Below, piece by piece: positions 1 to 64,000 of a stretch of 64,000 nucleotides of DNA. The notes beneath the pieces were generated by a model. The model was not told where the DNA came from and did no database searches. It saw nothing but the letters and a program-made list of their open reading frames with translations. Numbering within the stretch: position 1 is the first letter of the stretch; each line of letters starts with the position of its first letter. Made by a program: the position numbers and the translations under genes. Source of the stretch: an uncultured bacterium (GTDB lineage: Bacteria; Omnitrophota; Omnitrophia; Omnitrophales; Aquincolibacteriaceae); contig CAYWRU010000002.1 of assembly GCA_964460795.1 (NCBI GenBank), forward strand, positions 1,173-65,172, written 5' to 3'.

Positions 1-3000
1 TAGGATGCGATGAATTCAATATTTCCAAAAGCTGCTGCAGCGTTCGAATATGGACTTGGTTTAACTTGACCCCCGCTTTCCCCAAAAAACGGAAATCTGT
101 TTTGCGATGCATGATTTCATGCCAAGCCTGAAGCGTAAGATCCTGTCTCCAAATACCTAACTTATAAAAACTTTCCAGTTTTAAACGGGCTTGCTGCAGA
201 AAATTATCAATATTCCGCCTGTCCTTTTTTCCTTCCTGCTGAGCTAACGCCGCTGCATTTTTCTTTATTTCTCCCTTCAGGCCGTAAAAACTCTTGGTAA
301 GTTTTGCCTGAAAATCGGTTAAAGGCGTCCAGGTTCGGCCGCGATCCGGGAAAAGGGCGTTCATAAATTCCTGTTTTTTTAGATAAGTCGGCATCGGCTT
401 TGTGCGAACCTCCGAGCGCCCCCGGGGAACAACTTTCTGCTGATCCTGCACTAAACGCACTTCTGAACGTGGGGCAGCGGGTGGTTCCGGAGCATGCATG
501 ACACTGTCAATGTCTGCGGCGCTGGCATTGGGGAAGGTCAACGTAGCCATCCTTGGAAATATTTTTTCTTCAGATAAATGCATCCGGCCCAATCCATTTG
601 CAAATTCAAGCGCGGCCTGATTAGGATCCCCAATTTCCAGCGTTTTGCGAATAAGTTTCGTCAATGGAACAGGATAAGAATGCCCGTTTCTTTGCAAAAT
701 AATGTCCAATCCTGTCACTGGAGGAAATTGAGAATAATGCGGACCAAAGAGAGTCAGAAGCCGCGGTTGATTTGCCTCTTGAAGTTTTTTCAAAAAAAGC
801 CCGAACCCATAGGCGAAATCGTCCGATGAAACCCCTGAAAACATAAACGCCTGGAAAAGCTGTTCAAAACTTCCATTTCCAAATCTAACTTCCACCACAA
901 GACCAATCCCCTCGTTAGGATGACGACTGAGCAAACGAAAAACGTCTTCCTCATCCGGCAGGGCATTAATCATAGGCCCGAACCGCACCTTGATTTGATT
1001 GGCAAAGGCAGAGGCTTGGCGAAAGGTCTCATAAAGTATATCCATAACCAGCGAATAAATTTCTCGCTGATGACCTTCCCCGGACAAACCCGGAATTGAG
1101 CGATGAAGCCTGAAGATTTCGGTGCGAAAATCCTGAATATTCCATTCAGCGGATACAAAGTTTTTCCGGGAAATTTTTCCGTCCAAAACGGTTATTCTCT
1201 GAATCAGATCTCTCAATTTTTCACGCACCTCATCCGCCGGATAGACTGGCAGGGATTGAGCAAGTGATTCATCCAAATAAAAAACAAAATTAGCAGAAGG
1301 CGCTTTCTCCGCCAAAACCTTGACAGCCTCCAGTGCTTGATCCTGAGGAACTCCCTGTAAACGTTTCAAAACAACCTTAACTTCTTCATCAAATATTTTT
1401 TCCGGCCTGTTTACATCTCTCTGCTTCGCTTGCTTCTCCCATTTTTGATAAAAGGGAAAGAGTGCTTCTATAAAGGCTTCCCGGCGCGCCTCCTCCCACG
1501 ATAAAGACAGGAAATGAGTTCTCATCCGTTTAACAAAATCCTCTTTCTGCGCCTTTGCGGCCGCCAGCTCAGGGCCTGCTTTTATAGAAATGTTGTTTCG
1601 GGATGCTGGATGCTGATACGGCGCATCCTGTTCTTCATCACCAAAAGGATAAGTGCCGTCGTCCCGCTCTTCAGATCCAGAAGTAATAAGCAGAGTTTCA
1701 TCCGGCGCGGCTTGCCAATGCCAGTCCGGTTGATCGTCCCTCGGAGTTTCATAACCAGGGGGCGGTGCCACGGAGGGAATTTTAGGAGGTGAAACTATAC
1801 TGGGCGTATCACCCTTTCGATGGATAGCGTTCATTGGATGAGCTACGGCCACCCCGGGTTCAGACGGTAAATCTCGATCAGCCCGTACATCCCAGCTTGC
1901 TTCGCGAATAAAAAGACGGTTGGGACCTTCAAATAAAACCCGGTATAGCTGCGGATTTTGGGGCGTGACGTGTTCGCCCATGGGAAAGGTCTGAAGCCAT
2001 GCCAGAACTTTTCGCTGATTTTCTAATTTTCGATAAAAATCTTCTCCCCAATTGGGCAGCCAATTGCTCACCAAAGTCCCATTTAAGTAAATATTCAACC
2101 GCGCTGGATCGGCCACAGGATCTAAGCCTCTCTTCCGAACTTCATGGATCGGCAGTCCTGTTTCTTCGGCTAATCGTTCCCGGAGTTCTGGCGATAGACT
2201 CTGAATCAAAGAAGGATCCGGTGGAAGCAATGAGGTCGGAATTCTGTACACATGATAATCCGAAGTCGATAAATGATGCGGCAATCCCCTTCGAAGCGGT
2301 GAGCGCACCCAAATTGCCCCTTCATTTCCAGAATCACTGGGTGTCACAGGAGCCGGGAAAATCTGAACGGTATACCAGGCCCCGGAAGCCACAATCCGCT
2401 CAATATCGCGGAGGGTGGCATAGTGAGAAAAATAAAATCCCTGATTTGCCATTTCTGATAATAAAAACGGAAGGCCGTCCCTTCCATCCCGAAGATGGGA
2501 CAAGACTTCGGGATGAACTTCAATCTGAATTTTCGGATTTTTTGAGATATTGACCATCGAGGAAGGCGCTGGAACGGAAATAATCGCCGGCGGCATGGCA
2601 GAAGTCACCGCGTCATTTTCTCTGCTCTTCATCACTTCTACCAGAATGGGGTGACGATGATCCAGAACGAGGTGAACTCCGAACGCATGGTCTTCTTTCA
2701 CAAGTGAAACTGAAAATGGAAGTGACTGCATCTGTTTTGACATAATTTTTTCCGGATCATTCCGATGAGTATTTAAGGCTTTTTGAATTGCTTTGCTATG
2801 AAGATGCGCGCGCTCAGGCAGTTCAAAAGTTATTTGATGATGAACGGAAATAAGGCTCTGAAGCCAGATTCTTGTCCCGAGCTTGGGGTCTAAGGGATCC
2901 AGAGGATATTCCACAAAAACCGCCTCGAGAGGTCCGGCATGCAGAGCCGTTTCCAACCATTGAATGTCTTCTGCCTTCATGGGAAAATCAGCCGCTTGTT

Positions 3001-6000
3001 TTTTAATCTCTTCCCATGCGCTTTCAGCCCAATATCCAGGCTCTAATGTCTTGATCTTGACTGAGATTCCCGGAACAGCAGTCTCCACGCTCAAGGTCGT
3101 AGGCGGAACAGTTGATTTCCATGGGAATATAAATCCCCCTTTCACACCCATAAGTCCCAAAACCGCTTGAAGCACCGCGTGATCAGTGTTCAAGGAGACA
3201 ACCGAACGCTGCGGAGCAAGATCCTGAGTGATGGTTTCAAGCGAATCATGGGCTCCCATCATGACAAGGATTTTTATTTTTATCTCGCTGGATAGATTAT
3301 TAAGATTTTTGACCAGCTGACTCCAATAAATAGGATGCGAGAGCGCATCTGCGATGGCGGTTTGAAAATCAGCGCCGGATCTCAGCCATTTTTCTTTTCG
3401 CGCTGAAGAAGAAAGCACCGGCATCGAAACTCCATGATAAGGAATGCGGGATAATGCGACCAAAATCTCCATCTGGGTTTCAGGGCTCAGAAAAGGATAC
3501 TGAGTTTGTAGATCCCAGACCGGATAATCGATGCGGCCGAAATCACGATAATCTGTTTCTCTTGTAGATTCATTAAATAAAGGCGCTTGGACAGGAAAGT
3601 GCAGCAAGGCGTCCGAAGATTCATGGCTAAATCCAAAATCAGCAGACACCGGCAAGGCGTCGTGCAAAAGAACCAGCCCAGGCTCTCCCGGGTTTTTATG
3701 TAATAAACTCTTCATTTCTATATCCGTTCCCTGAAGAGTCATCACCCCATATGGACGTCTCTGGGTATCCATTTTCTCAAGACATTTTTTTAAGACGGGG
3801 AAAAAATCGTGAACCGTGACAGCTCCCGAGACCAGCATGGCGGGGACAAGCCCCAATCCCCGCCCGGTTAAAAAGGCGGGCTTTAGCTTTCCATGAAGAT
3901 TTTCTTCCCAGGTTTTATACAGCGCAGTCTGATAGAGAAGTGCGGTCAGAAGATGAAAAACAGGCGGAGAAATTCCGTCTGCATTTTGAGTCGTCAGCGA
4001 TTCCATAGACACCTTGAGCGACTGAGCGGCCTCTTCATACAGTTTCCGGACGGATGAAAAATTCCGGACCATTTGCGCTGCCGAATCCCGGGCCTCCTGA
4101 GTCATTTCCGGCATCACTTCCGCAAAGATGATCCCCATTTCCTTGGTTTGAAGTCCTCTGAAAATCTCCTGCGTATTCCGCCTTTCCTTCCTTAGTTCGG
4201 ACCGCTTCGCAGACCCCTCTGGAGTTTTTTCTAAGTGATAAGCCGCCAGAAAATCTTTGATCTGCTGCAGTTTTATTTTTCCTAATGCCGGAATTCCAAG
4301 CAGGTCTTTATCCGAGGCATTTCGCAGTTGTTCGAGTGTTTTAATTCCAAGATTCTCTCTGAGCCCTTTTATCCATCGCGGCAGTCCTATACGATAGCTG
4401 TATCCCAAGAAACCAAAATCCGTTTCTCGGTTCAAAACTTCTGGCGTGGGGCCCTCGTTCCACAATCCTAGCTCATAAAAACTTTCAAGCTTAACTCGAG
4501 CTGATCTCAAAAAATTATTGCTGTCACGACGGTCAGATCGTCCTGATTCCTTGGCTATTTCCAGGTGAGATTTTTTGCTAGCCCCTTTTAGCCCGTAAAA
4601 ATCTCTTACGACGCGCTGTTCAATTTCCGTCAGCGGCGTCCACTCATCGCCATCATCCGGCAATACTTTCGCAACAAAATCAGAGTTTTTTAGATGCTCA
4701 GGAAGTACATGCTCTGCATCTGGTTTATGCCCTAAAACAATCCCCTGTTTAGAAGCCTCGGGATGTTTTTTAAAGTAGGCATGCAAACGACTCACGAGAA
4801 TCCCCATCACGCCGGCAGCCTGATTAAGACTTAATCCCGCCAAGTCTTGGGGGTGCCTTGCCAGAAGCGCTGCGATCTTTTTAGACCGCATTTCGCTGCG
4901 CGATTCAGAAAGAGGCCTTGGCATGAATTCATTTAATCGATATCGAAGCAAGGACTGCAATTCATAATCTTCAGGGCTGGGAAGCGTTACCTCAGTATAG
5001 GCAATAGATCCATGGCGAACGGCAATCGCTGCGGTTCCAATGGGCCGATCTTTTAAGCTCACCTTGTATCTCAAAATATCACCGGATCGATAAAGCTGCA
5101 CCATCCCCGGGGATCCATAGTAACCAAAAGCCATGTCACCATGATAATCAGTGTGATTCCACTGTAGATATTGCAGCGGTTGACTGGACGATTCAGGAAA
5201 ATAGGAATCAAAATTATGTAAGATTTTTTGCAAAGCATAACGGAAGGAATGTAAGGTTGCCGCCATCGTCATTCCGTGGTCTGCCGTAATTTGCTCCAAA
5301 GACTTGTTCGGCTCTCCGGCAGAAACACCAAAATGCTCATTGAGTATCAGCGTTTCAGCATTGGATAAAAGTTTCCATGCTTTGCCACGCTGCTTCTGTG
5401 CCTTTTGGGGGGCCCTGAATTGACGGATAAAATCCCGGCCATAAACTGGATTTTTAAATATTTTTTCCACCACCTCCTCCGCGTTTCGCATTTCAGAACG
5501 AGGAGGTGTCTTAGATACGGTTTGAGCCGATGACCATCGAATGCGTGTCGGCAAAGCAGCCGAGGAATCACGAAGAGGCCTCAAAATTCCGGTTCGAAAG
5601 CGCTGCGTCCGCGCTTTTTGATTTTTCTTTTGAAGTTCAACGATCTTTAAAACACGGACAAATTCATCACGCGTCATGATCTTAGAATCCACAGCCGCTA
5701 AGCGCATTTGATACATCATCCGATCGAAAATCTGCTCGGCTTCCTGAACGGTCATACCCCGCTCTTTCGCCCATAAAGGAATCAAGGCTTCGTTGGGATC
5801 CTCTTTCCATTTTTCAAAAAAGAAAGCCTCCTCCCCGCTGAGAGACCCTTTGAAACGCTGAATGAACCGCGCCATTGCCTGGACATCTAAGGAAGGAAAC
5901 CAATCTAATATAGAATTATCCACAAGCACTTCTAAGCGGTCTTCCTCACCCTCCACAGCAGATGCCAAAATCGGCAAAGCCACTTCGCGCCGAAGATGCC

Positions 6001-9000
6001 GCGTGGTCTTGCCCAAGTGTTTTTTAATCTTTGCCTGAGCCGCAGGTTTGGCTTGTTCAAAGAAACGAATACCGTTTTGAGGTTTAAATTGGGGAAGAAA
6101 TTCCTGATAGGCCAATTTGCCTTCAGAAGCTAGTTCTGCTTTGTCATCATCGCGGATGTTATAACGATCAATCACGACATCCAAAGCCCAAAGGTTCGAA
6201 GCCACAAGATGCGCACCCGCAGTTTCATCTTGAGTATTTGATAATAAATAAAGAGCGCCCAGCACTAAATCCCCCAACGGCTGGAGACGAGGCTTCTCGC
6301 CTTCCGCCACTTTTTCCTCCATCAGCTTGGGCTGTTTTTCAAGCCATTTGAGAAATGCGATCACGTTTTCGGTCTCGGGCCGTGATGCGAAATCCGGCTC
6401 ATTTAATATTTGAATAACGCTGAGAACCACGACATAGAGCATTTGGTGGATCGCCAAAGTCACATAGGGCGTTTCAACAATCGGATTCTCCCAATGAAGA
6501 CGCGCTGCAAGTTTCGAAGCGGTGTTTTTTGCGTAGGCGATGTTTTTCCACAAGGGCTCGTGTTTGGCCAAAACATCCTTAAACCGCCCTGAGGCATTTT
6601 GAATGGCGGTATCATTTTCCTGCTGAACTGTACTGGCCATTTCCAGAATACGGCCTTCGATCTGGTCCGGATCCTGAGTGGCCAATCTTAAAGCTGCACT
6701 CACAACAGCCTCTTCATCCAAAAGACCCGGCACTTCGACATATTGCTCGATTTCTTTTTGAAGTTCGGCAGCGCTCGCGACCGAATCATGGAGACGGCCG
6801 CGGAAGTAATCGAGAAGTTGTTCATAGCGTTTTTTTCCGTTAAGTAATCGATTCCATCGCTGTTCCTCCATCCGCAAAATCGACTCTCCCAAAGCCAGGA
6901 GATTCACTCGCGTGGCTTCAGACCGAGAAGCAACTTGAATTCCCTGGAGCTCCGCAGGCTTTTCCGAAGGAGGATTAAGCAGCAAAGGGGCGCGCCTGAC
7001 TTTTACGCCGGATTCAGATCCTGCTTTTTCTGAAGGAAGGAAAGAATCGCCGTTTGATTCCGGATTTCGATAGTCAAAAGACATCGGCTGCCTTTCAAAT
7101 ACCTGATAGGGAAGGCTCAATTCCTCGGCGATTTTTTTAAAATCAGGTTCCTGCTTCAAATAGGCATAGGCTTCGTAAAGCGCTTCTTCGATTTTTTGAA
7201 GATAGCGCTCGGCTTCTTCCTGCAGATATCCGGATTCGCCTTTAACAGAAATGCTGATCCCGAGAAAATCTAGATACTGCTGTTTTAGGCGCGAAAGTTC
7301 TCCCTCGCTTGCGGCATGGTGGTAGTCCTCGATGACAGAATCTGGATATCCCAGGAAAGTTCCCATAATCACCGGTTCCGATACGGGGTTTCGAACCATC
7401 CAATCAAACAAGGAACTGAAAAGCGCAATGGAATATTCTGAAAATCTTTCGAGGTCATTATTTTCGTAGGCTTCGCCCAGCCAGTCCAAGTGAGATTTAG
7501 CTTCAGGATCCACTGAACCCGTTAATAACAGCAGATCTTTTTTGCCCAAAACCTCGGCGCCAAGAAGATAGGGAGAAAAAATACAGGTGTTCGTAAAAAC
7601 TAATCCGATTCCTAAATCCTCAACGCGGTGCCACCTGGACAACTCTTCATAAAGCGGTGAAATCGAAGGATCTGAGGCATCAAAAACACTACCCTGAACA
7701 TACGCAGGCCGAAGACCAAGAAATACAGCCAGCACTGCAGGGGTCATCAGAATTTTTCGGGATTCAAACGACAGACGGCCATAAATTTGTTTCACAAGCC
7801 GGATCCTGTCCAAAATAATGTCCGCTTCATCGGACTCAAAAAGCGAGGCCGTATCGATCGGTTCCGCAGGCCGCAAAATATTATAGGAAGACAGCGGCGG
7901 AACTTGTCCTTTCATTTCCAAAGCCGCCAAGAAAAGCGGCTCCAGATCAACCCCTGTCAATCGAATGCGGTATTTTCTTTCCCAATGTTTTCGAATGGCT
8001 TCAATATCCAAATCATCCGGAAAACCTTTAGGAAAATACCGTGCTAATTTTTCTGCAAAAACAATTCCTGCCTTTGGATTTCCAAAAGCAAGATTAATCG
8101 GTTCTAGATTAAATTCAGCCCGAACTTCAGAGCGCTTTTTATCGCGCTCAATTTTGTCCCTCGCAAGCCGCACCATCCCTAAGTGTTTTAATCCAGTCAT
8201 GCCGGTTTGCATATGGAGCGCTGGCGGCTTCGGAGGCTCAGGTTTTTCATGCTGTTTTTTCCGGAGCGAGACTGCCGGAGTCTCCTGTCCCATAGCCGAT
8301 AACGCCTCTTTTGCCCGTACCCCCATGGTAGCATCACGATAATGGACGGCGGCCTGCCATCTTTTCTCAGCTGTTTGAATTAATTTTTGGATATATTGAG
8401 TTTTAGCATTTCGCCTTTGAACCGGAAGACTTTCTCTCCAATGTTGATAATAAGGAATTAAAAGAGTTCGTTCGGTTTCCGTCAGAGGCGCATCCGCTTG
8501 AGTGGCCCCATGTGCAGAAAGCCAGGAAGCGTATGTGGTTCGAACATTTCCTGCCCCTAAAACATACGAAATGGCCGCAAGGCTGGGGGTTTTTATTCCA
8601 AGCGCAGCAAGATGATCGCGTGCCTTAGCTTCTAAAATTCGGGACGCGTTTGAATCAAGCTTCATAAAAACCTCTGGCACAACAATTCCTTTTTGAGCTA
8701 ATGGAATGCCATATTGCAATGCTGTATTTTGAATGCTGTCAGTGCCAGCGACGTGAAGTTCTTTCGCAAAATCATTTAATGGAATCGGCATAATCTGATA
8801 AACGGGATTTCCCTGCCGAAGCCTTTGAAGCGCCTGATCGATCAGAACCTCAAATCTTTCTTTAGACTTAGGAAATTGGAGCCCCCAAACACCCAGCTCA
8901 CGAAGATTGATTTTGTAAGCTCTCGCCCACCGCCGAAGTCGAAACGACGTGATTCCCATTTTTTTGGCAATTTGATTTTCCCGAGGATGCTGGGTTTCCT

Positions 9001-12000
9001 TCTGAACTTCCTCGAGGGCCGATAGAAACCGCCCCAGAGACATAGGGGTCTCAGAAGACGCTCCGGTCGCTTCAGGAAAAAGCTTCTGAAGTTCTGCATC
9101 CGCAGCATCTGCATCAGTGGACGGCTGAGGGATTTTAAATTCCACGGCATGTCCTGCCAGAGCCTGCTGAATTTGAAGTTTGAGCGCTTCGAGATTGTGA
9201 TGATAAGCGTAATTTTTTAGAGCATTCCCAAGGGCCGTTCTTTGGAGGTCAGCGAACTTGGGAGCGAGGAACCATAAATCTGCTTTTTTATCGGCCGGGT
9301 TGATAGTTCCCCCCTTATCCGATTGATATATCAATCCTAACTCTTTCAAAAATCCCAGCTGTTTATTAAAGGTAGTCTGTGTCATTCCTTCCGTAAGGCT
9401 AAACATACTCGAGGCACGAACCGGATAATCCGTAAAATGGTTTTGCATGAATTCAAAAATCAGATAGGTATTTAAGTGTACCGTCGAAACATTCGAGACT
9501 CCGAATTCACTCAGCTTTTGAGAGAAATGAACAGGCTCTTTAGGAATGCTAAAAAGCGGCTGAGCATCATGAATCCGCTGAAATTGTTCTGCGAGAATTG
9601 CAACATTATCGCGCTCCGTGAATTCTCCGAGTAAAAATTCGACTTCATTAATGCGCTTTAAATCCTGTAAGTTTAATCTGTAGATTTTTGCATGATTTCG
9701 CAGCCCTTCAAGCTCGCGAATGAGTCTGCACTGAAGGAGTTGCTGTAAGGCTTTATGAAGTCCGCCCCTGCCGACATCACTGATCTTCGACATTAACTCA
9801 TAAAGCGTAAAGTCTGCGGTTGAAAAATATGAGATGATCGTATCAAAAGCCCTCAGAGCTGCTCTCGATTTGCGAAGTTCAGAACGAGCACGAAGCTGAT
9901 AGGTGCGAAAAGGAGAATCTGAATCCTGAAGATTCGGCCCCTGAAGACACTCAAAGCGTTCTGTGGCCAAAAGAAGCGGATGGATATTTTCAAAATTTTT
10001 ATAGACGATGAACCGCGCACCGGGCTTCATGGATTTTGCGAGCGTGTCAGCCAGCTGCTGTTCATCCCATGTGCCGAAGCCGTAATAATAAAGAACATCC
10101 GCTTTTGAAATAAGCCGGGAGGCTGCCGTACCATAAAAATCAACGGCATGCATCTGAATCTGGTTTCGGATCCGGGGAGTCTGAAAAACCAAGGCATCCA
10201 AAATCTCAAATCCGTCCCGGACAAACCCCTGCATTCCTTCGATGCCAATTAAATGCAGGTTGGGGTTTAAAAGCGCCAGCGCAAAAAGAAGATCTCCTTG
10301 CCCGCTTCCCAAATCAAGAAATGTGATGGGTTCATGGGATGCGAGATTCAACTCCTTCACAAGCCCCGGTAAATCCTTGGGATCACTGGATGCATAATAC
10401 CCAAATTCAGTTCTAGATTTCCTGAAAACAGCTCCGTTCCATCCGGGTACTTGTGCCATTTCGGTATAGATTTTGCCGTAAACTTCTTCGGCTTGCTCAG
10501 GTGAAATACGCCAGCGGGAGGCGGTCTGGGGAGGAACGGATTTTAAACCGGATTCGGAACGGGAAGTGTCCGCGGCATCATTTTTGGGTTGAGCTTTAAG
10601 CAACTGTTCGAGCATTTCATCGAGCGGCCTGGGACGCAAATCCAACCCAAGTTTAAATAAATCCTCCACCAAGCGGTTTCTTTCTTCCAAAATTAATTTT
10701 TCAGATGCGCTGGTAGGAATTCGGTCGATTACGGATTCAGTACCCACCTCTTCATGATGGGAGAAAACAAAGGCTGCATAAGTCACCAGTCTGTCTAAAA
10801 TTTCTTTGCTGTATTGAGAACTTCTGACATAAATTCTGATTTGAGCCCCTGGCTGTAACTCGGTAGCGTTCATCAAAAGTCCCAGGGGCGATACGATAAA
10901 CTCCTCTTCACCCATCCGGCCTTTTTTGATCAGTCGGTACCTCCATTCAAACTCATCTGGATCTGAAAGGTTCGCTAAATATTTTCCATAAATTTGTGTA
11001 GAAGCACGTTCGTGCATATGAAATTTCAGCGTGGCCGTGCTTTGGACCTCTAAAGGTTGGCTTCTTATTTCAGAACGGTTCAGCGATTCCTGAATCGCTT
11101 GAAGGCCGGCGGAATCCAGGGCTTGAGAGGCGGTAACAGAGGGAGCTATTGCACCCTCTTTGACAAGTCTTTGAAGAAAATAGTTTTTGCCGTAACCAAG
11201 ACCGATGACGTTTTTTGCGTCCGTCTTTTGGATCAAGGCCGGAAGCGCCTTCTCCAGATGAAGACTGTGCGTGATCGAACCGATTTCTTCTTCTATAATT
11301 TTCTCCGGACTGTCCAGAAGTTCTCCGGGCCGGAGGACGGAATAAAGCGGAATCTCCGGACGCTTCATGCGAGATTTTAAGGAAGTTAAAAATTCGCGGT
11401 ATCCTTTAAAGAGATCTTGGGTCTTTTCATTTACAAGGGAAGGATCATGACTTGTGATGTCATGCAGCACCAGCAGGAATTTGCCTCCCCGGGACTCCAC
11501 AACCTGTTGGAGACTTTCGCCTTTCCCCTTCGGAAAAGAAACGGCAAATCGTTTGTCGGAATATTGAACCGACAGGGCTGCATGATGCTCTTCCAAAAAC
11601 TTCTCGGCCTCGCCAAAGGAAATGTTGGAAACCACGGCCATTTGGCGCTCTCCGGAAAGACGTGCAACAGCTTCCAGAAACTGCGTGCCGCGATACACAA
11701 GCTCGGCCGCATCTTCCGGACTTAAGGCTCCGCTGGCATAGTAAGCCGCGGCCACTCCCCGGCTGGCCCCTAGAACCGCAGCTGGATGAGAGCCTTTCAT
11801 CAATTCTTTGAGCGCTTCCCAAAGCGCCATTTGATGCGCGGTAATCGCCAGATGACGTTTTAAAACCGGTTCTTCAGCAAGTGGATTCAAATTGAGGTTG
11901 TCACCCCGGCCACCGAGCCGGGGTCCAAAATCTGGATGCCGGATCGCCCCCGGATTCAATCCGGGGTTGTCCGGCATGACAAAAAGAGAATCATTCGATG

Positions 12001-15000
12001 GCGTGAATTGAGGCGTTATATCAAATTGCGGATCATTCAAAAGTCTCTGCATGCGCTGATTCATGCGTGCGTACATTGCTTGCACTTTTTCAGAAAATTC
12101 GTAAAGTTCCCGCGCCTCCCTGCCCGGCAAATGAAAACCCGACGGCGGGAAAAACACCGCACTCTCATTCCATTGTGTTGCCGAAGCAGCATCCAGATTT
12201 CCTTTTGTTGGAGTCGAAACCTCCAATTCATTCGGAGAGGATGCGCCCCTCACTTCAGATCGATTGCCCGCCGTGGAAGCTTTCCGCTGAGCGTGATCGA
12301 AAGCAAAATTTGGATTTATCTTTCGGATTTCTGAACGTTTCTGTGCTTTTTGCAGTTCATCAATCAGATAGGCGTTTTTCCCGACCCAGGGCTTTAGGCT
12401 GGCGTGCTGAGGATTTTTAATAAATCCGGTAATTACTTCCTTAAATCCTAGAAGTCGTGATCTTTTCTGTTCGTAGCGGTAAAGGAGATTTCGGATCGTC
12501 GACTGAACATGCTCCGGCAGATGAGGAAGACGCTCTCTAAGTTCCGCAATGTTTTCTTCTGCTTCTTGAATAGCTAATTCCGTATTTTCGATATCCAGCA
12601 GGACGTACGGCCGGTCATCATCCGGAACTGTTAAAAGATGCCGCCGCTCAAAACTTTCCACTAATTCCGAATTCCCTTTGACAAGTCCCGCCAAACGAGT
12701 CGTCGTCAAGGCTAAAGGATCCGAAAGACCCATCTCTGTCTCTTCCCCCATTCGCACTTCAGAACGCTGGGATGAACGCGTGCGGTGTTGTGCCCGAGAA
12801 AAATCTACTGGTCCAAAACCATCTTGGGCGTAGGCTTCTAAATATTTTTTGACTTCAGCGGGATCTTTTTTTCTAGTTTTATATTCAATCACCTGTTCGA
12901 GTTCCCGCAAAGTAAACGGCAAAGCAACAAATCGTTTTTGATAAGGTTTCCCGCTGGTCAATATAGGTGAAAAAATAAGCTCTAAAGGTTTCGAGCCGTC
13001 ATAACGAACTGGTTCCACCTCATGAATTTCTGTGAAATTTTTAGGGTATATTTTTATCGTATAAAATTTTGTGGGTTTGCTGCTCCGGGAATATCGAATC
13101 AGGAAACGGGCATGCATTCGAAGGCGCTGAAGCATTTGCTCCTTGCGGGTTTTACCCTTACGCAAATCATCACCGATCTCGCCCATTGTTTCTAAAGCAG
13201 CAAGCGGATTGTTAATATCATAAATACTCATACTGCTCATCAATCCATAACGGAGCAATAAATCAGACAAACGCTTAATGCTGTCCATGGACTGCGCAAA
13301 AGCAGCTTTGTCGTTTTCGCGGATGGCTTTCGAAGTCTCTTGGAGTAACTCATGAAGTTTCTCACCGTAAAGCCCGGCCCGCTTTTTCAGCCATTTCTTC
13401 TGTGCTTTCGACAGCGGGCGCGTATGAGCCCGGATTTCTGAACGAAGGTTTGATTGAGCCAGAACCGAGATGGCTTCATGGACCTCATTTTTAAATTGTC
13501 CCGGGTCATATTTTCTGAACCGTCTTGCGTCGCCGGAAGACAATGTTTTGCCTGACATTAATTGCTGAATGACGCCTTGAACAAATCCGTTTAATCCACC
13601 CCATTCCCCTTTTTGCCTTGCAAGCTCATAGATGCGCCGGGCCTCGGTCTGAAGAGCCGTCTCGACTTTTTTAGCCGGTTCAGAAGGAGGTGCAAGATCT
13701 CGAGGAGGAATTGAGAGGGAAGAAACTTGTCTGGTTTTCGCTTGATAGACCTGGTGCCCTACTTCTTTAATGGTTTCATGAAATTCAGGCTTCATTTCAG
13801 GCGGCAAGGCCTCTTTAGCTGCAAGATATTGAGCTTCCGCCGTCTCAACATCTCCTGCTTGAAGTGATTTGAGCGCTTGATCAAAGAGCGTTTGGACTTT
13901 TTGTCTCTGCGCCGCTTGCTCCAGCCGCAGCTTTTCAGCGGCCGCTGCTTTTTCTTGCACTTCTTTCAAATCTGCCGCATTTTTTAGAATACCTTCTAAA
14001 CGGGTACGCTGCTTACTTACGCGGTCCATAAGGTCAGGCTCTGAAGCCGCTGCCCAGTTTTTTTCTATTTCTTCTTTGTTCGATGAAAGCGTCTCGGATT
14101 CAGGTACAAGATTTTTCTCCAGCGCCTTTTCTAACTGTCTCATCAAAGTGTCCGCATGATCTAACAAAAGTGTCTGCGTTTTAATTTTTCCGGACCGAGC
14201 ATTTCGATCAGCTTTTTCCGCAAGAATAGCAGCTTCACGATCTTGAATGGTTTTCTTCAACCGAGCCAGATGAAGAATGGTTTCATCCATCCCTGGAAGA
14301 AGAGGCTGCAGTTCGAGGGCTTTGAGTTTTTCTTTAGCACGACTCAGATCTCCTTTAGCCGGATCCAGGAAACGCTCAACTCCGCCCAGTAAACCCTTCC
14401 ATATCTGAGTACGATGCTCCAAATCAGCCTGAAACGTTATGACGCCTTTGATACACCCGCTAAGACGGCCCTGTTCTTCCGGTGAAAGCGCCAAGAATAT
14501 TTCCCTATAGGCGATTCCTGCTGCGAATAATTTTTTCTTTTTAGATTCAGCCTCCGGCATATCCCGCCAGGTCCTTAGCAGGAGAATAAAATTCTTAAAT
14601 TTTTCCACTTTGTCCAGCTGAAGCACTCTGAGTTTTTCATTGGCTTGATCCGATTGGGGAACAAATTCCTGTGCTATTTGAGCGGCAACTTCTTCAAATT
14701 GGCTGGCCGTTTTCCAAGGCCGGACGAAAACTTTAAAATCTGTGCTTTGAAACTTTTCCTGGGTAAGCTGTTCTTTCACCGCTTCGGCTTGGGTTTCCAA
14801 CGCCATTAATAGATCAGTGGGATTTTGTAAAACAATCTCCCACAAAGAAGCCAGCGCACCATCATGACCTGGTTCTGCCGCCACCTCCGGTCTTTGATCC
14901 GTTACCTCAACCCTGTCAAGAAGATTGGCCCATTCGCCGGAAGGATCAAATCTTTCCTGAATCAATTTGATAAATGTCTGGCGTACTGCAGCTAAAGCGC

Positions 15001-18000
15001 CGGGTTCCTTGATCATGTTGGGATTATCAAAGCCGGCTTGTTTAAAAAACGCCGCATTTAAAACGCTCAGGTAACCGAGTTTGTTTTTTTCATCGGAAAT
15101 ATCGCGGAGATTTTTACGAATGGGTTCCGATGCCGGAAGCAGGGTCTCTAAAATTTTGATGAAAGGCTCGACTTGAGATATCCCGCTTGAAAAACGCCCC
15201 ATATCTGCGGCACTTACTAACGCCTGACTTGTACCCTCTTTTTTTGTCAGAAAAAGCCGGAGAACGGGTGCAAATAAATCAAGAATGGGAGATGCCCGAT
15301 CAATAAGCTTTTGACGTTCAGCCGGAATTTTATTTTTCCCGCCCGGCCAATCTTGAACGAGCCAATCCTCAAGAGAAAGTGTTTGCGGCTCCGGCGCTGG
15401 CTTGGCTGGCGGCAAAGCAGCCTGTCTTACCGAAGTATCGCGGCGGCGCGCATCTAATAATCGGGTGAAGATATGTCCTATTTCCCGGAACTCCGGGGGC
15501 ATGGTTTTTATCACCGTTTCCACTTCTGCAACAGAACCTGTTTCAAGCATTTTTCTAAAATCTATTAATTTTTGAAAATGGGCCATACGCGTTTCCCAAG
15601 GCTCTCCATTTGACCGAAGTTCACTGCGCAGCGAAGGCGTTAGGGCCCAATTATGAATTTTCTCAACGCTGGCAAGAAAAGCCTCCGGAGAACTGAGGTC
15701 AAAGGATGGAGGAGTATTTTCTTTCTGGACAATGGAAAGCTCTTGGATACGGCGAACGGATGTTCGATAACTTTCAAACACTTGTTCGAGCTCAGTTGAT
15801 ACCTTTTTGGAATAATCCGCCACAGCAAGCTGCTTCATTTGAGTCTCTAATCCGACACTCTGTAGTTTGAGGCTTTCGGATTCGCGTACCGCAGCATCCC
15901 ATTGATGATAAAAATCAGGAAGTCCGCCCTGCCCCGGGGCCGTTTGCTGCATAAAAAAATTCAGGCGGTCACGAAGATAAAAAGCGTTCGCCTCTTTCAA
16001 CATGTCATGAGAGTCCAATCCCATCCATACGATAAACGCTAGATTCAAAGCGATGTAGAAATCACGAGCCGCTGGATCATGAGATCCTTCCGGAGAAATC
16101 TTAAGATAACGTGAAAGAAGCGGCCCTGCATGATCGATCAAAGGCTGAATCATCTTAAATTTTGTTTCCCATGGGAAAATATTATTCTTGTGAAGTTCCC
16201 ACGCAGAGCCTCCCTTAGCGGTTTCCTTTCGAGGGACTAAAAACAAAGCCAGAACGGGAAAAAAGAAATCGCTTAGCGTATCAAACCGGACAAAAAATTC
16301 TGCCCGGTTATCAAATCCCGGATAATTTTGAGCGGCATTCAACCCGGCCTTAGTTTTCAAAAATTCAGCGGATGTCCAGGGACTTAACTGCCGGCGGATC
16401 TCCCGTGCAGACTGATCAAAATTGCTTAATAGCGTTTTATCGGCTCCAACCGGAATGGCGGAAGGCGCTTGAATACCATAAGTGCGCAGTTCATGGTCCT
16501 GCTCTAATTTGAGCTGTGCCTGGGTCGCCTGAAATTCGGCGTCGGTGCGGGTGATGAGCCGGGAATAGAGTTTTCTGGCCTCAAAAGAGCGCGCATGCTG
16601 GCGGGTCTTGGGCAAAAGACGGCGGGAAAGCGCCAACTCTACGAGTAATTTTCTAAGAATGCTCACTTTTTCCTCGGGGCTCATGCCTGCATGAAATGCA
16701 TAGGCCTGGACCACGGCTTCATCATATTCCAATGCAGGAATATCTTCAGACTGCGGAACAGGATCAAGAGGTGATTTCAAAATAACGACTTCAACTTTTT
16801 TCATGGATTTCGGCTTGCTGGCATTTCCATGAAATTCTGCAGCGGGGTCAATCCAAGGTTCTTTCAACGTCAATTCTAACCGCGGAGGAAGATTCAATCC
16901 GCCTTTGGAAGATCCGGCGGGTTCTGCGGGTAAGAAACGGACATCCAAAACTTTTTTAAGGAGAGCCGCCAGCTCATATTCAGAGCGCAGGTAGGGTCTT
17001 AAACCCAGACTTAAATTTGCCCATACCGAAAGAAAATTATCGGCTTCCACGCCGGGCCGCCATTGATGAGGAGCTTCCGATGCTTGTACGGATTCAGCCT
17101 GGGTGTTCAGAACACGCAAAGACGTTACCGTATTTTTGCGAAAGGCATCTAGATCAAGCCGCTCGTCCATGAGAGAAGCGTCGGCCATGACTTTAGGCAC
17201 TTCCGGATCAAGATCCGTATCCAGCCCCACTAAAAGACGGTTTATTTTGTGGCCTTCACGAAGTAAATTCCATAGTGGGTTATTACGATCCGATAAAAGA
17301 CGATCATAATGAGCGGCTGATCCGAGAACCGCGCGCAGTAAAGCATTGATTTTATCCATCCCTCCGAAAACCTTGAAATGAAGCCGGCAAGCCCGTAGTT
17401 CATTCGTTTCAGGATATTTTTTTGCCTTTTCATCATTAAGATAGTCCAATGCCTGCTGAAAAAAATTCCGGTGCAGCTGCGTCCAAAACTCCCGAGAATG
17501 TTCATGCATGCGGGGTTCTGGATGGGCCGCAGGATCAAAGGCAATAATTTTCCGGAGCATGGCCCGATAATAAAGTCCCTTGTCAATCAGTTGGAACTGA
17601 TCAAATAGTTCAGGAGCGAGCGCCTCTGCGTTGAGAGTGCTCCAGACTCCGTCAGCATCCAGACTTTTATACGTGCGTTTTTCAGAAAGTTCAGAGTCTG
17701 TTTGAGCCACATAGACTTTTCCATCCGAGTGAATAAAAAATCCGCTCACATGGTCAAGCGAATAAATCTGACCCTTTGAACGCACGTGTATCTCTAAAGC
17801 GCTCGAATGCGCTTTTATAGAAAACTGAAAAGCTGCTTGGTGAGGATAAGTTTTTTGAATCTCATGGATCCGCCGGCGGATGGCCTCTGCGTCCATTTCA
17901 AAAATCATGTCCCTTAATTCCGAGCGGTTTGAGATTTTTGAAATATTCACGCCCGAAGAAGGTAAAGCATTCTTTCCAGATTCGCCGGGATTGGGTACAA

Positions 18001-21000
18001 AGGGCATAGGTCTGTCCCCCCGATCCAGATCCGCGCCTGGCACATTTTCTGTGTTTTCTGTGATGGATGGGCTCGTTCGCATTTCTGCCCGTTTCACAGG
18101 ACGAGAAAAATCTAAATGCAGGAGGTGGGCCATGGATTCGAGACCGCCTTCGGCGATCAATCGGCCTTCCTCGTAGATCTGCCACCGGTCTTCCAAGGAC
18201 CGTTTTCTTTTAACGATCCAATTTAGCGCTCCGTAATGAGGCTGAATTTTGCAAAAGGATTCGATCAGTATTTTTCCGTGAAATTCTTTTTCCAGCTGGG
18301 CCTTCATAGCCTGAAGAAGTGAGGGAGTGTCGGCAAAGACTCCAATCCGCAGCGGGTCAAGAGAGGATTCAAAACGTAATTTTTCGTGCAGTTTCAGCCA
18401 GGCCTGAAGTCCTGTGGCATTCCAGGCCAAGGCCAGCGGAATTTGATATTCGCTGTCAGGTTCAAATTCATTCGTGGAAAATCCTGCCGCATGTTTAGTC
18501 AAAGACCATCCGTTTCCTTCCCGGGAAGCCTTGTCATCCGTTCCCACGACCTCATCCTGCGAGATTCCGAAACGCTCGGCCATAAAACGGAGGGCCAGCG
18601 CCTTATCAACTCCCTTGACCATGATGTCGATGGAAACCGAAGTGGCCAGAGGTTCAAAAAGATGAAATTTCTGATGAGCATGACTTTGGAGAAATTCCCG
18701 GACCTCTGCAGTCATTTGATTAATCTGACGATTCACTTCGTTTTGAGTCGTCCATTCAGGCTTGATATCCACCCAGGCCGCAAAACCGTATCGTTTGTCT
18801 TCCTTAAACACAAAAGGATGTTTAAACCCCCGCGATTCGAGATGCTTCAAAATATCCTGCAAAATCGCTTCCCGTTCTTCGGGGGTAAAAATGAAATCTT
18901 TGGCAACCACACCGTACTTTTTGACCAAATCCACTTCTTTCCGGACCAAGCGGCCGTCTTCTAATTCGTCCCATGCGGCATAACTTCCGTTTTCGGGAAA
19001 CAAAATAAAGTTGGATAACTCGGCGCCCGAAAGCCCCTCTCGAATGCGGTGCGCCACTTCTGCCACATCATGGACTCCGCGCGCACGCGCATCCGTATCG
19101 GTAACATGTTCAGCTCTTCCGCTGACAAGACCGTAAGGAATTCCTTCACCAAGAAGATTTTGAATTTTCAAAAGCGCAGACTCATCCGCTTCCTTGCTGC
19201 CGTCCGGCGTCAGATTGCCGTCAAAATCCGCCAGTCCCGAAAAATAAGTTTTTTTCAGCGCCGCTTCCAGCCGCCGTATGGCTTCCTCACGTGTGATACC
19301 TCTGATTTCAGAACGGCGATCGGTAGTCGAAGGCTGATAGGTGTACTGCCATTTTTGCCAGTCTTTTGGATTCTGTGCATCCACCGTTTTATGAATCCCT
19401 GGAAAAAGCGAGGGGTGATCAATCATAAAATCCAAAACATGATGCGCTACATAGTATGGATCTTGCAAACGCTGAACCGACGCTCTCTCCTGATCCAGGG
19501 TGATAAGCTTATGATTAAGAGTTCCCCGATCAGCTTTTGATTCCACGGTGAGATTCTTTTTATGCATCTCTCGAAGCCAAATCTCCATTTTCTCCAGATA
19601 CTGAAGCGCTTTATCGTGGTCTTCTTGATAAAACTGCGTCACCCCGGAAGCATCCCAAGAAAAATCAGGCGCCAGATGATGGCTGATGACCATATCGATG
19701 TACAAAATCTTGTTCATCAGAGCTTCATAATCACCCAACGCGCCATGAGTTTTCCATGCCTTATGAATGGCTTCCATGATTTTTAAAACTCTGTCATTTT
19801 GAGAAATGCTTCTTAAGCTTTCTTCACGCCGTTCATTTTCTTGCTCTCTCCAGTTCCAGTAGGATTTGATCCTGAAGAATTTAATCAAATGCCACAGCCG
19901 CGGAACCAAATATAAAAGTCCTCCCACGATCCCCGGGGTCACAAGCGCTAAGAAGATGGGGAGCAGATTCCCGCGCATTTCCGAACGACCAGCCTTGCCT
20001 CCCGCACCGGTGCCTGGCACGCTCTTTGCGCTCTGTGTTGAGGATGGACTCCTGACACGTCCGCGAGTAAAAGGCGCAAAAGAAGCCGCATACACAAAGA
20101 GCAGAGAAAAAATACCCGTCACCGCATACGTTACAACATCCCATGGATCCCAGGTGCCGGCTTCCGTTTTATAAAACTGTCCCTGTTCCTGACCCATCCC
20201 ATCGATCATGAAATAAATGACTCGAAGTACAATCATAATTCGGAGGGTTGTGGCCCAAGTTTTTAAGGTATTCGCGCTGAGCCGGAACAAGGAAAGAATG
20301 ATTAAAAAGGCATAGGTCCAAAGATAAGTAATCCCGGTCACTCCCGGCACGTAAAGAGCATCGTTCAAGTAATGACTTGCAAAAGTCCTGAGAGGTTTCC
20401 AGTCTATAGATGAAGCGCCACCGAGATAACTCACGGACTCGCGATAATACGCAAAAATGCCCAACATCAGAAAAAAGGAAAGGCTGGCATAAGCAAATAC
20501 TTTCGAGTCTCTTAAGCGTTCAATTCCTCTTGAAATGGCACGAGACTGTTTTTTAGGTGCGGACGGAGCAGGGCGTTCGTTCACCTGAAATTCCCGAAAC
20601 GCCAAAACAATCGCCCAAACACCCAAGGACACACCTGCAGCTGACGGAATGAATTTTTTTAGAAACTCGGTTCTGCGGATTGAAGCATAAACTCGATTCT
20701 CGGAAAGCTGCTTTGACTTCAAATGCTCGCGATGCGCCAGCCATACCGAAATGTACCTGATGAAATGTTGTTCAAGAGCCGTTTCAAATTCCTGGCGGGT
20801 TTTATGGTCCCTTTTAAGAAAGAATGTTTCTCCTCTATAATCATTCACACGCAAAAGAAGTCGCCACTGGGCAGGTCCGAATCCTCGTTTGACGCTTTTC
20901 ATGGTGAATTCATGGATTTGAAAATGGATTCCCCGTTTCTTAAGCTCCGCCTCACTGCGCTCATCCGGAGAAGCTGCAAAATACTTTTCGACTGCCGACC

Positions 21001-24000
21001 GCGCAATGGCAGCAAAATCAATATCGCTATATTCAAAAACTGAATGAGAGGCTGTTTCAACGGAAATCTCGACATCGTGAATTTTAAATTTTTGAGGCGC
21101 ATTGAGATGCGGACCGTCCCGAGAGCCATAAAACATGACGGATGCCATAATGCCTGTGAATCGCCCGATCCACATCATCAACTCATCAAAAGTCGCAGCC
21201 CCGTCTTTTTTATCCACGGCTCCGGTACCCCTTCCAAAAGTACGGGGTTCGGTCGTCCGCACCTCGGAGCGAGGAAGTTGAACGGCGCCCGGATGGTTTG
21301 AAGGCAATAAGTGATGGGGAAAATCAGTGACTTCATGGAGGACATAACTCTTACCATCCAAAATCATAGTGTCGAGGAGTTTCAGCGTAAGGCGGTAAGG
21401 GATGGGAACATCCTGGATCGATTCGGCCCGCGATGGATAGACCATCCTGGAGTGCCGATGCTTCGAAAGAAAATAAATTTTCTCAGCGGATGCGAACAAG
21501 ATTTCATTTCCCCTACTGAAACCGTAGTCAACGCCGGTCACTTTTTGAATGCCGGCCTGTTCTTCGAGACGTGAGAGAAGACGTCGAATCTGATAAACTT
21601 TGAGTGCCGTCAAGTAATCCGCTAGGCCCGCAAATATCCCCAAGAAGCTGGTTCCGGCTAACAGCAAACAGGACCCATCCATGACAGTTAAAAAGGGAAA
21701 GCTGGATAAATTCCAGAAAGCAGAAAAAGTAGTGACGAAAATAGACAAGGTAACGAATGGACCGCCCAAGGCAATCAAAACTCTCTGCCTCGCCGTAAGG
21801 CCAAATGGTGTGGTGAAGAATTTAGTGTAACCAGCGGAGACAGAGATGGAAACTCCACGAATGCTGTCCAGGTCTTTCAGCTGGTAATATTTTGCAACCA
21901 TCCAATGCCCCATTTCATGGGACCACACTATGGTGAGATAGCTCAAGGGAAAAAGAAAGAGTGGGATTGCAAACCCACCCAATAGATCACGGATCAATCC
22001 ATTCATGATAAAACCAGCGGTGCTGATAAGAACCAGTATGGCCCAATGTTCGAATCGCCGCCCCAAAAGATGTCTATCCAGAACCTTGTGAAATCGCTTC
22101 ATCCACGAAATTTGTGAACCGCTCAAATGGACGGCGCGAAGTTGTTTTTCAAAAGCGTCTTTAATACTTTCTTTTCCTTCTCGTACTTCAGAGCGCTCAT
22201 GCCTGCTTGTCCGCCGTAGCTTTAGCGAAGGAGGATCCCCCGCGCCGGTGCCTGGCACGTTCTCTCCGAATGTCCCTCTCGCAGTGAAGTTGCCTCTTAC
22301 TGTGGTGATAGTATCCGTTGCGATCTTGAGCGTTGTCATATATCCTGCTTCCATGAAAACCATTGCGGAGGAAACCCATGGTTGAAGCCACCATTGCCAT
22401 CGCTGGAATCGGAATTTTGGTTGCGGTTGTATTTTTTTGGGAACAATACCAGCAAAAACGCCCTCCCCAGAATCCTCGCCGGCCTTCGTAACACCGGAAT
22501 CATCTAACCGAGCCCCACGGGCAGTCATTCCCGGCAAACCGGTGGTGGGTTCGGTTTTTTGGTTTTGAAAGACATAAAAGCCTTCATTGCTGAAGGTTTT
22601 GACAAAACCATGTTTTGCGAGTGTTTTTAAAAGAAGTTGATTGTGCTCATCGGCAGGCTTTCCCTCCCCGTTTCCGTCCGCACCGATAACAAAATGTCCG
22701 CCGTTTTTTAAGACCCTCCGGACTTCTTGGATCGCCTTGTCATAAAATTCCTCGATGCTTTGTCCCGGATCTTTTACGATCAAACCGTGATAATGGGATA
22801 CAAAAAGAAAAATGCTGATCACGGTATCAAAGGAGTTGTCCTGAAAGGGCATGGCTTGGGCTGTGCCGTGAAAATAACCGCGCTTCGGATCATCCGAAAG
22901 ATCTGGAGACAGACCCATCATATTTTTTCCTTGTTTACGAAAATAGGTCACAAGATTCTCATTCAGAACCTCGTCGCTAAAGTCATCATTTTCCACATCA
23001 AGATTTAATAAAGAGCCCTTAAGCAGCGGTTCGACATGGTACCCGTCCGATTCCGCTAGTGCGGCATAAGTCCTCCAATAATTCACATGCCCGGAATAGG
23101 TGGGAGCAAAAATCTCATCACGGCTTCGAACTTCCGCCCGATTCGAGTGAACCCGTGCGCCTGTTTCGATTGAGCCAGTGGATTTTTTTAGGGCATGGGC
23201 GTACTGGCCGACTGGCACACGCGCTGACTGGCTCACTGGCTCACCGGCTAACTGTTTTTCCATTTCACGAATTTGAAGAATGGGGTCCGCGGATTTGACT
23301 TGAAGCGCGGCGGATTCAAGAGCGCGGAGCTCGGCACGTGCTCCGGCAAACGGCATGGACTGCCAGCGCGCGAGACTGCTGAGCGGACGAGCCGTTTGAT
23401 CCGAAAGTTCATAGTCCATAGTCCATGGTCCATAAATTTTTTTTGAGTTTAATTTGGAATTTGGAATTTGAAATTTGAGATTTGTTTCGGATTTCGAGTT
23501 TCGAATTTCAAGTTTTTCAAATGCATACGACCGTCCTATCATCAATTTTTGGTAACGCCGCTGATGCCGTTCGCTGGTGCGCGTAATCATGGGAAGAATA
23601 GATTGGCAGGTAATCCCCTGTTCACGCAGCGCATCCAACACCGCGGGTTTATGAAATCCGCCGAAGACCAGGACGGCTAATTTCTGATCCGGATCGGATT
23701 TAAAATCGCGAATCGCTTTTTCCATGATCCGGTCGCGCGCATGGGCCGTTAAATAAAAACGAATCGCTTTTTTGATTTTGTGCTCCCAGCCTTTTGAAAG
23801 CAGAATGGGCCGGCCGGTTTCATGCGCCAGAAAATCCGCAAGACCATCGGTTTTAAATTCATTTAGAGTTTTCATGGCACGCTTGAACTCTTCGGGGCTG
23901 GCTGTAATTTTTTCGACTTTGCTGAGAAGCGAAAGGGCTTCCAAGGTTTGGAATATTTTCTGCTCGCGGACTCCGGCCAAACACTTCTTCACCCCCTCTT

Positions 24001-24961
24001 TCTCTAAATCGGCTATTTCTTGCTTCAATTCGGTGAGATTGAGGGCCTTTAAAGCCTCGACTTGCTTTTGATCGCTCGACTTTTCTGAGAAAAGAAGCAG
24101 CTTGATTTTGGGAAAAGATCCCGGCGGAAGCGCTCCAAGCTCCAGGGTCGAAAGCGTTTGTTTCAGATAGTCTAAAAGGCCGAGTTTTTCAGATTCATAA
24201 CGCTCCCGCAGTTTCATCCAGGATTTGAAAGCCGGGGGAAAATGCTGCATCCCTAAATTTTGAAATTCCCGGGTGAGCTCGGAAAGATCCTCTTCAATCG
24301 ACTCACGGACTCGAGCAGCTTGGCCATACCAAGCGATGTTATCGCGGTAATATTTCAGACTGTCCGCGCCAATCAATCGAAAATCGAGTCCATGGTCCCC
24401 GCCTGCCGCTTCGCTCCGGCGGGCAGGCATGGTCGATGGTCCATAGTTGGATTTTTCACTTTGGTTTTTTGGACTAAGGTCTGTGGACTGTGGTCTATGG
24501 ACTTGCGGCGTCCGCCGCAGGATATGCGCATACTCAGCTCCCCCGATCCGGAGATGATCCATCAGGAAATAGGCAATGCGCTGACGGATTTCGGGACTTT
24601 GGATGTCCTGAAAATATTTGTCCGTGGGAACTTCGCCTTCGTAGCCTTCTTCGAAAACGGTCTTAACTCCCCGGTGCTCCACAAGGTATTGGACAAGTTT
24701 GGCGATGTTTTCCTGCGCCTCTAGGGAGTCGTGAGCATCCTGGATGTAGAGGATGGTCTTGGCAGCGGGTGCAGGGAAAAATCCATCCACACGGCCGATG
24801 GATTCAGGAATAGAAATGACGGACGAAGCCGATCCAGTCAATGCGCTTTGGAGTCCGAGAGAGCTGGCGTAACCTCCGGTGTCACTCCAAAGAAATGAAG
24901 CAATGACGATCAGCGCGCATAGACGTCGCTTCCATAGATAGATGGAAAAAAAAGAGTTCAC
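1..24961 (-). CDS. Giant multidomain membrane-anchored protein. This is the 5' 24.96 kb (8,320 complete codons) of an ORF whose stop lies beyond the left window edge.
   Basis: The minus-strand frame with codons starting at + coordinates = 2 mod 3 has an in-frame TAG at 24968-24970. No frame-2 ORF is reported anywhere below it. All 16 short minus-strand ORFs listed for 1-25000 are in the other two frames, so any frame-2 stop would have produced a long listed ORF. The track evidently drops ORFs that lack a stop in the window. The start is GTG at 24959-24961 with AGGA at 24966-24969. The N-terminus VNSFFSIYLWKRRLCALIVIASFLW looks like a signal anchor. I checked the frame by hand at more than 25 positions spread from 404 to 24722. 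Confidence 0.85.
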   Translation of the reverse strand, partial: MNSFFSIYLWKRRLCALIVIASFLWSDTGGYASSLGLQSALTGSASSVISIPESIGRVDGFFPAPAAKTILYIQDAHDSLEAQENIAKLVQYLVEHRGVKTVFEEGYEGEVPTDKYFQDIQSPEIRQRIAYFLMDHLRIGGAEYAHILRRTPQVHRPQSTDLSPKNQSEKSNYGPSTMPARRSEAAGGDHGLDFRLIGADSLKYYRDNIAWYGQAARVRESIEEDLSELTREFQNLGMQHFPPAFKSWMKLRERYESEKLGLLDYLKQTLSTLELGALPPGSFPKIKLLLFSEKSSDQKQVEALKALNLTELKQEIADLEKEGVKKCLAGVREQKIFQTLEALSLLSKVEKITASPEEFKRAMKTLNEFKTDGLADFLAHETGRPILLSKGWEHKIKKAIRFYLTAHARDRIMEKAIRDFKSDPDQKLAVLVFGGFHKPAVLDALREQGITCQSILPMITRTSERHQRRYQKLMIGRSYAFEKLEIRNSKSETNLKFQIPNSKLNSKKIYGPWTMDYELSDQTARPLSSLARWQSMPFAGARAELRALESAALQVKSADPILQIREMEKQLAGEPVSQSARVPVGQYAHALKKSTGSIETGARVHSNRAEVRSRDEIFAPTYSGHVNYWRTYAALAESDGYHVEPLLKGSLLNLDVENDDFSDEVLNENLVTYFRKQGKNMMGLSPDLSDDPKRGYFHGTAQAMPFQDNSFDTVISIFLFVSHYHGLIVKDPGQSIEEFYDKAIQEVRRVLKNGGHFVIGADGNGEGKPADEHNQLLLKTLAKHGFVKTFSNEGFYVFQNQKTEPTTGLPGMTARGARLDDSGVTKAGEDSGEGVFAGIVPKKIQPQPKFRFQRWQWWLQPWVSSAMVFMEAGYMTTLKIATDTITTVRGNFTARGTFGENVPGTGAGDPPSLKLRRTSRHERSEVREGKESIKDAFEKQLRAVHLSGSQISWMKRFHKVLDRHLLGRRFEHWAILVLISTAGFIMNGLIRDLLGGFAIPLFLFPLSYLTIVWSHEMGHWMVAKYYQLKDLDSIRGVSISVSAGYTKFFTTPFGLTARQRVLIALGGPFVTLSIFVTTFSAFWNLSSFPFLTVMDGSCLLLAGTSFLGIFAGLADYLTALKVYQIRRLLSRLEEQAGIQKVTGVDYGFSRGNEILFASAEKIYFLSKHRHSRMVYPSRAESIQDVPIPYRLTLKLLDTMILDGKSYVLHEVTDFPHHLLPSNHPGAVQLPRSEVRTTEPRTFGRGTGAVDKKDGAATFDELMMWIGRFTGIMASVMFYGSRDGPHLNAPQKFKIHDVEISVETASHSVFEYSDIDFAAIARSAVEKYFAASPDERSEAELKKRGIHFQIHEFTMKSVKRGFGPAQWRLLLRVNDYRGETFFLKRDHKTRQEFETALEQHFIRYISVWLAHREHLKSKQLSENRVYASIRRTEFLKKFIPSAAGVSLGVWAIVLAFREFQVNERPAPSAPKKQSRAISRGIERLRDSKVFAYASLSFFLMLGIFAYYRESVSYLGGASSIDWKPLRTFASHYLNDALYVPGVTGITYLWTYAFLIILSLFRLSANTLKTWATTLRIMIVLRVIYFMIDGMGQEQGQFYKTEAGTWDPWDVVTYAVTGIFSLLFVYAASFAPFTRGRVRSPSSTQSAKSVPGTGAGGKAGRSEMRGNLLPIFLALVTPGIVGGLLYLVPRLWHLIKFFRIKSYWNWREQENERREESLRSISQNDRVLKIMEAIHKAWKTHGALGDYEALMNKILYIDMVISHHLAPDFSWDASGVTQFYQEDHDKALQYLEKMEIWLREMHKKNLTVESKADRGTLNHKLITLDQERASVQRLQDPYYVAHHVLDFMIDHPSLFPGIHKTVDAQNPKDWQKWQYTYQPSTTDRRSEIRGITREEAIRRLEAALKKTYFSGLADFDGNLTPDGSKEADESALLKIQNLLGEGIPYGLVSGRAEHVTDTDARARGVHDVAEVAHRIREGLSGAELSNFILFPENGSYAAWDELEDGRLVRKEVDLVKKYGVVAKDFIFTPEEREAILQDILKHLESRGFKHPFVFKEDKRYGFAAWVDIKPEWTTQNEVNRQINQMTAEVREFLQSHAHQKFHLFEPLATSVSIDIMVKGVDKALALRFMAERFGISQDEVVGTDDKASREGNGWSLTKHAAGFSTNEFEPDSEYQIPLALAWNATGLQAWLKLHEKLRFESSLDPLRIGVFADTPSLLQAMKAQLEKEFHGKILIESFCKIQPHYGALNWIVKRKRSLEDRWQIYEEGRLIAEGGLESMAHLLHLDFSRPVKRAEMRTSPSITENTENVPGADLDRGDRPMPFVPNPGESGKNALPSSGVNISKISNRSELRDMIFEMDAEAIRRRIHEIQKTYPHQAAFQFSIKAHSSALEIHVRSKGQIYSLDHVSGFFIHSDGKVYVAQTDSELSEKRTYKSLDADGVWSTLNAEALAPELFDQFQLIDKGLYYRAMLRKIIAFDPAAHPEPRMHEHSREFWTQLHRNFFQQALDYLNDEKAKKYPETNELRACRLHFKVFGGMDKINALLRAVLGSAAHYDRLLSDRNNPLWNLLREGHKINRLLVGLDTDLDPEVPKVMADASLMDERLDLDAFRKNTVTSLRVLNTQAESVQASEAPHQWRPGVEADNFLSVWANLSLGLRPYLRSEYELAALLKKVLDVRFLPAEPAGSSKGGLNLPPRLELTLKEPWIDPAAEFHGNASKPKSMKKVEVVILKSPLDPVPQSEDIPALEYDEAVVQAYAFHAGMSPEEKVSILRKLLVELALSRRLLPKTRQHARSFEARKLYSRLITRTDAEFQATQAQLKLEQDHELRTYGIQAPSAIPVGADKTLLSNFDQSAREIRRQLSPWTSAEFLKTKAGLNAAQNYPGFDNRAEFFVRFDTLSDFFFPVLALFLVPRKETAKGGSAWELHKNNIFPWETKFKMIQPLIDHAGPLLSRYLKISPEGSHDPAARDFYIALNLAFIVWMGLDSHDMLKEANAFYLRDRLNFFMQQTAPGQGGLPDFYHQWDAAVRESESLKLQSVGLETQMKQLAVADYSKKVSTELEQVFESYRTSVRRIQELSIVQKENTPPSFDLSSPEAFLASVEKIHNWALTPSLRSELRSNGEPWETRMAHFQKLIDFRKMLETGSVAEVETVIKTMPPEFREIGHIFTRLLDARRRDTSVRQAALPPAKPAPEPQTLSLEDWLVQDWPGGKNKIPAERQKLIDRASPILDLFAPVLRLFLTKKEGTSQALVSAADMGRFSSGISQVEPFIKILETLLPASEPIRKNLRDISDEKNKLGYLSVLNAAFFKQAGFDNPNMIKEPGALAAVRQTFIKLIQERFDPSGEWANLLDRVEVTDQRPEVAAEPGHDGALASLWEIVLQNPTDLLMALETQAEAVKEQLTQEKFQSTDFKVFVRPWKTASQFEEVAAQIAQEFVPQSDQANEKLRVLQLDKVEKFKNFILLLRTWRDMPEAESKKKKLFAAGIAYREIFLALSPEEQGRLSGCIKGVITFQADLEHRTQIWKGLLGGVERFLDPAKGDLSRAKEKLKALELQPLLPGMDETILHLARLKKTIQDREAAILAEKADRNARSGKIKTQTLLLDHADTLMRQLEKALEKNLVPESETLSSNKEEIEKNWAAASEPDLMDRVSKQRTRLEGILKNAADLKEVQEKAAAAEKLRLEQAAQRQKVQTLFDQALKSLQAGDVETAEAQYLAAKEALPPEMKPEFHETIKEVGHQVYQAKTRQVSSLSIPPRDLAPPSEPAKKVETALQTEARRIYELARQKGEWGGLNGFVQGVIQQLMSGKTLSSGDARRFRKYDPGQFKNEVHEAISVLAQSNLRSEIRAHTRPLSKAQKKWLKKRAGLYGEKLHELLQETSKAIRENDKAAFAQSMDSIKRLSDLLLRYGLMSSMSIYDINNPLAALETMGEIGDDLRKGKTRKEQMLQRLRMHARFLIRYSRSSKPTKFYTIKIYPKNFTEIHEVEPVRYDGSKPLELIFSPILTSGKPYQKRFVALPFTLRELEQVIEYKTRKKDPAEVKKYLEAYAQDGFGPVDFSRAQHRTRSSQRSEVRMGEETEMGLSDPLALTTTRLAGLVKGNSELVESFERRHLLTVPDDDRPYVLLDIENTELAIQEAEENIAELRERLPHLPEHVQSTIRNLLYRYEQKRSRLLGFKEVITGFIKNPQHASLKPWVGKNAYLIDELQKAQKRSEIRKINPNFAFDHAQRKASTAGNRSEVRGASSPNELEVSTPTKGNLDAASATQWNESAVFFPPSGFHLPGREARELYEFSEKVQAMYARMNQRMQRLLNDPQFDITPQFTPSNDSLFVMPDNPGLNPGAIRHPDFGPRLGGRGDNLNLNPLAEEPVLKRHLAITAHQMALWEALKELMKGSHPAAVLGASRGVAAAYYASGALSPEDAAELVYRGTQFLEAVARLSGERQMAVVSNISFGEAEKFLEEHHAALSVQYSDKRFAVSFPKGKGESLQQVVESRGGKFLLVLHDITSHDPSLVNEKTQDLFKGYREFLTSLKSRMKRPEIPLYSVLRPGELLDSPEKIIEEEIGSITHSLHLEKALPALIQKTDAKNVIGLGYGKNYFLQRLVKEGAIAPSVTASQALDSAGLQAIQESLNRSEIRSQPLEVQSTATLKFHMHERASTQIYGKYLANLSDPDEFEWRYRLIKKGRMGEEEFIVSPLGLLMNATELQPGAQIRIYVRSSQYSKEILDRLVTYAAFVFSHHEEVGTESVIDRIPTSASEKLILEERNRLVEDLFKLGLDLRPRPLDEMLEQLLKAQPKNDAADTSRSESGLKSVPPQTASRWRISPEQAEEVYGKIYTEMAQVPGWNGAVFRKSRTEFGYYASSDPKDLPGLVKELNLASHEPITFLDLGSGQGDLLFALALLNPNLHLIGIEGMQGFVRDGFEILDALVFQTPRIRNQIQMHAVDFYGTAASRLISKADVLYYYGFGTWDEQQLADTLAKSMKPGARFIVYKNFENIHPLLLATERFECLQGPNLQDSDSPFRTYQLRARSELRKSRAALRAFDTIISYFSTADFTLYELMSKISDVGRGGLHKALQQLLQCRLIRELEGLRNHAKIYRLNLQDLKRINEVEFLLGEFTERDNVAILAEQFQRIHDAQPLFSIPKEPVHFSQKLSEFGVSNVSTVHLNTYLIFEFMQNHFTDYPVRASSMFSLTEGMTQTTFNKQLGFLKELGLIYQSDKGGTINPADKKADLWFLAPKFADLQRTALGNALKNYAYHHNLEALKLQIQQALAGHAVEFKIPQPSTDADAADAELQKLFPEATGASSETPMSLGRFLSALEEVQKETQHPRENQIAKKMGITSFRLRRWARAYKINLRELGVWGLQFPKSKERFEVLIDQALQRLRQGNPVYQIMPIPLNDFAKELHVAGTDSIQNTALQYGIPLAQKGIVVPEVFMKLDSNASRILEAKARDHLAALGIKTPSLAAISYVLGAGNVRTTYASWLSAHGATQADAPLTETERTLLIPYYQHWRESLPVQRRNAKTQYIQKLIQTAEKRWQAAVHYRDATMGVRAKEALSAMGQETPAVSLRKKQHEKPEPPKPPALHMQTGMTGLKHLGMVRLARDKIERDKKRSEVRAEFNLEPINLAFGNPKAGIVFAEKLARYFPKGFPDDLDIEAIRKHWERKYRIRLTGVDLEPLFLAALEMKGQVPPLSSYNILRPAEPIDTASLFESDEADIILDRIRLVKQIYGRLSFESRKILMTPAVLAVFLGLRPAYVQGSVFDASDPSISPLYEELSRWHRVEDLGIGLVFTNTCIFSPYLLGAEVLGKKDLLLLTGSVDPEAKSHLDWLGEAYENNDLERFSEYSIALFSSLFDWMVRNPVSEPVIMGTFLGYPDSVIEDYHHAASEGELSRLKQQYLDFLGISISVKGESGYLQEEAERYLQKIEEALYEAYAYLKQEPDFKKIAEELSLPYQVFERQPMSFDYRNPESNGDSFLPSEKAGSESGVKVRRAPLLLNPPSEKPAELQGIQVASRSEATRVNLLALGESILRMEEQRWNRLLNGKKRYEQLLDYFRGRLHDSVASAAELQKEIEQYVEVPGLLDEEAVVSAALRLATQDPDQIEGRILEMASTVQQENDTAIQNASGRFKDVLAKHEPLWKNIAYAKNTASKLAARLHWENPIVETPYVTLAIHQMLYVVVLSVIQILNEPDFASRPETENVIAFLKWLEKQPKLMEEKVAEGEKPRLQPLGDLVLGALYLLSNTQDETAGAHLVASNLWALDVVIDRYNIRDDDKAELASEGKLAYQEFLPQFKPQNGIRFFEQAKPAAQAKIKKHLGKTTRHLRREVALPILASAVEGEEDRLEVLVDNSILDWFPSLDVQAMARFIQRFKGSLSGEEAFFFEKWKEDPNEALIPLWAKERGMTVQEAEQIFDRMMYQMRLAAVDSKIMTRDEFVRVLKIVELQKKNQKARTQRFRTGILRPLRDSSAALPTRIRWSSAQTVSKTPPRSEMRNAEEVVEKIFKNPVYGRDFIRQFRAPQKAQKQRGKAWKLLSNAETLILNEHFGVSAGEPNKSLEQITADHGMTMAATLHSFRYALQKILHNFDSYFPESSSQPLQYLQWNHTDYHGDMAFGYYGSPGMVQLYRSGDILRYKVSLKDRPIGTAAIAVRHGSIAYTEVTLPSPEDYELQSLLRYRLNEFMPRPLSESRSEMRSKKIAALLARHPQDLAGLSLNQAAGVMGILVSRLHAYFKKHPEASKQGIVLGHKPDAEHVLPEHLKNSDFVAKVLPDDGDEWTPLTEIEQRVVRDFYGLKGASKKSHLEIAKESGRSDRRDSNNFLRSARVKLESFYELGLWNEGPTPEVLNRETDFGFLGYSYRIGLPRWIKGLRENLGIKTLEQLRNASDKDLLGIPALGKIKLQQIKDFLAAYHLEKTPEGSAKRSELRKERRNTQEIFRGLQTKEMGIIFAEVMPEMTQEARDSAAQMVRNFSSVRKLYEEAAQSLKVSMESLTTQNADGISPPVFHLLTALLYQTALYKTWEENLHGKLKPAFLTGRGLGLVPAMLVSGAVTVHDFFPVLKKCLEKMDTQRRPYGVMTLQGTDIEMKSLLHKNPGEPGLVLLHDALPVSADFGFSHESSDALLHFPVQAPLFNESTRETDYRDFGRIDYPVWDLQTQYPFLSPETQMEILVALSRIPYHGVSMPVLSSSARKEKWLRSGADFQTAIADALSHPIYWSQLVKNLNNLSSEIKIKILVMMGAHDSLETITQDLAPQRSVVSLNTDHAVLQAVLGLMGVKGGFIFPWKSTVPPTTLSVETAVPGISVKIKTLEPGYWAESAWEEIKKQAADFPMKAEDIQWLETALHAGPLEAVFVEYPLDPLDPKLGTRIWLQSLISVHHQITFELPERAHLHSKAIQKALNTHRNDPEKIMSKQMQSLPFSVSLVKEDHAFGVHLVLDHRHPILVEVMKSRENDAVTSAMPPAIISVPAPSSMVNISKNPKIQIEVHPEVLSHLRDGRDGLPFLLSEMANQGFYFSHYATLRDIERIVASGAWYTVQIFPAPVTPSDSGNEGAIWVRSPLRRGLPHHLSTSDYHVYRIPTSLLPPDPSLIQSLSPELRERLAEETGLPIHEVRKRGLDPVADPARLNIYLNGTLVSNWLPNWGEDFYRKLENQRKVLAWLQTFPMGEHVTPQNPQLYRVLFEGPNRLFIREASWDVRADRDLPSEPGVAVAHPMNAIHRKGDTPSIVSPPKIPSVAPPPGYETPRDDQPDWHWQAAPDETLLITSGSEERDDGTYPFGDEEQDAPYQHPASRNNISIKAGPELAAAKAQKEDFVKRMRTHFLSLSWEEARREAFIEALFPFYQKWEKQAKQRDVNRPEKIFDEEVKVVLKRLQGVPQDQALEAVKVLAEKAPSANFVFYLDESLAQSLPVYPADEVREKLRDLIQRITVLDGKISRKNFVSAEWNIQDFRTEIFRLHRSIPGLSGEGHQREIYSLVMDILYETFRQASAFANQIKVRFGPMINALPDEEDVFRLLSRHPNEGIGLVVEVRFGNGSFEQLFQAFMFSGVSSDDFAYGFGLFLKKLQEANQPRLLTLFGPHYSQFPPVTGLDIILQRNGHSYPVPLTKLIRKTLEIGDPNQAALEFANGLGRMHLSEEKIFPRMATLTFPNASAADIDSVMHAPEPPAAPRSEVRLVQDQQKVVPRGRSEVRTKPMPTYLKKQEFMNALFPDRGRTWTPLTDFQAKLTKSFYGLKGEIKKNAAALAQQEGKKDRRNIDNFLQQARLKLESFYKLGIWRQDLTLQAWHEIMHRKTDFRFLGKAGVKLNQVHIRTLQQLLEILNSSHP
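149..331 (-). other. Sigma-70 region-4-like HTH module (copy 3, paralogue of 4460-4642)
   Basis: WTPLTDFQAKLTKSFYGLKGEIKKNAAALAQQEGKKDRRNIDNFLQQARLKLESFYKLGIW. It is followed at 1-110 by ...GVKLNQVHIRTLQQLLEIL, which resembles the start of another alpha-CTD-like HhH. Confidence 0.45.
3560..4140 (-). other. Second FabD/acyltransferase-like module with the nucleophile elbow degenerated (GRGLG instead of GxSxG)
   Basis: PAFLTGRGLGLVPAMLVSGAVTVHDFFPVLKKCLEKM, with GRGLG at 3851-3865 (frame verified). The layout is similar to 11150-11990 but lacks the serine. Confidence 0.35.
4240..4385 (-). other. RNA polymerase alpha-subunit C-terminal-domain-like helix-hairpin-helix module
   Basis: LPRWIKGLRENLGIKTLEQLRNASDKDLLGIPALGKIKLQQIKDFLAAYHL, compared with the alpha-CTD pattern L-x-LS-x-R-x2-N-x-L-x3-I-x-T-x2-DL-...-LL-x3-N-x-G-x-KS-x2-EI-x3-L. 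Confidence 0.4.
4460..4642 (-). other. Sigma-70 region-4-like HTH module (copy 2)
   Basis: WTPLTEIEQRVVRDFYGLKGASKKSHLEIAKESGRSDRRDSNNFLRSARVKLESFYELGLW. This is a paralogue of 149-331. Confidence 0.45.
5215..5380 (-). other. Sigma-70 region-4-like HTH module (copy 1)
   Basis: KLLSNAETLILNEHFGVSAGEPNKSLEQITADHGMTMAATLHSFRYALQKILHNF (frame verified 5282-5374). It follows the region 4.2 pattern L-x2-E-x2-hL-x2-hFG-...-(S/T)LEEhG-...-AL-x-KL. Confidence 0.45.
9650..9840 (-). other. Winged-helix (MarR/ArsR-like) HTH-like module
   Basis: YELMSKISDVGRGGLHKALQQLLQCRLIRELEGLRNHAKIYRLN (frame verified at 9722-9780). Pattern resemblance only. Confidence 0.3.
9990..10400 (-). other. Class-I SAM-dependent methyltransferase-like module with an intact glycine loop (DOT1-like spacing)
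   Basis: FLDLGSGQGDLLFALALLNPNLHLIGIEG (10256-10321, frame verified) is followed by VDFYG...ADVLYYYGFG...MKPGARFIVYKNFE. Confidence 0.55.
11150..11990 (-). other. FabD / acyltransferase (malonyl-CoA:ACP transacylase fold)-like module with an intact GxSxG
   Basis: AAVLGASRGVAAAYYASGALSPEDAAELVYRGTQF...RQMAVVSNISFGEAEKFLEE...KFLLVLHDITSHDPSLV. GASRG is at 11756-11770 (frame verified). The order of motifs parallels GHSLGE...MAAV...HS of FabD/AT domains. Confidence 0.5.
18470..19240 (-). other. HAD-superfamily (subfamily IIB-like) phosphatase module
   Basis: The DxD nucleophile motif is SGLADFDGNLTPD (19202-19240, frame verified). A C-terminal VKGVDKALALRFMAERFGISQDEVVGTDDKASREGNG (about 18510-18640) resembles HAD motifs III/IV. 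Confidence 0.6.
19890..20660 (-). other. Polytopic membrane block (about 6 predicted TM helices)
   Basis: Hydrophobic stretches: FIPSAAGVSLGVWAIVLAF, VFAYASLSFFLMLGIFAYY, GITYLWTYAFLIILSLF, TLRIMIVLRVIYFMIDG, VVTYAVTGIFSLLFVYAASFAPF, LLPIFLALVTPGIVGGLLYLVP. Confidence 0.6.
21560..22080 (-). other. Membrane-embedded HExxH zinc-metalloprotease-like module (peptidase M50 / site-2-protease-like)
   Basis: IVWSHEMGHWMVAKYY (HEMGH = 21905-21919, frame verified) lies within hydrophobic helices (WAILVLISTAGFIMNGL, FAIPLFLFPLSYL). A downstream ALGGPFVTLSIFV resembles the M50 GP motif. Confidence 0.55.
22670..23060 (-). other. Class-I methyltransferase-like module with a degenerate SAM-binding motif I
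   Basis: The post-I/II/III region is typical of the Methyltransf_11 type: GYFHGTAQAMPFQDNSFDTVISIF...EVRRVLKNGGHFVIG (22681-22885). The position expected for VLDxGxGxG reads SLLNLDVENDDF (22979-23014), with no glycine loop. Confidence 0.45.
23407..23434. repeat. Family-A half element (left-arm type), in frame inside the giant ORF
   Basis: The sequence gttcatagtccatagtccatggtccata encodes IYGPWTMDYEL and directly abuts the family-B element. Confidence 0.55.
23435..23524. repeat. Family-B low-complexity element (AAATTCGAA / TTTCGGATTTCG stutter), in frame inside the giant ORF
   Basis: The sequence is aatttggaatttggaatttgaaatttgagatttgtttcggatttcgagtttcgaatttcaag. Its reverse complement aligns with 44761-44800 (gaaattcgaaactcgaaatccgaaacaaatctcaaa versus aaattcgaatctcgaagcacgaaatccgaaacaaactcaaaaa). 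It encodes FEKLEIRNSKSETNLKFQIPNSKLNSKK. Confidence 0.65.
23560..24790 (-). other. ChaN / TraB / Tiki (EreA-like) superfamily-like module, interrupted by an in-frame repeat insertion
   Basis: The N-terminal motif KTILYIQDAHDSLEAQ (24731-24760) resembles a GE-H-x-x-H/E motif. The C-terminal motif LAVLVFGGFHKPAVLDALREQG (GGFH at 23651-23662) resembles GxxH. Motif-level resemblance only. Confidence 0.35.
24428..24506. repeat. Family-A palindromic element (GTCCATAG-type stutter arms), full copy, in frame inside the giant ORF
   Basis: The sequence is catggtcgatggtccatagttgg / T-rich loop / actaaggtctgtggactgtggtctatggacttgc. It aligns arm-for-arm with 32102-32181 and translates as VHRPQSTDLSPKNQSEKSNYGPSTM. 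Confidence 0.7.
24860..24961 (-). other. N-terminal signal peptide / signal-anchor segment of the giant protein
   Basis: Hand translation gives V(M)NSFFSIYLWKRRLCALIVIASFLWSDTGGYASSLG: a basic KRR followed by a ~14-residue hydrophobic stretch. Confidence 0.5.
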
Positions 24962-24983
24962 GGAGTCCTAATTGAAATGGATT

Positions 24984-25027
24984 TGAGCCCTCGTTTGTAG
25001 AGATAAGTTAACTCCGTCGAGGGCTCA
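24984..25027 (-). other. Perfect 10-bp stem-loop in the spacer between the maf stop and the giant-gene start (5' leader structure or terminator)
   Basis: tgagccctcg (24984-24993) pairs with cgagggctca (25018-25027), with a 24-nt loop. It lies 23-66 nt upstream of the GTG start. Confidence 0.4.
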
Positions 25028-25155
25028 GTTGCTAAAATTTACTCGAGGTTTGGCAGGAAAGCAAAAAAGGTCTTGGGGTGCTTTAGAACATGATCATTAT
25101 TGACAACTATTGCTCTATTAAACTACCAGCCAAAATCTCGGGGGGCCTGGCTGTT

Positions 25156-25713
25156 TCAGAAACAGGCCTGGGAGAGCATCTTGCGGAATAGTTCGCGGGG
25201 AAATCCAACGACATTGGAATAAGAACCATGGATTTTTTTGACAATTTTGGGGCGGCACTGAATCGCGTAAGATCCGGCTTTGTCATGCACATGAATTCGG
25301 ATAAGGTAATCTTCAATTTGCTTTTTGCTTAATTTCTTAATCCAGACCCGAGTCACAGCAAAAGCCGAATAGCACACCTGAAGTTTCTGGTCTCGCAACG
25401 CGAGCGCGCTGATCACTTCATGAGACTTTCCGGATAAACGGGCCAGCATGGACTTCGCCTCTTTATCCGATCGTGGCTTGCCAAAAACTTTTTTTCCTAA
25501 ACACACGATCGTATCCGCTCCCAAAATCCACCGCGCTTTTTTAGGAATGACTGCCAGGGCCGCTTTTCCTTCTGCGTGCTGCAAAGCAATTTCGAAAGGT
25601 TCGACGCCGGATATTTTCTTTTCGTGATAAACAGATTTCGCGACCTTAAAGGAAATTTTCATTTGCCGCAAAATATCGCGGCGCCGAGGAGATTGGGATG
25701 CGAGATAGAGCAT
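25156..25713 (-). CDS. maf: Maf-like nucleoside-triphosphate pyrophosphatase (septum formation protein Maf family)
   Basis: [18 protein letters not shown]... matches the Maf N-terminal LILAS-SPRR motif. I chose the start at 25713 (ATG sharing 1 nt with the TGA of the upstream GT2 gene) rather than the track's 25770. Confidence 0.8.
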   Translation of the reverse strand: MLYLASQSPRRRDILRQMKISFKVAKSVYHEKKISGVEPFEIALQHAEGKAALAVIPKKARWILGADTIVCLGKKVFGKPRSDKEAKSMLARLSGKSHEVISALALRDQKLQVCYSAFAVTRVWIKKLSKKQIEDYLIRIHVHDKAGSYAIQCRPKIVKKIHGSYSNVVGFPRELFRKMLSQACF

Positions 25714-26396
25714 CAGTCGAAGAAACGGAAGTAGAGGATGGAAAAAATGGCTTTGACGCCGTCGATCCAAGTGATCTTTTTGCCTTCTTCATAACTGCGG
25801 CCGCTGTAACTGATCGGAACTTCATAAATTCGAAAATGATTTTTAGCTACCTTCATCGTAAATTCCGGCTCAAATCCAAAACGATTCGAACGGATCTGCA
25901 CCTTGCCGAGAACCTCCCTGCGGAACATTTTGTAGCAAGTCTCCATATCCGTGAGATTAATGTTCCCCAAAATATCGGTGAGTAAAGTCAGGAATTGATT
26001 GGCTGCATAATGCCAAAAATAAAGTACACGGTGAGGCCCGCCTAAAAATCGTGAGCCAAAGACTATATCCGCACGGCCGTCTAAAATAGGTTCTAGAAGT
26101 TTTGGATATTCCTTGGGGTCATATTCCAAATCTGCATCTTGGACCACGATCACCTCTCCCGTTGCAGATTGAAATCCTGTGCGAAGCGCCGCACCTTTCC
26201 CCTGATTTTCCGCATGATACAAAACACGGAAACCCGGCTGATTTTCAAATTTTTTGAGCAGCTCGCGGGTTCCATCTGTTGAAAAATCATCCACCAAAAT
26301 TATTTCTTTATCGATAGAGACAGACTGCACGCGCCGGATCAAAGACTCGAGCGTTTTCACTTCGTTATAAACAGGAACAACCACTGATAATTTCAT
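25713..26396 (-). CDS. Family-2 glycosyltransferase, polyprenol-phosphate sugar synthase type (DPM1/ArnC-like)
   Basis: 227 aa. [11 protein letters not shown]...[11 protein letters not shown]...[11 protein letters not shown] are the GT-A motifs typical of GT2 polyprenyl-phosphate glycosyltransferases. Confidence 0.8.
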
Positions 26397-26553
26397 GACG
26401 AACTCCTATTGGTCGTCATCCTGATCCCGCTAAAGGCGGGAGAAGGATCTCGGCCCCTTTGACTCGTGGTTCGACCTTCGCTCACCACCCTGAGCGGCGT
26501 CGAATGGGCTCAGGGTGAGCCCTTCGTTTGAAGAAATAAAGTATTGCGAGTGC

Positions 26554-28401
26554 TCATTTTAACCGATAGAGGGTGTAGGAGCCATCTCGAAATAATAATT
26601 GGCCATGATTCTTCATAAAACTCCAAAACACAGGCTGCTCGGCAGGCCAGAGACCCCAATCCGGGGATTTTATATACCCTTCATCCATTAAAAGAAGCGT
26701 GATGTTTCTGTCCTGAAAAAACCGCTGTACGGCCGCTTCGGAAATATTTTGTTTTAAAGCGTGATCCAGGTTCCAACGCTCAAAAATAAAATCAGATTCG
26801 AAAGGATGGTCAAGGTAATATCCGTAATTTTTCATATTGAGGAGATACAAATGGTCTTGCGGCCCTAGAGTCTGATTGGCTGCCCAATACATTTTTGCCG
26901 GAAGAATCCTCTCGGCTATGTAATTCATGCGGGATTCCCGGCCCGTCCAAAAAGGAATCGGTTTAAGCTTGAGCACCTGATAAATTCCCAGTCCCGCCAT
27001 GACACAAAGATAAAGGGTTAAAAGAATATTGATCCCTCTTGAACGAAAAGAGGAAAAACCCACAGCCAAAAGACAGCAAAGCGCAGGAAGAACCGGCAGG
27101 AGAAATCGAACTTGCTTGGTGGTGAAAGCCCAGTAATATAAAAAAAGAAGTGAAAAAATTCCAAGAGTCTTTGCATGATCATCCGCTTTGAAACGACGGA
27201 ACCCAAAAGGAAGGAGAAGGAAAATGGGGCCGATGATGCCGTCATACCAAGGGATGGAATTCAGGCGCGCCAAGACAAAAACTAAAAATGGCGCAACCAA
27301 AGAATGCAGAAGGGATTCATGTCCGAGCGGTGTTCCAAACTGGGCAAGCCACGCTAAGAATAATTGTGCCCGTTCCGGATCCCAATTAAAACCCGGATGA
27401 AGTGAAAATCCGGGAAGTGAAAAAGGATAAAGCGGCCATCCTGTCTCCTGCCAATTTCTCCACAAATAGGGTGCCGCAGGAAGCATCAGCAGTCCTAAAG
27501 CAGCCGCCAGCCCCTGGATCGGCAGCCTTTTTTTTTGCTTTAAACATAAGATCAGAAGCATCACAATTAAAATCATGCTGTATTGAAGCCCCGTGTACTT
27601 TACCGCAAAAGCACCTCCGGCCATGAGTCCTGCAAAAGCAACTAACTTAGCGTCTGATCGCTTCACCCCTTCAATTAATGCCGCGAGTGCGAGCCAGGCA
27701 TAGAGCGTATAAGCCAGATCTACATAAGCCCAGGACTGAATCACCATTACGCTGGGGATGGTCAGGAAAAGTGCGGACGCTAATCCTGCGTGCGGCCGAT
27801 CGGTCATGCGCCGCGCGAAGCCGTAAATGGAAAGGGCGAGTAAAAAACCCCAGAGCGAATGAAAAATTCTGGCTGAAGGCTCTCCCCATGTCCCTAATCC
27901 AAAAATAAAAAACATGTCAGCCAAACCCGGGAAATAGGCATAAATATTATTCGGAAAAGCTGACCATCCCCCTTCCAATAAAATTCTTTTGGGCACAGCA
28001 AGATGATAAATAAGTTCATCCACAGAAAGAGCTGGAAGAAGTGCGGCCAAAAAAATCCACGCGTAATAGACCCCTAAAAAAACAGCAGGAAAGATCCAAT
28101 ACCGGAGTTCCGGAGAGCGTTCGCGGATCGCCAATCCTAAAGAGGAAACCGCAGAAAAAGCGCACAACATCAATAGGGCGTAAACGCCTAAAAGGGTATA
28201 TAGACTGAGGAAGTGGCAGACGACCAAAATCTGAACGACTGTTGAAGTGATCATGAGTCCCGCAGCTGAAGCAAAAGCAATCTGAAGCGCGGGATGAAAC
28301 GGCGCGAGCAAGCGGTGAAAAAGACGGTTGCCTATTTTCCAGGATCCCAGTCCAAAAACTGCCAGCTGGCTTAATAGAAAAAGAGAGTAGTAACCCATCA
28401 T
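26554..28401 (-). CDS. Polytopic GT-C-fold membrane glycosyltransferase (ArnT / protein O-mannosyltransferase GT39/GT83-like)
   Basis: 615 aa with more than 10 hydrophobic helices. A first-loop acidic motif SVDELIYHLAVPK resembles the DE motif of PMT/ArnT enzymes. The C-terminal domain is soluble. Confidence 0.6.
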   Translation of the reverse strand: MMGYYSLFLLSQLAVFGLGSWKIGNRLFHRLLAPFHPALQIAFASAAGLMITSTVVQILVVCHFLSLYTLLGVYALLMLCAFSAVSSLGLAIRERSPELRYWIFPAVFLGVYYAWIFLAALLPALSVDELIYHLAVPKRILLEGGWSAFPNNIYAYFPGLADMFFIFGLGTWGEPSARIFHSLWGFLLALSIYGFARRMTDRPHAGLASALFLTIPSVMVIQSWAYVDLAYTLYAWLALAALIEGVKRSDAKLVAFAGLMAGGAFAVKYTGLQYSMILIVMLLILCLKQKKRLPIQGLAAALGLLMLPAAPYLWRNWQETGWPLYPFSLPGFSLHPGFNWDPERAQLFLAWLAQFGTPLGHESLLHSLVAPFLVFVLARLNSIPWYDGIIGPIFLLLPFGFRRFKADDHAKTLGIFSLLFLYYWAFTTKQVRFLLPVLPALCCLLAVGFSSFRSRGINILLTLYLCVMAGLGIYQVLKLKPIPFWTGRESRMNYIAERILPAKMYWAANQTLGPQDHLYLLNMKNYGYYLDHPFESDFIFERWNLDHALKQNISEAAVQRFFQDRNITLLLMDEGYIKSPDWGLWPAEQPVFWSFMKNHGQLLFRDGSYTLYRLK

Positions 28402-28508
28402 GATGCTAGTGGTTCAACTAAATTAAAATTATCTGCAGATGATTTCAATCTTCGCTCACCACAGTACTGAGCTTGCCCCTAAAATTAATTTTGTCGAAGT
28501 ACTAGGTT

Positions 28509-29144
28509 TTAGTGAGACAAATAAGCCACAACTTGATAATTCTGCTTATCTTTTGCCGTAAAATTTCGAAGAATCACGCGGACATAGGGACCAAAAACTG
28601 GGGTGTATAAACATCGGGAGTGGGTTCGTCCCGTGGAAAGTTTTGTAAAAGTCGCCCGTCCCTCACTGCCGTCGTCATTCACGGTCACATTTCCAAATTC
28701 CTGAGCCCCCTGATGATTCATCCACCGCGGCTGATCATCTCCAAACGCCATCAATTTGGCTGCGCTCCCAATCTCCGCCGAAAAAAAAGCATCCAGCTGA
28801 TACAAAATTGGCGGTTCAGCGGTTGCAGATTTTATTTTGATGCTGGAATCATCCGTGGAAGTGACATAGAACGTAACGCTCCGATAGGCGCGCACATCGA
28901 TGTAATCCGATTCATAAATGCCATTGAGTTCAAGAGAAACATCCGGGGTCATTTCCATAACTACACCTTCCTCTTGAGTGGCAACTTTCACGGGCTGATC
29001 AACGACTTCCACTTTTTGAGGCGTATCCGGAGACTGGGTGGCAACGCCTAAATCGATAGCAAATAAAGGAGCTGTACTTATCATTCCGAGCCAAGCCACA
29101 GCCGCGGCAACTCTTCGAATCTTCTGAAAAGGCGCTTGTTTCAT
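28509..29144 (-). CDS. Hypothetical secreted protein
   Basis: 211-aa ORF with a signal peptide (RRVAAAVAWLGMISTAPLFA). No motif recognised. Confidence 0.55.
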   Translation of the reverse strand: MKQAPFQKIRRVAAAVAWLGMISTAPLFAIDLGVATQSPDTPQKVEVVDQPVKVATQEEGVVMEMTPDVSLELNGIYESDYIDVRAYRSVTFYVTSTDDSSIKIKSATAEPPILYQLDAFFSAEIGSAAKLMAFGDDQPRWMNHQGAQEFGNVTVNDDGSEGRATFTKLSTGRTHSRCLYTPVFGPYVRVILRNFTAKDKQNYQVVAYLSH

Positions 29145-29231
29145 ATGTCAGAATGATCGGCAAAAACACAGAAAACAAAAGGCAGGGCTCTTTCTTCAGA
29201 GCTTCAAAGCGAAGGAGGGCTGTTGGATTTA

Positions 29232-29597
29232 TTAAGCTTTTCCCGAAGACCAGCGGATGGATTGATCCAGAGGTTTGTCCTGAATCACTTTGACGCTGAT
29301 TTTTGTCCCATCACACCAGGGCCATAAAAGAGCAATTTCCTTCCCTGAATTTCCATTGTGAAGATAAAGCTGCTGATTTTTTCGTACTCCTCCCCATCGA
29401 TCGGTCACGGCCTGAACCTCAGGGGTGACTCCGTGCTGAAGATCCTGTCGAGGGCCAAAATGCGCCTCAAATATTTTTGCCAGCTGCCCGACATGCTCTG
29501 CCTTGATCACAAACTCACAAAAGTCATGGAGTTCAAAACGCCACTCGTCCACCGGCAGCTTTTCTTTGATTTCTCGTCTTAATTCTAAAAAATCCAT
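29232..29597 (-). CDS. Hypothetical protein
   Basis: 121-aa ORF, co-oriented with its neighbours. No motif recognised. Confidence 0.45.
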   Translation of the reverse strand: MDFLELRREIKEKLPVDEWRFELHDFCEFVIKAEHVGQLAKIFEAHFGPRQDLQHGVTPEVQAVTDRWGGVRKNQQLYLHNGNSGKEIALLWPWCDGTKISVKVIQDKPLDQSIRWSSGKA

Positions 29598-29616
29598 TAA
29601 ACACTTCTTTGTAGGG

Positions 29617-29699
29617 TTTCAGTGATCAGATATCGACTTCAGACCGTACCGGTTAACAAGTTTTAAAATCTGACAGCTGAGGGTTGAAATCTGATATCT
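29617..29699. repeat. Stutter-arm inverted-repeat-like element (CAGATATC word)
   Basis: The sequence is tttcagtgatcagatatcgacttcagac ... tctgacagctgagggttgaaatctgatatct, lying upstream of the 29232-29597 ORF. Pairing is imperfect and offset. Confidence 0.4.
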
Positions 29700-29998
29700 A
29701 AAACTGTTCTTTTAGTTTTTCTTCGCGCCAAATCTCCGGTACCCAATTATCGGCAAAAAACCGTGAATCCGTGAATGGTTTTTGAAAAAATGCCGGAGCC
29801 AAGGGTTGTGAGGAGGAATTGCTCGATCGGGGGGATGATTTTTTTCGAACTTTTTTCATAACAGTCTCCCTGAGGCAGTAGGTTCTCAAAAAAGGTTACT
29901 ATAAAAAAAGTACCTGATTTTAATGCAGAGTGCAAATTTTGGAATAAAAGGATAAGAGCCGAAGAAATCCAACACCGAAATATACGCTATCTTCCGTT

Positions 29999-30544
29999 TC
30001 ACACCGAACTATTGGAATGCCCGTCACCGCCAAACCGGAAACAAAGGCGGCTGGGTTGTCCGGTAAAATCATACTCTTTACTGCCAAAAAACTGGCTGAT
30101 CGGAGAGTCCCATCCCGCTCGAGGGCGCCGCGGGTTTACTTCATAGATAAATGTCCATTCTCCGGTGCGGGAATTGACCCGGTAAGTTGCATATTTTTCC
30201 CGGCGTTCCCAGATATCTTCTCTCACTCTTCGATAGCCTCGAAGCTGAAGAAATCGAATAAGCCCCTTCATCCAAATCTTTTGAATATTTTGAAAAATAC
30301 GAATCACTTGCTCGTCCGTCTTGGACGCCGAAGATCTTTGCATCATGGCATCAATGGTAGCCGGCGGTGCAGAGGGGGAAGGCAGAACTCGAATCACAGC
30401 AGCTAAGGAAACCACCATCAGAATCAGCGCAAAATATTTAATGCTTCGAGCCGGACGGAATAATCGGCGAGCCGCTGCAGAACTGGGAGCAGAAGTTTTT
30501 TCTGAATTCAGAACCGGCCATTGGAACTTTTTCATGAATGACAC
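29999..30544 (-). CDS. Hypothetical membrane-anchored protein
   Basis: 181-aa ORF with a single TM helix (YFALILMVVSLAAVIRVL). Confidence 0.45.
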   Translation of the reverse strand: MSFMKKFQWPVLNSEKTSAPSSAAARRLFRPARSIKYFALILMVVSLAAVIRVLPSPSAPPATIDAMMQRSSASKTDEQVIRIFQNIQKIWMKGLIRFLQLRGYRRVREDIWERREKYATYRVNSRTGEWTFIYEVNPRRPRAGWDSPISQFFGSKEYDFTGQPSRLCFRFGGDGHSNSSV

Positions 30545-30662
30545 CTTCTTTCTTGGCTTATTTAACCCCTAAAGAAAGTCTACATGGGCTCTATGAAAAT
30601 AAAATGGCTAGATTGGGAATACAATGAAATAGATGTAAATGTTAGAAACTACTCTGAAAAGA

Positions 30663-33488
30663 CTAGGATTGAAATACGGCAAGAAGCTCTTGCTGGGCCT
30701 TAGCCACCTTCTGAGCATCCAAAAGCTTGGCCTTTTCCTGCTCTACTACTTCCGAGGGCGCATTGCGGACAAAATTCTCATTGGAAAGCTTCTTGGAAAT
30801 GCCTGCGATCCAGCCTTCTAATTCTGCAATTTTCTTCTGAATTCTCTTGCATTCCTCTTCATAGTTCACAAGCCCTTCAATGCGGATATAGATTTCAAAA
30901 TCCTTGAAGGCATTGCCAATATAGGCTCTGGATTTTTTAAAATGAGGTTCTGCTTTAAGCTCTTCCAAGCGGCCCAAGATTTTCATTTGAGGAGTAAAAA
31001 TACGAAAAACCTCCGACGCCTTCGAATGGGACGTCACCACGACTGCTTGGACCGTTTGGGACGGCGGCAAATTCACACGAACGCGTAAATCTCGAATGCC
31101 GCTCACCGCGCTTTGAAGCCATTCGATTTCTTTTTCAGCTTCGGAATCAGAAAAAGGGATCGTCCCTGCAGCAGGGCCTGTCCCTGATTTGGCCGGCCAC
31201 GGGGCAAGCATAATGGACTCAGGCCACGCCGAAGATTCACTAGATATGGATTTAAGATGCTGCCAAAGTTCTTCCGTAATAAACGGCATCCAAGGGTGAA
31301 GCAATCGCAGGATATTTTCCAGCACCTCAAAAAGAACCGCCCGCGTTTCGGCTTGCTCTTTAGCCGTTCCATGATCTAAAACAGGTTTCGAAAGCTCGAT
31401 AAACCAATCACAATAATCATTCCAAACAAAATGGTAAAGTTCGGTTGCTGCCTGAGCGAGTGCAAATTGACTGAGATGTTTTCCCACTGTTTCCGCCACG
31501 TGATTCAGGCGGGATAAAATCCAGCGATTGGGCAATAAACGGCAGTTCTTAGTGCTCAGACTATAGTCTATAGACTGTGGACTAGGGACTGTGGTCTGCA
31601 GTTTTATCATGACAAAACGCGAAGCATTCCAAAGTTTATTGGTGAAATTACGGCCCACTTCAAACTTTTCGCGAGAAAGATAAACGTCCTGAGCTGAGAG
31701 CATGATCATGCTGAAACGAAGCGCATCCGCCCCCATTTCATCAATGACTTCCAGCGGATCAATCGAATTACCCAAAGACTTTGACATTTTGAGCCCGCCT
31801 TCGGCCCTCACTGTCCCATGGATTAAAATCCGGCTGAACGGAACTTCCCCCCTAAACTCCAAGCCGGCCATGATCATGCGCGCGACCCAGAAAAAGATAA
31901 TTTCAGAGGCCGTCACTAAATCCGAGGTAGGATAAAAATGCGCGAGATCATTTGTTTTTTCCGGCCAGCCCAAAGTAGAAAATGGCCAGAGCCAGGAAGA
32001 AAACCAAGTGTCCAATACATCGGGGTCCTGCTTCAGATCTGTGCCGCCGCACGTGGGGCATTTCGAGGGTGTCTCCCGAGAGACGATCACTCCCTTCGGG
32101 GAGTCCATAGTCAATGGTCCATAGTCCATAGTGTTTTTGTTTTGGTTGTTACCTATAGACTGTGGACTATAGTCTATGGACTTGCATTTCATGCAGTACC
32201 ACACCGGCACCTGATGCCCCCACCAAATCTGGCGCGAGATACACCAGTCACGAATTCCTTCCAGCCAATTCGTATAAACTTTAGTCCAGCGGTCCGGATA
32301 AAATTTTGTTTTCCCTTCGCGGTGAGCCTTGAGCGCTTTTTCTGCAAGCGGTTGCATTTTGACAAACCACTGCTTGGAAAGATACGGCTCCACCACGGTA
32401 TGACATCGGTAACAATGTCCCACTGCATGTTTGTGTTTTTCTTTTTTGATGAAAAGCCCAAGAGTCTCAAGATCTTCAATGATTTTTTTACGCGCTGCAA
32501 ATCGTTCCAGCCCCTTGTACACTCCTCCGTTTTCATTGATATGTCCGTCCGGAGTCAGAACATTGATGCGTTCGAGGTTGTGGCGATTCCCCATCGCAAA
32601 GTCATTGGGATCATGCGCAGGTGTGACTTTTACCATGCCGGTGCCAAATTCCCGGTCCACAAAAGTATCGGTGATGATGGGGATCTCCCGATTCATTAAC
32701 GGTAACAGTAACTTTTTACCGTGAAGATGCTGGTAGCGCGGATCCTCCGGATGAACCGCCACGCCGGTATCGCCTAGCATGGTCTCAGGTCGCGTCGTGG
32801 CCACCACAATAAAATCCTTTTCTAGATTTCCACCTTTAATTGGATATTTGATGTGATAAAACCCGCCTTCCACTTCTTTATGTTCAGCCTCTTCATCGGA
32901 GAGTGCAGTCTGACAACGCGGGCACCAGTTGATAATGTAATCGCCCTGATAAATCAGCCCACGTTCATAGAGAGTGACAAACGCTTCGCGAACAGCCTTG
33001 GAAAGTCCTTCATCCATGGTGAATCGTTCGCGCGACCAGTCACAGGAAGCGCCGAGCCGTCGAAGCTGCTTCGTGATCGTGCCGCCGTATTCATTTTTCC
33101 AATTCCAAACCTGCTCGAGAAATTTTTCTCGGCCCAGCTGCTGACGGGTGATTTTTTCCTTCGCGAGTTTTTTCTCGACCACATTCTGAGTTGCGATTCC
33201 CGCATGATCCACTCCCGGAATCCAGAGCGTGTCGCGGCCTTTCATGCGATTCCAGCGCGTCAGAACATCCTGAATCGTGTTATTAAGCGCATGCCCCATA
33301 TGAAGAATGCCGGTGACATTCGGAGGAGGAATGACAATGACATAATTCGGAATGCGGATTTCGGATTGCGGAATATCGCGCTTCTGATCAGAAGCAGGTT
33401 TGAAGTAACCCTTGGACTCCCAAAGCGTGTACCACTTGGTCTCTACATCTTTGGGATTGTAACGATTTGATAAAGTTAAATTGTTCAT
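30663..33488 (-). CDS. valS: Valine--tRNA ligase
   Basis: 941 aa with HIGH (LHMGHALN), KMSKS (LKMSKSLGN), DVLDTWFSS and a C-terminal coiled coil. It carries two in-frame repeat insertions. Confidence 0.95.
31557..31601. repeat. Family-A half element (right-arm type), in frame inside valS
   Basis: The sequence cagactatagtctatagactgtggactagggactgtggtctgcag encodes [16 protein letters not shown] in the anticodon-binding region of ValRS. Confidence 0.6.
32102..32181. repeat. Family-A palindromic element, full copy, in frame inside valS
   Basis: The sequence is gtccatagtcaatggtccatagtccatagtg / tttttgttttggttgtta / cctatagactgtggactatagtctatggac. The arms match 24 of 30 as an inverted repeat. 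It encodes [28 protein letters not shown] between the CxxC pairs of ValRS. Confidence 0.75.
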
Positions 33489-33697
33489 CGTCTATCAGGC
33501 GGAAGAGGCGAGTCAGGATCTATTACCACTTGAGCATCAAGCGGACTATTAGGATTCTTGTCAGGCTTTGGTCCATCACCAGGTTTATAATTTGGATTTT
33601 TGGGTCGAATATTTTTCTGAAAATATAAAAAAGCGACTATTAATCCTAAAGCACCTACTGCAAGGCCAAACCAGACATAGACATCTTTCAAATTCAT
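33485..33697 (-). CDS. Small membrane protein with a Pro/Asn-rich tail
   Basis: 70 aa with a TM helix ([19 protein letters not shown]). It has a 4-nt overlap with the valS start. Confidence 0.45.
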
Positions 33698-33716
33698 AAA
33701 CTATTCCCGGGGCCTT

Positions 33717-33950
33717 TTAGAAGCGGAGATCTGACATTTTTCCGGTTGCGGTATTTTCAACCGTCAGCTTGCCATTCCTATTCAGCTTGAGCTGTTTGTT
33801 GGCATTGAGAAGTTCAATGCCGTAGACAGTGCCATCCGGTGACAGATCTACATTGCAGGAGTCGCTTACCTTCAGAGTCTGAACACGGGACTTTTTTGCC
33901 TGCAAATAAATATAGGCAATGTTGAGCTTGGGGTCATAGGTAAGCTTCAT
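33717..33950 (-). CDS. DUF2283-family protein (putative antitoxin-like partner)
   Basis: 77 aa. MKLTYDPKLNIAYIYL...DLSPDGTVYGIELLNA is the characteristic YD-x-D-hhYI ... G-x-hhGIEhL pattern. Confidence 0.6.
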   Translation of the reverse strand: MKLTYDPKLNIAYIYLQAKKSRVQTLKVSDSCNVDLSPDGTVYGIELLNANKQLKLNRNGKLTVENTATGKMSDLRF

Positions 33951-33960
33951 ATATTATCTC

Positions 33961-34212
33961 CTAGAAAAATCGTGTGATAACCGTTACCACCAGCCATCCA
34001 TGCGTTTCTTTAACTGCAAAAACTTCCACCTGTTTTGTGGAGTAGACTCTATCCTGCCAAGATTTATGAAAAGGAAAGTTTCTTCGAAATCCACATCTTC
34101 CGAATTTTGCTGGGAACATTTCGCCTGATTCAATAGCCAACCGAACTTCTTCTTCAGTTGCTCCGCGTTCAACTAATCGCTCACGCGCATGCGGATGGAA
34201 CCGAATCTTCAT
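33961..34212 (-). CDS. DUF4258-family protein (putative toxin-like partner)
   Basis: 83 aa. The N-terminus IRFHPHARERLVERGATEEEV is typical of DUF4258. It lies 10 nt upstream of the DUF2283 gene. Confidence 0.55.
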   Translation of the reverse strand: MKIRFHPHARERLVERGATEEEVRLAIESGEMFPAKFGRCGFRRNFPFHKSWQDRVYSTKQVEVFAVKETHGWLVVTVITRFF

Positions 34213-34240
34213 TTTTAAAACTTCCCTTCTAGCACCTTCT

Positions 34241-35800
34241 TCATCCCTTCAGGAGTTTATATTCAATCGCTTCGACGAGGGCGTGCCAGCTGGCTTCGAT
34301 GATGTTTTCATTGACGCCCACGGTGGTCCAGGTTTTGTCTTTGTCCTGGAATTCGATAAAAACGCGCACCTTGGCGGCCGTGCCTTCTTCCGAATTCACC
34401 ACGCGCACTTTGTAATCCGTCAAATGCGTTTCGTTGATGACTGGATAAACATTCGTCAGTGCTGCACGCAGTGCCTTATCCAAGGCATTCACCGGACCAT
34501 CGCCCTGGGCTTCGGCATAGTGCTCCTGATTTTTAGCCACCAGAGCAACTTCTGCTTTGGAAACCGGAGAATTGTCCCCGATGTTTTCGGTCAAGACCGC
34601 AGCTTTTTTAATCGTGAAATGCGATTTCGCTTTTCCCATCAGCCGCTGAACCAAAAGTTCAAAGCTCGCTTCTGCAGCTTCAAACTGATAGCCCGCATTT
34701 TCGAGCTGCTGAATCTCAGTCAAAATTTTCCGCGTCTCCGGAGATTCTTTATCCAGTTTCAGTTCCAGCTCTTTAGCTTTAATCTGAATATTGGTCTTAC
34801 CGCCGAGTTCCGAAACGAGGTAGCGGCGGTGATTTCCAATCACGCGGGGATCCATATGCTCATACGTCCGGGCACACTTGACCATGGCATTGATATGAAC
34901 GCCGCCTTTATGCGCAAACGCAGAACGGCCGGCAAACGGCTGATTATTCTGAAGCGGCATATTAGCGATTTCCGCCACATAGTGAGAAAGCAGCGTCAGA
35001 TCCTTCACCTTCGCTGATGAAAAACATTTGAATCCCATTTTGTGCTGAAGCACCGGAATGATGCTGATCAAATTTGCATTTCCACAGCGCTCTCCGTATC
35101 CATTGACCGTCCCTTGAACAAGCACACAACCTTCACCCACGGCTTGGACAGAATTCGCGACCGCGTGATCCGAGTCGTTGTGACAATGGATACCGAGCGG
35201 AGTTTTAACTGTGCGGCGGATTCTCAAAATCGCGTGCCTGATTTCATGCGGAAGCGAACCGCCGTTAGTATCGCACAGTGTGATATTGACCGCGCCCGCC
35301 TTGGCCGCCGTCTGAATTGTTTTGAGTGCATACTCGGGATTGGCCTTGAATCCGTCAAAAAAATGCTCGGCATCATAAATAACCTGGCGGCCTTTGGAAC
35401 GCAGGTAACTGATCGTGTCATGGATCATGTTCAGATTTTCTTTGAGAGAGGTTCGAAAAACTTCCGTCACATGAAGATCCCAGGTTTTTCCAAAAATCGT
35501 GATGACTTTGGTTCCGCAATCTAAAAGGGCTTTGACTTGCGGATCCTGATCCACGGCCGTATGTGCGCGGCGCGTCGAACCAAAGGCCACGATCTTCGAG
35601 GTCTTCATCTTAAAGCGTTTGATCTCTTTGAAAAAGGCCATGTCCTTGGGATTCGATCCCGGCCAACCGCCTTCAATGTAATGCATGCCGAATTTGTCCA
35701 GGCGCTGGGCAATCTGAAGCTTGTCTTCCAAAGACAGACTGATCCCCTCGCCTTGAGATCCATCCCGCAATGTTGTGTCGTAAAAAATGATTTGTTTCAT
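34241..35800 (-). CDS. cimA: (R)-citramalate synthase / 2-isopropylmalate synthase family (CimA-type)
   Basis: 519 aa with the YDTTLRDGSQGEGISLS HMGL-like barrel motif and a LeuA-type C-terminal regulatory domain. The length and N-terminus fit the CimA branch. Confidence 0.75.
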   Translation of the reverse strand: MKQIIFYDTTLRDGSQGEGISLSLEDKLQIAQRLDKFGMHYIEGGWPGSNPKDMAFFKEIKRFKMKTSKIVAFGSTRRAHTAVDQDPQVKALLDCGTKVITIFGKTWDLHVTEVFRTSLKENLNMIHDTISYLRSKGRQVIYDAEHFFDGFKANPEYALKTIQTAAKAGAVNITLCDTNGGSLPHEIRHAILRIRRTVKTPLGIHCHNDSDHAVANSVQAVGEGCVLVQGTVNGYGERCGNANLISIIPVLQHKMGFKCFSSAKVKDLTLLSHYVAEIANMPLQNNQPFAGRSAFAHKGGVHINAMVKCARTYEHMDPRVIGNHRRYLVSELGGKTNIQIKAKELELKLDKESPETRKILTEIQQLENAGYQFEAAEASFELLVQRLMGKAKSHFTIKKAAVLTENIGDNSPVSKAEVALVAKNQEHYAEAQGDGPVNALDKALRAALTNVYPVINETHLTDYKVRVVNSEEGTAAKVRVFIEFQDKDKTWTTVGVNENIIEASWHALVEAIEYKLLKG

Positions 35801-35808
35801 GTTTACGA

Positions 35809-35890
35809 GAAACCAGTAACCAGTTGCCAGTAACCAGAGATAAAAAGTTAGACTTTCAATTCTGGTTACCGGTTAATGGTTTCTGGTTAC
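35809..35890. repeat. Stutter-arm inverted repeat (CCAGTAAC word) filling the lysC-cimA spacer
   Basis: The sequence is gaaaccagtaaccagttgccagtaaccagag / 22-nt loop / ctggttaccggttaatggtttctggttac. By my count 22 of 29 arm positions are complementary. The right arm overlaps the lysC stop codon (35887-35889). Confidence 0.65.
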
Positions 35891-37119
35891 TTCTTTCGTT
35901 TTGGTCCTTTATCGAGTCCAAACTCTTTGTGAATAGCGCGGATCGCGTCTTTACCGCGTGCGCCTTCGACCACGCAAGACACTTTAATTTCCGACGTCGA
36001 GATCATATCAATATTAATCTTTTGAGCCGCCAGAGAGCGGAACATGCGTGCCGCGATTCCCGAATGCGCCTTCATGCCCACGCCCACGATACTAACCTTG
36101 GCAATGTGCTCATCGCAGCTCACATCTTTGGCGTCCAAATCTTCCGCTGCTTTTTTGACAATTTCCATGGCCCGCCGAAGTTCATTTTTATAAACAGTGA
36201 AAGAAATATCGGTCGAGTGCGTCTGCGTTTTGTTTTGAATAATCATATCCACATTCACATTGCCGTCCGCAAGACGCGCAAAAAGCTGGGCGGCGATGCC
36301 GGGCCGGTCCGGGACTTGAAACAAGGTAACCTTCGCCTCGTCTTCCGTGAGCGCCACGCCGCTGACCACAATGTCTTCCATTGATTTTGATTCTTTGGTA
36401 ATCAAAGTACCCTCCCCTTCATGCTGAGAATGACGAACCACAATCGGAATATTAAATTTTTTCCCGACTTCAATCGAACGCGAATGCATGACCTTAGCGC
36501 CCTGGGCCGCCAGTTCTAAAATTTCATCGTAACTAATGACATCAATCTTTGCCGCATCCGGCACTAAGCGAGGATCCGCGGTATAAACGCCGTCTACATC
36601 GGTATAAATTTCGCAGGTCTTTGCACCCAGCGCTTTAGCAAGCGCCACGGCCGTCAAATCCGATCCGCCGCGTCCGAGAGTGGTAATTTCTTCATTCTCG
36701 GTCTTTCCCTGAAAACCGGCCACAATCACCACAAAACCGTCTTTCAAGGCCTTGCGAATACGCACCGTGTTGATATCAACGATGCGCGCTTTCGTATGAT
36801 ATTGGTCTGTCAAAATTCCCACTTGCGGACCGGTAAAAGAAATCGCCTTTTCGCCGCGTTCTTGAATGGCCATGGCCAAGAGCGACACCGAGACCTGTTC
36901 GCCAGTGGAAAGCAGCATATCCATTTCCCGGTCACAGGGATCTTTTGTAATTTGTTCCGCAAGCGAAATCAAATCGTCCGTCATATCGCCCATGGCCGAG
37001 ACCACAATGACGAGCTGATGACCTTTTTTCTTCGCTTTAATGACCCGGGCCGCAACCTGTTTTATTTTTTCAGGATTTCCAACCGACGTTCCGCCAAATT
37101 TTTGAACTAAAAGAGCCAT
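35887..37119 (-). CDS. lysC: Aspartate kinase
   Basis: 410 aa with LVQKFGGTSVG and C-terminal tandem ACT-like regions. Confidence 0.9.
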   Translation of the reverse strand: MALLVQKFGGTSVGNPEKIKQVAARVIKAKKKGHQLVIVVSAMGDMTDDLISLAEQITKDPCDREMDMLLSTGEQVSVSLLAMAIQERGEKAISFTGPQVGILTDQYHTKARIVDINTVRIRKALKDGFVVIVAGFQGKTENEEITTLGRGGSDLTAVALAKALGAKTCEIYTDVDGVYTADPRLVPDAAKIDVISYDEILELAAQGAKVMHSRSIEVGKKFNIPIVVRHSQHEGEGTLITKESKSMEDIVVSGVALTEDEAKVTLFQVPDRPGIAAQLFARLADGNVNVDMIIQNKTQTHSTDISFTVYKNELRRAMEIVKKAAEDLDAKDVSCDEHIAKVSIVGVGMKAHSGIAARMFRSLAAQKINIDMISTSEIKVSCVVEGARGKDAIRAIHKEFGLDKGPKRKK

Positions 37120-37140
37120 GGGTCCTCAAAATGCTCTAAG

Positions 37141-37212
37141 CTTTCAGATAGCAGATCACAGATATCAGACGAATGTTTTTTATCTGCTATCTGCAATCTG
37201 GCATCTGATATC
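37141..37212. repeat. Stutter-arm inverted repeat (CAGATAGC word) filling the apgM-like/lysC spacer
   Basis: The sequence is tcagatagcagatcacagatatcaga / gaatgtttttta / tctgctatctgcaatctggcatctga, with 21 of 26 positions complementary. Confidence 0.65.
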
Positions 37213-37215
37213 TTT

Positions 37216-38409
37216 TTATTTGGATAGAAATAACTTCATCAACTCACGTCCGTTCGACACCTTAAGCCCCGATACTTTAGCCGTGAGTTCTGTAAATTTT
37301 TCCACGTCATCCGGCATAATATTTTTTCCGGCAATCGTAAACGGAACCGAATCCCGCGTCCGTTTTCCGGTCTTCCACAAGGAAGGCTGGCCGGAGGCCA
37401 CTAAAATCCGCACATCTTTCTTTTTATCCAACAGATCGCGCGCTTTAGAAATCACCCGGTGATCCGCGGCTTCAAGCGCAGAAATTTTATCCCGCAAACT
37501 TCCCATACGTGAAGCTTCGTCTGCGCCGGTGAGAAATACCGTCACCAAATCTTTTTCTTCAAGCGCCGTAGAAAGCGTACGCGCCACAGCGTCCAAATCT
37601 TCCCCTTCTTCCTGGGATGCCCCGATTTCATGCACCGTCAAAGCAGCCAGTCTTCCAAGACCCTTCGCATATTCTGCGGCCCCAATCAGAGCACCCTGTA
37701 AATCATAAAGTTCTGTAAATTTCTGCAGCTGCGGCTGCGGACCCTGACCCCAAAGCCAAATCATATTTGCCGGATTTTCGCCGAGATCCACACGCACTTG
37801 ATTAATTTCGTGATCCTGAAGCAGCAATTTTGCATCAAACATGAGTTTTCGGAGCAGTTCTTCTCCCGGGCCTTTGGGGAAATTATCCTGCAATGTTTCC
37901 CCTACAATTTGTTCAGGTGAAATCGTTTTGGCGGAAAGCGCCGGAAACCCATGCGCATCCTTCAAAACAGCAACGTGACGATATTCGGCTCCGGCAAAAA
38001 AACGCACGAAATCGCTGGCCACTTTTTTATTTAAAAAATTAATCAGCGCCTTGGCTTCTTTGGTCATGAGACCGCCAGCCGTATCATCCGCAAGCCGCCC
38101 TTCAGCTTCGGTAATAAAATTCATACGAAAGGCAACTTCATGCTGATCCATTTTAATTTCAAGATTTGCAGCTTCAAGCGGTCCGCGACCCGTATAAACT
38201 TTGTCCGCATCATACCCCAGCAAATTCATGAGGGTCACATCGGGTGCCGGTTCCAAACGATCCGACGTCAGTTTCACCATCCCAACTTTGCCGAGTTTAG
38301 CAAGCGCATGAAGATTCGTAAGTTTTGCTACTTCAAGCGGCGTCTTTTGTCCCAATTCCTCACACGGCTGGTCCGCGGCGCCTGGAAGTGCAATCACGAT
38401 ATATTTCAC
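37216..38409 (-). CDS. Cofactor-independent phosphoglycerate mutase (archaeal ApgM)-like protein. Its thr-cluster context suggests the proposed alternative homoserine kinase.
   Basis: 397 aa, alkaline-phosphatase superfamily-like. It has a 4-nt overlap with thrC and sits between thrC and lysC. Confidence 0.6.
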   Translation of the reverse strand: MKYIVIALPGAADQPCEELGQKTPLEVAKLTNLHALAKLGKVGMVKLTSDRLEPAPDVTLMNLLGYDADKVYTGRGPLEAANLEIKMDQHEVAFRMNFITEAEGRLADDTAGGLMTKEAKALINFLNKKVASDFVRFFAGAEYRHVAVLKDAHGFPALSAKTISPEQIVGETLQDNFPKGPGEELLRKLMFDAKLLLQDHEINQVRVDLGENPANMIWLWGQGPQPQLQKFTELYDLQGALIGAAEYAKGLGRLAALTVHEIGASQEEGEDLDAVARTLSTALEEKDLVTVFLTGADEASRMGSLRDKISALEAADHRVISKARDLLDKKKDVRILVASGQPSLWKTGKRTRDSVPFTIAGKNIMPDDVEKFTELTAKVSGLKVSNGRELMKLFLSK

Positions 38410-39482
38410 AACTTCACCGCCTTCTGCACCGCATCCACGGTAGGTTCAACAGCCTCGATTTTATCGTCAAAACTGAGTGCAAAATCCGGATCTTTCAAAC
38501 CCGACCCCGTGAGCGTAATCACAATGCGCGTTCCGGACTGAAAATAATTTCTCCGCGCCAATTTTACAACGCCAGCCACGGCCGCCGCAGAAGCGGGTTC
38601 GGCAAAAACGCCTTCGCGCTCCGCAATAAATTTGTAGGCCCAAGTAATTTCTTCATCGGTCACAGCCTCAATCAATCCCTTGGATTCGTCTCGCGCGGCC
38701 AAAGCCCCCGTCCAACTCGCAGGATTTCCGATTCGGATCGCAGTCGCAATGGTCTCGGGTTTCAAAATGGCCTTGCCTTCCACAATGGGCGCCGAGCCTG
38801 CAGCCTGAAATCCCAGCATTTTTGGAAGCATCTCAGATTTTCCGATTTTTTGATATTCTTTATACCCTTTCCAGTAAGCCGTAATGTTGCCGGCATTTCC
38901 TACCGGGATAGCGTGATACTCCGGCGCATCCCCGAGATCATCCACGATTTCAAACGCTCCGGTTTTTTGTCCTTCAATTCGAAAGGGGTTGATGGAGTTC
39001 ACCAACGTGATCCGTCCGTCTTTGGTGATTTCCTTCACCATATCCAGCGCCTGGTCAAAATTTCCTTTGATCATAATGACCCGCGCACCGTAGCGGTAAG
39101 CCTGGATCAATTTTCCTTTGGCAATCTTTCCTTCAGGAATCAAAACAAAACATTTCAGCCCGCAGCGCGACGCATAGGCCGCTGCCGATGCCGAGGTGTT
39201 GCCCGTGGACGCGCACATCACAGCTTCGGTCTTGGATTCCATGGCCTTGGAAATCGCCATGGTCATGCCGCGGTCCTTAAATGATCCCGTAGGATTCAGT
39301 CCCTCAAACTTATAATAAATCCGGATATCTTTCAGGCCCAGATAGACAGGAAGCGCTTCGGCCAAAATGAGCGGCGTATTTCCCTCATTTAAAGAAATAA
39401 TGGGCGTTGCGTCTGTGACCGGGAGATATTCCTGGTAACGCTCAATGATTCCGATTTTTTTAACTGCGTATTTTTTAACCAT
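38406..39482 (-). CDS. thrC: Threonine synthase
   Basis: 358 aa with the PLP-lysine motif FEGLNPTGSFKDRGMT. Confidence 0.9.
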   Translation of the reverse strand: MVKKYAVKKIGIIERYQEYLPVTDATPIISLNEGNTPLILAEALPVYLGLKDIRIYYKFEGLNPTGSFKDRGMTMAISKAMESKTEAVMCASTGNTSASAAAYASRCGLKCFVLIPEGKIAKGKLIQAYRYGARVIMIKGNFDQALDMVKEITKDGRITLVNSINPFRIEGQKTGAFEIVDDLGDAPEYHAIPVGNAGNITAYWKGYKEYQKIGKSEMLPKMLGFQAAGSAPIVEGKAILKPETIATAIRIGNPASWTGALAARDESKGLIEAVTDEEITWAYKFIAEREGVFAEPASAAAVAGVVKLARRNYFQSGTRIVITLTGSGLKDPDFALSFDDKIEAVEPTVDAVQKAVKL

Positions 39483-39489
39483 ATTGAAT

Positions 39490-39565
39490 CAGTCTTGAGT
39501 GGTGAGTCTTGAGTATTGAGTTAAGCCATTCTCCAACCCACTACTCACAACCCCGCACTCACAAC
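39490..39565. repeat. Stutter-arm inverted-repeat-like element (TTGAGTG word) filling the hom-thrC spacer
   Basis: The sequence is cagtcttgagtggtgagtcttgagtattgag / loop / ccaacccactactcacaaccccgcactcacaac. One arm is G/T-rich and the other C/A-rich, and complementarity needs bulges. Confidence 0.45.
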
Positions 39566-39568
39566 TAG

Positions 39569-40864
39569 TTAATTTCCTTCAATCCTCAAAACCTGCGATT
39601 TACCTTTGATGCTCGGCATACGATCAATCTGACGCAGTGCGCGCCGCACATCGCCTTCCAACGTATCATGCGTAATCAAAATAAGCGGCACGACTCCGCC
39701 GGTGCTTCGCTCGCGCTGAATCACATCCGAGATACTAATCCTGCACCTGCCCAAGATTTGAGAAATCTTAGCCAATACCCCAGGACGGTCCACCACCTGA
39801 AAGCGCAAATAATACCGCGACAAGATCGAAGAGATGCTTTTCACTCGAAGCGGCCGGCAAATCGCCCGCATCGGAACTTTTCCAAGTTCATGAGCTCCCC
39901 CTTGACGCATCGCTAAATCAATCAAGTCCGCAAGCACAGCGCTTGCGGTCGGATGCGGGCCCGCGCCTTTTCCATAAAAAAGAACATTGCCCGTTTCATC
40001 GCCGTGAAGCATGACCGCATTAAATGACCCCTGGACCCCGGCCAGCATATGAGTCTGCGGAACCAGCGTCGGCTGAACGCGCGCTTCAATGCCGTCTTTT
40101 AATTTTTTGGCAATCGCAAGAAGTTTGATCCGGTATCCAAATTCCTTCGCAAAAGAAATGTCTTCGCTGCGGATCTGAGAGATCCCTTCGCAGGAAATAT
40201 CAGAAAATTTTACTTTTCCGCCAAAGGCAAAACGGACCAAGATCGCAAGCTTGTGTGCCGCATCAATTCCCTCCACATCCAAGGTCGGATCAGCTTCCGC
40301 GTAACCCAGCTTCTGCGCCTCAGCCAGAGCTTCTTTAAAATCCGTGCCCTTTTCCGTCATCTGGGTCAAAATAAAATTGCTCGTTCCGTTAATGATGGCA
40401 TGAATGGAATCAATATGATTGGCCACAAGCCCTTCGCGCAGTCCCTTGATCACGGGAATGCCGCCGCCTACGCTCGCCTCAAAACAGATCCATCGTTTTT
40501 TCTGATTCGCCAGAGCAAAAAGCTCATCGCCATATTCCGCAAGCAAGGCCTTATTTGCGGTCACAACATGTTTGCCGTTTTTTAGGGCTTCATGGATGAG
40601 TTTATAGGCAATCTGTGTTCCGCCGATCAATTCCACAACAACATCTACCGATGGGTCCCGAACGACTTCAAAGGCATCCGAGGTAAAAATCTTTTGCGGA
40701 ATTTTGAGCGCACGCTGACGTTCCGTGTGACGTTCGGCCACACGGACAAGGTCGAGCCGCACTCCGATTTCATTTTCAAAGAACTCTCTTTTGTCCCGGA
40801 TGACTTCATACAGTCCGGTCCCAATATTTCCAAGGCCCAACAAACCAATTCGTATTGTTCTCAT
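39569..40864 (-). CDS. hom: Homoserine dehydrogenase
   Basis: 431 aa with a Rossmann fold (IGLLGLGNIGTG), a catalytic domain and a C-terminal ACT domain. Confidence 0.9.
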   Translation of the reverse strand: MRTIRIGLLGLGNIGTGLYEVIRDKREFFENEIGVRLDLVRVAERHTERQRALKIPQKIFTSDAFEVVRDPSVDVVVELIGGTQIAYKLIHEALKNGKHVVTANKALLAEYGDELFALANQKKRWICFEASVGGGIPVIKGLREGLVANHIDSIHAIINGTSNFILTQMTEKGTDFKEALAEAQKLGYAEADPTLDVEGIDAAHKLAILVRFAFGGKVKFSDISCEGISQIRSEDISFAKEFGYRIKLLAIAKKLKDGIEARVQPTLVPQTHMLAGVQGSFNAVMLHGDETGNVLFYGKGAGPHPTASAVLADLIDLAMRQGGAHELGKVPMRAICRPLRVKSISSILSRYYLRFQVVDRPGVLAKISQILGRCRISISDVIQRERSTGGVVPLILITHDTLEGDVRRALRQIDRMPSIKGKSQVLRIEGN

Positions 40865-40892
40865 AGGATAGCTCTAGTATTTGGGAATGTTT

Positions 40893-40918
40893 TCAATTGA
40901 GGCGTCTTTCTCAATTGA
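40893..40918. promoter_or_regulatory. Perfect 9-bp inverted repeat upstream of hom (operator-like or leader hairpin)
   Basis: TCAATTGAG (40893-40901), an 8-nt spacer, then CTCAATTGA (40910-40918). It lies 29-54 nt upstream of the hom ATG (40864). Confidence 0.3.
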
Positions 40919-41049
40919 TTTCCATATCATTTATTGCCGTAACCGAAGAGATTTCATGAGGTTCGATCTTTTGTCTCCGATTGGCGAAAAATCGGGGTTA
41001 GTATAGCCCAGCCCCCCCTAAAAAGCAAACCACCCACCCTCTTAAAACC

Positions 41050-41161
41050 CTGTACATGGTACACAGTACATAGACCCTAGTATTCAGGGTGATTCTCCTG
41101 CCTTATATTCATAAGATTTCCCGCACACTATGTACTGTATACTTGGGACTCTGTACTATAG
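41050..41161. repeat. Stutter-arm inverted repeat (GTACATAG word) in the hom / secreted-protein divergent spacer
   Basis: The arms are ctgtacatggtacacagtacatag ... ctatgtactgtatacttgggactctgtactatag. A perfect 11-bp core acagtacatag (41063-41073) pairs with ctatgtactgt (41128-41138). Confidence 0.5.
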
Positions 41162-41229
41162 AATTTAAATGGCTTATACTAGCGCGCATACGATCTTATC
41201 ATTTGGATTCGAATTACCAACGAAAGGTC

Positions 41230-41667
41230 ATGGTTATGAAAAAAAACCTGCTCTTAGTCCTCTTGATTTTAGCTTCCCTCTCCTCCATGGGTATGGCCAA
41301 AAAAGCCCAGTATGATGAAGAAGCTCGGGCTATGGAAAAAGCGACGGAGTCTTATCAATCTCCTTCCTACAATGCCCCGTCTCCGGGCCAAGCGGCCAAA
41401 AATTTTGTCGGCGGCATCAAGCAAGCCACGGTGGACAGCACGCGAAGTCTTTTAGGTGAAACTGCGGCAGGCACCAAAGAATCTCCGGTGGTGGGAACTA
41501 TTGAAGGCGCGCGCGATGGAAGCCAGTCCGCTCTGGATAACGCAGTCAAAGGAACGGTCAAAGTCGCAACGCTGGGCTACGGAAGCGTGGATCAATATGA
41601 AGTCGAAGAGCCTAAATCCGAATCCAATGACACGGCCAAGATCCGCATAAAAATTCCCGGCACATAA
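41230..41667 (+). CDS. Small secreted protein, unknown function
   Basis: The signal peptide is MVMKKNLLLVLLILASLSSMGMA, with GAAAGG 3-7 nt upstream. I chose this start instead of the track's 41089, which runs through a repeat element. An intrinsic terminator follows. Confidence 0.55.
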   Translation: MVMKKNLLLVLLILASLSSMGMAKKAQYDEEARAMEKATESYQSPSYNAPSPGQAAKNFVGGIKQATVDSTRSLLGETAAGTKESPVVGTIEGARDGSQSALDNAVKGTVKVATLGYGSVDQYEVEEPKSESNDTAKIRIKIPGT

Positions 41668-41690
41668 GTTCAAATCGATTTATCAGCAAG

Positions 41691-41728
41691 AACCCCGAGA
41701 CTTTTTCAAGTTTCGGGGTTTTTTATTT
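41691..41728 (+). terminator. Intrinsic terminator of the small secreted-protein gene
   Basis: aaccccgaga / ctttttcaag / tttcggggtt forms a 10-bp stem (one G-U pair), followed by ttttattt. Confidence 0.7.
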
Positions 41729-41761
41729 GAGATTTGAAAACGAATTAACAGCAAGAGTACA

Positions 41762-41889
41762 CCCCGCGGCTTGCCGCGGGGATACCTTGCAGTCCCTGAA
41801 TCCCGCCAATCACCGCCTCTGGCGGGATCCCGTCCAACGGCGGGGAAAGCGACGGGATCAAATTCGCACGGCAAGTTGCGTTCCGCAAC
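41762..41889. other. Cluster of four GC-rich stem-loops between convergent genes (REP/BIME-like array or small structured RNA)
   Basis: The four stems are:
- CCCCGCGG-cttg-CCGCGGGG (41762-41781)
- TCCCGCC-13 nt-GGCGGGA (41801-41827)
- GATCCCGTC-16 nt-GACGGGATC (41826-41859)
- GTTGCG-ttc-CGCAAC (41875-41889). Confidence 0.45.
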
Positions 41890-41909
41890 GTTGTGTGCTC
41901 ATTTGACTT

Positions 41910-43661
41910 TTATGGAGTGAATTGCAGATCGTAGAGTTTGCGGTAGGCGCCGCCTTCTTGGAGAAGCGACTGATTCGTTCCCTGCTGAATAATGCGCCCT
42001 TCATTCAAAACCAGAATGCGGTCTGCATTTTGAATGGTGGAAAGCCGGTGCGCAATGACAAAAACCGTGCGCCCTTTCATCGCGTTCTCAAGCGCTTTTT
42101 GAACTTCGCGCTCGCTTTCCGTATCCAAATGCGAAGTCGCCTCGTCCAGGATTAATATCGGCGGATTTTTGAGAAGCGCACGCGCAATGGCAATTCTTTG
42201 GCGCTGACCTCCTGAAAGTTTAAGTCCCCGCTCTCCCAGATTCGTGTCGTAGCCCTTAGGCAGCTCTTCGATAAAATGATCCGCATAAGCAATGTCAGCA
42301 GCTTTCTTAACTTCCTCGAGCGTCGCCGTATCTTTTCCGTAGGCAATATTGTCCCGCACGGTGTTATTAAAAAGAATCGTGTCCTGAGTCACAATTCCAA
42401 TCTGATCACGGAGAGACTTCAAAGAAAAGGAGCGGATATCTTTCCCATTGATCCGAATCGCACCCTGAATCGGATCATAAAAACGAAGAAGTAAATTTAC
42501 AAGCGTTGATTTTCCCGAACCGCTCGAGCCCACAAGCGCCACAATTTCACCGCGCTTTACACGAAAATCAATATTTTTTAAAACAGGTTTAGCGGCATCA
42601 TATTCAAATGAGACTTGCTCATAAGCCACATCCGTGACTGGCCCCGTAAATGGTTCTGAGCCGTCGCGATTTTCCACGCTCGGAACAGAATCCAACACCT
42701 CAAAAATACGTGTGCCGGCCGCCATGGCCTGCTGAATCGTACTATTCACTTTGCTCAGTTTTTTAAGCGGCTCATAGAGAATAAAAAGGGATCCCACGAA
42801 AGCGCCGAATCGGTCCGCGGGTAAATGTTTCAGCGCAAACCAAACAGCCAGAGCCACCCCGATCGCGCCCATGACCTCAATCAAAGGTCTTTGAATGATC
42901 GTCACGCGAATGGTCTTCTTAAAAAACTCAAAAACGTTTTTGTTAATCTGCTCAAAACGAGCAATTTCCTTTTCTTCGCAATTAAAAGCTTTCACAATTT
43001 GAATACCCAAAAGACTCTCGCCAATAAATGCGGTAATGTCGGCGGCGCGTTCCTGCATTTTTCGAGTGTTGCGACGCATGCTTCGGCCTAAATAAATAAT
43101 GGGAATCGCAGCAAGAGGAAAGACCACCACCGCATACACCGCATATTGCCCGCCCCAGATAAAAATGAACGGGATGCTGTATAAAATGGTGAAGGGCTGC
43201 TTGATGACATCCTCAACCACATTGGTCAAGGCCCCTTGAATGGCACCCACATCATTAATGATCCGGCTTAAAAAATCTCCGGTCCGTCCTTTGGAATAAT
43301 AATCACTGGAGAGGTGTACCAAGTGGCGATATAAATCATCGCGGACTTTGCGGACAATTTTAATGCCCACCATGGACATTTCATATTGAGAGATGAATTC
43401 AAACAAGCTCCGTCCTAAAAAAACTCCGATGATAATAACGGGGATCCAATAGGTGGGAAACCGAATATCCACCTTCCAGGGCAGATTCGGAAAATTATTA
43501 ATGATAACTTCGCTTTTATTTTGTAATCCATTGATGGTGATGTAAGCGGTCAGCGATATCAGGGCAGAGAAAAAAGCGGTCCCTTGACCTGCAAAGATCG
43601 CCGTTACCATGCGCCAGCGATGAGGCTTTACATATTGTAGAAGCCGTTGATAAGTCCCCAT
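41910..43661 (-). CDS. msbA: ABC exporter, fused permease/ATPase (MsbA-like lipid A flippase)
   Basis: 583 aa with six N-terminal TM helices, Walker A GSSGSGKST, signature LSGGQRQR and Walker B ILILDEATS. It sits in a lipid A gene neighbourhood. Confidence 0.8.
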   Translation of the reverse strand: MGTYQRLLQYVKPHRWRMVTAIFAGQGTAFFSALISLTAYITINGLQNKSEVIINNFPNLPWKVDIRFPTYWIPVIIIGVFLGRSLFEFISQYEMSMVGIKIVRKVRDDLYRHLVHLSSDYYSKGRTGDFLSRIINDVGAIQGALTNVVEDVIKQPFTILYSIPFIFIWGGQYAVYAVVVFPLAAIPIIYLGRSMRRNTRKMQERAADITAFIGESLLGIQIVKAFNCEEKEIARFEQINKNVFEFFKKTIRVTIIQRPLIEVMGAIGVALAVWFALKHLPADRFGAFVGSLFILYEPLKKLSKVNSTIQQAMAAGTRIFEVLDSVPSVENRDGSEPFTGPVTDVAYEQVSFEYDAAKPVLKNIDFRVKRGEIVALVGSSGSGKSTLVNLLLRFYDPIQGAIRINGKDIRSFSLKSLRDQIGIVTQDTILFNNTVRDNIAYGKDTATLEEVKKAADIAYADHFIEELPKGYDTNLGERGLKLSGGQRQRIAIARALLKNPPILILDEATSHLDTESEREVQKALENAMKGRTVFVIAHRLSTIQNADRILVLNEGRIIQQGTNQSLLQEGGAYRKLYDLQFTP

Positions 43662-43758
43662 AAACTCCCAGTTAAAAGTCGAATTCTGATCGCGAGAAGG
43701 TTATTGTGAGTGTGAATCAATTTGGAATGTCGATAAGGTGTGTACTGTAACATATTCA

Positions 43759-43788
43759 TTGACACCTCACAAGCATCTTTGCTACGAT
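43759..43788 (+). promoter_or_regulatory. Candidate sigma-70 promoter for the oxidoreductase-lpxB unit
   Basis: TTGACA (43759-43764), an 18-nt spacer, then TACGAT (43783-43788). It lies ~55 nt upstream of the ATG at 43844. Confidence 0.4.
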
Positions 43789-43843
43789 AAATTCCTCATG
43801 AAATCACACCTAACCTATTCTATACCAAAGAGATAGATCAAGC

Positions 43844-44809
43844 ATGCTGCGCGTTGCGGTCATTGGAATCGGCCACTTGGGAAAAGAGCATGCCCGAATC
43901 TACAGCACCCTTCCAAACTGCAAATTAGTGGGCCTTTGCGATAAGGATTCTTCCAAAAAAGAACGAGCCGAGGCTCTTGGCGTACCTTTTTTTACAGACC
44001 CCAAAGATCTGATCGGAAAGGTGGACGCCATCAGTGTGGCGGTTCCGACTTCAGAACATTTCAGCGTAGCTTCTCTCTTTCTATCGAACGGTGTACACAC
44101 TCTCATTGAAAAGCCCATCACGATCCGCATCCAAGATGCGGATGAACTCATCGCGCTGGCACGAAAAAACAAACTCTGCCTTCAAGTCGGACATATTGAA
44201 CGTCACAATCCCGGGCTTCGACGCATTGAAGAAATCGCCAAGAATATCCGCTTCATGGAAATTCACCGCCTGGGTCCCTTTACCGGGCGTATTAATGATT
44301 GCGGCGTGGTCTTGGATTTAATGATTCATGACATTGATATTGTGTTCAGCCTCGTTAAATCCGAGATTCAAAGTTATGACGCCATCGGGGTCAGCGTCCT
44401 CACTCCTTTTGAAGATATTGCCAATGTTCGCCTGAAATTTAAAAATGGCGCCGTGGTCGATCTGACGGCTTCGCGTCTCAGTCCGGAAAAACAACGCAAG
44501 ATCCGCATTTTTCAGGAAGATGCTTATATTTCACTCGATTACGGCGATCAAAGCGCAAAAATTTTTAGAAAAATTGGTTTTCAAATTACTCAAGAGATCG
44601 TGGACATCCAAAAGGCTGAGCCGCTAAAAGAAGAATTGCAATATTTTCTCCGCCAAATTGAAACCGGAGAAGGATTGGGACATCCGGATGAAGCGGCTCG
44701 TGAAGCGCTACGGTTTGCAGCCGACATTGTTGAAACCATCAAAAACAATCAAAAGGTCATAAATTCGAATCTCGAAGCACGAAATCCGAAACAAACTCAA
44801 AAATCATAA
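43844..44809 (+). CDS. Gfo/Idh/MocA-family NAD(P)-dependent oxidoreductase
   Basis: 321 aa with a Rossmann fold (LRVAVIGIGHLGKEH) and the EKP motif (LIEKPIT). The last ~16 codons are encoded by a repeat element. Confidence 0.8.
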   Translation: MLRVAVIGIGHLGKEHARIYSTLPNCKLVGLCDKDSSKKERAEALGVPFFTDPKDLIGKVDAISVAVPTSEHFSVASLFLSNGVHTLIEKPITIRIQDADELIALARKNKLCLQVGHIERHNPGLRRIEEIAKNIRFMEIHRLGPFTGRINDCGVVLDLMIHDIDIVFSLVKSEIQSYDAIGVSVLTPFEDIANVRLKFKNGAVVDLTASRLSPEKQRKIRIFQEDAYISLDYGDQSAKIFRKIGFQITQEIVDIQKAEPLKEELQYFLRQIETGEGLGHPDEAAREALRFAADIVETIKNNQKVINSNLEARNPKQTQKS

Positions 44810-44885
44810 ATTCGAATGTTTCAAACATTTGAAAATTTGAACTTAGGTATTGTTTCGAATTTCGGATTTAGGATTTTTAAATTTA
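44761..44885. repeat. Family-B element, full inverted-repeat copy, spanning the oxidoreductase stop and the lpxB upstream region
   Basis: The left arm is aaattcgaatctcgaagcacgaaatccgaaac and the right arm is gtttcgaatttcggatttaggattttt. The left arm encodes the last ~16 codons (INSNLEARNPKQTQKS) of the 43844-44809 ORF. The right arm creates the spurious N-terminal extension of the lpxB ORF. Confidence 0.65.
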
Positions 44886-44890
44886 AGCGA

Positions 44891-46033
44891 ATGACAAAAA
44901 AGCTATTCATGATTGCTTGTGAGCCTTCCGGAGACACTCACGGCGCAGCCCTAATCCGCGAACTCAAAAAAATCTCTCCTGGCCTTCAGATCAAGGGCCT
45001 CGGCGGTCCGCGCATGGCCGAAGCCGGCGCTGAACTTCTTTTTGATATGACGACCCTGTCCGCTCTAGGACTAGGCGATGTGATCCGCCTCTATTTTCGA
45101 TACCGTAAAATTTTCTATCAGGCCTTGCGAGAAGTCGAGAGCCTCAAACCGGACGCTATCATCGCTATTGATTCTCCTGCTTTTAATTTGCGATTCGCTA
45201 AAAAAATAAAAAAACGTTTTCCTTTTATTTATTATATTTCGCCGCAGATTTGGGCTTGGGGCGAACAGCGCATTCATGTAATTCGAAAAAACATTTCGCT
45301 CATGCTGTCGATTCTTCCTTTTGAAAAAAAACTGTACGATCAAGAGGGTGTTCCTTGTGAATTTGTCGGCCATCCTCTTTTGGATCATTTGGGACCGACA
45401 AAATCGCGAGCAGAAGCCCGTCTTCCCTGGAAACTTTCGGACAAAGATATTGCACTCGGTCTTTTTGCAGGATCCAGAAAAAAGGAGGTGGAGCGAATCT
45501 TTCCACTGATGCTTGAAACGGCGCGGCAAATCAAAAAAATGCTGCCAGGCGCCCTCTTTTTTTCTCCGCTTTCACGTAATGTTTCGCGCAAGGTTTATGA
45601 TACGATTCTAAAAAAATTTGAGGATGTTCCAGTTCGCTTGGTGGAAAATACGCTGCCTGATCTTGCGCCGGCTTTAGATTTTGCCCTCGTCACCTCTGGC
45701 ACAGCTACTTTGGAAACAGCGCTTTTAGGAACGCCTTATTTTCTCCTCTACAAAGCAAGCCGATCGACTTATTGGCTTGGCAAACATCTCATCCGTGTTC
45801 CGTACCTGGGGCTGGTCAATCTTTTGGCTGGGAAAAGCGTGGTGCCTGAATTTATCCAAAATGATATCAAGCCGGATCACATTGCGGATGAAGTCCATCA
45901 CATCTTGAAACATCCTGAGTTGATGGAAGTAATGCGTTCTGATTTTGATCGCGTGCGGGAAAAATTGGGCCGAAGCGGCGCCAGCGAACGAGCGGCAAAA
46001 ATTATTTTGGCTGAGATCAAAAAATCCGTCTAA
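44891..46033 (+). CDS. lpxB: Lipid-A-disaccharide synthase
   Basis: MTKKLFMIACEPSGDTHGAALIREL is a GT19 N-terminus. I chose the start at 44891, because the track's 44816 start lies in the repeat. Confidence 0.85.
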   Translation: MTKKLFMIACEPSGDTHGAALIRELKKISPGLQIKGLGGPRMAEAGAELLFDMTTLSALGLGDVIRLYFRYRKIFYQALREVESLKPDAIIAIDSPAFNLRFAKKIKKRFPFIYYISPQIWAWGEQRIHVIRKNISLMLSILPFEKKLYDQEGVPCEFVGHPLLDHLGPTKSRAEARLPWKLSDKDIALGLFAGSRKKEVERIFPLMLETARQIKKMLPGALFFSPLSRNVSRKVYDTILKKFEDVPVRLVENTLPDLAPALDFALVTSGTATLETALLGTPYFLLYKASRSTYWLGKHLIRVPYLGLVNLLAGKSVVPEFIQNDIKPDHIADEVHHILKHPELMEVMRSDFDRVREKLGRSGASERAAKIILAEIKKSV

Positions 46034-46404
46034 GTAGTTTTGGGAAAAACAGACTTAGTTGGATCAAGCCCGTCCAAAAGCTGCCAAGGGAATTCCGGAT
46101 TTAAAATAGGCTGGTACCCGGCCGGGGAAGCCACCGGGAAGCTCACAATCTCTGCCGCGCCCACCACCGCACGCCCCACCATAGCCATGGACCCCTTGCC
46201 AATCCCCAGAAACCATCCCGGAGGAAAGCTCTCAACCTTATTTTCTTTTTTGATGTTATAAAGAAGTTCGATGGGAGAAAGAGCGATATTCAAAAAACCA
46301 CGCTGCAGTTTGCGAAGTGGGGTTCCTACCGGTTCTAACTCGGCAGCATAAACTGCAGGAACTACCCACGCAAAGAGCATCAAGCATGCAAAGAATTTCT
46401 TCAT
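46030..46404 (-). CDS. Small secreted protein (resembles the small exosortase-system-associated protein family)
   Basis: 124 aa with a signal peptide (MKKFFACLMLFAWVVPAVYA) and the RKLQRGFLNIALSPIEL pattern. Assigned from memory of the family only. Confidence 0.4.
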   Translation of the reverse strand: MKKFFACLMLFAWVVPAVYAAELEPVGTPLRKLQRGFLNIALSPIELLYNIKKENKVESFPPGWFLGIGKGSMAMVGRAVVGAAEIVSFPVASPAGYQPILNPEFPWQLLDGLDPTKSVFPKTT

Positions 46405-46486
46405 TACTCACCTCAGTGCTGTGGAATAAGGAGAGAGAACGGATTGTCTAAATTTAGCCATTCTTTCTACTCTCTACTCTTTTCTT

Positions 46487-47971
46487 TTAAATATCAAAGT
46501 ACATATAAAATTCGTGCGGATGCGGACGCACCCGAATTGCTTCGATCTCCACTTCCCGTTTAAAGGCCAGCCAGGTGTCGATCACATCTTTGGTAAAGAC
46601 CCCGCCCTCAAGAAGGAAATCATGATCCCGCTCCAAAGCATTCAGCGCCTCCTCCAAAGAAGTCGGAACCGTGCGAAGACGCATGCGCTCTTCTGCTGAA
46701 AGTTCCTCAAAGGTTTTATCCATAGGCTGCCCCGGATCAATTTGATTTTTAATCCCGTCCAAACCTGCCATCAAAATGGCGGAAAAAAGCAGATAAGGAT
46801 TAGCACTCGGATCCGGCGCGCGAAATTCAATGCGCTTAGAGGCCGGGGCATTGGAGTACATGGGAATCCGGCACGCTGCCGAGCGATTGCGTGAAGAATA
46901 AACCAAATGGATCGGAGCCTCGGACCCCGGAACTAATCGACGATAAGAATTCGTGGTGGGAGCTCCAAAGGCCAAAAGCGCCTTTGCATGTTTTAAAATT
47001 CCGCCAAGATACCATTTACAAAGCTGACTGATGGAGGCATATCCTTTTTCATCAAAAAATAAATTTTCGCCTTTCTTGACCAAGCTTGTATGAATATGCA
47101 TGCCAGAACCGTTATCATTAAAAATAGGTTTCGGCATAAAGGTCGCTGTTTTGTTATATTTACGCGCCGTATTTTTCACCACATACTTGACCATCATGCA
47201 GCAATCAGCTGTCTTGGTGAGTGCTGCATATTTAATATCAAGTTCGGATTGTCCGGCCGTAGCCACTTCATGATGATGACACTCCACGGGGATACCCATG
47301 CGGCGGAGAGTAATCATCATCTCGGAACGAATGTCCTGAAGCGTGTCATGCGGCGGTGCAGGAAAATAACCTTCTTTGTAGCGGGGCTTGTAACCCAAAT
47401 TCGGCTTCTCTTCTTTCCCAGTATTCCAATCCCCTTCCACCGAATCAATAAAATAGTAGCCAAAATTTTCTCCCTGATCGAAACGGATATCATCAAACAT
47501 GAAAAATTCCATTTCCGGACCCCAAAAACTGATATCTGCGATGGCGGTTTTAGTTAGATAGGCTTCAGCCTTTTTCGCCACAAATCGTGGATCGCGGCTG
47601 TACGGTTCTTTGGTGATCGGATCATAAAGATCGCAAATAATACTTAGCGTGGGGATTTGCGCCACAGGATCCAGCACTGCCGTGGTGGGATCAGGTACAA
47701 GCAGCATGTCGCTTTCCTGGATTTTCTTAAACCCGCGGATCGTGGATCCGTCAAACCCAATACCGTGACGCCACAAACTTCTTTCATCCTGAATGTTCCG
47801 AAGAAGTTCAGCTGCAGGAATGGAAAAGTGCTGCCAGAGCCCCGGTAAATCATTAAATTTAAAATCAATAATTTGGATTTTGTGCTCGGCAATATAGGCA
47901 CGGATTTCTTCCGGAGTTTTGGGCCGTGGATCTCCTAAATTTTCATCGCTAGCCGTTACAAGAGTCGACAT
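46487..47971 (-). CDS. glnA: Glutamine synthetase (type I-like)
   Basis: 494 aa with FKFNDLPGLWQHFSIP in the N-domain and NGSGMHIHTSL in the catalytic region. Confidence 0.9.
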   Translation of the reverse strand: MSTLVTASDENLGDPRPKTPEEIRAYIAEHKIQIIDFKFNDLPGLWQHFSIPAAELLRNIQDERSLWRHGIGFDGSTIRGFKKIQESDMLLVPDPTTAVLDPVAQIPTLSIICDLYDPITKEPYSRDPRFVAKKAEAYLTKTAIADISFWGPEMEFFMFDDIRFDQGENFGYYFIDSVEGDWNTGKEEKPNLGYKPRYKEGYFPAPPHDTLQDIRSEMMITLRRMGIPVECHHHEVATAGQSELDIKYAALTKTADCCMMVKYVVKNTARKYNKTATFMPKPIFNDNGSGMHIHTSLVKKGENLFFDEKGYASISQLCKWYLGGILKHAKALLAFGAPTTNSYRRLVPGSEAPIHLVYSSRNRSAACRIPMYSNAPASKRIEFRAPDPSANPYLLFSAILMAGLDGIKNQIDPGQPMDKTFEELSAEERMRLRTVPTSLEEALNALERDHDFLLEGGVFTKDVIDTWLAFKREVEIEAIRVRPHPHEFYMYFDI

Positions 47972-48004
47972 GTTTCACCTCGGGAATTCGTTAAAATAAA
48001 ATGC

Positions 48005-49627
48005 TTACGAAGAAGCTCCGGGATAGTCCTTGAGTCCATAATTCTTGATCTTATAACCCAAAATACGTTCCGTGACACCCAAAATCTGAGCTGCTTTCCG
48101 CTGATTGCCGCCCGTTCGCTTGAGCGCGTCGCGAATCATGGCTTTTTCCAGCTGTTCCACGGATTCACTAAGCGATTCGCTCTTGCCAGAAGCCGGAGTG
48201 AGCGGAGTCAGCGGAACAACGCCCGCCTCGGGCTGTTCCATTTGAAGTTTCATGCCCGTAATCGGAAAGTGTTCCGGCAAAAGGAGTGAGCTGCGGCATA
48301 AAATAACTGCACGCTCCATGGCATTTTCCAGTTCCCGGACATTGCCCGGCCAAGAATAATTCATGAGCCATTCTAAAGCTTCAGGAGAAATCTCATGAAC
48401 AGCCTTGTGATTTTCCTGACAGGCCTTAACCACAAAATGATTCACTAAAAGCGGAATATCTTCACGCCGTTCACGGATGGAAGGAATAAAAATTGGAACC
48501 ACATTGAGCCGGTAATAAAGATCCTCGCGAAATCGGCCGGCGCGAACTTCTGACTCAAGATCTTTATTCGTCGCAGCAATCAAACGGAGATCCACGCGAA
48601 CTGTTTTCGTTCCGCCTAAGCGTTCAAACTCGCGCTCCTGAAGCACACGAAGGAGTTTGACTTGAGTACTCAGCGAAATGTCTCCAATCTCGTCTAAAAA
48701 CAAAGTCCCTTGATGCGCCAATTCAAAACGTCCCATTTTTGTGGCAGTCGCGCCGGTAAAAGCCCCTTTTTCATATCCAAAAAGTTCGCTTTCAAGTAAA
48801 TTTTCCGGAAGCGCCGCGCAGGATACCTTGATGAATGGCCCCTCAGCACGATCGCTATGATAATGAATGGCGTGCGCAATAAGCTCTTTCCCGGTCCCGC
48901 TCTCACCGCGCAACAGCACTGTGGCCCGCGTCTGACTCACTAGCTCTACAGAGGCGAGAACATCTTCCATGCGCCGGCTTTCGCCCACAATATTTTTGGG
49001 ATGAAATTTTTTACGCAGTTGACTTTTGAGCCGCTCATTCTCATTTTGGAGCAGTTCGCGCTGTTCTTTGACTTTGAGATAATTTTGCGCGGCCTGAGCA
49101 ATCATGGAACTGAGAATGGTCAGGAGTCTGACATCCTCATCAAGCGAAATACCTTCCTTAAAAAGACGGTCTACGCTGAGCGCTCCGATGGTTTTTTGAT
49201 CGAGCTTGAGCGGGACGCAAATAAAAGCAATATTACTTTTTCGAAGATCGCCACGCGCCCCAGTCCGGTTCAGAAAGAGCGGCTCATCTCCCACATTGGG
49301 AACCACAATGGGTTCTCCGGCAGCAACCACTTTCCCCGTAATGCCTTCTCCTAGCCGGTAGCGGCCACGGGTCATGGCCTCTTTTTGCATACCATGCGCG
49401 ACTTCAATAAATATTTCCTGAGTCTTGTCATCCAAAAGTGTGAGCGTGCCGCGCTCCATCCCCATTTCTCGGTGGAGAATTTGTAGGACGCGGTTCATGA
49501 CTTCTTCAAGATCGAGTGACGAATTGATGGCGCTCGAAATCTCATACAGCGTCCGAAGTTCAGCGTATTTTCGCTCGGGTCCTGCGGAGGATTTGTCCGG
49601 ATCCGGATTTCCTAAAGGAATGTTCAC
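48005..49627 (-). CDS. Sigma-54-dependent transcriptional activator, GAF-AAA+-Fis HTH (NifA/NtrC family)
   Basis: 540 aa with [21 protein letters not shown], and a C-terminal [25 protein letters not shown]. The GTG start overlaps the lpxI stop (GTGA). Confidence 0.85.
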
Positions 49628-50454
49628 ACAAAATCCTTTTCTGTAATTCCTACAAGAGCAATTTTGGCGCGGTCCGCGGCACGAATCACTTCTTCCTGCT
49701 CAAGAAAAATGGTCCTCCCGGCCTCAAAGGCCAATGCGCTGGCTTTGGCGCGGATAAGGGATTCGAGAGTCTGTAGCCCCACGGTCGGGACATCAAATCG
49801 AAGGTCCTGTTTTGGTTTAGCGACTTTGATCACCGTGATATTTCCCCGGGCAAGTTCTCCGCCGCGGAGGATGGCTTGGTCCGTTCCCTCAATTGCTTCC
49901 ACAGCTATCACGGCCTTCTTTTTAACAATCACAGTTTGACCAATATCAAGTCCGGCAATTTCTTTGGCCATTTTATATCCAAAACGGATATCTTCCCAAA
50001 TTTCCTTGGAGGGTTTGATTTTGCCGAGGACACCCGCTTGAGGCATAGCCTCACGCACCCACGAGGTAGAATCCAAAATTTGCACTCCTTGTTTTTCCAA
50101 ATAATCTGCAATGGCTCCCAAAAGCGAGTCGTCTTTAAAATCCCGCGTCTTCAGGAGCACTTTCACCATTTCAAGATCCGGCCGGATATGGCTTTGAAAA
50201 AGTTTGACCTTTTCCACCTTGCCGGCCATCACCACTTCCCGGGCATCTTCCGATTTGAAAAATTTGACCAGCCGGGACAGGGCTCCAATTTTAACCCAAG
50301 AAAAGACGTCCGCCAACGGTTGAAGATCAGGAGCCGCTTCCTTTTCAAGTCCGGCAATGACGACACGAAGGCCTTTTAAGCGGGCTTCCTGCGCCACAAG
50401 AAAAGGGAATTTTCCGTTTCCGGCAATGATTCCAAGAGTTTTCATAGCTGTCAA
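49624..50454 (-). CDS. lpxI: UDP-2,3-diacylglucosamine pyrophosphatase LpxI (DUF1009)
   Basis: 276 aa with an [16 protein letters not shown]-terminus. It lies adjacent to lpxA. Confidence 0.75.
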
Positions 50455-50480
50455 ATCGCGCCGTCCCGGCCAATGAAAAT

Positions 50481-51251
50481 TTACCGGCAGATCCCACGCT
50501 TTGCATGAGAGAGAAAAGACAGGATCGTCTCAAGGTGGGGGTTCTCGGGCAGCTCAGTCTTGATTGTCTCCATGGCTTTCTTAAGGGTCAGGCCTGATTT
50601 AAAAATCAATTTGTTCGCTTTTTTAATTAAATCCCGATCTTCTTTGGAAAATTTGGCGCGCGTCAGGCCCACTAAATTCAGTCCACTAAACTGGGCCGGG
50701 TGTCCGTCTGCTACAATAAAAGGAGGAACATCTTGCGTCACTTTGGAACATCCTCCGATCAAAGCCATGTTCCCGATTTTCACAAATTGATGCACGGCGC
50801 TGAGGCCGCCAATAATGGCGCCATCTTCAACCATCACGTGCCCGGCCAGGGTGGCAACATTGGCAAGAATGGTTCGGTTTTTGACAATGCAATCATGCGC
50901 AACATGCGCATAAGCCATAAGAAGATTATCATTTCCGATCGAGGTTTCAGTGCCGGCTTTCGTGCCGGGATTGATCGTCACATATTCGCGGATTTTATTA
51001 CGGTCTCCGATTTTGAGATAGGTCACGCCACCGTCAAATTTTTTATCCTGGGTACGGCTGCCGATCACAGCACCAGAAAAAAATTCGTTATCCGCGCCGA
51101 TCGTGGTATTTCCTTCGATCGTAACGCGAGGACCCACAATCGTACGGGGACCAATTTTGACCGTTCCCGCAATGACCGAAAAAGGTCCAACCTCGACATC
51201 AGAAGCTAATTGGGCGTCCGGATGGACAATCGCCGTGGGATGAATACTCAC
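50481..51251 (-). CDS. lpxA: UDP-N-acetylglucosamine O-acyltransferase
   Basis: 256 aa, a left-handed beta-helix of hexapeptide repeats (IHPTAIVHPDAQLASDVEVGPFSVI). Confidence 0.9.
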   Translation of the reverse strand: MSIHPTAIVHPDAQLASDVEVGPFSVIAGTVKIGPRTIVGPRVTIEGNTTIGADNEFFSGAVIGSRTQDKKFDGGVTYLKIGDRNKIREYVTINPGTKAGTETSIGNDNLLMAYAHVAHDCIVKNRTILANVATLAGHVMVEDGAIIGGLSAVHQFVKIGNMALIGGCSKVTQDVPPFIVADGHPAQFSGLNLVGLTRAKFSKEDRDLIKKANKLIFKSGLTLKKAMETIKTELPENPHLETILSFLSHAKRGICR

Positions 51252-52540
51252 CGCTCAACCACCGCAAACTTTACTTCTGCTTCGCACACAAGCTTATCTC
51301 CCACATAGGCCATGCCCGTGCATTGACCGGTGCGGCCACGAAGTTTTTTAACTTCCACTTCCATCCTGAGTTCATCACCCGGCTGGACCGGTTGACGAAA
51401 TTTAGCGGAATCAATGCTCATAAAATAAGCTATTTTATTCCGGTTTTCAGGCTTACTTAGCATGATCACACCGCCCACCTGGGCCATGGCTTCAATAATA
51501 ATCACGCCCGGCATGACCGGATGCCCTGGAAAATGCCCCTGAAAATAATAATCATTCATGGTCACCTGTTTAAACCCCGTAGCGCGCACTCCGGGCTCAA
51601 AGCGCTCAATCCGGTCCACAAATAAAAAAGGATAACGATGCGGAAGAATCTTCTGGATGTCCTGAACATTTAAAACGGATGACGTGATCGGTTCGTTTGA
51701 GGCATCTGAATTTTCGAGACTCATAAGCACCTTTCTTGCAAATTCAATATTCAGCGAGTGACCGCTCCGGGAAGCAATCACATGCCCCCGTAAAAATCCC
51801 CCTAAAAGAAATAAATCTCCGAGAAGATCCAGCATTTTGTGCCGGCACGCTTCATTTTCAAACCGAAGCGTGTTTTGGATCGGCAGATTTTTTTCAAACA
51901 CCAAAGTGTTGGAAACATTGGCTCCTTTTCCAAATCCCGCACTGAGCAAGGCTTCTGCTTCTTTTTTTAAGCAAAACGTGCGGGCTGGCGCCAGTTCTCT
52001 TTCAAAAACTTCAGGAAGAATAGGCAATGAAAAATGCTGATCTTCCAAATCTTCGTGGCGATAGCTCAGTGTATAGGAAATCCGAAACTGCGGTGCAGGA
52101 AGCACAATCAAAGATTGATCTCCCGCATCCACAAAGACCGGCCTCTTCACTTCTATCCACTTCCGCTCGGCTTCCTGATCCACCAGTCCGGCGGATAAAA
52201 TTCCACGCGCATATTCCTGCGCGCTTCCATCCATAGCCGGCAGTTCATCGCCTTCCACTTCCACAATCGCGTTATCTACACCGAGGCCGTGAAACGCGGC
52301 CATTAAATGTTCAATGGTGCGGATGATGCCGCCGCCTACCATTAAAGAGGTTTGTCTGAGTTCGTCCTGACGCACATGCTTGACCGTAGCACGCACCCGA
52401 ATCAAAGGATCTAAGTCCTTGCGGCAAAATTGAATGCCCGTGTCCGGATCAGCCGGAAGCACATTCATCCGAACTTCAAAACCGGTATGAAGCCCCTTCC
52501 CGTGAAAAAAAACAGGGGCCTGAAGCGTACGCTGTTTCAT
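51248..52540 (-). CDS. lpxC/fabZ: Bifunctional UDP-3-O-acyl-GlcNAc deacetylase / 3-hydroxyacyl-ACP dehydratase (LpxC-FabZ fusion)
   Basis: 430 aa. The N-terminal ~280 aa are LpxC-like. The C-terminal hot-dog fold carries LPHRYPFLFVDRI and GHFPGHPVMPGV. Confidence 0.85.
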   Translation of the reverse strand: MKQRTLQAPVFFHGKGLHTGFEVRMNVLPADPDTGIQFCRKDLDPLIRVRATVKHVRQDELRQTSLMVGGGIIRTIEHLMAAFHGLGVDNAIVEVEGDELPAMDGSAQEYARGILSAGLVDQEAERKWIEVKRPVFVDAGDQSLIVLPAPQFRISYTLSYRHEDLEDQHFSLPILPEVFERELAPARTFCLKKEAEALLSAGFGKGANVSNTLVFEKNLPIQNTLRFENEACRHKMLDLLGDLFLLGGFLRGHVIASRSGHSLNIEFARKVLMSLENSDASNEPITSSVLNVQDIQKILPHRYPFLFVDRIERFEPGVRATGFKQVTMNDYYFQGHFPGHPVMPGVIIIEAMAQVGGVIMLSKPENRNKIAYFMSIDSAKFRQPVQPGDELRMEVEVKKLRGRTGQCTGMAYVGDKLVCEAEVKFAVVER

Positions 52541-53064
52541 TTCTTCCCAGGTTTGTAGTTTTTATTCAACTCAGCCAAGATGGCATCCGTCGCCGCTAAT
52601 TTATCGTCCCGGTAAAGCAGCGCCTTTTCATTAAAAACCATCGTAATGCCATTTTTTTCAGCGTAGGATTTGATGGCACTGTCTAGATCGGAAAAGATTT
52701 CCCGAACCACTTTGCTGCGCGCTTCATCAATATCTTTTTTCACATTGCGGTCAAAATCCTGAAGTCCCTGGATTTTTTGTTCCAAAAGTTCCTGTTTTTT
52801 ATTTTTCATATCGCCATTCATAAGCGCAAGTTCATCCTTCAGCTGACGGATGTCATAAACCAGGGCATCCCGCTTCTCTTCCTGTTTCTTGCCTGAATCT
52901 TGAAGCGTTTTATCCTGATCTTTGGTTTTCTGATAATTATCAAAAAGCTTGGCCACATCTACAAAGGCATACTTTTCATTGCCCGCCCAGGCTGAATTGG
53001 CTCCTGACCAAATAAGCATGGCCCCTAAAACTATTGTAAGTCCGCGTAAGAAATTGTGACGCAT
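52537..53064 (-). CDS. skp: Periplasmic chaperone Skp/OmpH
   Basis: 175 aa with a signal peptide and a K/E/Q-rich coiled-coil body. It lies between bamA and lpxC/fabZ. Confidence 0.8.
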   Translation of the reverse strand: MRHNFLRGLTIVLGAMLIWSGANSAWAGNEKYAFVDVAKLFDNYQKTKDQDKTLQDSGKKQEEKRDALVYDIRQLKDELALMNGDMKNKKQELLEQKIQGLQDFDRNVKKDIDEARSKVVREIFSDLDSAIKSYAEKNGITMVFNEKALLYRDDKLAATDAILAELNKNYKPGKK

Positions 53065-53135
53065 TGTGTATTCTCCTTTACCGTTTGGTTTAACTAGGAT
53101 TAAAAACTCTGAAAGCGATCCATGGGAAGGTTGGA

Positions 53136-55664
53136 TTAGAACCCACGGCTTAGACTAAATTCAAAGCGGCCGTTCCGATTCTTATCGTCCTTATTGATGA
53201 GCGGAAAGCCGTAGTAGAGGGCCACGGGTCCGAGCGGAGTTTTAATTTTAACTCCAGGACCTGCGCTAATCACTGTATCGCCCCACTCAAAAAAATCATA
53301 GGCATCCGGGGTGATGTTCCCAAGGTCCGTAAAAATGACAAACCGGAAAGAATCCAATTTTGGAATCGGAATTGTGTAATCCAAATTGATGACTTCCATA
53401 GTTTGGCCTCCCACCGGATTTCCAGCTTCTTTCGGACCCACGCGACGGTAGTTGTAACCACGCACCGTGCCAAGTCCGCCCGCATAGAAACGATCGAAAA
53501 TGGGCACCGAGGGAGAATCCCCAAATTCTTTGGCTGTTCCCAAGCGAAGACGAGTCTCCACAATATGCTTATTAAAGAAAGACCAGTATTTCGTGGCAGA
53601 TCCCTGCAAAATGTAATAGTCCTGATCGCCGCCCAAAAAACTCCCGATGAGTTCACTGGACAAAGATCCCAAAAATCCTTTCGTGGGATTGAAAACATTA
53701 TCCCGAGTATCGTAGGAAGTGAAAGCCTTCAGGCGCGACAAGAGATTGTCTCCTGCAAAATCCTGCACGCTGGGTCCGGCATCATCTGAAATATCTTTCA
53801 CCGTTACATTCTCAATGGTGTAACCGGTTCCTACGCGTAACACATCGCGGAAGAGGCGGGAAAGCGTATTCGACATCCCGAGGCGATTCTCAGCAAAATC
53901 CACCTGATACGCGTCTTCATGAGTGCGGTAAAGATCTAAACTATACCCAACAGGTTTATTGAAAAGATAGGGTTCTGAAAAATTCATACTATAAGAAGAG
54001 TTTTCCATACCCACACGAGCTTTTAAGGATAAATTTTGTCCGCCGCCCGTAAATCTTGGCCAATTAAAAAGATCAAAATTCCGCTGGGCCACTTCTGCAA
54101 AGCCTACCAAGTTATCAATGGAACTAACGCCGCCGCCGAAAGAGAGTTCTCCGGTCCGTTTTTCTTTAACACGAAAGACGAGATCTTTCCGGTTCTGCGC
54201 CGACGGAGCCGGTTCCGTGTCATAAGTAACTTCTTCAAAAAACCCAAGGTTTTCAAGGCGTTGTTTAGATTTTTTTATTTTTTCTCCGTCAAATTTATCT
54301 CCGGGACGGATCCTGAGTTCGCGGCGAACAACCAGATCCTTCGTTTTAGTGTTGCCACGCACCATGACTTTTTCCACAAAATAAAGATCCCCTTCATCAA
54401 TGGTATAAGTCACATCCATCTTTTTCGTCGCATCATTTAAATGCGTATCCGGAACAATGCGGGCATCCATATATCCGCGATTCTGATAATAGTCGCGGAC
54501 TTTTTCAATATCCTGGGAGAGATAATATTGGGAGAATGTCTGGCCGGGCAGCATCTCAAGCTCCTGCCAAATCTCAGATTCAGGAAAAACTTTAGTGCCG
54601 GCAATTTTAATTTCGCCGCACACATAGCGCTCGCCTTCTTCTACCGTGATCTTGATATGAATGGCCTGCTTGGTTGCATCATAAGAAAAGTCCGGCGCTA
54701 CTTTCACATCTAAATAGCCTTCTTTTTGATAAAAAAGCTGGATGCGCTCAAGGTCTTCATCAAAATCCGCATTTTTTAAGACACCGGACCGAAAGAGCCA
54801 GCCCTTGGGTTTAGTTTTCATCAATTTTTTGAGCTGTTTCACCTTGAAGGCCTTAACACCCTCAAAATCAATGGAGCGGATTTTGTATTTTTCACCCTCG
54901 TTCACGCGGATGATGATGGTCGTCTCGTTCGTCACGCGGTCGACATTGACTTCCGATTCAATGTCGACATTTTTAAATCCCTTATTGGAATAAAGTTTTT
55001 TCACGGCCTCCACGCCGCTCTTGACTGCTTTTCGGTCCAAAACCTGCCCCTCCAACACCTTGAGTTCTTTGCGGAGCTTCTCTTCTTTGAAGGATTTTGC
55101 GCCCTCAATCACAATTTTTTTGACCACTGGTTTTTCAATCACCACCACCACGAGCTCATAACCTTCTGACTTTTCATTCACCTCGATTTTAATATCTTCA
55201 AAATAACCGGTCGCATAAAGACGCTTGATATCTTCATTAACCGTTTCTTGAACCAAAGGCTCCCCTTTTTGAGAGCGCAGCTTGGAGAGAATCGTATTGG
55301 TGCTGACAATATAATTACCCCGAACTTCAATGCCAGTCACGTGGGCGGCCGGCTTCGCAGGTTCAGACGCCGCTGGAGCAGGGAGGGAAGTTGCGGCGGT
55401 TGGAGCTGCAGACGCTGGAGCGTTCGAAAGCGGCTTTGTTTCCGTGACAACCGCAGGCGTTTGGGCTGCAGTAGATGCTATGGATTCTTCCGTCGGAGCG
55501 GGTTCTGTTGCCGGAGCAGGAGCTGGGGTCGAATCCGATTTAAGAGCCTGGATATCTGCTTCGAGCTGTTTATCCAAATCCTCTTTGGTTCCCTCAGCGC
55601 GGAGAGGACTGGCGAGAATCAAAAGCAGCAAAAAAAATACCCCCGAGGGGAACACTCGCTTCAT
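53136..55664 (-). CDS. bamA: Outer-membrane protein assembly factor BamA
   Basis: 842 aa with a signal peptide, POTRA repeats, and a C-terminal beta-barrel ending ...RFEFSLSRGF. It has an unusual ~100-aa Ala/Pro/Thr-rich N-terminal spacer. Confidence 0.9.
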   Translation of the reverse strand: MKRVFPSGVFFLLLLILASPLRAEGTKEDLDKQLEADIQALKSDSTPAPAPATEPAPTEESIASTAAQTPAVVTETKPLSNAPASAAPTAATSLPAPAASEPAKPAAHVTGIEVRGNYIVSTNTILSKLRSQKGEPLVQETVNEDIKRLYATGYFEDIKIEVNEKSEGYELVVVVIEKPVVKKIVIEGAKSFKEEKLRKELKVLEGQVLDRKAVKSGVEAVKKLYSNKGFKNVDIESEVNVDRVTNETTIIIRVNEGEKYKIRSIDFEGVKAFKVKQLKKLMKTKPKGWLFRSGVLKNADFDEDLERIQLFYQKEGYLDVKVAPDFSYDATKQAIHIKITVEEGERYVCGEIKIAGTKVFPESEIWQELEMLPGQTFSQYYLSQDIEKVRDYYQNRGYMDARIVPDTHLNDATKKMDVTYTIDEGDLYFVEKVMVRGNTKTKDLVVRRELRIRPGDKFDGEKIKKSKQRLENLGFFEEVTYDTEPAPSAQNRKDLVFRVKEKRTGELSFGGGVSSIDNLVGFAEVAQRNFDLFNWPRFTGGGQNLSLKARVGMENSSYSMNFSEPYLFNKPVGYSLDLYRTHEDAYQVDFAENRLGMSNTLSRLFRDVLRVGTGYTIENVTVKDISDDAGPSVQDFAGDNLLSRLKAFTSYDTRDNVFNPTKGFLGSLSSELIGSFLGGDQDYYILQGSATKYWSFFNKHIVETRLRLGTAKEFGDSPSVPIFDRFYAGGLGTVRGYNYRRVGPKEAGNPVGGQTMEVINLDYTIPIPKLDSFRFVIFTDLGNITPDAYDFFEWGDTVISAGPGVKIKTPLGPVALYYGFPLINKDDKNRNGRFEFSLSRGF

Positions 55665-57028
55665 TCAGCCGATCCTTCCGATTGACGATGCTCAGGATTA
55701 TCGAAACGGGTCCAGTCTTTCATAAATACAAGCTCAACAGAACCAATCGGTCCATTTCGCTGCTTGGCGATAATGGCTTCCGCTTTGTTTCTATTTTCTT
55801 CAGTAGGATTATAGTACTCTTCACGAAAAAGGAAAACCACAATATCAGCGTCCTGCTCAATCGCGCCTGATTCACGAAGGTCAGAAAGCTGCGGACGATT
55901 TCCGGTCCGGCTTTCCACCGCACGCGACAACTGACTGACCGCAATGACCGGCACACGAAGTTCGCGGGCCAGTGCTTTTAAAGAACGAGAGATTTCTGAA
56001 ATCTCCTGCTGACGACTTTCCATGTTTCCGGATCCCTGCATAAGCTGAAGGTAGTCCACCACCACAAGCTGAATGTCGTGCTGCATTTTGAGCCGGCGAG
56101 ATTTGGTGCGGACTTCCAAGATAGACTGTCCGGGCGTATCATCAATAAAAATCGGCGCCTCGGCCAAACGTCCGGCCGCGCTTGTCAGCTTCGGCCAATC
56201 CTGATGAGAAAGATATCCGGTACGAACTTTCTGAGCATCCACCCGCGCATGCGAGCAAAGCATACGCTGGACCAGCTGCTCTTTGCTCATTTCCAAGGAA
56301 AAGAAAGCGAGCGGTTTTTTTTGAACAATTCCGACGTTTTCACAAAGGGAAAGCACAAAGGCTGATTTTCCCATCGAGGGACGGCCGGCAATAATAATGA
56401 GGTCTGAGGGCTGAAGTCCGGCGGTTTTGACGTCAAATTCATAAAACTGCGTTGCCACGCCGGTCACGTGTTCTTTGCGCTGATAGAGGCGGTCAATGGT
56501 CTCCATGCTGTCATGGATAATTTCCTTCATCGAGAAAAATTTTCCCTCAATGCGGTCCTGGCTGACCTCGAAGATCATTTTCTCCGCATCATTCAACACC
56601 TGCTGAACATTATCCTGAGATTCGAAACAATCCTGAACAATGTCGCTGGCATTGCGGATCATTTTTCGAAGCAGGGCTTTTTCTTTAACAATGTGAGCGT
56701 AGTGTTCAATATGCGCAGCGGTGGGAACAGAAAGGGTAAGTTGGGTAATTGCAGCCATGCCGCCGACTTCTTCCAGCTGACCGCGAGCCTTGAGCTCATC
56801 CGAAACAGTCACCAGATCAATGGGGCGCGCCTTATCAAAAAGGGTCTGCATGACGGAAAAAACTTTGGCGTGACTTTGATCGTAGAAAAAATCGGGGCGC
56901 AGAAGTTCAAGGGCGCGGACAAGCGCTCCTTCCTCAAAAAGCATGGCTCCGAGAACGCTCATTTCAGCTTCTCGGTTTTGAGGAGGAATTTTTTCGAGCA
57001 GATTCATGGAAGGCTGCGTATTCCCCAC
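55661..57028 (-). CDS. dnaB: Replicative DNA helicase
   Basis: 455 aa with Walker A GRPSMGKSAF and the LVVVDYLQLM motif. Confidence 0.92.
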   Translation of the reverse strand: MGNTQPSMNLLEKIPPQNREAEMSVLGAMLFEEGALVRALELLRPDFFYDQSHAKVFSVMQTLFDKARPIDLVTVSDELKARGQLEEVGGMAAITQLTLSVPTAAHIEHYAHIVKEKALLRKMIRNASDIVQDCFESQDNVQQVLNDAEKMIFEVSQDRIEGKFFSMKEIIHDSMETIDRLYQRKEHVTGVATQFYEFDVKTAGLQPSDLIIIAGRPSMGKSAFVLSLCENVGIVQKKPLAFFSLEMSKEQLVQRMLCSHARVDAQKVRTGYLSHQDWPKLTSAAGRLAEAPIFIDDTPGQSILEVRTKSRRLKMQHDIQLVVVDYLQLMQGSGNMESRQQEISEISRSLKALARELRVPVIAVSQLSRAVESRTGNRPQLSDLRESGAIEQDADIVVFLFREEYYNPTEENRNKAEAIIAKQRNGPIGSVELVFMKDWTRFDNPEHRQSEGSAE

Positions 57029-57055
57029 TCCATCCTTTCAAGCCGGATCGGGTGA

Positions 57056-57502
57056 TCAGGCTTTGGGAACGACTTCCACCGTGAGACTGGCTTTGACCTC
57101 AGGGTAAAGCTCAACCGTCACAGGAAAGGACCCCAACGTACGAATCGGATCTTTGAGCGAAATCTGTTTTTTTACAAATTTATGACCCTGAGCTTGAAGC
57201 GCAGTCGCGATATCTTCGGTAGTAACAGAGCCAAAGAGTTTTCCCTGCTCACCCGCACGGGCCTCGATCGTTACCTTGAGCTCTCCGAGCTTGGAAGCAG
57301 CTTTTTCTGCCGTAGCTTTTTCTTTGGCATGGCGCGTGGCAGCGCGAGCCTTTTGCTCTTCGACAAATTTTAAATTCTGCTTAGTGACTTCAACTGCCAG
57401 GGTCTGGGGAAAAAGAAAATTGCGCGCATACCCATCACGAACGCGAACCACTTGCCCCTTGCGCCCCACAGCCTCCACATCTTTTAGAAGAATCAATTCC
57501 AT
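57056..57502 (-). CDS. rplI: 50S ribosomal protein L9
   Basis: MELILLKDVEAVGRKGQVVRVRDGYARNFLFP. The start is trimmed from the track's 57598. Confidence 0.9.
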   Translation of the reverse strand: MELILLKDVEAVGRKGQVVRVRDGYARNFLFPQTLAVEVTKQNLKFVEEQKARAATRHAKEKATAEKAASKLGELKVTIEARAGEQGKLFGSVTTEDIATALQAQGHKFVKKQISLKDPIRTLGSFPVTVELYPEVKASLTVEVVPKA

Positions 57503-57516
57503 ATCATCCCCTCGAG

Positions 57517-57828
57517 TTAGTCTACCTGAAAGGCAAGAACTCCCGCATGGCGGGCGATCTTGATGATCCGGGCCAGGATACGCTGACACTTGGCGCAATT
57601 CCCAGTAATACGCCTCGGAATAATTTTGCCTTTTTCCGTTAGGAATTTTCGTAAGCGCTCAGAATCTTTAAAATCCAGAGTCGATGTTTTTTCTGCGCAC
57701 AAGCGGCAGGTTTTCTTAATAAAAACTCGGCCTCGCGGCGGACGTCCGCCGGGTCCAGCTCGGCGAGAATCAGGCCCCGATCCTGCGGGACGGCGTGTCG
57801 ATGAAGACGAAGAACGTGGATACATCAA
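57517..57828 (-). CDS. rpsR: 30S ribosomal protein S18
   Basis: IIPRRITGNCAKCQRILARIIKIARHAGVL. It has an Arg/Gly/Pro-rich N-terminal extension, and the exact start is uncertain. Confidence 0.85.
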   Translation of the reverse strand: MMYPRSSSSSTRRPAGSGPDSRRAGPGGRPPRGRVFIKKTCRLCAEKTSTLDFKDSERLRKFLTEKGKIIPRRITGNCAKCQRILARIIKIARHAGVLAFQVD

Positions 57829-57855
57829 AAAACTCCTTTTAAATTAACCTTTGAT

Positions 57856-58353
57856 TTAAAACGGGACTTCATCATCAGGCTGAAGATCTCCGCCCGAAGA
57901 GGGTGTAGGGCGCTTTCCCCGCGGTGAAGCGGACATATTGTCCATTTCTTCATAGACTGCATTTTCATCAACCGGAATATCCTGCGCCACCGGAGCATCG
58001 CCCCCGCGGCTGGCTCCTCCGCCACGCCCCAGAAACTGTACGCTTTGCGCAATCACTTCCAAAGTGGAACGTTTCGTTCCATCTTGAGCATCCCAGCTCC
58101 GACTCTGAAGGCGTCCTTCGACAAAAACAGGACTCCCCTTTTTGAGATATTCATTACAAATTTCTGCAAGACGAGCCCACACCACAATGCGGACAAAACT
58201 CACTTCTTCTTTTTTTTCACCGGTCTGGGAAGTGTAATTACGATTGACCGCAATCGTAAAAGACGCCACTCCCTGTCCGGATGGGAGATAACGCATTTCC
58301 GGATCACGCGTCAGGTTTCCCATCAAGAGCGTTTTATTAAAGCTCGCTGCCAT
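57856..58353 (-). CDS. ssb: Single-stranded DNA-binding protein
   Basis: 165 aa with an OB-fold N-terminus (LMGNLTRDPEMRYLPSG) and an acidic tip DDEVPF. Confidence 0.9.
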   Translation of the reverse strand: MAASFNKTLLMGNLTRDPEMRYLPSGQGVASFTIAVNRNYTSQTGEKKEEVSFVRIVVWARLAEICNEYLKKGSPVFVEGRLQSRSWDAQDGTKRSTLEVIAQSVQFLGRGGGASRGGDAPVAQDIPVDENAVYEEMDNMSASPRGKRPTPSSGGDLQPDDEVPF

Positions 58354-58356
58354 AAT

Positions 58357-58797
58357 TTATTGAACCGGTGATTTTTCTGAGGTTTTGGGTGCTGCAACGC
58401 TCGAAACCGGAGCGCGTCGCGGAGCTCTAGAAGGAGCCGCGATAGCCGTTGCTGCAGGCGCCGGTGTTTTTCCGGGAGCGGGAAGCTCCGGCTTCGGAAT
58501 CTTAACCGTGACCATATACTTCAAAAGATCTTCCTGGAGTTCCCAGGTCTTACGAAGTTCCTGCTGCTGCGTAGGCTCCATATCAAAGTCAATGACCACA
58601 TGATAGCCTTCACGAAATTTTTTGAGCAAATAACCCAGCGGCTTACGGCCCAATTCATGTCGTTGAGAAATTTTGCCACCAAATTTCTGAATCGTGGTCT
58701 CAAGCACATTCATCTGCGTCTTTCGCACATCCGCTGTAGCATCGGGCGGAAGAACAAAAAAACCTTCGTACGTTTTCATGAAAATCTTCTCCTTCAA
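58357..58797 (-). CDS. rpsF: 30S ribosomal protein S6
   Basis: MKTYEGFFVL...; the start could be 58797 or 58779. It has an Ala/Pro-rich C-terminal tail. Confidence 0.88.
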   Translation of the reverse strand: MKEKIFMKTYEGFFVLPPDATADVRKTQMNVLETTIQKFGGKISQRHELGRKPLGYLLKKFREGYHVVIDFDMEPTQQQELRKTWELQEDLLKYMVTVKIPKPELPAPGKTPAPAATAIAAPSRAPRRAPVSSVAAPKTSEKSPVQ

Positions 58798-58959
58798 GAA
58801 AGAATGATGAATCCCGGTATGAACGACACGCCTAATGAAACTCTTTGAGAGGTCATCTCTGAGGATTCAAACGGTGCAACAATGTAACACAGAAGCTTTG
58901 GAGGCGCAAGTCCTGGTTTTACGATTTAACTTCAATAGTAGCAATGATTTATGAAAATC

Positions 58960-59577
58960 TCAAGATTCTGAATCCTGAGGAGCGTTCACTTGGTTCATGG
59001 CCTTGGAAAGAGGTCCTTCGGCCCAGAGAAGGCAAGCTTGCGCGGTTCGCGCTGCTACTTCCGGCCATCCAAACTCCTCGGATTTTGTAAAAGGATCCAG
59101 CACATACTCCTCGAGAGGAACAGAGATCATTTGCGCAGAATCTTTTCCGGAATCAGGATCCGGCTCAGGCCCCACTCCGATTCGGAGCCGAGAAAAATTC
59201 GAAGTGCCCAGTTTTGCTTGGATGGATTTGAGTCCGTTATGTCCTCCATCACTTCCCTGTCCGCGCAAACGAAGCCGACCAAAAGGAAGCGCTGCTTCAT
59301 CCACCAAAATGAGCAGCTCTTCTTCCGGACGGACTCCATAGGAGAGCACCAGACGCGAAATACTTTCTCCGGACACATTCATAAAATCATCCGGATAGGC
59401 TAGAACAAGCGGACCTTCAGAACTTTCCCAGGAAGCGCACCAAGCGCGGTCTGATTTTTGAAGAGAAAATCGAAGAGAATGAGAAGCCGCCAGGGATTCA
59501 ATCGCCCGGCGGCCTGCATTGTGGCGAGTCTTAAAATATTTTGCCTCAGGATTGCCAAGTCCAACGATCAGTTTCAT
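58960..59577 (-). CDS. pth: Peptidyl-tRNA hydrolase
   Basis: MKLIVGLGNPEAKYFKTRHNAG. The start is trimmed to 59577, because the track ORF extends into rplY in another frame. Confidence 0.9.
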   Translation of the reverse strand: MKLIVGLGNPEAKYFKTRHNAGRRAIESLAASHSLRFSLQKSDRAWCASWESSEGPLVLAYPDDFMNVSGESISRLVLSYGVRPEEELLILVDEAALPFGRLRLRGQGSDGGHNGLKSIQAKLGTSNFSRLRIGVGPEPDPDSGKDSAQMISVPLEEYVLDPFTKSEEFGWPEVAARTAQACLLWAEGPLSKAMNQVNAPQDSES

Positions 59578-59593
59578 GAGGCTTTGACAAAGG

Positions 59594-60304
59594 TTAGGCT
59601 TTGGGCGGAGCAGCCTGTTTCGCAGGCGCAGCAGCTCCCGCGTCCTTTTCCTTATCTTCGTCCTTCTTGCCCTTTTCAATGACTTCCGGCTGGACAGCTT
59701 CTGCGCCTTCAGCAGCAGGAGCGGCTTCTTCTTCAGCGCGCGGCGCATGAATCGCAACCACCACATCATCCTCTGGCAAAGTGCAGCGCACACCTTCGGG
59801 AAGCACAAGATCCTTGACATGCACGGTTCCGCCCAGTTTCAAGCCTTTAACATTCACATCAATTTTTTGCGGAATGGCCAGCGGCAAGCACTCCACTTCG
59901 ATTTCATGATGAACTGTATCCAAAATACCGCCCGACTTAATACCTTCAGCTTCATCGGCATGCAGCACCACAAGCGGAACATTGACCACGATTTTTTCCG
60001 TCATGGAAATCACGGTGAAATCGATGTGTGCAATATGATCCGTCACCGGATTATGTTGGATGGCTTTGATGCGGCAAGTACTCTCTTTAAGCTTGGCATC
60101 CTGAACATCCAAATCAATGATGACGTTGGCTCCGGCTTTCGTATGCAAAACCTTCTGAAGATCCCGGACTCCCACCTGAAGCGATACTGGCTTCATGCCA
60201 TGACCATACACCACGGCAGGCACAAAACCCGAGCGGCGGAGCCGTCCCGCAGTTCTTGATCCATCCGTCACTCTTGTCGTTGCAACTAAAGTTGTTTTTT
60301 CCAT
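59594..60304 (-). CDS. rplY: 50S ribosomal protein L25 / general stress protein Ctc
   Basis: 236 aa with GRLRRSGFVPAVVYG and a charged Ala/Pro/Lys-rich C-terminal tail. Confidence 0.88.
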   Translation of the reverse strand: MEKTTLVATTRVTDGSRTAGRLRRSGFVPAVVYGHGMKPVSLQVGVRDLQKVLHTKAGANVIIDLDVQDAKLKESTCRIKAIQHNPVTDHIAHIDFTVISMTEKIVVNVPLVVLHADEAEGIKSGGILDTVHHEIEVECLPLAIPQKIDVNVKGLKLGGTVHVKDLVLPEGVRCTLPEDDVVVAIHAPRAEEEAAPAAEGAEAVQPEVIEKGKKDEDKEKDAGAAAPAKQAAPPKA

Positions 60305-60328
60305 AAAATTGATTCCTCCTTGAATCGA

Positions 60329-60392
60329 ATCTAAAAAAGTTCAAACGCTATCAACGTTCGAGATGTTTGAAAGTCGCGGCTGACATGCCGCG
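60329..60392 (-). terminator. Possible terminator/attenuator downstream of prs
   Basis: On the minus strand there is a GC hairpin CGCGGC-atgtca-GCCGCG (60375-60392). A second imperfect hairpin (60339-60362) follows and is trailed by a U6 tract (A-run 60333-60338 on +). The rplY SD GGAGGAATC follows at 60311-60319. Confidence 0.4.
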
Positions 60393-60393
60393 T

Positions 60394-61389
60394 TTATGCT
60401 TCGACGCCCGCCTGTTCAAAAAGTGAACTGACGGATACATGCGCATGGATACGCGCAATGGCTTCTGCCAGAAGGGGCGCCACAGAAAGTTGCTCTATTT
60501 TTCCGTTTTGTTTTTCCGGTAACACCGGAATTGAATTGGTAACCACTAATTTTGAAAGTTCTGAACTCTTAATGCGCTCAATGGCAGGACCTGCAAGGAC
60601 CGGGTGAACGACCGCGGCAAAAATATCCAAGGCTCCGGCACGCTTCAGAGCGGCCGCAGCTTCGCAGATGGATCCGCCGGTGGAAATCATATCATCCACC
60701 ATCACCACATTCTTCCCCTTCACTTCTCCGATAATATTCATGACATGCGTGGAGGTCGCGCTTTCGCGGCGCTTGTCCACAATGGCAAAAGGCGCCTGAA
60801 GCATGGAGGCGTAGGCGCGCGCCATTCGGGTTCCGCCCACATCCGGAGCCACCACAACCATGTTCGTAATTTTTCGATTCGTAAAATATTCGCCGAGTAC
60901 TTTGATGGAATAAAGATGATCCACTGGGATATCAAAAAATCCCTGGATCTGACCGGCATGCAAATCCATGGTCAAAACGCGGTCCGCACCCGCTTCCGTA
61001 ATTAAATTTGCAACGAGTTTTGCCGTGATCGGAACCCGAGGGCGATCTTTGCGGTCTTGACGCGCATAACCAAAAAAAGGAAGCACGGCCGTGATGCGCT
61101 GAGCGGAGGCGCGGCGCGCGGCATCAATTAAAATCAAAAGCTCCATCAAGTTATCGTTCGGCGGCGTGCAAATCGACTGAACAATATAAACATCTTTTCC
61201 GCGCACATTTTCCCGAATCTGGACGCGAATTTCTCCTTCGGGGAAACGGTCCACCAAGGCATCGCCCAAGGGTTTGCCTAAAAGCGATGCAATCTCCTCC
61301 ACAAGCGGACGATTGGAATTTCCCCCAAAAATCGTGAGGGTGTCATCTTCCCGAAAATCTGAATGGTAGTTCTTTTTAGATACTTTCAT
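60394..61389 (-). CDS. prs: Ribose-phosphate pyrophosphokinase
   Basis: 331 aa with DLHAGQIQGFF and the PRPP loop VVMVDDMISTGGS. Confidence 0.92.
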   Translation of the reverse strand: MKVSKKNYHSDFREDDTLTIFGGNSNRPLVEEIASLLGKPLGDALVDRFPEGEIRVQIRENVRGKDVYIVQSICTPPNDNLMELLILIDAARRASAQRITAVLPFFGYARQDRKDRPRVPITAKLVANLITEAGADRVLTMDLHAGQIQGFFDIPVDHLYSIKVLGEYFTNRKITNMVVVAPDVGGTRMARAYASMLQAPFAIVDKRRESATSTHVMNIIGEVKGKNVVMVDDMISTGGSICEAAAALKRAGALDIFAAVVHPVLAGPAIERIKSSELSKLVVTNSIPVLPEKQNGKIEQLSVAPLLAEAIARIHAHVSVSSLFEQAGVEA

Positions 61390-61466
61390 GAGTTGCCTTA
61401 AGACTGGGTTAAAGGCCGGGTATTATAGGGAAAACAGGCCCTGGAATACAAGTCTGGTTTTTGAAG

Positions 61467-62744
61467 CTACTTTTTACGTTTTTTCTCAATTTTTAGCGGT
61501 TTGGCAGGTACCCCGGCCACGGTGGATCCCCGAGCCACCCGGGTTCTTGCGGTTACCACAGATCCAGCCCCGGTTGTAGAGCGATCTTCGAGGGTGACCG
61601 GAGCCACCAGGACCGTATTGGATCCCAGTTTGACCCCTTTGCCGATACGGCTAACGTGCTTATTTTTTCCGTCAAAATTGGCTGTAATCGTGCCGGCTCC
61701 GACATTGGTCCCATCTCCCAAAATGGCATCGCCCAAATAAGCCAAATGCTTGGCCAAAACTTTTTTCCCGAGTTTGGACCGGTTCACTTCCACAAAACTT
61801 CCCACCGTGGAGTCGTCCTGAATTTCTGTTCCGCGCCGGATTTTAGCAAAAGGTCCGATCTGACAGCGTTTTCCAATTTTGACTCCGGCCTCAATAAAGG
61901 TCCAGGGATAAATCACCGTGTCAGGCCCAATCTCAATATTGGATTCTAAATACGTTTGATCCGGGCTGATAATTGTCACGCCTTTAGCCATGTGTTTTTC
62001 AACTTCACGCCGGTTCATCATTTGAATAGCCTCCGCCAGCTGTCCTTTTGAATTAATGCCCGCAGCTTCGTCCGAGCGCGCTAATGGAAATGCTGCGATT
62101 CTTTTTTCTTCTCGTGCTAAAATTTCGATCGTATCCGTTAAATAATATTCTTTTTTAACATTATTGGGCTGAATTTTTCCAAGCGCCTCTTGAAGCGGCT
62201 TGGATTCAAAAAGATAAACTCCCGTATTAATTTCTTGAACCGCGCGCTCATCCTCCGTCGCATCTAACTCTTCTCGGATCGCGTAAAACGTTTCCCCTTG
62301 TCTCAAAATCCTTCCGTATCCCGCCGGATTCTCGACCGTTGCCGATAACACGCCGACCACCGCGCCTGACTCCTGATGCGCTTGAATAAAATTCTGAAGC
62401 GTTTCAGCTTTCAAAAGCGGCATATCCGCAGGCCAGATCAAAACACTTTCTTTTGAGCTGCGGATAAATTTTCGGGCCATCATGACCGCATGTCCGGTAC
62501 CGCGCTGAGGATTTTGTAAGATCCAATCCGGACGAACCGCTGCCTTAGGGTAACGCTTCTTTAAAAAATCCCGCACCTGTGTACCGTACGCGCCGCCCAC
62601 AATCCCGATTTTGCGAATCCTAAGTGATTCGAGCGTATCCAAAACATGCGCCAGCATCGGACGGCCCAGGATCTCATGAAGAACCTTCGCCTTTTCGGAT
62701 TTCATCCGCGTGCCCTTGCCCGCCGCCAAAATGAGTGCACGCAT
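61467..62744 (-). CDS. glmU: Bifunctional GlcNAc-1-phosphate uridylyltransferase / GlcN-1-phosphate acetyltransferase
   Basis: 425 aa with LILAAGKGTRMKS and a C-terminal hexapeptide beta-helix. Confidence 0.85.
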   Translation of the reverse strand: MRALILAAGKGTRMKSEKAKVLHEILGRPMLAHVLDTLESLRIRKIGIVGGAYGTQVRDFLKKRYPKAAVRPDWILQNPQRGTGHAVMMARKFIRSSKESVLIWPADMPLLKAETLQNFIQAHQESGAVVGVLSATVENPAGYGRILRQGETFYAIREELDATEDERAVQEINTGVYLFESKPLQEALGKIQPNNVKKEYYLTDTIEILAREEKRIAAFPLARSDEAAGINSKGQLAEAIQMMNRREVEKHMAKGVTIISPDQTYLESNIEIGPDTVIYPWTFIEAGVKIGKRCQIGPFAKIRRGTEIQDDSTVGSFVEVNRSKLGKKVLAKHLAYLGDAILGDGTNVGAGTITANFDGKNKHVSRIGKGVKLGSNTVLVAPVTLEDRSTTGAGSVVTARTRVARGSTVAGVPAKPLKIEKKRKK

Positions 62745-62747
62745 GAA

Positions 62748-63629
62748 CTAACCTTTCAAACCTGTAAGCTTGATGCCTTCAACAAAAAATCGCTGATTAA
62801 TAATAAATACGATCAAAATGGGGAGAATTGTCATCACAGACGCCGCCATCAGAAGCGTCCAGTTTGTGGTGTGCAAACTCTGGAAATAAGCCAATCCAAC
62901 AGGAAGCGTAAATTTTTCATGGGAATTTAAAACCGTGAGCGGCCACATAAAACTCATCCAAGTTCCCATAAAAGTAAAAGTGGTAAGCGTCGCCAGCGCA
63001 GGCTTGGAAAGCGGCAGAATAATTTTCCAAAAAATTCCAACTAAAGAGCAGCCGTCAATCTTGGCCGCATCTTCCAAATCTCTCGGCAGTGTCATAAAAA
63101 ACTGACGGAGCATAAACGTTCCATAGGCCGTAAAAATTCCCGGCACAATCACCGCTTTGTAAGTGTCCACCCATCCTAGATAACGCAGCAAAATAAATAC
63201 CGGGATCATAGTGACCGCTCCCGGCAGCATCATCGTAGAAAGATACGCAAAGAAAATTTTATCGCGGCCCGGGAACCTGAGCCGGGCAAAGGCGTACGCA
63301 GCCATGGAACTCGTAATCACTTGTCCGAGCGTCACGCAAAACGTCACAAAAAAAGAATTGAGGTAAAATTTAAAAAAAGGAACCACCTCCGGCACTTTCA
63401 AATAATTTTCCCAAACAAAGGAGCACGGAATCCACTCCGCCCACCAATGGGCATTTTGCATAAAAACGTCGCCGGATTGCTTGAGCGAAGTCGTGACCAT
63501 CCAGAAAAAAGGAGCGACCATGCTAATCGAGCCAAAAATCAAAAAGGCGTACGCCATTCCTTGTTGGATTTTTGTTTTTCGAAGATAAAGCCGTTTAATC
63601 TTGTCTAATTCCATAGAGGCCCGGTTCAA
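62748..63629 (-). CDS. Carbohydrate ABC transporter permease (MalG-like)
   Basis: 293 aa with six TM helices and the EAA loop LEDAAKIDGCSLVGIFWKIILP. Confidence 0.85.
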   Translation of the reverse strand: MNRASMELDKIKRLYLRKTKIQQGMAYAFLIFGSISMVAPFFWMVTTSLKQSGDVFMQNAHWWAEWIPCSFVWENYLKVPEVVPFFKFYLNSFFVTFCVTLGQVITSSMAAYAFARLRFPGRDKIFFAYLSTMMLPGAVTMIPVFILLRYLGWVDTYKAVIVPGIFTAYGTFMLRQFFMTLPRDLEDAAKIDGCSLVGIFWKIILPLSKPALATLTTFTFMGTWMSFMWPLTVLNSHEKFTLPVGLAYFQSLHTTNWTLLMAASVMTILPILIVFIINQRFFVEGIKLTGLKG

Positions 63630-64000
63630 TAATAATAAATTTTATTTCCGTAATAACGCCATTGGATGAGAGTAAAAGCAAAGATGATCAGAAAGAGCAC
63701 CCAGGCAATCGCCGCCGCATAGCCCATTTGATGCCATTCAAAAGCACTTTTCCAGAGATAATAAAAAATCGTGGTCGTAGAGCCATTCGGTCCGCCGCCG
63801 GTCATCACATAAGCGGATTCGAAGCCTCCCTGAAATCCCCCGATCACACTCATGATGGCAATAAAAAAAGTCGTGGGTGAAATTTGCGGCCAGGTAATGG
63901 TCCAGAATTTTTGCCAGGCATTGGCTCCGTCGACTTCTGCGGCATCATAGAGATCACGCGGAACTCCTTGCAAAGCCGCGAGATAAAGAATCATGTTATA
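63626..64000 (-). CDS. Carbohydrate ABC transporter permease (MalF-like), C-terminal part. The start lies beyond the right edge.
   Basis: The EAA loop is LYDAAEVDGANAWQKFWTITWP. It has a 4-nt overlap with the downstream permease gene. Confidence 0.8.
   Translation of the reverse strand, partial: YNMILYLAALQGVPRDLYDAAEVDGANAWQKFWTITWPQISPTTFFIAIMSVIGGFQGGFESAYVMTGGGPNGSTTTIFYYLWKSAFEWHQMGYAAAIAWVLFLIIFAFTLIQWRYYGNKIYYY

Follow-up and report, generated by a model that had tools for sequence, protein, structure and literature searches.

The minus strand of positions 2-24961 in the window (the whole 64,000-nucleotide stretch of DNA that was analysed) is the 5' portion of one genuine Omnitrophota gene, whose non-repetitive product exceeds 8,320 aa. 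The product belongs to a large, multi-copy, Omnitrophota-restricted family in which a Sec-type signal peptide and an N-terminal module of ~440 aa (N-module) precede a variable train of cassettes, with a C-terminal domain (CTD) in complete members. A strict pentapeptide, R-[SA]-E-[LVMAIT]-R, sits in polar linkers between the cassettes, directly ahead of cassette starts, and marks points of cassette exchange between paralogs. It is probable, with ample room for doubt, that this real giant gene encodes an exported cassette train in which the pentapeptide is a recognition site for predicted processing, making the protein a polyprotein-like precursor. Giant multi-enzyme genes are already documented in Omnitrophota and the present gene adds one more; what is new here is the family architecture, including its fixed ends and the pentapeptide at cassette boundaries. 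The gene and its start region comprise the following features.

2..24961, minus strand: giant ORF, 8,320 codons visible, 3' end outside the window; one N-module, no CTD
24959..24961, minus strand: GTG start codon, the same start being called on the independent contig L001
24966-24969, minus strand: AGGA, a Shine-Dalgarno-like element by sequence, with the in-frame TAG at 24968-24970

An earlier note on this DNA had claimed a single uninterrupted gene spanning 8,320 codons or more and had set a search for in-frame stops as a check. The claim is borne out when the reverse complement of 2-24961 is translated by machine: this frame has 8,320 codons with 0 stops, while the remaining two minus-strand frames contain 388 and 481 stops. 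The stop-free run amounts to 8,322 codons, is bounded on its upstream side by the TAG at 24968-24970 and overruns the left end of the window. The ORF track looks empty over this region because the listing omits ORFs that run off the end of the source. A codon model trained on the housekeeping genes of the window prefers frame 0 over both others in 17 of 17 consecutive 500-codon windows, and GC and coding statistics are even along the ORF. Logan contig L001 (run SRR11567520, 3,459 bp) corresponds to positions 27949-24491 at 100% identity without gaps, and a gene call on this contig also puts the ORF start at GTG 24961. Self-BLASTP of the protein returns the identity match alone, with no internal repeats. 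Exactly one N-module is present, internal N-modules and CTDs number 0, and no internal signal peptides were seen within the ORF. The combination of one N-module and no CTD indicates that the ORF is incomplete rather than chimeric, and the truncation at the window edge proposed in the note is supported by the absence from the visible 8,320 aa of the CTD that ends complete relatives. No relative of the left-most 600 aa was found in genome and metagenome scans, and Rfam and tRNA scans of the window for RNA genes were empty.

The Omnitrophota origin that had been proposed is confirmed by the DnaB encoded in the window, which is 72-84% identical to named Omnitrophota proteins, and by the Omnitrophota labels on nearly all named N-module matches. 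Among the 80 best N-module loci, the taxon-labelled ones are all Omnitrophota bar one, which carries a Planctomycetales label, and each MAG holds at least 5-6 N-module paralogs. The surprise expressed at the size of the gene is only partly justified, as the protein is large for its own family (complete members span 805-7,652 aa) but ordinary for its phylum, in which ~94% of complete genomes encode proteins of at least 10,000 aa (Nielsen & Lui 2026, 10.64898/2026.06.07.730766). A full length above 30,000 aa is unlikely, the largest complete member of the sub-family having 7,652 aa.

The N-terminal part of the protein defines the family and contains two features.

24866..24961, minus strand: signal peptide or signal anchor, aa 1-32; KRR, hydrophobic core LCALIVIASFLW, then G-Y-A
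23510..24841, minus strand: conserved N-terminal module, aa 41-484 (hmmsearch E=6e-159)

A similar basic-plus-hydrophobic N-terminus is present in 84% of 95 relatives, and the AF2 model places a helix at aa 6-25 in the signal-peptide region. A lipoprotein signal was rejected, as the N-terminus contains no lipobox. The region common to 82 homologs is confined to aa 10-482, is always N-terminal and is followed by differing Pfam domains; the N-module is 35-42% identical to its counterparts in 82 Omnitrophota proteins, and its representative clusters number 286, 1,249 and 4,703 at E<=1e-30, 1e-10 and 1e-3, respectively. At the other end, complete members carry a Rossmann-like CTD of ~200 aa with the terminus -[AS]-A-COOH. 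Among 100 further members the CTD lies at the very end in 71, all 71 of which end in AA or SA, and is internal in 0. A fold search with the CTD yielded generic Rossmann-like matches only. No description of the N-module or the pentapeptide was found in the literature, and none of the CTD or its -[AS]A terminus was met in the literature consulted.

Alignment of the N-module reveals the invariant residues D75, H77, E105, E143, R149 and GGFH437, and its AF2 model has a pLDDT of 81.5. The top four Foldseek matches in the PDB all belong to the erythromycin esterase family (6xcq EreC, 3b55 and 2rad among them), and these matches are weak (probability 0.66-0.97, TM 0.16-0.26, E 6e-3 or weaker). The erythromycin esterase family is part of the Tiki/TraB/ChaN superfamily, and the N-module appears, from its sequence, to share a His/Glu/His/Arg set of like kind (DAH77, EEG105, GGFH437, R149); it differs from erythromycin esterase in a long helical insertion over aa 200-420. 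Pfam matches were absent for 32 members and for the consensus sequence, and a PDB profile search gave no match. Assignment to the Ere/Tiki/ChaN group was rejected at the sequence level, where profiles, consensus scan and PDB profile were all negative, and the weak fold matches remain.

We infer that the giant protein would be exported or membrane-threaded because it has a signal peptide, ~9 predicted transmembrane helices and a 6-fold depletion of cysteine. The helices come from a hydropathy scan, a crude method, and fall into two clusters in addition to the signal anchor. Cysteine makes up 0.13% of the giant (11 in 8,320 aa) and 0.14% of the family, compared with 0.82% in the housekeeping genes of the window. 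Cassettes that depend on SAM, CoA or phosphate esters are, on the other hand, hard to reconcile with extracytoplasmic action. The recognisable cassettes and membrane segments are as follows.

22550..22876, minus strand: methyltransferase-like cassette, aa 696-804 (Methyltransf_11 E=1.6e-7, NCBIfam; only the C-terminal half of the fold)
21587..22084, minus strand: site-2-protease (M50)-like membrane cassette, aa 960-1125 (Peptidase_M50 E=3.7e-4)
19895..20653, minus strand: second transmembrane cluster, aa 1437-1689 (~five helices; RSEMR inside)
18542..19228, minus strand: HAD-IIB (Cof-type) phosphatase-like cassette, aa 1912-2140 (DFDGN motif I present)
11225..11854, minus strand: malonyl-CoA:ACP-transacylase-like acyltransferase cassette, aa 4370-4579 (Acyl_transf_1 E=3.7e-11)
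9986..10372, minus strand: Class I SAM-methyltransferase-like cassette, aa 4864-4992 (LDLGSGQG motif I)
4244..4369, minus strand: helix-hairpin-helix/RNA-polymerase-alpha-CTD-like element, aa 6865-6906 (weak)
3728..4126, minus strand: second acyltransferase-like cassette, aa 6946-7078 (FabD E=1e-6; PDB 3h0p/2h1y)

The M50-like cassette comprises four hydrophobic helices, with HEMGH at aa 1015 inside a hydrophobic segment and N..P.....DG downstream of it, around aa 1083-1095; its match to Peptidase M50 (PF02163) is weak (score 20.3, under the gathering cut-off of 27.2). The acyltransferase cassette at aa 4370-4579 has a GASRG nucleophile elbow and matches MdcH/FabD and PKS AT domains in the PDB. 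The second acyltransferase-like cassette has GRGLG in place of GxSxG and is therefore probably inactive. Both matches of the element at aa 6865-6906 (HHH_5 E=3e-4, RNA_pol_A_CTD E=1e-3) are under cut-off. The description of the protein as an enzyme/HTH mosaic thus stands for its enzyme part, while its HTH part is weak, with HTH_28 at E=0.13, RpoH-like at E=0.036 and the HhH/RNA-polymerase-alpha-CTD-like matches at E ~3e-4 to 1e-3 all under curated cut-offs, and most of the sequence matches no known family, a recognisable domain being missing over ~85% of it. The two exclusions made in the note hold: the protein is not a repeat adhesin, as it has no internal repeats and no repeat-domain Pfam matches, and it is not an NRPS/PKS, as two weak acyltransferase-like cassettes are accompanied by no other domain match of that type. 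Pfam and NCBIfam scans of all ten segments gave no match to SecA in the visible ORF. Glycosyltransferase (GT), glycoside hydrolase (GH), NUDIX and HEAT domains were likewise absent from the visible ORF by Pfam scan and were found in paralogs, and the visible part showed no C39/S8 domain.

The pentapeptide R-[SA]-E-[LVMAIT]-R occurs in 21 copies along the giant ORF (2.5 per 1,000 aa).

23324..23338, minus strand: RAELR, aa 542; first copy, beyond the N-module
23126..23140, minus strand: RAEVR, aa 608; motif match
22181..22195, minus strand: RSEVR, aa 923; motif match
21257..21271, minus strand: RSEVR, aa 1231; motif match
19973-19987, minus strand: RSEMR, aa 1659; just ahead of a helix, second transmembrane cluster
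19301..19315, minus strand: RSEIR, aa 1883; exact start of the homology block common to L032
18077..18091, minus strand: RAEMR, aa 2291; motif match
17912..17926, minus strand: RSELR, aa 2346; left boundary of a 1,500-aa block common to L042
15614..15628, minus strand: RSELR, aa 3112; motif match
13430..13444, minus strand: RSEIR, aa 3840; right boundary of the L042 block
12752..12766, minus strand: RSEVR, aa 4066; motif match
12323..12337, minus strand: RSEIR, aa 4209; motif match
12248..12262, minus strand: RSEVR, aa 4234; left boundary of the block common to L059
11063..11077, minus strand: RSEIR, aa 4629; right boundary of the L059 block
9872..9886, minus strand: RSELR, aa 5026; L003 and L030 blocks start at the motif
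8120..8134, minus strand: RSEVR, aa 5610; motif match
5486..5500, minus strand: RSEMR, aa 6488; motif match
4886..4900, minus strand: RSEMR, aa 6688; motif match
4190..4204, minus strand: RSELR, aa 6920; motif match
455..469, minus strand: RSEVR, aa 8165; motif match
404..418, minus strand: RSEVR, aa 8182; motif match

The strict form is the most frequent 5-mer of the ORF, with 15 copies compared to a mean of 0.04 and a maximum of 1 in shuffles. Across 80 family ORFs the motif density is 1.24 per 1,000 aa, ~15-fold higher than in the other ORFs of the same loci (0.085), and it ranges over 1.24-1.93 per 1,000 aa between family sets; among ordinary complete ORFs, the 29 that reach 600 aa or more contain 0 motifs. 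A replication set of 100 further members holds 688 copies compared to ~9 in shuffles, the count correlates with length (r=0.67), and in 91% of these members the motif first appears within aa 430-700. The positions are strict, requiring R rather than K, E rather than D, and S or A at position 2.

The placement of the motif follows the cassettes. Its flanks are poor in hydrophobic residues (0.20-0.29 versus 0.33), and in two AF2 models it falls in, or in the case of the N-module just beyond, low-confidence segments beside folded domains. Homology blocks start within 30 aa of a motif in 43% of cases, versus 10.6% (maximum 21%) for randomised positions, and individual blocks have motifs at their boundaries in both partners. 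In the giant, a region around aa 4060-5035 contains a cassette 39% identical to one in L059 by local BLAST, although a homologue search with this region yielded none that passed the word filter, and blocks common to L072 and L012 begin 3-4 aa past the RSELR at aa 5026. The motif is also found 7-17 aa from some C-termini and directly ahead of transmembrane helices.

At the DNA level the motif pattern is locked to the reading frame, with 276 in-frame occurrences compared to counts of 1, 0 and 6 for the remaining frames and antisense; a frame-independent DNA element was rejected on this ground (276 versus 7 at other places in family ORFs). The codons that make up the motif show a bias across 275 instances, with CGY at Arg1 in 82% versus 40% (p~1e-39) and TCN at Ser2 in 94% versus 69% (p~1e-25), while Arg5 is shifted to CGG/AGR and Val is GTG in 52% versus 29%. 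An RNA hairpin (CGY...G-CG) behind this bias was rejected, since pairing frequencies equal the expectation from the marginals. Internal translation starts at the hydrophobic codon were not supported either, only about half of these codons being ATG, GTG or TTG and no Shine-Dalgarno sequence lying at a workable spacing. Modification of the Ser is disfavoured, as Ala replaces it in ~17% of copies; the Ser/Ala swap points to a small-residue pocket instead.

The pentapeptide is probably a site-specific recognition site, the likeliest role of which is predicted endoproteolytic processing. The giant ORF would then be a polyprotein-like precursor, with candidate cleavage at the pentapeptides yielding separate enzymes that would act on the cell surface or within a host cell, and such action would fit the episymbiotic or predatory lifestyle reported for Omnitrophota. 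The hydrolase-like N-module is the sole candidate processing enzyme found in every member. A protease of matching specificity was not identified, and no soluble (e.g. chymotrypsin-like) protease domain was recognised in the ORF. The M50-like cassette is absent from part of the family and would cut within membranes rather than in soluble linkers. The codon bias inside the motif counts against processing, as a constraint at the peptide level alone does not predict it.

A wider proposal is put forward tentatively, namely that R-[SA]-E-hydrophobic-R is a predicted processing code of Omnitrophota giant proteins, by which polyproteins are cut once per cassette into dozens of enzymes. Individual ORFs with lengths from 1,000 to >8,000 residues, and possibly motif-bearing ORFs of >10,000 aa as well, would be bacterial polyproteins, cut by a dedicated and possibly self-encoded hydrolase so that the enzymes would be freed at the surface of the cell or into a host. 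Cassette swaps at motif sites would generate diversity among paralogs, and the codon bias within the motif could hint at a translation-coupled component.

The alternative that survives best, although we consider it unlikely, is that the protein stays whole as a membrane-anchored multi-enzyme scaffold, with the motif serving as a docking site or cassette N-cap and no processing taking place. All of the motif statistics are equally compatible with recognition without cleavage, and a cognate protease was not found in this analysis. In the two preprints on Omnitrophota giants, multi-enzyme giants are read as membrane-anchored architectures (Nielsen & Lui, 10.64898/2026.06.07.730766), the giant protein of V. 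archaeovorus is cited as expressed (10.1101/2023.11.21.568195), and processing is reported in neither. However, a site of five near-invariant residues (R not K, E not D) that recurs once in each cassette amid variable flanks is characteristic of recognition by an enzyme, a docking partner would be bound weakly by 5 residues, and a domain cap is hard to reconcile with motifs 7-17 aa from some C-termini and directly ahead of transmembrane helices. A docking partner could be a chaperone, a secretion component or a partner protein.

Predicted processing at the peptide level must also be weighed against the proposal that the motif is mainly a nucleic-acid or translation signal (a recombination joint, mRNA processing or decoding speed), with the peptide as a by-product. 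The strong codon bias over 275 instances and the match of motifs to cassette-exchange points between paralogs favour this proposal, which is nevertheless improbable given that the DNA pattern is confined to the reading frame (276 versus 1, 0 and 6). Furthermore, wobble positions vary, Ser uses both codon families and Arg5 all six codons, the DNA around the motif is not conserved, and the only plausible hairpin lacks base-pair covariation (observed equals expected). The TCN bias can stem from strict purifying selection, as TCN and AGY codons cannot interconvert synonymously.

An artefact, whether a chimera assembled from several genes of the family or a pseudogene that is decayed or not expressed, is very improbable even though paralogs can collapse in metagenome assemblies and this family is multi-copy: stops would build up in a pseudogene (ln P of a stop-free ORF by chance is ~ -446 from the off-frame stop density), a chimera would be expected to contain internal signal peptides, N-modules or CTDs, of which 0 are present, GC and coding statistics are uniform, an independent assembly matches the 5' end, ORFs of >3,760 aa are the rule in the family (at least 34 of 80 loci overrun the fetched DNA), and much longer ORFs are documented in long-read complete genomes (10.64898/2026.06.07.730766).

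Whether the giants of this phylum act whole or cleaved is regarded as unsettled in the field, and missing information on cleavage points is said to block their domain-wise analysis (10.1101/2023.11.21.568195). The rules that matter here are a sub-family with fixed ends and a strict pentapeptide at cassette boundaries. The motif offers a principled basis for choosing the units in which giants are submitted to structure prediction and can serve as a marker by which giant-gene fragments are spotted in fragmented metagenomes, and it makes the whole-versus-cleaved question concretely and cheaply testable.

Literature searches on the motif, on Omnitrophota polyproteins or erythromycin esterases and on giant-protein cleavage turned up nothing beyond two preprints, which describe 'Archaeovorin' type giants of >30,000 aa (West-Roberts et al. 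2023, 10.1101/2023.11.21.568195) and 'class 1 multi-enzyme metabolic clusters' starting at 10,000 aa (Nielsen & Lui 2026, 10.64898/2026.06.07.730766). Term searches of both found no mention of a recurring linker motif. The present giant resembles both types in its phylum, its non-repetitive enzyme-like mosaic (methyltransferase, HAD, peptidase), its signal peptide and transmembrane helices, and its largely unannotatable sequence; truncation by assembly or window is also common to it and the published giants. Its visible, incomplete length of 8,320 aa is under both thresholds. Archaeovorins have numerous transmembrane regions, and their domains include GT, methyltransferase, glycoside hydrolase, peptidase, NUDIX and HEAT (10.1101/2023.11.21.568195). 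The giant shares numerous transmembrane regions with them (~9 helices by the crude hydropathy method), whereas the divergent SecA DEAD-like domain of most Archaeovorins is not in its visible part. Of the Archaeovorin domains, its visible part carries methyltransferase-like and peptidase-like cassettes and gave no GT, glycoside hydrolase, NUDIX or HEAT match. Similar to the class 1 clusters, it has distinct methyltransferase, M50, HAD, acyltransferase and HhH matches, none of which dominates.

The cassette at aa 960-1125 resembles a site-2 protease (PF02163) in its HExxH within a hydrophobic helix, its N..P.....DG and its four transmembrane helices, and it differs from the free-standing enzymes in being embedded in a giant protein. 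Potyvirus NIa and picornavirus 3C are virus-encoded proteases that cut polyproteins at strict short sites. The giant is similar to viral polyproteins in having one long ORF and strict short linker sites, with approximately one per functional unit, and by analogy its protease may belong to the same polypeptide; in contrast, it is a cellular, chromosomal member of a multi-copy gene family and its processing is hypothetical.

MARTX toxins of Vibrio and relatives are very large, secreted proteins with conserved termini and strain-shuffled effector cassettes, which are released via site-specific cleavage of linkers at sites after Leu. The giant comes from a different phylum, has no sequence similarity to these toxins and carries R-S-E-x-R instead of Leu sites; it also has no RTX/glycine-rich repeats and no cysteine protease domain match, and is almost devoid of Cys. 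As a functional analogy, with cleavage putative on the side of the giant, the MARTX toxins are the best counterpart among known systems.

Machine translation of window 2-24961 on the minus strand reads through 8,320 codons without a single stop; over the same interval, 388 and 481 stops interrupt the remaining minus-strand frames. This confirms the claim, made in the earlier note from the sequence alone, that one minus-strand frame is stop-free over the first 25 kb. The open stretch starts two codons past the TAG at 24968-24970 and exits the window at its left end; the giant ORF is absent from the ORF listing because the listing omits ORFs running off the source end. Based on the off-frame stop density, ln P for a stop-free stretch of this size arising by chance is approximately -446. 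The GC content is flat across the ORF (~0.47), and a codon model trained on the housekeeping genes of the window favors frame 0 in 17 of 17 consecutive 500-codon windows. An independent contig of 3,459 bp (Logan assembly, run SRR11567520) is 100% identical to window 27949-24491, and gene calling on this contig places the start at the same GTG (24961), which has an AGGA 4 nt upstream.

The other 39 kb of the window is ordinary diderm housekeeping DNA (Maf, GT2, ValRS, citramalate synthase, aspartate/threonine pathway, MsbA, LpxB/I/A, LpxC-FabZ, Skp, BamA, DnaB, L9, SSB, Pth, PRPP synthetase, and GlmU). The DnaB shares 72-84% identity with proteins named Candidatus Omnitrophica/Omnitrophota, indicating that the source organism is an Omnitrophota bacterium and bearing out an origin that had been considered compatible with the gene context. 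A scan of the window found no tRNA or Rfam elements, and the putative ORFs at 28509-29144(-), 29999-30544(-), and 41089-41667(+) (181-211 aa) have no NCBIfam match. A UDP-GlcNAc 3-dehydrogenase-like gene, 43844-44809(+), lies directly upstream of lpxB, 44816-46033(+), both on the strand opposite to the remaining lipid A genes; its position beside lpxB hints that the lipid A of this organism may contain GlcN3N. A single ORF, 51248-52540(-), is an LpxC-FabZ fusion, scoring 450.7 bits against the bifunctional NCBIfam model NF009667, slightly under the 465-bit cut-off. At 46487-49627(-), the gene for a NifA-like sigma-54 activator, whose N-terminal region is of the GAF type, directly precedes the glutamine synthetase gene glnA in the same orientation.

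The giant protein is non-repetitive, as self-BLASTP returned the identity hit alone, and most of it is unannotatable, with sparse and divergent matches in Pfam, NCBIfam, and PDB sequence searches. The recognizable features are as follows.

Domain-like features of the giant protein
aa 696-804: methyltransferase fold, C-terminal half only
aa 960-1125: site-2-protease-like membrane cassette (HEMGH within a hydrophobic helix)
aa 1912-2140: HAD-like cassette of the Cof type, carrying the DFDGN motif
aa 4370-4579: cassette resembling malonyl transferases, with GASRG
aa 4864-4992: cassette resembling class I methyltransferases, with LDLGSGQG
aa 6865-6906: helix-hairpin-helix, a weak match scoring under the cut-off
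aa 6946-7078, window 3728-4126(-): second acyltransferase-like cassette (GRGLG in place of the nucleophile elbow GxSxG)

The substitution of GRGLG for GxSxG suggests that the second acyltransferase-like cassette is probably an inactive pseudo-enzyme. By hydropathy, TM segments cluster in two places, at aa 972-1117 and at aa 1437-1689. These features support the earlier interpretation of the ORF as an enzyme mosaic.

A query with aa 1-1200 of the giant protein retrieved 82 proteins; those named to phylum are all Omnitrophota, and one is labelled Verrucomicrobiae. All 82 align to the giant protein at aa 10-482 only, always by their own N-terminus, and differ in the domains that follow (methyltransferase, sigma-70, GT4, NUDIX, WD40, radical SAM, amylase, PEP-utilising, HAD, GNAT, and others). 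This conserved N-module has no matching Pfam family. Its invariant residues are D75, H77, E105, E143, R149, and GGFH437, and the sole non-trivial PDB matches of its AF2 model (pLDDT 81.5) are erythromycin-esterase-family structures with low TM-scores, so that an erythromycin-esterase-like fold is no more than a lead. An exhaustive search yielded 286 N-module representative clusters at E<=1e-30, rising to 1,249 at E<=1e-10, and scanning a single genome for each species identified 170 loci; among the best 80 of these, the taxon-labelled loci are all Omnitrophota except one labelled Planctomycetales. Single MAGs carry at least 5-6 N-module paralogs.

Complete members of this family finish with a conserved C-terminal domain (CTD) of ~200 aa, modelled by AF2 as a generic Rossmann-like fold (pLDDT 88.4). 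The final two CTD residues are AA or SA in every complete member among the related proteins P0001-P0182 and the 80 N-module loci L002-L081, and this -[AS]-A-COOH terminus is reminiscent of an ssrA tag or of an end recognised by a tail-specific protease/PDZ. Among 100 further members (the replication set), 86 terminate in AA or SA, and the CTD is located at the very end in 71 and internally in none. The visible giant ORF contains exactly one N-module and no CTD, which indicates that it is truncated at the window edge, as had been proposed, rather than a concatenation of family genes; its 8,320 aa already exceed every complete family member seen (805-7,652 aa, the range in the replication set). 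Family N-termini resemble Sec signal peptides. Furthermore, Cys makes up 0.13% of the giant ORF and 0.14% of the family compared to 0.82% of neighbouring housekeeping proteins, a six-fold depletion that would fit export. At odds with the export reading, some cassettes depend on SAM, CoA, or phosphate esters and would not be expected to work beyond the cytoplasm.

The most frequent 5-mer in the giant ORF is RSE[VILM]R. RSE[VIL]R occurs in 15 copies (shuffle mean 0.04, maximum 1), and allowing Ala at position 2 gives 21 copies between window 404 and 23338 (minus strand). The residues tolerated in the full motif, R-[SA]-E-[LVMAIT]-R, are tightly restricted, while its flanks are polar and not conserved.

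Residue counts by motif position
Position 1: R 294, K 3
Position 2: S 294, A 62
Position 3: E 294, D 0
Position 4: L, V, M, A, I, T
Position 5: R 294, K 2

Across the 80 related loci, motif density is 1.24 per 1,000 aa in family ORFs compared to 0.085 in other ORFs; the few copies outside the family are in neighbouring very long, Cys-poor ORFs, and the motif is absent from all 29 ordinary complete ORFs with 600 aa or more. The replication set contains 688 copies (~9 in shuffles); for 91% of its members the first copy falls at aa 430-700, and the number rises with protein length (r=0.67, mean spacing 533 aa). Paralog homology blocks begin and finish at motifs: one such block pairs giant aa 2347-3848, delimited by motifs at 2346 and 3840, with aa 2142-3598 of the relative at L042, delimited by motifs at 2128 and 3590. 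Of all block starts, 43% are within 30 aa of a motif compared to 10.6% (maximum 21%) for randomised positions. In the two AF2 models, of the N-module and the CTD, the motif is within low-confidence segments flanking folded domains or, for the N-module, just beyond them.

Very long Cys-poor ORFs immediately upstream of family genes, running off the locus ends, carry the same motif.

Upstream motif-bearing ORFs
L006, 2-7808(+)
L021, 1-9688(+)
L044, 1-9664(+)
L040, 2-2789(+)
L032, 1-1879(+)

These ORFs end without the family CTD, suggesting that giant proteins of other types may share the motif.

The family is modular, signal-peptide-bearing, and Cys-poor; its ends are fixed, and cassettes are exchanged at a strict pentapeptide in the linkers. 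This pentapeptide is putatively recognised in a site-specific manner, with proteolytic processing as the most plausible role; the family ORFs would then be polyprotein-like. MARTX toxins and viral polyproteins are functional analogies for such processing. No protease acting at the motif was identified in this analysis, and a non-cleaved scaffold in which the motif is a docking site is a serious rival to processing. A nucleic-acid signal was considered from codon usage over 275 R-S-E-x-R sites in L002-L081, which is biased relative to background at Arg1 (CGY 82% vs 40%), Ser2 (TCN 94% vs 69%; TCC 45% vs 22%), and Val (GTG 52% vs 29%), with Arg5 shifted towards CGG/AGR. The equivalent DNA pattern occurs 276 times in frame vs 1, 0, and 6 times in other frames and antisense, and the sole plausible hairpin at the motif has no base-pair covariation, indicating that the selected entity is read in frame, although a constraint on the peptide alone would not predict the codon bias. 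Modification of Ser at position 2 is disfavoured by the Ser/Ala interchange.

Multi-enzyme proteins of giant or very great length have been amply described in Omnitrophota (10.1101/2023.11.21.568195; 10.64898/2026.06.07.730766). The giant gene matches the 'multi-enzyme' class of these proteins (10.64898/2026.06.07.730766) and, as such genes are already common in the phylum, belongs to a known kind. Its size had been presented as exceptional, which is overstated given that proteins of 10,000 aa or more are encoded in ~94% of complete Omnitrophota genomes (10.64898/2026.06.07.730766). Term searches of both reports found no mention of a motif repeated in linkers or of sites where a polyprotein is processed, and searches of the accessible literature for this motif and for related terms were empty; missing cleavage-point information is named as a limitation in one report (10.1101/2023.11.21.568195). 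Beyond the gene itself, the analysis contributes the architecture of the family and the R-[SA]-E-x-R code, and these render the processing question directly testable.

Follow-up and report, generated by a model that had tools for sequence, protein, structure and literature searches.

R-x-E-x-R motifs before the shuffled modules of giant Omnitrophota proteins: candidate processing sites of a secreted polyprotein

Results

A giant modular protein with a TIKI-like N-domain

The stretch of DNA analyzed here (the window, 64,000 nucleotides) encodes at its left edge a modular protein that belongs, as a large member, to a multi-copy family specific to Omnitrophota. The minus-strand frame of the giant gene runs without a stop from 24967 to 2 (8,322 codons) and exits the window at the left edge; the C-terminus of the giant protein lies beyond the window. 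The gene and its recognizable parts are as follows.

2..24961 (-): giant gene; likely start GTG at 24961, stop-free frame from 24967, at least 8,320 aa visible
24866..24961 (-): Sec-type signal-peptide-like N-terminus (aa 3-34: KRR, hydrophobic core, GGYA)
23492..24811 (-): conserved family N-domain, TIKI/ChaN/Ere-like (aa ~53-492; model pLDDT 80.8, Foldseek, Pfam)
22685..22876 (-): SAM methyltransferase-like match (aa 698-761; Methyltransf_11, E 1.2e-6)
21620..21937 (-): weak M50-like membrane block with three TM-like segments (aa 1011-1116; E 0.007, under the Pfam cut-off)
18545..19228 (-): Cof-type HAD hydrolase-like module (aa 1914-2141)
11081..11854 (-): FabD/acyltransferase-like module (aa 4372-4629)
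9986..10372 (-): methyltransferase-like module (aa 4866-4994)
4247..4369 (-): helix-hairpin-helix / RNA polymerase alpha-CTD-like element (aa 6867-6907)
3776..4078 (-): second FabD-like match (aa 6964-7064)

The family layout consists of a Sec-like signal peptide, an N-domain of ~450 aa, a string of unrelated enzyme modules that differs from member to member, and a C-domain of ~190 aa, which in complete members is conserved, Rossmann-like, and ends in [AS]A. The signal-peptide pattern is conserved in the family: 89 homologs were compared, with a positive n-region in 83, a hydrophobic core in 79, and xY[AST] in 40. The family is multi-copy, its modules are shuffled between members, and its cargo is made up of unrelated enzymes that occur elsewhere as free-standing proteins. 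An earlier note on this DNA had singled out its M50-like and ChaN/TraB-like modules for a cleavage test. The M50-like block is ordinary cargo, a weak match and no family feature; the one protease-like part that all members share is the N-domain.

The ChaN/TraB-like label of the N-terminal block was right at the superfamily level, since both Foldseek and Pfam point to a TIKI-like domain. The top Foldseek matches of the predicted structure, EreC (6xcq) and Bcr135 (3b55), were weak (E 8.7e-3, TM 0.17-0.23). The Pfam model Cofac_haem_bdg (ChaN model, Tiki superfamily) matched the N-domain in 5/31 members (best E 1.8e-5), and the window copy scored far below the cut-off (12.3 vs 27.7 bits). Esterases (Ere) and the haem-binding ChaN belong to the superfamily as well, so membership does not make the N-domain a protease. 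Residues D77-x-H79, E107, H148, R411, and GGFH439 (ORF numbering) are invariant. Among these, the D-x-H, the Glu 28 residues on, and the GxxH correspond to the 2His/2Glu pattern of the TIKI-family endopeptidase RRSP, where this pattern is essential (PMC6254334). Judged by its residues, the N-domain is TIKI-like with a predicted catalytic His/Glu pattern that is intact.

Twenty-one motif copies in one coding frame

A regular expression for R[SA]E[VILM]R returned exactly 21 matches in the 8,322-residue frame (18 RSEhR and 3 RAEhR), spanning 23324-23338 down to 404-418 and reproducing every site listed in the earlier note.

Site 1: 23324..23338 (-), RAELR, aa 544; low-confidence linker directly after the N-domain (pLDDT ~34)
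Site 2: 23126..23140 (-), RAEVR, aa 610
Site 3: 22181..22195 (-), RSEVR, aa 925
Site 4: 21257..21271 (-), RSEVR, aa 1233
Site 5: 19973..19987 (-), RSEMR, aa 1661
Site 6: 19301..19315 (-), RSEIR, aa 1885; exact start of a homology block with L030
Site 7: 18077..18091 (-), RAEMR, aa 2293
Site 8: 17912..17926 (-), RSELR, aa 2348; 1,500-aa homology block with L041 at aa 2349-3850
Site 9: 15614..15628 (-), RSELR, aa 3114
Site 10: 13430..13444 (-), RSEIR, aa 3842
Site 11: 12752..12766 (-), RSEVR, aa 4068
Site 12: 12323..12337 (-), RSEIR, aa 4211
Site 13: 12248..12262 (-), RSEVR, aa 4236; homology block with L061 from aa 4248
Site 14: 11063..11077 (-), RSEIR, aa 4631
Site 15: 9872..9886 (-), RSELR, aa 5028; several homology blocks begin at aa 5028-5032
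Site 16: 8120..8134 (-), RSEVR, aa 5612
Site 17: 5486..5500 (-), RSEMR, aa 6490
Site 18: 4886..4900 (-), RSEMR, aa 6690
Site 19: 4190..4204 (-), RSELR, aa 6922
Site 20: 455..469 (-), RSEVR, aa 8167
Site 21: 404..418 (-), RSEVR, aa 8184

As the earlier note had argued, chance would supply far fewer than one match: 0.10 are expected from composition, and 2,000 shuffled sequences gave a mean of 0.095 and a maximum of 3. The relaxed patterns R.E[VILM]R and [RK][SAT][ED][VILM][RK] each return the same 21 matches, and RSE is the most frequent tripeptide of the giant protein (23 copies). All 21 matches lie in the coding frame, compared with 2 in the remaining five frames over the full window. Apart from the giant gene, window ORFs of 100 aa or more contain no strict match, as previously claimed, and one copy with A at position 4. 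At the window sites, Ser is encoded by TCT, TCG, TCA, TCC, AGT, and AGC, Arg-5 by both CGN and AGR codons, and position 4 is filled by V, I, L, or M, in line with the protein-level selection proposed earlier; Arg-1 is always CGN (CGY in 17/21), a bias absent from the earlier note.

Intervals between sites are indeed irregular, from 17 to 1,245 residues, and the modules fall where they had been placed. The M50-like block lies between the sites at aa 925 and 1233, the acyltransferase between 4236 and 4631, and the methyltransferase between 4631 and 5028, with the Cof/HAD match starting past site 1885.

A family hallmark at the N-terminal edge of modules

The motif is not limited to the window protein but is a phylum-wide hallmark of the multi-copy family, in which 286 clusters at 50% identity match at E ≤ 1e-30. 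Across ~270 relatives its density is 1.5 to 1.65 per 1,000 aa, with 398 sites among homologs totaling 239 kaa, 334 sites in 223 kaa of genome loci, and 479 sites in a further, independent sample of longer members (290 kaa), which reach 7,652 aa with 20 sites. ORFs with the N-domain carry 1.50 motifs per 1,000 aa versus 0.066 in the 2,689 remaining ORFs at these loci, and this residual density is mostly owed to truncated upstream family members; the expected absence from unrelated proteins was borne out within these genomes. Every motif-bearing protein has the N-domain, and the first site follows it by 30 to 100 aa.

Selection on the motif is strong and acts at the protein level. In alignments below 60% identity, its R/E/R positions are 59 to 66% identical and the flanks about 20%, so that the conserved motif and variable flanks anticipated earlier are found in homologs. 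Lys almost never replaces Arg, and 389 kaa of family sequence hold 780 motifs, compared with 1 R[VILM]E[SA]R, 0 R[SA]D[VILM]R, and 1 K[SA]E[VILM]K. Small residues precede the motif, S/T/A directly follows its last Arg, and an acidic stretch lies downstream, a logo that resembles a protease site.

The motif is confined to the family, sits in linkers that are poorly conserved, rich in indels, and low in pLDDT, avoids folded domains, and marks the N-terminal edge of shuffled modules. Pfam envelopes cover 20% of the sequence and contain 0/84 sites (17.2 expected; P = 4.5e-9), and gap frequency is highest just upstream of the motif. Homology blocks start within 5 aa of a site in 25% of cases (null, 2.7%) and within 20 aa in 53% (null, 9.8%); in the window protein they begin at sites 1885, 2348, 4236, and 5028. 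The earlier picture of linker punctuation therefore stands as to module edges, but the motif is attached to the following module rather than placed symmetrically between two, and the conserved C-domain itself contains some copies, placed ahead of a beta-strand and 8 to 17 aa from the C-terminus. Site-free domain boundaries also exist, as in P0032, where epimerase, ROK, and DHQ synthase succeed one another without a motif.

R-[SA]-E-[VILM]-R describes the window protein correctly, but the invariant family core is R-x-E-x-R, of which it is the window lineage's version. Positions 2 and 4 vary by genome (chi-square p = 2e-30): six JAUYMS paralogs use RSELR, three CAYGIT paralogs RSEAR, JBAYGD R[PTA]EMR, and SICL RSE[VL]R. 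Single proteins carry RPEAR (8 copies), RSEAR (8), or [RN]SESR (7), and one member has 10-11 GFGA and no RSEhR, with an unremarkable N-domain 51% identical to those of RSEhR users. N-domains of paralogs within a genome are 39 to 53% identical, no closer than those from other genomes. Since the flavor is uniform across such old paralogs, the sequences imply that one shared, genome-level factor reads the motif; no column of the N-domain alignment covaries cleanly with flavor. Our literature searches yielded no earlier account of R[SA]E[VILM]R, in agreement with the earlier note.

Discussion

We give about even chances to the reading that the motifs are sites at which an endoprotease processes a secreted polyprotein; the leading suspect is the TIKI-like N-domain. 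The precursor would be exported via its Sec-type signal peptide, and an endoprotease would recognize the motif at the end of each disordered linker, directly before a module, and release separate modules. Because the second Arg is usually followed by Ser, Thr, or Ala, the cut would probably fall after it. The N-domain could act on its own chain and on paralogs; alternatively, the reader could be a separate protease, made by the bacterium itself or by a cell of its host or prey. In the AlphaFold model, the first site was not docked into the N-domain, and the flanks of the loci hold no conserved protease or secretion gene. Under the processing reading, the motif, which marks module starts in hundreds of related Omnitrophota giant proteins, is the first concrete candidate for their long-suspected cutting sites.

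That the sites are cut by a separate single-copy enzyme reading R-x-E-x-R, either an Arg-specific protease that the bacterium has in its periplasm or at its surface or a host/prey protease encountered once the protein is delivered, seems rather unlikely, the N-domain then serving, e.g., in anchoring, esterase activity, or export. A single reader is the simplest account of uniform flavor across divergent paralogs, of the lack of a tracking N-domain column, and of the ordinary N-domain in the GFGA-swapped member. However, none of the loci is linked to a candidate protease, the strict co-occurrence of motif and N-domain and the constant first site would be left unexplained, and flavor would be homogenized as well if N-domains acted in trans on the whole set of paralogs. 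It is also unlikely that the giant protein functions as one uncut chain, with each module's R-x-E-x-R serving as a linear tag bound by a chaperone, a translocation/secretion component, or a scaffold, or modified at Arg or Glu. The motif resembles known linear motifs in being short, repeated, and in disordered context, any co-evolving binder would fit genome-specific flavor, and cutting makes less obvious sense at copies within the C-domain or near the extreme C-terminus. Yet five near-invariant positions that exclude Lys are stricter than most docking motifs, and the wholesale GFGA swap at the same positions is typical of protease-substrate re-pairing. Moreover, the cargo enzymes stand free elsewhere, no partner is known, and the interchange of S and A means that the Ser hydroxyl is not needed, which rules out Ser phosphorylation.

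Explanations at the level of DNA, translation, or composition fare much worse. Were the 15 nucleotides a microhomology for cassette exchange between paralogs, with the amino-acid motif a by-product, sites at homology-block starts in a shuffled, multi-copy family would be expected, and codons are biased across family sites (Arg-1 CGY, 78% vs 40% background; Ser TCN, 94% vs 68%). The same codon locking, however, marks the invariant N-domain residues (Ser 100% TCN, Arg AGR depleted) and is therefore a general conserved-site effect. In addition, all codon families occur, position 4 varies, 15 nt with many degenerate positions are a poor recombination substrate, and selection on amino-acid identity is visible where flanks are only 20% identical, making this very improbable. 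Separation or pausing in translation (2A-like "StopGo," ribosome arrest, or internal initiation at a position-4 NTG) is even harder to credit. Position 4 residues M, V, L, and I do match ATG, GTG, TTG, and ATH codons, and GTG is enriched among position-4 Val codons (54% vs 29%), but NTG occurs at only about half of the sites, the RSEAR, RSETR, RPEAR, and GFGA variants could not initiate, and no upstream nascent-peptide or Shine-Dalgarno element is conserved. We know of no bacterial precedent for this. Hydrophilic linkers and the prevalence of RSE could suggest a low-complexity artefact of an Arg/Glu/Ser-rich protein, a reading with next to no probability that we rejected: neighboring genes lack the motif, shuffles average 0.095 matches, and permuted or conservative variants are essentially absent beside 780 motifs.

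A repeated pentapeptide at the starts of modules

The pentapeptide R[SA]E[VILM]R (RSEhR, where h is hydrophobic) is a recognition motif under selection and confined to one protein family; it marks the N-terminal edge of modules and is read by a genome-level factor. The giant gene in which it was noticed is a minus-strand frame running from window position 24967 down to 2, with 8,322 codons uninterrupted by a stop. Its probable start is a GTG at 24961, preceded by AGGA, and the ORF runs past the left window edge, so that the C terminus of the protein lies beyond the window. A regular-expression search of the translated ORF returned 21 matches, 18 with Ser and 3 with Ala, reproducing exactly the coordinates and the Ser/Ala counts of the earlier note; all 21 are in the coding frame. 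The composition of the protein predicts 0.10 matches, and 2,000 shuffles gave a mean of 0.095 and a maximum of 3. Allowing any residue at position 2, or K for R together with D for E and T for S, added no match in the window protein, and the strict motif has no copies in the window ORFs outside the giant gene.

When the window protein was scanned with Pfam and NCBIfam, the enzyme modules that it carries (its cargo) gave matches to methyltransferase, M50-like, HAD, acyltransferase, and HhH models. For four of these, the M50-like, HAD, acyltransferase, and methyltransferase blocks, the matches confirm where the earlier note placed the motif copies. The protein has a signal peptide (SP)-like N terminus and about 10 transmembrane (TM)-like segments. 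In the window protein, homology blocks begin at sites 1885, 2348, 4236, and 5028 (amino acid numbering of the ORF), and the first site is in a tail of the structural model with a pLDDT of ∼34.

The position of the motif was examined across homologs as well. In alignments of <60% identity, the R, E, and R of the motif are 59 to 66% identical compared to about 20% for the flanks, and the gap frequency reaches its maximum just upstream of the motif. When Pfam domains were mapped in 13 proteins, using the best stretch per Pfam family, 0/84 sites fell inside domain envelopes, where 17.2 would be expected at 20% envelope coverage (P = 4.5e-9). The starts of homology blocks are within 5 residues of a site in 25% of cases (null, 2.7%) and within 20 residues in 53% (null, 9.8%), an enrichment that is partly due to the conserved motif anchoring the alignment; the ends of homology blocks are weakly enriched at sites. 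This asymmetry between starts and ends indicates the order module, variable linker, motif, next module. The motif logo has small residues upstream, S, T, or A immediately after the last Arg, and an acidic stretch downstream. Sites are spaced at a median of about 300 residues, some 16% of the intervals are short spacers of under 60 residues, and several adjoining recognizable domains have no site between them.

Two further features of the window protein were observed. Cysteine is nearly absent, accounting for 0.1% of the 8,322 residues (window 2-24967, minus strand), and two modules within the protein are paralogous:

Window 2-418 (aa 8189-8322), minus strand, one copy of the paralogous module
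Window 4205-4885 (aa 6695-6921), minus strand, the other copy of the paralogous module

The pair shares the pattern TPLT(E/D)...FYGLKG...DRR..(N/D)NFL..AR.KLESFY.LG.W and each module contains a helix-turn-helix that resembles sigma-70 region 4; behind it is a helix-hairpin-helix, which matches the RNA polymerase alpha-CTD weakly. Sigma-70 and alpha-CTD Pfams also recur as cargo in homologs P0003, P0030, P0049, P0094, and P0139. A homolog search for an alignment of the window-protein cargo at aa 4200-5040 retrieved none.

The motif marks a family of Omnitrophota proteins

With the first 1,700 residues as the query, 120 proteins of 1 to 3 kaa were retrieved, all of which match over the first ∼450 residues only (the N-domain) and differ in their Pfam families beyond it. 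Their cargo includes methyltransferases, GT4, radical SAM, NUDIX, HAD, epimerases, kinases, sigma-70 regions, SecA, PPDK, and others. These homologs contain 398 motif copies in 239 kaa, the first typically at residue 460 to 570, directly past the shared domain. Every named homolog derives from Omnitrophota/Omnitrophica metagenome-assembled genomes (MAGs), as do all 80 of the loci described below, with a few labeled just "uncultured bacterium."

A scan of one genome per species confirmed 172 family loci, which occur several to a genome and frequently in tandem, and of which 80 (L001 to L080) were fetched for a comparison of motif density between ORFs. The ORFs with an N-domain contain 334 sites in 223 kaa (1.50 per 1,000 aa), compared to 33 sites (0.066 per 1,000 aa) in the 2,689 other ORFs of the same loci, and most of these 33 stray sites are in upstream family members clipped by the locus edge. 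An exhaustive HMMER search of 1.84 billion cluster representatives yielded 286 clusters at E ≤ 1e-30, a number that rose to 1,088 at E ≤ 1e-10. A further 74 family members, the longest of 7,652 aa and none with more than 20 sites, contain 479 sites in 290 kaa (1.65 per 1,000 aa). Permuted or conservatively changed versions of the motif are essentially missing from family sequence. The motif is a feature of the whole family and not private to the window protein.

Head-to-tail tandem arrays of family genes were observed in L006, L020, L030, L039, L044, L045, L057, and other loci, where the upstream gene terminates in [AS]A 150 to 300 bp before the next N-domain gene. At least six family copies are present in one MAG.

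Motif flavor is genome specific

The invariant core of the motif is R-x-E-x-R. The residues chosen at the two variable positions, here termed the flavor, are kept throughout single proteins, examples being RPEAR (eight copies), RSEAR (eight copies), [RN]SESR (seven copies), RAENR, RSETR, and KSELR. Flavor is specific to the genome and uniform among paralogs (chi-square p = 2e-30), as in the following genomes.

Motif flavor among paralogs of the same genome (genome; family loci; flavor)
JAUYMS; L006/L008/L010/L013/L049/L074, six paralogs; RSELR
CAYGIT; L014/L030/L080, three paralogs; RSEAR
JBAYGD; L034/L055/L065/L067/L072; R[PTA]EMR
SICL; L002/L041/L050/L059/L063; RSE[VL]R

The N-domains of paralogs in the same genome are 39 to 53% identical and are not closer to each other than to members from other genomes. 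Uniform flavor among such divergent N-domains implies that old paralogs have been held on one flavor, and thus that there is one reader per genome or that the N-domains act on all paralogs.

One member of 3,467 aa (L060:9974-20230, plus strand; JACQQS010000037.1) is devoid of RSEhR and instead contains, in settings that look like linkers, 10 to 11 copies of [ST][SA]GFGA. The two copies nearest the N terminus, at residues 570 and 611, take the place of the first RSEhR sites in other members, and the protein looks like a case of wholesale exchange of the punctuation motif. A search for relatives of this protein found no second GFGA user; its closest N-domains are those of RSEhR users, and its own N-domain is unremarkable. 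No column of the N-domain alignment was found to discriminate between flavors. The missing covariation with flavor and the unremarkable N-domain of the GFGA protein are the main weakness of the idea that the N-domain is the reader.

Conserved domains at both ends of the protein

The family N terminus, with a positive stretch, a hydrophobic core, and often (S/G)-Y-A, has the appearance of a Sec signal peptide and agrees with the SP and SP+TM topologies known for long Omnitrophota proteins (10.64898/2026.06.07.730766). Strongly conserved stretches of the N-domain include KTIIYIQDAHDSLEAQENIAK, TVFEEGYEGPVPTD, GGAEYAHINR, and LVFGGFHK. The AF2 model of the domain has a pLDDT of 80.8, and its best PDB matches by Foldseek, all with weak scores, are EreC (6xcq; probability 0.91, E 8.7e-3) and Bcr135/136 (3b55, 2rad). 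The TM-scores against these matches are just 0.17 to 0.23, the model being dominated by a large helical insert (about 220 residues). The Pfam model Cofac_haem_bdg ("Tiki superfamily, ChaN") matches 5/31 members (best E, 1.8e-5), and the window copy scores 12.3 bits against it, with a cut-off of 27.7. Sequence and profile searches of the PDB returned no significant match for the N-domain or for the C-domain described below.

Residues D77-A-H79, E107, and G-G-F-H439 are invariant in alignments of 40 and of 31 members, and E107 follows H79 by 28 residues, the same His-to-Glu spacing as in RRSP. In the 2His/2Glu constellation of TIKI proteins, E-x-H is followed by a Glu about 28 residues on and by a second His in GxxH, as in RRSP and Bcr135 (PMC6254334). 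RRSP, which has been proven to be an endopeptidase of the TIKI family, requires this pattern (PMC6254334). The N-domain has the same constellation with Asp, not Glu, as the first acidic residue. It thus shares D/E-x-H ... E ... GxxH with the TIKI superfamily (the TIKI1/2 Wnt proteases, RRSP, TraB/PrgY, GumN, ChaN, the erythromycin esterases, and Bcr135/136), from which it is nevertheless very divergent, given its helical insert, its low TM-scores, and a Pfam match that stays under the cut-off. Judged by these residues, the catalytic set appears compatible with a protease. The TIKI superfamily also includes esterases and a heme-binding protein.

In complete members, the ∼190 residues past the last linker site form a conserved C-domain. 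Its predicted structure (pLDDT, 88) is Rossmann-like, an alpha/beta fold that ends in a long helix. Searches by structure and by sequence gave no significant relative, with Foldseek returning generic Rossmann-like matches alone. Nearly all complete members (homologs P0001 to P0220; upstream ORFs of L006, L020, L030, L039, L044, L045, and L057) terminate in hydrophobic-x-x-[AS]A-COOH, for example ...LVIEMAA, ...YVVISKAA, or ...YTVISTSA, at the tip of the long predicted helix. This tail resembles an ssrA-type degradation tag or the ligand of a PDZ-containing tail-specific protease. Some motif copies are not linker sites: an extra RSEhR occurs within the C-domain of P0005, P0012, P0021, and P0057, directly ahead of the second beta-strand (...RSELRLVVY...), and another within the last 8 to 17 residues, in the terminal helix, of P0005, P0010, P0024, P0028, P0047, and P0057, where other members have LKTELARY or LRSQLLEY.

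Interpretation of the motif

R-x-E-x-R may be where an endoprotease processes an exported polyprotein. Several lines of evidence point to cleavage: the motif is sharp, excludes Lys, is followed by a small residue after its last Arg, and occupies linkers; Ser and Ala interchange, and the motif has been re-paired in a lineage-specific manner up to a complete swap; the cargo enzymes are free-standing proteins elsewhere; and every member has a protease-compatible catalytic domain with the first site right behind it. As expected of polyproteins, a short consensus is repeated at domain junctions amid variable flanks, and the consensus varies by lineage, with genome-specific flavors (RPEAR, RSEAR, RSESR, and GFGA). 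We predict endoproteolytic cleavage at the motif sites with about even confidence and regard it as fairly probable once the variant with a separate protease is included; within the cleavage reading, the N-domain and another protease divide the role of cutter roughly evenly. Cuts after Arg leave no trace in tryptic data. In the most extended form of the cleavage reading, a TIKI-like N-terminal protease would cut genome-specific R-x-E-x-R sites in secreted, self-processing Omnitrophota polyproteins, freeing strings of up to dozens of enzymes (methyltransferases, kinases, glycosyltransferases, and sigma/alpha-CTD-like and SecA-like modules), and this release would happen outside the cytoplasm or within a host or prey cell. 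Taken as a whole, such a phylum-wide system of self-processing and enzyme release is a tentative proposal.

The main rival holds that the motif is a docking or modification tag that is never cut, which we consider rather unlikely; among possible modifications, Ser phosphorylation was rejected since Ala occupies that position in about 17% of sites. A signal acting at the DNA level at module junctions is likewise unlikely. Codon use depends on the position in the motif at all 21 window sites, and at the 334 sites of L001 to L080 it is skewed, with CGY for 78% of Arg-1 and AGR almost never, TCN for 94% of Ser, GTG for 54% of Val, and Arg-5 leaning toward CGG/AGR. Similar codon locking is found at the invariant Ser and Arg of the N-domain, and a separate DNA-level signal was rejected on that ground. 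The bias looks like a conserved-site effect, although the strength at Arg-1 is not fully covered by it. Co-translational separation or internal initiation is also an unlikely explanation: NTG, which would serve initiation at position 4, is present in about half of the sites, variants with A, T, or S at this position and GFGA exist, and internal initiation was rejected. A compositional artifact is refuted by the shuffles, by the densities in neighboring ORFs, and by the missing motif permutations.

Comparison with known systems

By analogy, the motif system of the Omnitrophota would work most like MARTX toxins and viral polyproteins. Like MARTX (Vibrio RtxA), the family consists of very large, putatively secreted bacterial proteins that string together unrelated enzymatic modules, which in MARTX are freed by an embedded protease that cuts the inter-module linkers. 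MARTX toxins have a C80 cysteine protease domain, which is activated by inositol hexakisphosphate and cuts after Leu, as well as RTX repeats and type I secretion. No C80 domain, RTX/glycine-rich repeats, or type I signal was found in the 8,322 residues by Pfam and NCBIfam scans, and the window protein is not a member of MARTX. RRSP, for which endopeptidase activity is proven and which belongs to the TIKI superfamily, is one of the MARTX effectors (PMC6254334). In contrast to MARTX, the Omnitrophota family has a strict five-residue R-x-E-x-R, a Sec-like N terminus, housekeeping-like cargo, and many paralogs per genome.

Viral polyproteins (flavivirus NS2B-NS3, potyvirus NIa, and picornavirus 3C) have a short junction consensus that co-evolves with the protease while its flanks drift, and the flavivirus NS2B-NS3 sites consist of basic residues followed by Gly, Ser, or Ala. 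The Omnitrophota motif is similarly repeated at junctions and conserved amid drifting flanks, with a small residue after a basic one at the presumed cut. The two differ in that the Omnitrophota are cellular organisms with dozens of paralogous precursors per genome and freely shuffled cargo.

The motif-bearing proteins fall into an established class, that of the Omnitrophota giant "multi-enzyme" proteins, or Archaeovorins (West-Roberts et al. 2023 bioRxiv; Nielsen & Lui 2026 bioRxiv). They share the phylum, the tiling of many enzyme Pfams along one chain with a signal peptide and/or TM helices, and the methyltransferase, HAD, GT, radical SAM, NUDIX, SecA, and PPDK cargo. The features of class 1 of Nielsen & Lui 2026 (Omnitrophota origin and many Pfams, none dominant, with SP and/or TM) were found, and the visible length is 8,322 aa in an ORF that continues, against a catalogue threshold of at least 10,000 aa; family members, mostly 1 to 8 kaa, are under this threshold. 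West-Roberts 2023 and Nielsen & Lui 2026 describe domain content and topology and suspect cleavage via C39 or S8 peptidase domains; they give no cleavage points, linker motif, conserved TIKI-like N-domain, or conserved C-domain, and no cleavage points are known from published work on Omnitrophota giants. Full-text searches for the pentapeptides and for Omnitrophota cleavage or polyprotein topics found no description of the motif.

Polymorphic toxin systems, reportedly described by Zhang et al. in 2012 with releasing peptidases, are also modular secreted proteins, in which conserved ends that serve trafficking are combined with cassette-like variable parts and processing is built in. Their variable part is a C-terminal toxin accompanied by an immunity gene, whereas that of the Omnitrophota family is central and metabolic or housekeeping-like; no immunity-like genes were seen beside the window gene or across the 80 loci.

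The longest known bacterial proteins are those of the Omnitrophota, and whether they act as single chains or as cut pieces is an explicit open question, which a sharp, family-wide motif at module starts makes directly testable. The motif predicts where the pieces begin, allows giants to be split rationally for structure prediction and annotation, and supplies synthetic peptide substrates for a protease search. Together, the TIKI-like N-domain, the R-x-E-x-R linkers, and the [AS]A C terminus form a signature for cataloguing the family. If cleavage takes place, the family would amount to a polyprotein system in a cellular organism, spread over many paralogs and with a site specificity that evolves from one genome to the next; it would bear on the biology of these host-dependent nanobacteria and be a source of orthogonal protease-site pairs. 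If the proteins are also self-processing, they would parallel, in cells, the way in which viruses express polyproteins, and the motif would provide the missing cleavage map for the largest bacterial proteins known.

Genomic neighborhood of family genes

The giant gene lies among ordinary housekeeping genes, with no obvious mobile or secretion island. Its neighbors are the following:

Window 25156-37119, minus strand, Maf, a GT2 glycosyltransferase, a PMT_2-type membrane glycosyltransferase, valyl-tRNA synthetase, a LeuA-like protein, and aspartokinase

No protease or secretion system was found beside the window gene or across the 80 loci, where housekeeping genes only were present. An ABC-F type ATPase, with two ABC domains and without a membrane part, is upstream of the family gene in 11/80 loci (e.g., L034:3777-5837), and FabI-like reductases recur in 8 loci. 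These recurrent neighbors may reflect plain synteny.

Follow-up and report, generated by a model that had tools for sequence, protein, structure and literature searches.

A candidate two-headed DNA-binding cassette, related in part to the RNA polymerase alpha C-terminal domain, between recurrent RSE[VILM]R sites of a giant Omnitrophota-like protein

Multifunctional autoprocessing repeats-in-toxin (MARTX) proteins carry effector domains strung between short conserved sites, from which the domains are freed by proteolysis. They would provide the best functional analogy for the modules described here, if these are released: the protein in question is likewise giant, with unrelated effector-like domains and short conserved inter-domain sites, in this case candidate sites. 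It differs in having RSE[VILM]R where MARTX toxins have a Leu site, and a cysteine protease domain, RTX repeats and a type I secretion signal were not detected in it. The giant proteins of Omnitrophota share with the open reading frame (ORF) studied here a length of more than 8,000 residues, transmembrane (TM) anchors and many Pfam families, including methyltransferase and HAD, and the ORF fits their "multi-enzyme", inner-membrane-anchored class (Nielsen and Lui, 2026; 10.64898/2026.06.07.730766). Information on cleavage points is absent according to West-Roberts et al. (2023; 10.1101/2023.11.21.568195), and neither of the two works gives any for the Omnitrophota giants; the terms "sigma" and "helix-turn-helix" are absent from both texts, as are "transcription" and "DNA-binding" from that of Nielsen and Lui (2026). 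For the domain pairing itself, the uncharacterised proteins P0006 and P0011-P0016, in which Pfam identifies a Sigma70_r4 domain followed by two or three RNA_pol_A_CTD domains, are a precedent as judged by sequence. In these proteins, as in the cassette described below, a helix-turn-helix (HTH) of the sigma-4 type precedes a helix-hairpin-helix (HhH) of the alpha C-terminal domain (alpha-CTD) type, and the HhH parts are homologous (hhalign of the cassette part against the P0006 family, 94.2%, E=1.2e-7). Their bona fide sigma-4 part, in contrast, is Pfam-positive and gave no alignment with the cassette HTH (probability 0.16%). Both they and the tandem alpha-CTD repeat proteins (P0002 and P0004-P0010) are stand-alone proteins of 250-320 residues without the RSE[VILM]R motif.

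The window, meaning the whole stretch of 64,000 nucleotides that was analysed, contains a minus-strand frame without stops that extends from 24967 to 2 over at least 8322 codons and is truncated by the left window edge (Table 1); no other stop-free frame reaches such a length. The lineage is Omnitrophota-like, the ValRS of the same chromosome being 65% identical to that of an Omnitrophota MAG. The ORF combines enzyme-like with DNA-binding-like segments in a mosaic, RSE[VILM]R motifs lying between them, and in it Pfam identified Methyltransf_11, HAD and Acyl_transf_1 domains together with a sub-threshold M50-like domain, the sole peptidase-like domain there. Hydrophobic/TM clusters occur at aa 974-1113 and aa 1439-1689, and the membrane anchoring asserted in an earlier note on this DNA is therefore plausible. 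[quoted passage not shown] Domain searches of the ORF detected no secretion signal, RTX repeat, translocation or autoprocessing domain, and no protease with a specificity matching RSE[VILM]R was identified.

Table 1. Positions of the giant ORF and of its cassette-related features in the window
Feature	Window position	Strand	Residues (aa)	Remark
Giant ORF	2..24967	(-)	at least 8322	N-terminus ~24961; C-terminus past left window edge
RSEMR, opens segment 17	5486..5500	(-)	6490-6494	
Divergent sigma-4-like stretch, segment 17	5198..5392	(-)	6526-6590	no alpha-CTD-like domain after it
RSEMR, opens segment 18	4886..4900	(-)	6690-6694	
Xre-type HTH, N-terminus of segment 18	4730..4876	(-)	6698-6746	
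Sigma-region-4-like domain, copy 1	4454..4678	(-)	6764-6838	hhalign
Alpha-CTD-like (HhH)2 domain, copy 1	4214..4444	(-)	6842-6918	PDB profile, Foldseek
RSELR, closes segment 18	4190..4204	(-)	6922-6926	
Segment 19	470..4189	(-)	6927-8166	1240 residues, between both cassettes
Double junction PPAAP-RSEVR-(12 aa)-RSEVR, opens segment 21	404..469	(-)	8167-8188	
Sigma-region-4-like domain, copy 2	143..367	(-)	8201-8275	in alignments A3 and A6
Alpha-CTD-like domain, copy 2, start only	2..118	(-)	8284-8322	cut by window edge

The cassette comprises ~160 residues, arranged as an N-terminal three-helix domain, a linker of ~25 residues and an alpha-CTD-homologous domain, and all copies are found in the soluble C-terminal part of the giant protein. 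It occurs twice (aa 6764-6918, and aa 8201 to past the window edge) and a third time as a divergent copy of the sigma-like part only, in segment 17. The two peptides quoted in the earlier note exist on the minus strand in one frame (LSNAETL...QKIL at 5368..5219, aa 6534-6583; LGIKTLEQ...DFL at 4351..4247, aa 6873-6907), and its observation that the pair restarts at the left edge proved correct for window 1-418: segments 18 and 21 are paralogs that share 42% identity across 132 residues (E=1e-35), and the second alpha-CTD-like domain aligns with the first, and with the homolog P0001, as far as "IRTLQQL". The family numbers three members, so that covariation and conservation depth say nothing. 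Segment 19, which separates the two cassettes, belongs to no recognisable family, with no Pfam match better than E=0.02. The pentapeptide RSE[VILM]R occurs 18 times in the giant ORF against ~0.06 expected, the background rate being 5 occurrences in unrelated ORFs totalling 669,000 residues. Every cassette-bearing segment opens with it, within a Pro/Ser/Thr/Gly-rich linker, and the sites bordering the cassette stretches (aa 6490, 6690, 6922, 8167 and 8184) agree with the earlier description of modules embedded serially between such motifs. Its codons vary, with both TCN and AGY used for serine, and its conservation is thus at the level of the peptide, not of the DNA.

As a whole, these features are best, if tentatively, explained by a membrane-anchored mosaic protein from which two-headed DNA-binding cassettes would be released. 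The pentapeptide would be a candidate site-specific processing signal and, as such, would free the cassettes as small proteins of 15-25 kDa. A released cassette may then bind DNA through both heads, the HhH head contacting the minor groove or the backbone in the manner of alpha-CTD at UP elements and the HTH head the neighbouring major groove, and would function as a small modulator of transcription or of the nucleoid. Given the predicted topology, the producer's own cytoplasm would be the first site of action. The giant protein might instead remain uncleaved, its HTH and HhH modules serving as heads by which chromosomal, plasmid or incoming DNA is tethered to the inner membrane, as with the HhH domain of ComEA. 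RSE[VILM]R would then be a modification site, or a motif with a structural or linker function. Such tethering, which is considered somewhat unlikely, would accord with the TM anchors, with the series of putative nucleic-acid-binding modules in the C-terminal third (wHTH-like, an HTH, Xre HTH, sigma-like and alpha-CTD-like) and with the failure to find a processing protease in the giant protein, as well as with a preprint that presents Omnitrophota giants as anchored in the membrane, their bulk facing the cytoplasm, and does not mention processing (Nielsen and Lui, 2026). However, the pentapeptide is strictly conserved in 18 linkers while its codons vary, a pattern more like that of a recognition site than of a spacer, and cleavage of such giants has been suspected (West-Roberts et al., 2023).

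Among 1.84 billion representative proteins, the only outside homolog of the cassette is P0001 (48% identity), the product of a free-standing gene of ~209 codons that is found on three contigs; the bacterium that carries it is unrelated and has a GC content of 60%. The called start of this gene has an in-frame RSELR 10 codons before it and an ATG 42 codons before it, and the sequence PAAPRSDDTS-RSELR corresponds to the double junction of segment 21. That a free-standing gene should keep the RSELR junction favours, as far as sequence comparison goes, an autonomous and releasable unit, and it speaks against tethering in that P0001 has nothing to link.

The HhH part of the cassette is genuinely related to the RNA polymerase (RNAP) alpha-CTD, a conclusion made solid by both sequence and fold, and the claim of the earlier note to this effect is upheld. 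A two-sequence profile searched against the PDB gave E=3.6e-5, its top 29 matches being RpoA without exception, and Foldseek returned target-normalised TM-scores of 0.70-0.73 with rmsd 2.5-2.8 A against the E. coli and B. subtilis alpha-CTD (copy 1 against 1lb2_E: 0.73, 2.8 A, prob 1.00), this part of the AF2 model having a pLDDT of 73-82. The domain was also matched by phmmer to P0002 (E=1.2e-10), in which Pfam finds four RNA_pol_A_CTD domains (E=8.7e-36), and it scored 28.1 bits with an HMM made from unrelated alpha-CTD repeats; the Pfam RNA_pol_A_CTD model itself gave copy 1 21.2 bits, under its cut-off of 23.8. A search of viral structures found small phage "RNAP alpha CTD" proteins as best matches. 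In sequence and predicted fold, aa 6842-6918 are closer to alpha-CTD (PF03118) than to any other HhH family, and G296 in the NLGKKS hairpin is retained, as is the "L..GL.L" tail at the C-terminus, whereas the cassette domain has no alpha N-terminal domain and is instead fused to an HTH inside a giant protein.

With the three-helix part, a relationship to sigma region 4 is only probable from sequence; the assignment is plausible, with a specificity for sigma factors of the primary type, but it falls under every curated threshold. None of the three stretches was matched by Pfam Sigma70_r4 at E<=10, NCBIfam likewise gave no sigma-4 match in them, and a three-sequence profile searched against the PDB found no sigma factor. 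Compared by hhalign with a region 4 profile of RpoD/SigA/RpoS/RpoH, the reference sequences of which were verified against PDB chains, the three-helix part matched at P=2.3e-4, the register being kept across helix 4.1, the loop and the first helix of the HTH, and 0/100 column shuffles reached the observed scores. All six control profiles (Xre HTH, LuxR HTH, ECF region 4, FliA region 4, alpha-CTD repeats and P0006-family region 4), of which three represent other HTH classes, gave P>0.01. Adding segment 17 brought the value to P=3.8e-6, a gain that is partly circular because that segment was chosen for its sigma-4 look. The segment 18 stretch was the best window of the whole giant protein against the sigma-4 profile, and in an unbiased PDB search with the four-sequence profile A6, RpoS region 4 ranked first (E=0.5). 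Common to the cassette and region 4 of group 1-3 sigma-70 factors (RpoD/SigA, RpoS and RpoH; PF04545) are the pattern L[ST]..E..V[VL]...[FY]GL..G....(L/I)..I....G and equal helix lengths and spacing; the AF2-predicted helices (21-31, 41-47 and 53-67) are likewise spaced as in sigma-4. The cassette differs from sigma-70 factors in having no sigma region 2 or 3 and in the replacement of those residues of the recognition helix with which the -35 element is read. Confidence in this part was low in both AF2 models (pLDDT 40-64; 55-64 for the three helices of copy 1), and hence the Foldseek matches to sigma region 4 chains, the next class below the alpha-CTD matches (E 0.4-1), constitute weak evidence. 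Of the module pair proposed in the earlier note, then, the alpha-CTD stands by both predicted structure and profile, while sigma-4 is made probable by hhalign and its shuffles but is called by none of the Pfam, NCBIfam and three-sequence PDB searches.

The copy in segment 17, presented previously as the best example of sigma-4, turned out to be statistically the weakest, with 21% identity to segment 18 (E=0.48), hhalign P=0.025 alone against sigma-4 and no sigma match in a PDB search. It matched alignment A3 in register (hhalign P=0.0042), was the third-best match in the giant protein to the two-paralog HMM (score 1.8, iE 0.015) and gave z=7-8 against SigA region 4 by Smith-Waterman; by our own calculation, this pairwise match has E ~0.05 after correction for scanning 8322 residues. 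The latter value, the missing curated and PDB-profile matches, the low model confidence, the weak Pfam scores of SAM-like families over the HhH region and the noise-level scores of a home-made general sigma-4 HMM (4.0, 1.0 and below 0 bits) would all be expected if the sigma-4 look were chance or convergence in a generic helical domain. Recognisable ancestry would then be limited to the HhH, and the cassette could be a protein-protein scaffold within the giant protein, with no DNA or RNAP role implied. This is regarded as unlikely given that the match between the profiles is specific and keeps its register, that RpoS heads the unbiased search, that segment 18 tops all windows, and that the pairing of sigma-4 with alpha-CTD recurs among Pfam-positive proteins.

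The cassette residues opposite the -35-contact positions of sigma-70, which we take to be R584/E585/R588, are D/R/S, and the contacts are not conserved. Within the DNA-contact patch of alpha-CTD, G296 alone is invariant in the cassette domains, no member but the free-standing homolog retains K298, and the equivalent of R265 is ambiguous. With the -35-contact residues not kept, a DNA target of its own would be expected for a released cassette in place of action as a true -35/UP decoy. This lack of conservation, which extends to most of the alpha-CTD "265 determinant", makes it quite improbable that the modules are RNAP mimics released as decoys or anti-activators, the reading of the earlier note. 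In that role they would titrate activators, the beta-flap or -35/UP DNA, perhaps inside a prey or host cell of a putatively predatory or episymbiotic lineage. Mimicry would also have to contend with the domains for export and autoprocessing that were not detected and with a predicted topology that leaves the modules in the producer's cytoplasm. It would nevertheless explain why the likeness is specific to parts of RNAP and not to generic HTH/HhH families, and 3n97, among the Foldseek matches, has alpha-CTD beside sigma-4 on UP/-35 DNA. The best viral structural matches are small alpha-CTD-like proteins of phages, which take over the transcription of their hosts, the mixture of enzyme-like and regulatory modules is by analogy that of an effector array, and an action on prey has been proposed for Omnitrophota giants (West-Roberts et al., 2023).

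Other putative DNA-binding elements accompany the cassettes. The winged-helix stretches noted earlier at ~9300-9840 are weak, their best PDB match being the RAP30 winged helix (E=0.033). The Xre HTH at the start of segment 18 has homologs in P0003 (library-wide E=2.9e-9), in the form of three tandem HTH_3 repeats called by Pfam, and another HTH is located at aa 5311-5400 of the giant ORF.

The sigma region 4 (sigma-4)-like domain and the alpha-CTD-like helix-hairpin-helix (HhH) domain that make up the cassette lie within a giant protein encoded by a single minus-strand frame, which runs from window position 24967 to position 2 as 8322 codons without a stop; the C-terminus falls beyond the left edge, and the length of the frame is thus a lower bound (at least 8322 codons). 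Both peptides quoted in the earlier note are present in it, and the strand, which that note had left unstated, is minus. Around it lie diderm genes with ordinary housekeeping roles (ValRS, LeuA, aspartate kinase, ThrC, Hom, LpxB, GlnA, BamA, DnaB, and Maf), and the neighboring ValRS is 65% identical to that of Ca. Omnitrophota MAG RA.bin90, with identities of 54% or less to other phyla; an Omnitrophota chromosome is thus the most likely source of the window. The ValRS product had no exact match on record, and exact-DNA searches of genome and metagenome collections with the window gave no match that would extend the protein toward its C-terminus. In a synteny check, the nearest Omnitrophota MAG had no giant gene beside ValRS. 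Neither strand of window positions 1-26000 yielded an Rfam family, and a 184-codon ORF antisense to the giant gene is most likely open by chance.

By its genome, ORF size, transmembrane (TM) helices, and many Pfam families, among them methyltransferase, HAD, and acyltransferase domains scattered along its length, the protein resembles the membrane-anchored mosaic giants of the Omnitrophota, and it fits their 'multi-enzyme' inner-membrane-anchored class (Nielsen & Lui, 2026, bioRxiv 10.64898/2026.06.07.730766). Processing of such giants is suspected in one preprint, where the cleavage points are stated as not known (West-Roberts et al., 2023, bioRxiv 10.1101/2023.11.21.568195), and is undiscussed in the other (10.64898/2026.06.07.730766). 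In word searches, sigma and helix-turn-helix (HTH) were absent from both texts, and 'transcription' and 'DNA-binding' from the later preprint (10.64898/2026.06.07.730766). Hydrophobic clusters were observed at aa 974-1113 and aa 1439-1689, with at least nine hydrophobic segments in total. Since four K/R residues immediately follow the last TM helix, the positive-inside rule suggests that the remaining ~6,600 residues lie on the cytoplasmic side of the producer. The first of these clusters, with four TM helices, contains an M50 (site-2-protease)-like HEMGH motif; the Pfam match of this domain (E=1.2e-4) is under cut-off, and nothing else peptidase-like was seen in the giant protein.

The chain is punctuated by 18 RSE[VILM]R (RSEhR) and three RAE[VLM]R pentapeptides, set in linker-like stretches rich in Pro, Ser, Thr, Gly, and Ala. 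Among unrelated ORFs from 83 loci, from which those of the free-standing cassette homolog P0001 were left out, RSE[VILM]R occurs five times in 669,000 residues, which corresponds to an expectation of about 0.06 in 8322 residues. Codons vary among the sites, with serine encoded by both TCN and AGY, which argues for selection on the peptide and rules out a DNA-level repeat. The motifs cut the protein into about 22 segments (Table), and the borders of the cassette match the position of the strictly conserved pentapeptide. RSE[VILM]R is a candidate polyprotein processing site. No mention of these pentapeptides in a processing sense was found in the literature searched, and this punctuation is a more novel element than the cassette itself. 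Were the giant protein to stay uncleaved, it might serve as a membrane tether for DNA, a reading that we regard as rather unlikely.

Table. Positions of features in the giant protein and in related loci
Feature	Residues (aa)	Nucleotides	Strand	Remark
RSE[VILM]R, four examples		window 22181-22195, 12752-12766, 5486-5500, 404-418	minus	
M50-like HEMGH motif	1011-1116	window 21620-21937	minus	
Segment 15	5028-5611	window 8135-9886	minus	
Segment 17	6490-6689		minus	bounded by RSEhR
Peptide LSNAETL...QKIL	6534-6583	window 5368..5219	minus	quoted in the earlier note
Segment 18	6690-6921		minus	bounded by RSEhR
Xre-type HTH	6698-6746	window 4730-4876	minus	N-terminus of segment 18
Peptide LGIKTLEQ...DFL	6873-6907	window 4351..4247	minus	quoted in the earlier note
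Segment 19	6922-8166		minus	bounded by RSEhR
1240-residue block	6927-8166	window 470-4189	minus	separates the two cassettes
Segment 20		between segments 19 and 21	minus	short; bounded by RSEhR
Segment 21	8184 onward		minus	opened by RSEhR
184-codon ORF		window 1999-2553	plus	antisense to giant gene
P0001 extended ORF		L001:2323-2952 (likewise L002, L003)		upstream extension PAAPRSDDTSRSELR
P0003 gene		L085:7001-8968		
Alpha-CTD-type genes		L084:2047-3293, 7001-7753		on a contig with three such genes

The cassette is an autonomous unit, with two copies in the giant protein (segments 18 and 21) and another, in a distant bacterium, as a gene of its own. The two internal copies are 42% identical from ~20 residues before the sigma-like domain through the window edge (E=1e-35). 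P0001 is the sole outside homolog of the sigma-like part (48% identity, E=1.1e-34; HMMER, 1.84 billion representative proteins); word-indexed searches with segment 18 and P0001 returned P0001 only, and no relatives of the cassette were found in JGI metagenomes, IMG/VR, or GenBank phages. The gene for P0001 is free-standing on three short contigs of ~60% GC, closing with a stop codon and having unrelated genes on either side; a sedolisin-type protease, proposed by eye for the gene upstream, was dropped when Pfam gave no confirmation. The called start of P0001 (GTG, L001:2449) is probably too far downstream. The frame stays open upstream of it, RSELR lies in frame ten codons before the GTG, and an ATG 42 codons upstream would yield a 209-residue protein beginning MQALSRAGTRRKANEPTVTIRRPAAPRSDDTSRSELR. 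This upstream extension is mirrored by the PPAAPRSEVR-(12 aa)-RSEVR that precedes segment 21, and the matching junctions imply that the cassette travels with its junction motif. Apart from the cassette, the Xre-type HTH at the N-terminus of segment 18 is homologous to the three tandem repeats of P0003. This protein has 655 residues, and its gene lies on a 33%-GC metagenome contig, 7 nt downstream of a gene that encodes at least 3480 residues. The larger gene, considered as a relative of the giant protein, was set aside: it has no clear kinship and no RSEhR motif.

The HhH part is established, by sequence profiles and predicted structure, as a relative of alpha-CTD, as had been proposed earlier. 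Pfam RNA_pol_A_CTD and HHH_5 match aa 6866-6908 at E ~1e-4, slightly under their gathering scores; PF03118 gives 21.2 bits for segment 18 (E=2.4e-4) and 22.3 bits for P0001 (E=1.1e-4), both below the 23.8 cut-off and both covering only profile positions 28-66 of 67. A single-sequence search of the PDB returned four matches in all, every one an alpha-CTD (E ~0.5), and a profile built from segment 18 and P0001 matched Bacillus subtilis alpha-CTD 1z3e_B at E=3.6e-5, with PDB ranks 1-29 all RpoA and DNA polymerase beta below them. An exhaustive HMMER search of the 1.84 billion representative proteins matched ten, eight of them in the HhH region only, and these eight are tandem RNA_pol_A_CTD arrays by Pfam (E down to 5.7e-75). 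Further, phmmer connects the cassette to P0002, a protein with four PF03118 domains (E=1.2e-10), hhalign aligns the HhH part with the P0006 family at 94% probability, and an HMM made solely from the alpha-CTD repeats of outside proteins reaches 28.1 bits over aa 6872-6911. The alpha-CTD-like region has pLDDT 73-82 in the second AF2 model, and the top Foldseek matches in the PDB are alpha-CTD chains (1lb2_E, target-normalised TM-score 0.73, rmsd 2.8 A; 8y5t_A2, 0.73, 2.5 A; 1z3e_B, 0.70), with probabilities of 0.99-1.00 and E-values of just 0.07-0.3; among viral structures, the closest belong to small phage proteins that carry the annotation RNAP alpha CTD. At the hairpin, segment 18 has ALGKIK, P0001 has RVGCKT, and B. 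subtilis has NLGRKS. Of the residues that we take to form the '265 determinant' for DNA contact (R265, N268, C269, G296, K298, and S299), G296 is invariant and K298/S299 are retained in P0001 alone, while the helix bearing R265 falls outside the significant alignment. In RpoA, alpha-CTD is joined to the assembly domain at the N-terminus of alpha, whereas the HhH of the cassette has no such partner; neither RNA_pol_A_bac nor RNA_pol_L was matched by Pfam in the giant protein or P0001.

The sigma-4 kinship of the domain that precedes the HhH is probable. Within segments 17, 18, and 21, Pfam Sigma70_r4 and Sigma70_r4_2 gave no match at E<=10, a search in which HMMER speed filters might conceal very weak matches, and no sigma-4 match was found among NCBIfam models. 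A mixed home-made sigma-4 HMM run with --max scored 4.0, 1.0, and below 0 bits, which is noise level, as were the scores of an HMM for region 4 of the P0006 family; by hhalign, that Pfam-positive region 4 reached only 0.16-0.5% probability with the cassette HTH, with no alignment. Sigma factors were likewise absent from the PDB matches of the three-sequence cassette profile. A generic helical scaffold, with real ancestry for the HhH alone, would account for these results and is nonetheless unlikely in view of profile-to-profile comparison. The reference for the latter (A7) comprised region 4 of RpoD, SigA (B. subtilis and Mycobacterium tuberculosis), RpoS, and RpoH, sequences that were checked against the PDB: both SigA were identical residue for residue to their chains, and RpoD, RpoS, and RpoH chains were matched strongly. 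The three-member cassette alignment (A3) matched A7 with hhalign at 45% probability (P=2.3e-4); with the segment 17 stretch added (A6), an inclusion that is partly circular, this rose to 87% (P=3.8e-6). The match spans 36-38 columns in the expected register, through helix 4.1, the FGL..G loop, and the first HTH helix, and ends ahead of the recognition helix. None of 100 column shuffles reached the observed values (top shuffle scores 15.5 and 20.5 vs. 32.8 and 25.0 observed), and all six control profiles (Xre HTH, LuxR HTH, ECF region 4, FliA region 4, alpha-CTD repeats, and P0006-family region 4) gave P>0.01. Against 177,635 PDB sequences, the first two matches of A6 were RpoS chains over region 4 (E=0.5), and in a scan of the giant protein with the sigma-4 profile, the segment 18 stretch ranked first (P=1.6e-3).

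With the three-sequence alignment, AF2 gave pLDDT 51 for segment 18 and 59 after trimming; the predicted helices at 21-31, 41-47, and 53-67 (11, 7, and 15 residues) are spaced much as in sigma-4, but with pLDDT of 55-64. Sigma-4 chains formed the next Foldseek class behind alpha-CTD chains (7kug_B, 6ido_B, and 6onu_H; E 0.44-0.96, target-normalised TM-scores 0.35-0.57, from a low-confidence model). Taken together, domains of the aa 6764-6838 type are probably diverged sigma-4-type HTHs, a probable rather than an established assignment by profile and model. The segment 17 stretch, which had been offered as the best sigma-4 example, proved the weakest of the copies: its identity to segment 18 is 21% (E=0.48), hhalign with the cassette gives P=0.0042, and its closest PDB matches are ribosomal protein L18 (E=0.75) and the Myb-like HTH ARR10-B (E=0.99), with no sigma factor. 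Its pairwise comparison with SigA region 4 gave z=7-8, or E ~0.05 over the 8322-residue search space.

The -35-contact residues of Escherichia coli sigma-70 are presumably R584, E585, and R588. At this site the sigma T-R-E-R aligns with S-D-R-R in the cassette, followed by D/S/N, such that the -35-reading residues are not conserved. The giant protein also differs from sigma-70 factors in having no sigma region 2; Pfam matched neither Sigma70_r2 nor Sigma70_r3 anywhere in it. These residues bear on the original interpretation of the modules as decoys of the RNAP surface working in another cell. The domain ancestry on which that interpretation drew is upheld by profile and fold matches, but the decoy itself is somewhat disfavored at the residue level, and its main weakness is that Pfam matched no domain for secretion, translocation, or autoprocessing in the 8322 residues; we consider it improbable. 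MARTX toxins carry a cysteine protease domain and RTX repeats and use type I secretion, none of which is represented among the Pfam matches of the giant protein; RSE[VILM]R would be a candidate counterpart of the inter-domain sites at which MARTX effectors are released.

The reading that we favor, tentatively and at somewhat less than an even chance, is that RSEhR acts as a processing site and frees the cassette as a small two-headed DNA-binding protein. Its alpha-CTD-type HhH would lie on the minor groove or backbone and its HTH on the adjacent major groove, by analogy with the alpha-CTD/sigma-4 pair on UP/-35 DNA in PDB 3n97. The DNA specificity of the cassette would be its own, and its first site of action would be the cytoplasm of the producer. 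A bolder and quite doubtful proposal is that Omnitrophota giants are precursor arrays, from which a hitherto unrecognized bacterial polyprotein system would cut dozens of modules at RSE[VILM]R, and that the cassette is a mobile promoter reader, moving with its junction motif both inside giant genes and, in other phyla, as a lone gene, that reprograms transcription, possibly of prey or host. If RSEhR is a processing site, it becomes testable whether Omnitrophota giants are polyproteins, how they should be divided for structure prediction, and whether transcription-directed modules are released; if it is not, the cassette still represents a domain architecture that is new and clean.

Both alpha-CTD and sigma region 4 belong to the textbook picture of RNA polymerase, and the cassette is a variant on these domain types. 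To our knowledge, copies of either domain detached from RNA polymerase have scarcely been studied; phage and bacterial annotations include detached alpha-CTD paralogs, of which the literature searched gave no description. A precedent for the domain order is found in a small family with Pfam Sigma70_r4 and RNA_pol_A_CTD (P0006 and P0011-P0016); the architectures are alike, but only the HhH part aligns, and the cassette is not a member. One member of this family is encoded on a contig that bears two further alpha-CTD genes, three such genes in all. Seven other proteins in public data (P0002, P0004, P0005, and P0007-P0010) have two to six tandem alpha-CTD domains, and the N-termini of several resemble signal peptides by eye. 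No description of the alpha-CTD repeat proteins or of the sigma-4 + alpha-CTD proteins was found in the literature, including that for PF03118.

Two further parts of the giant protein were noted. The 1240-residue block separating the two cassettes matched no protein family model and contains no internal RSEhR site; no other stretch in that part of the chain without annotation or punctuation comes close to it in length. Segment 15 has the appearance of serial HTH and winged-helix modules: aa 5028-5260 have the RAP30/TFIIF-beta winged helix as their best PDB match (E=0.033), and aa 5311-5400 have the highest generic HTH score in the giant protein. DNA-binding-like sequence in the C-terminal third thus goes beyond the three stretches originally reported.
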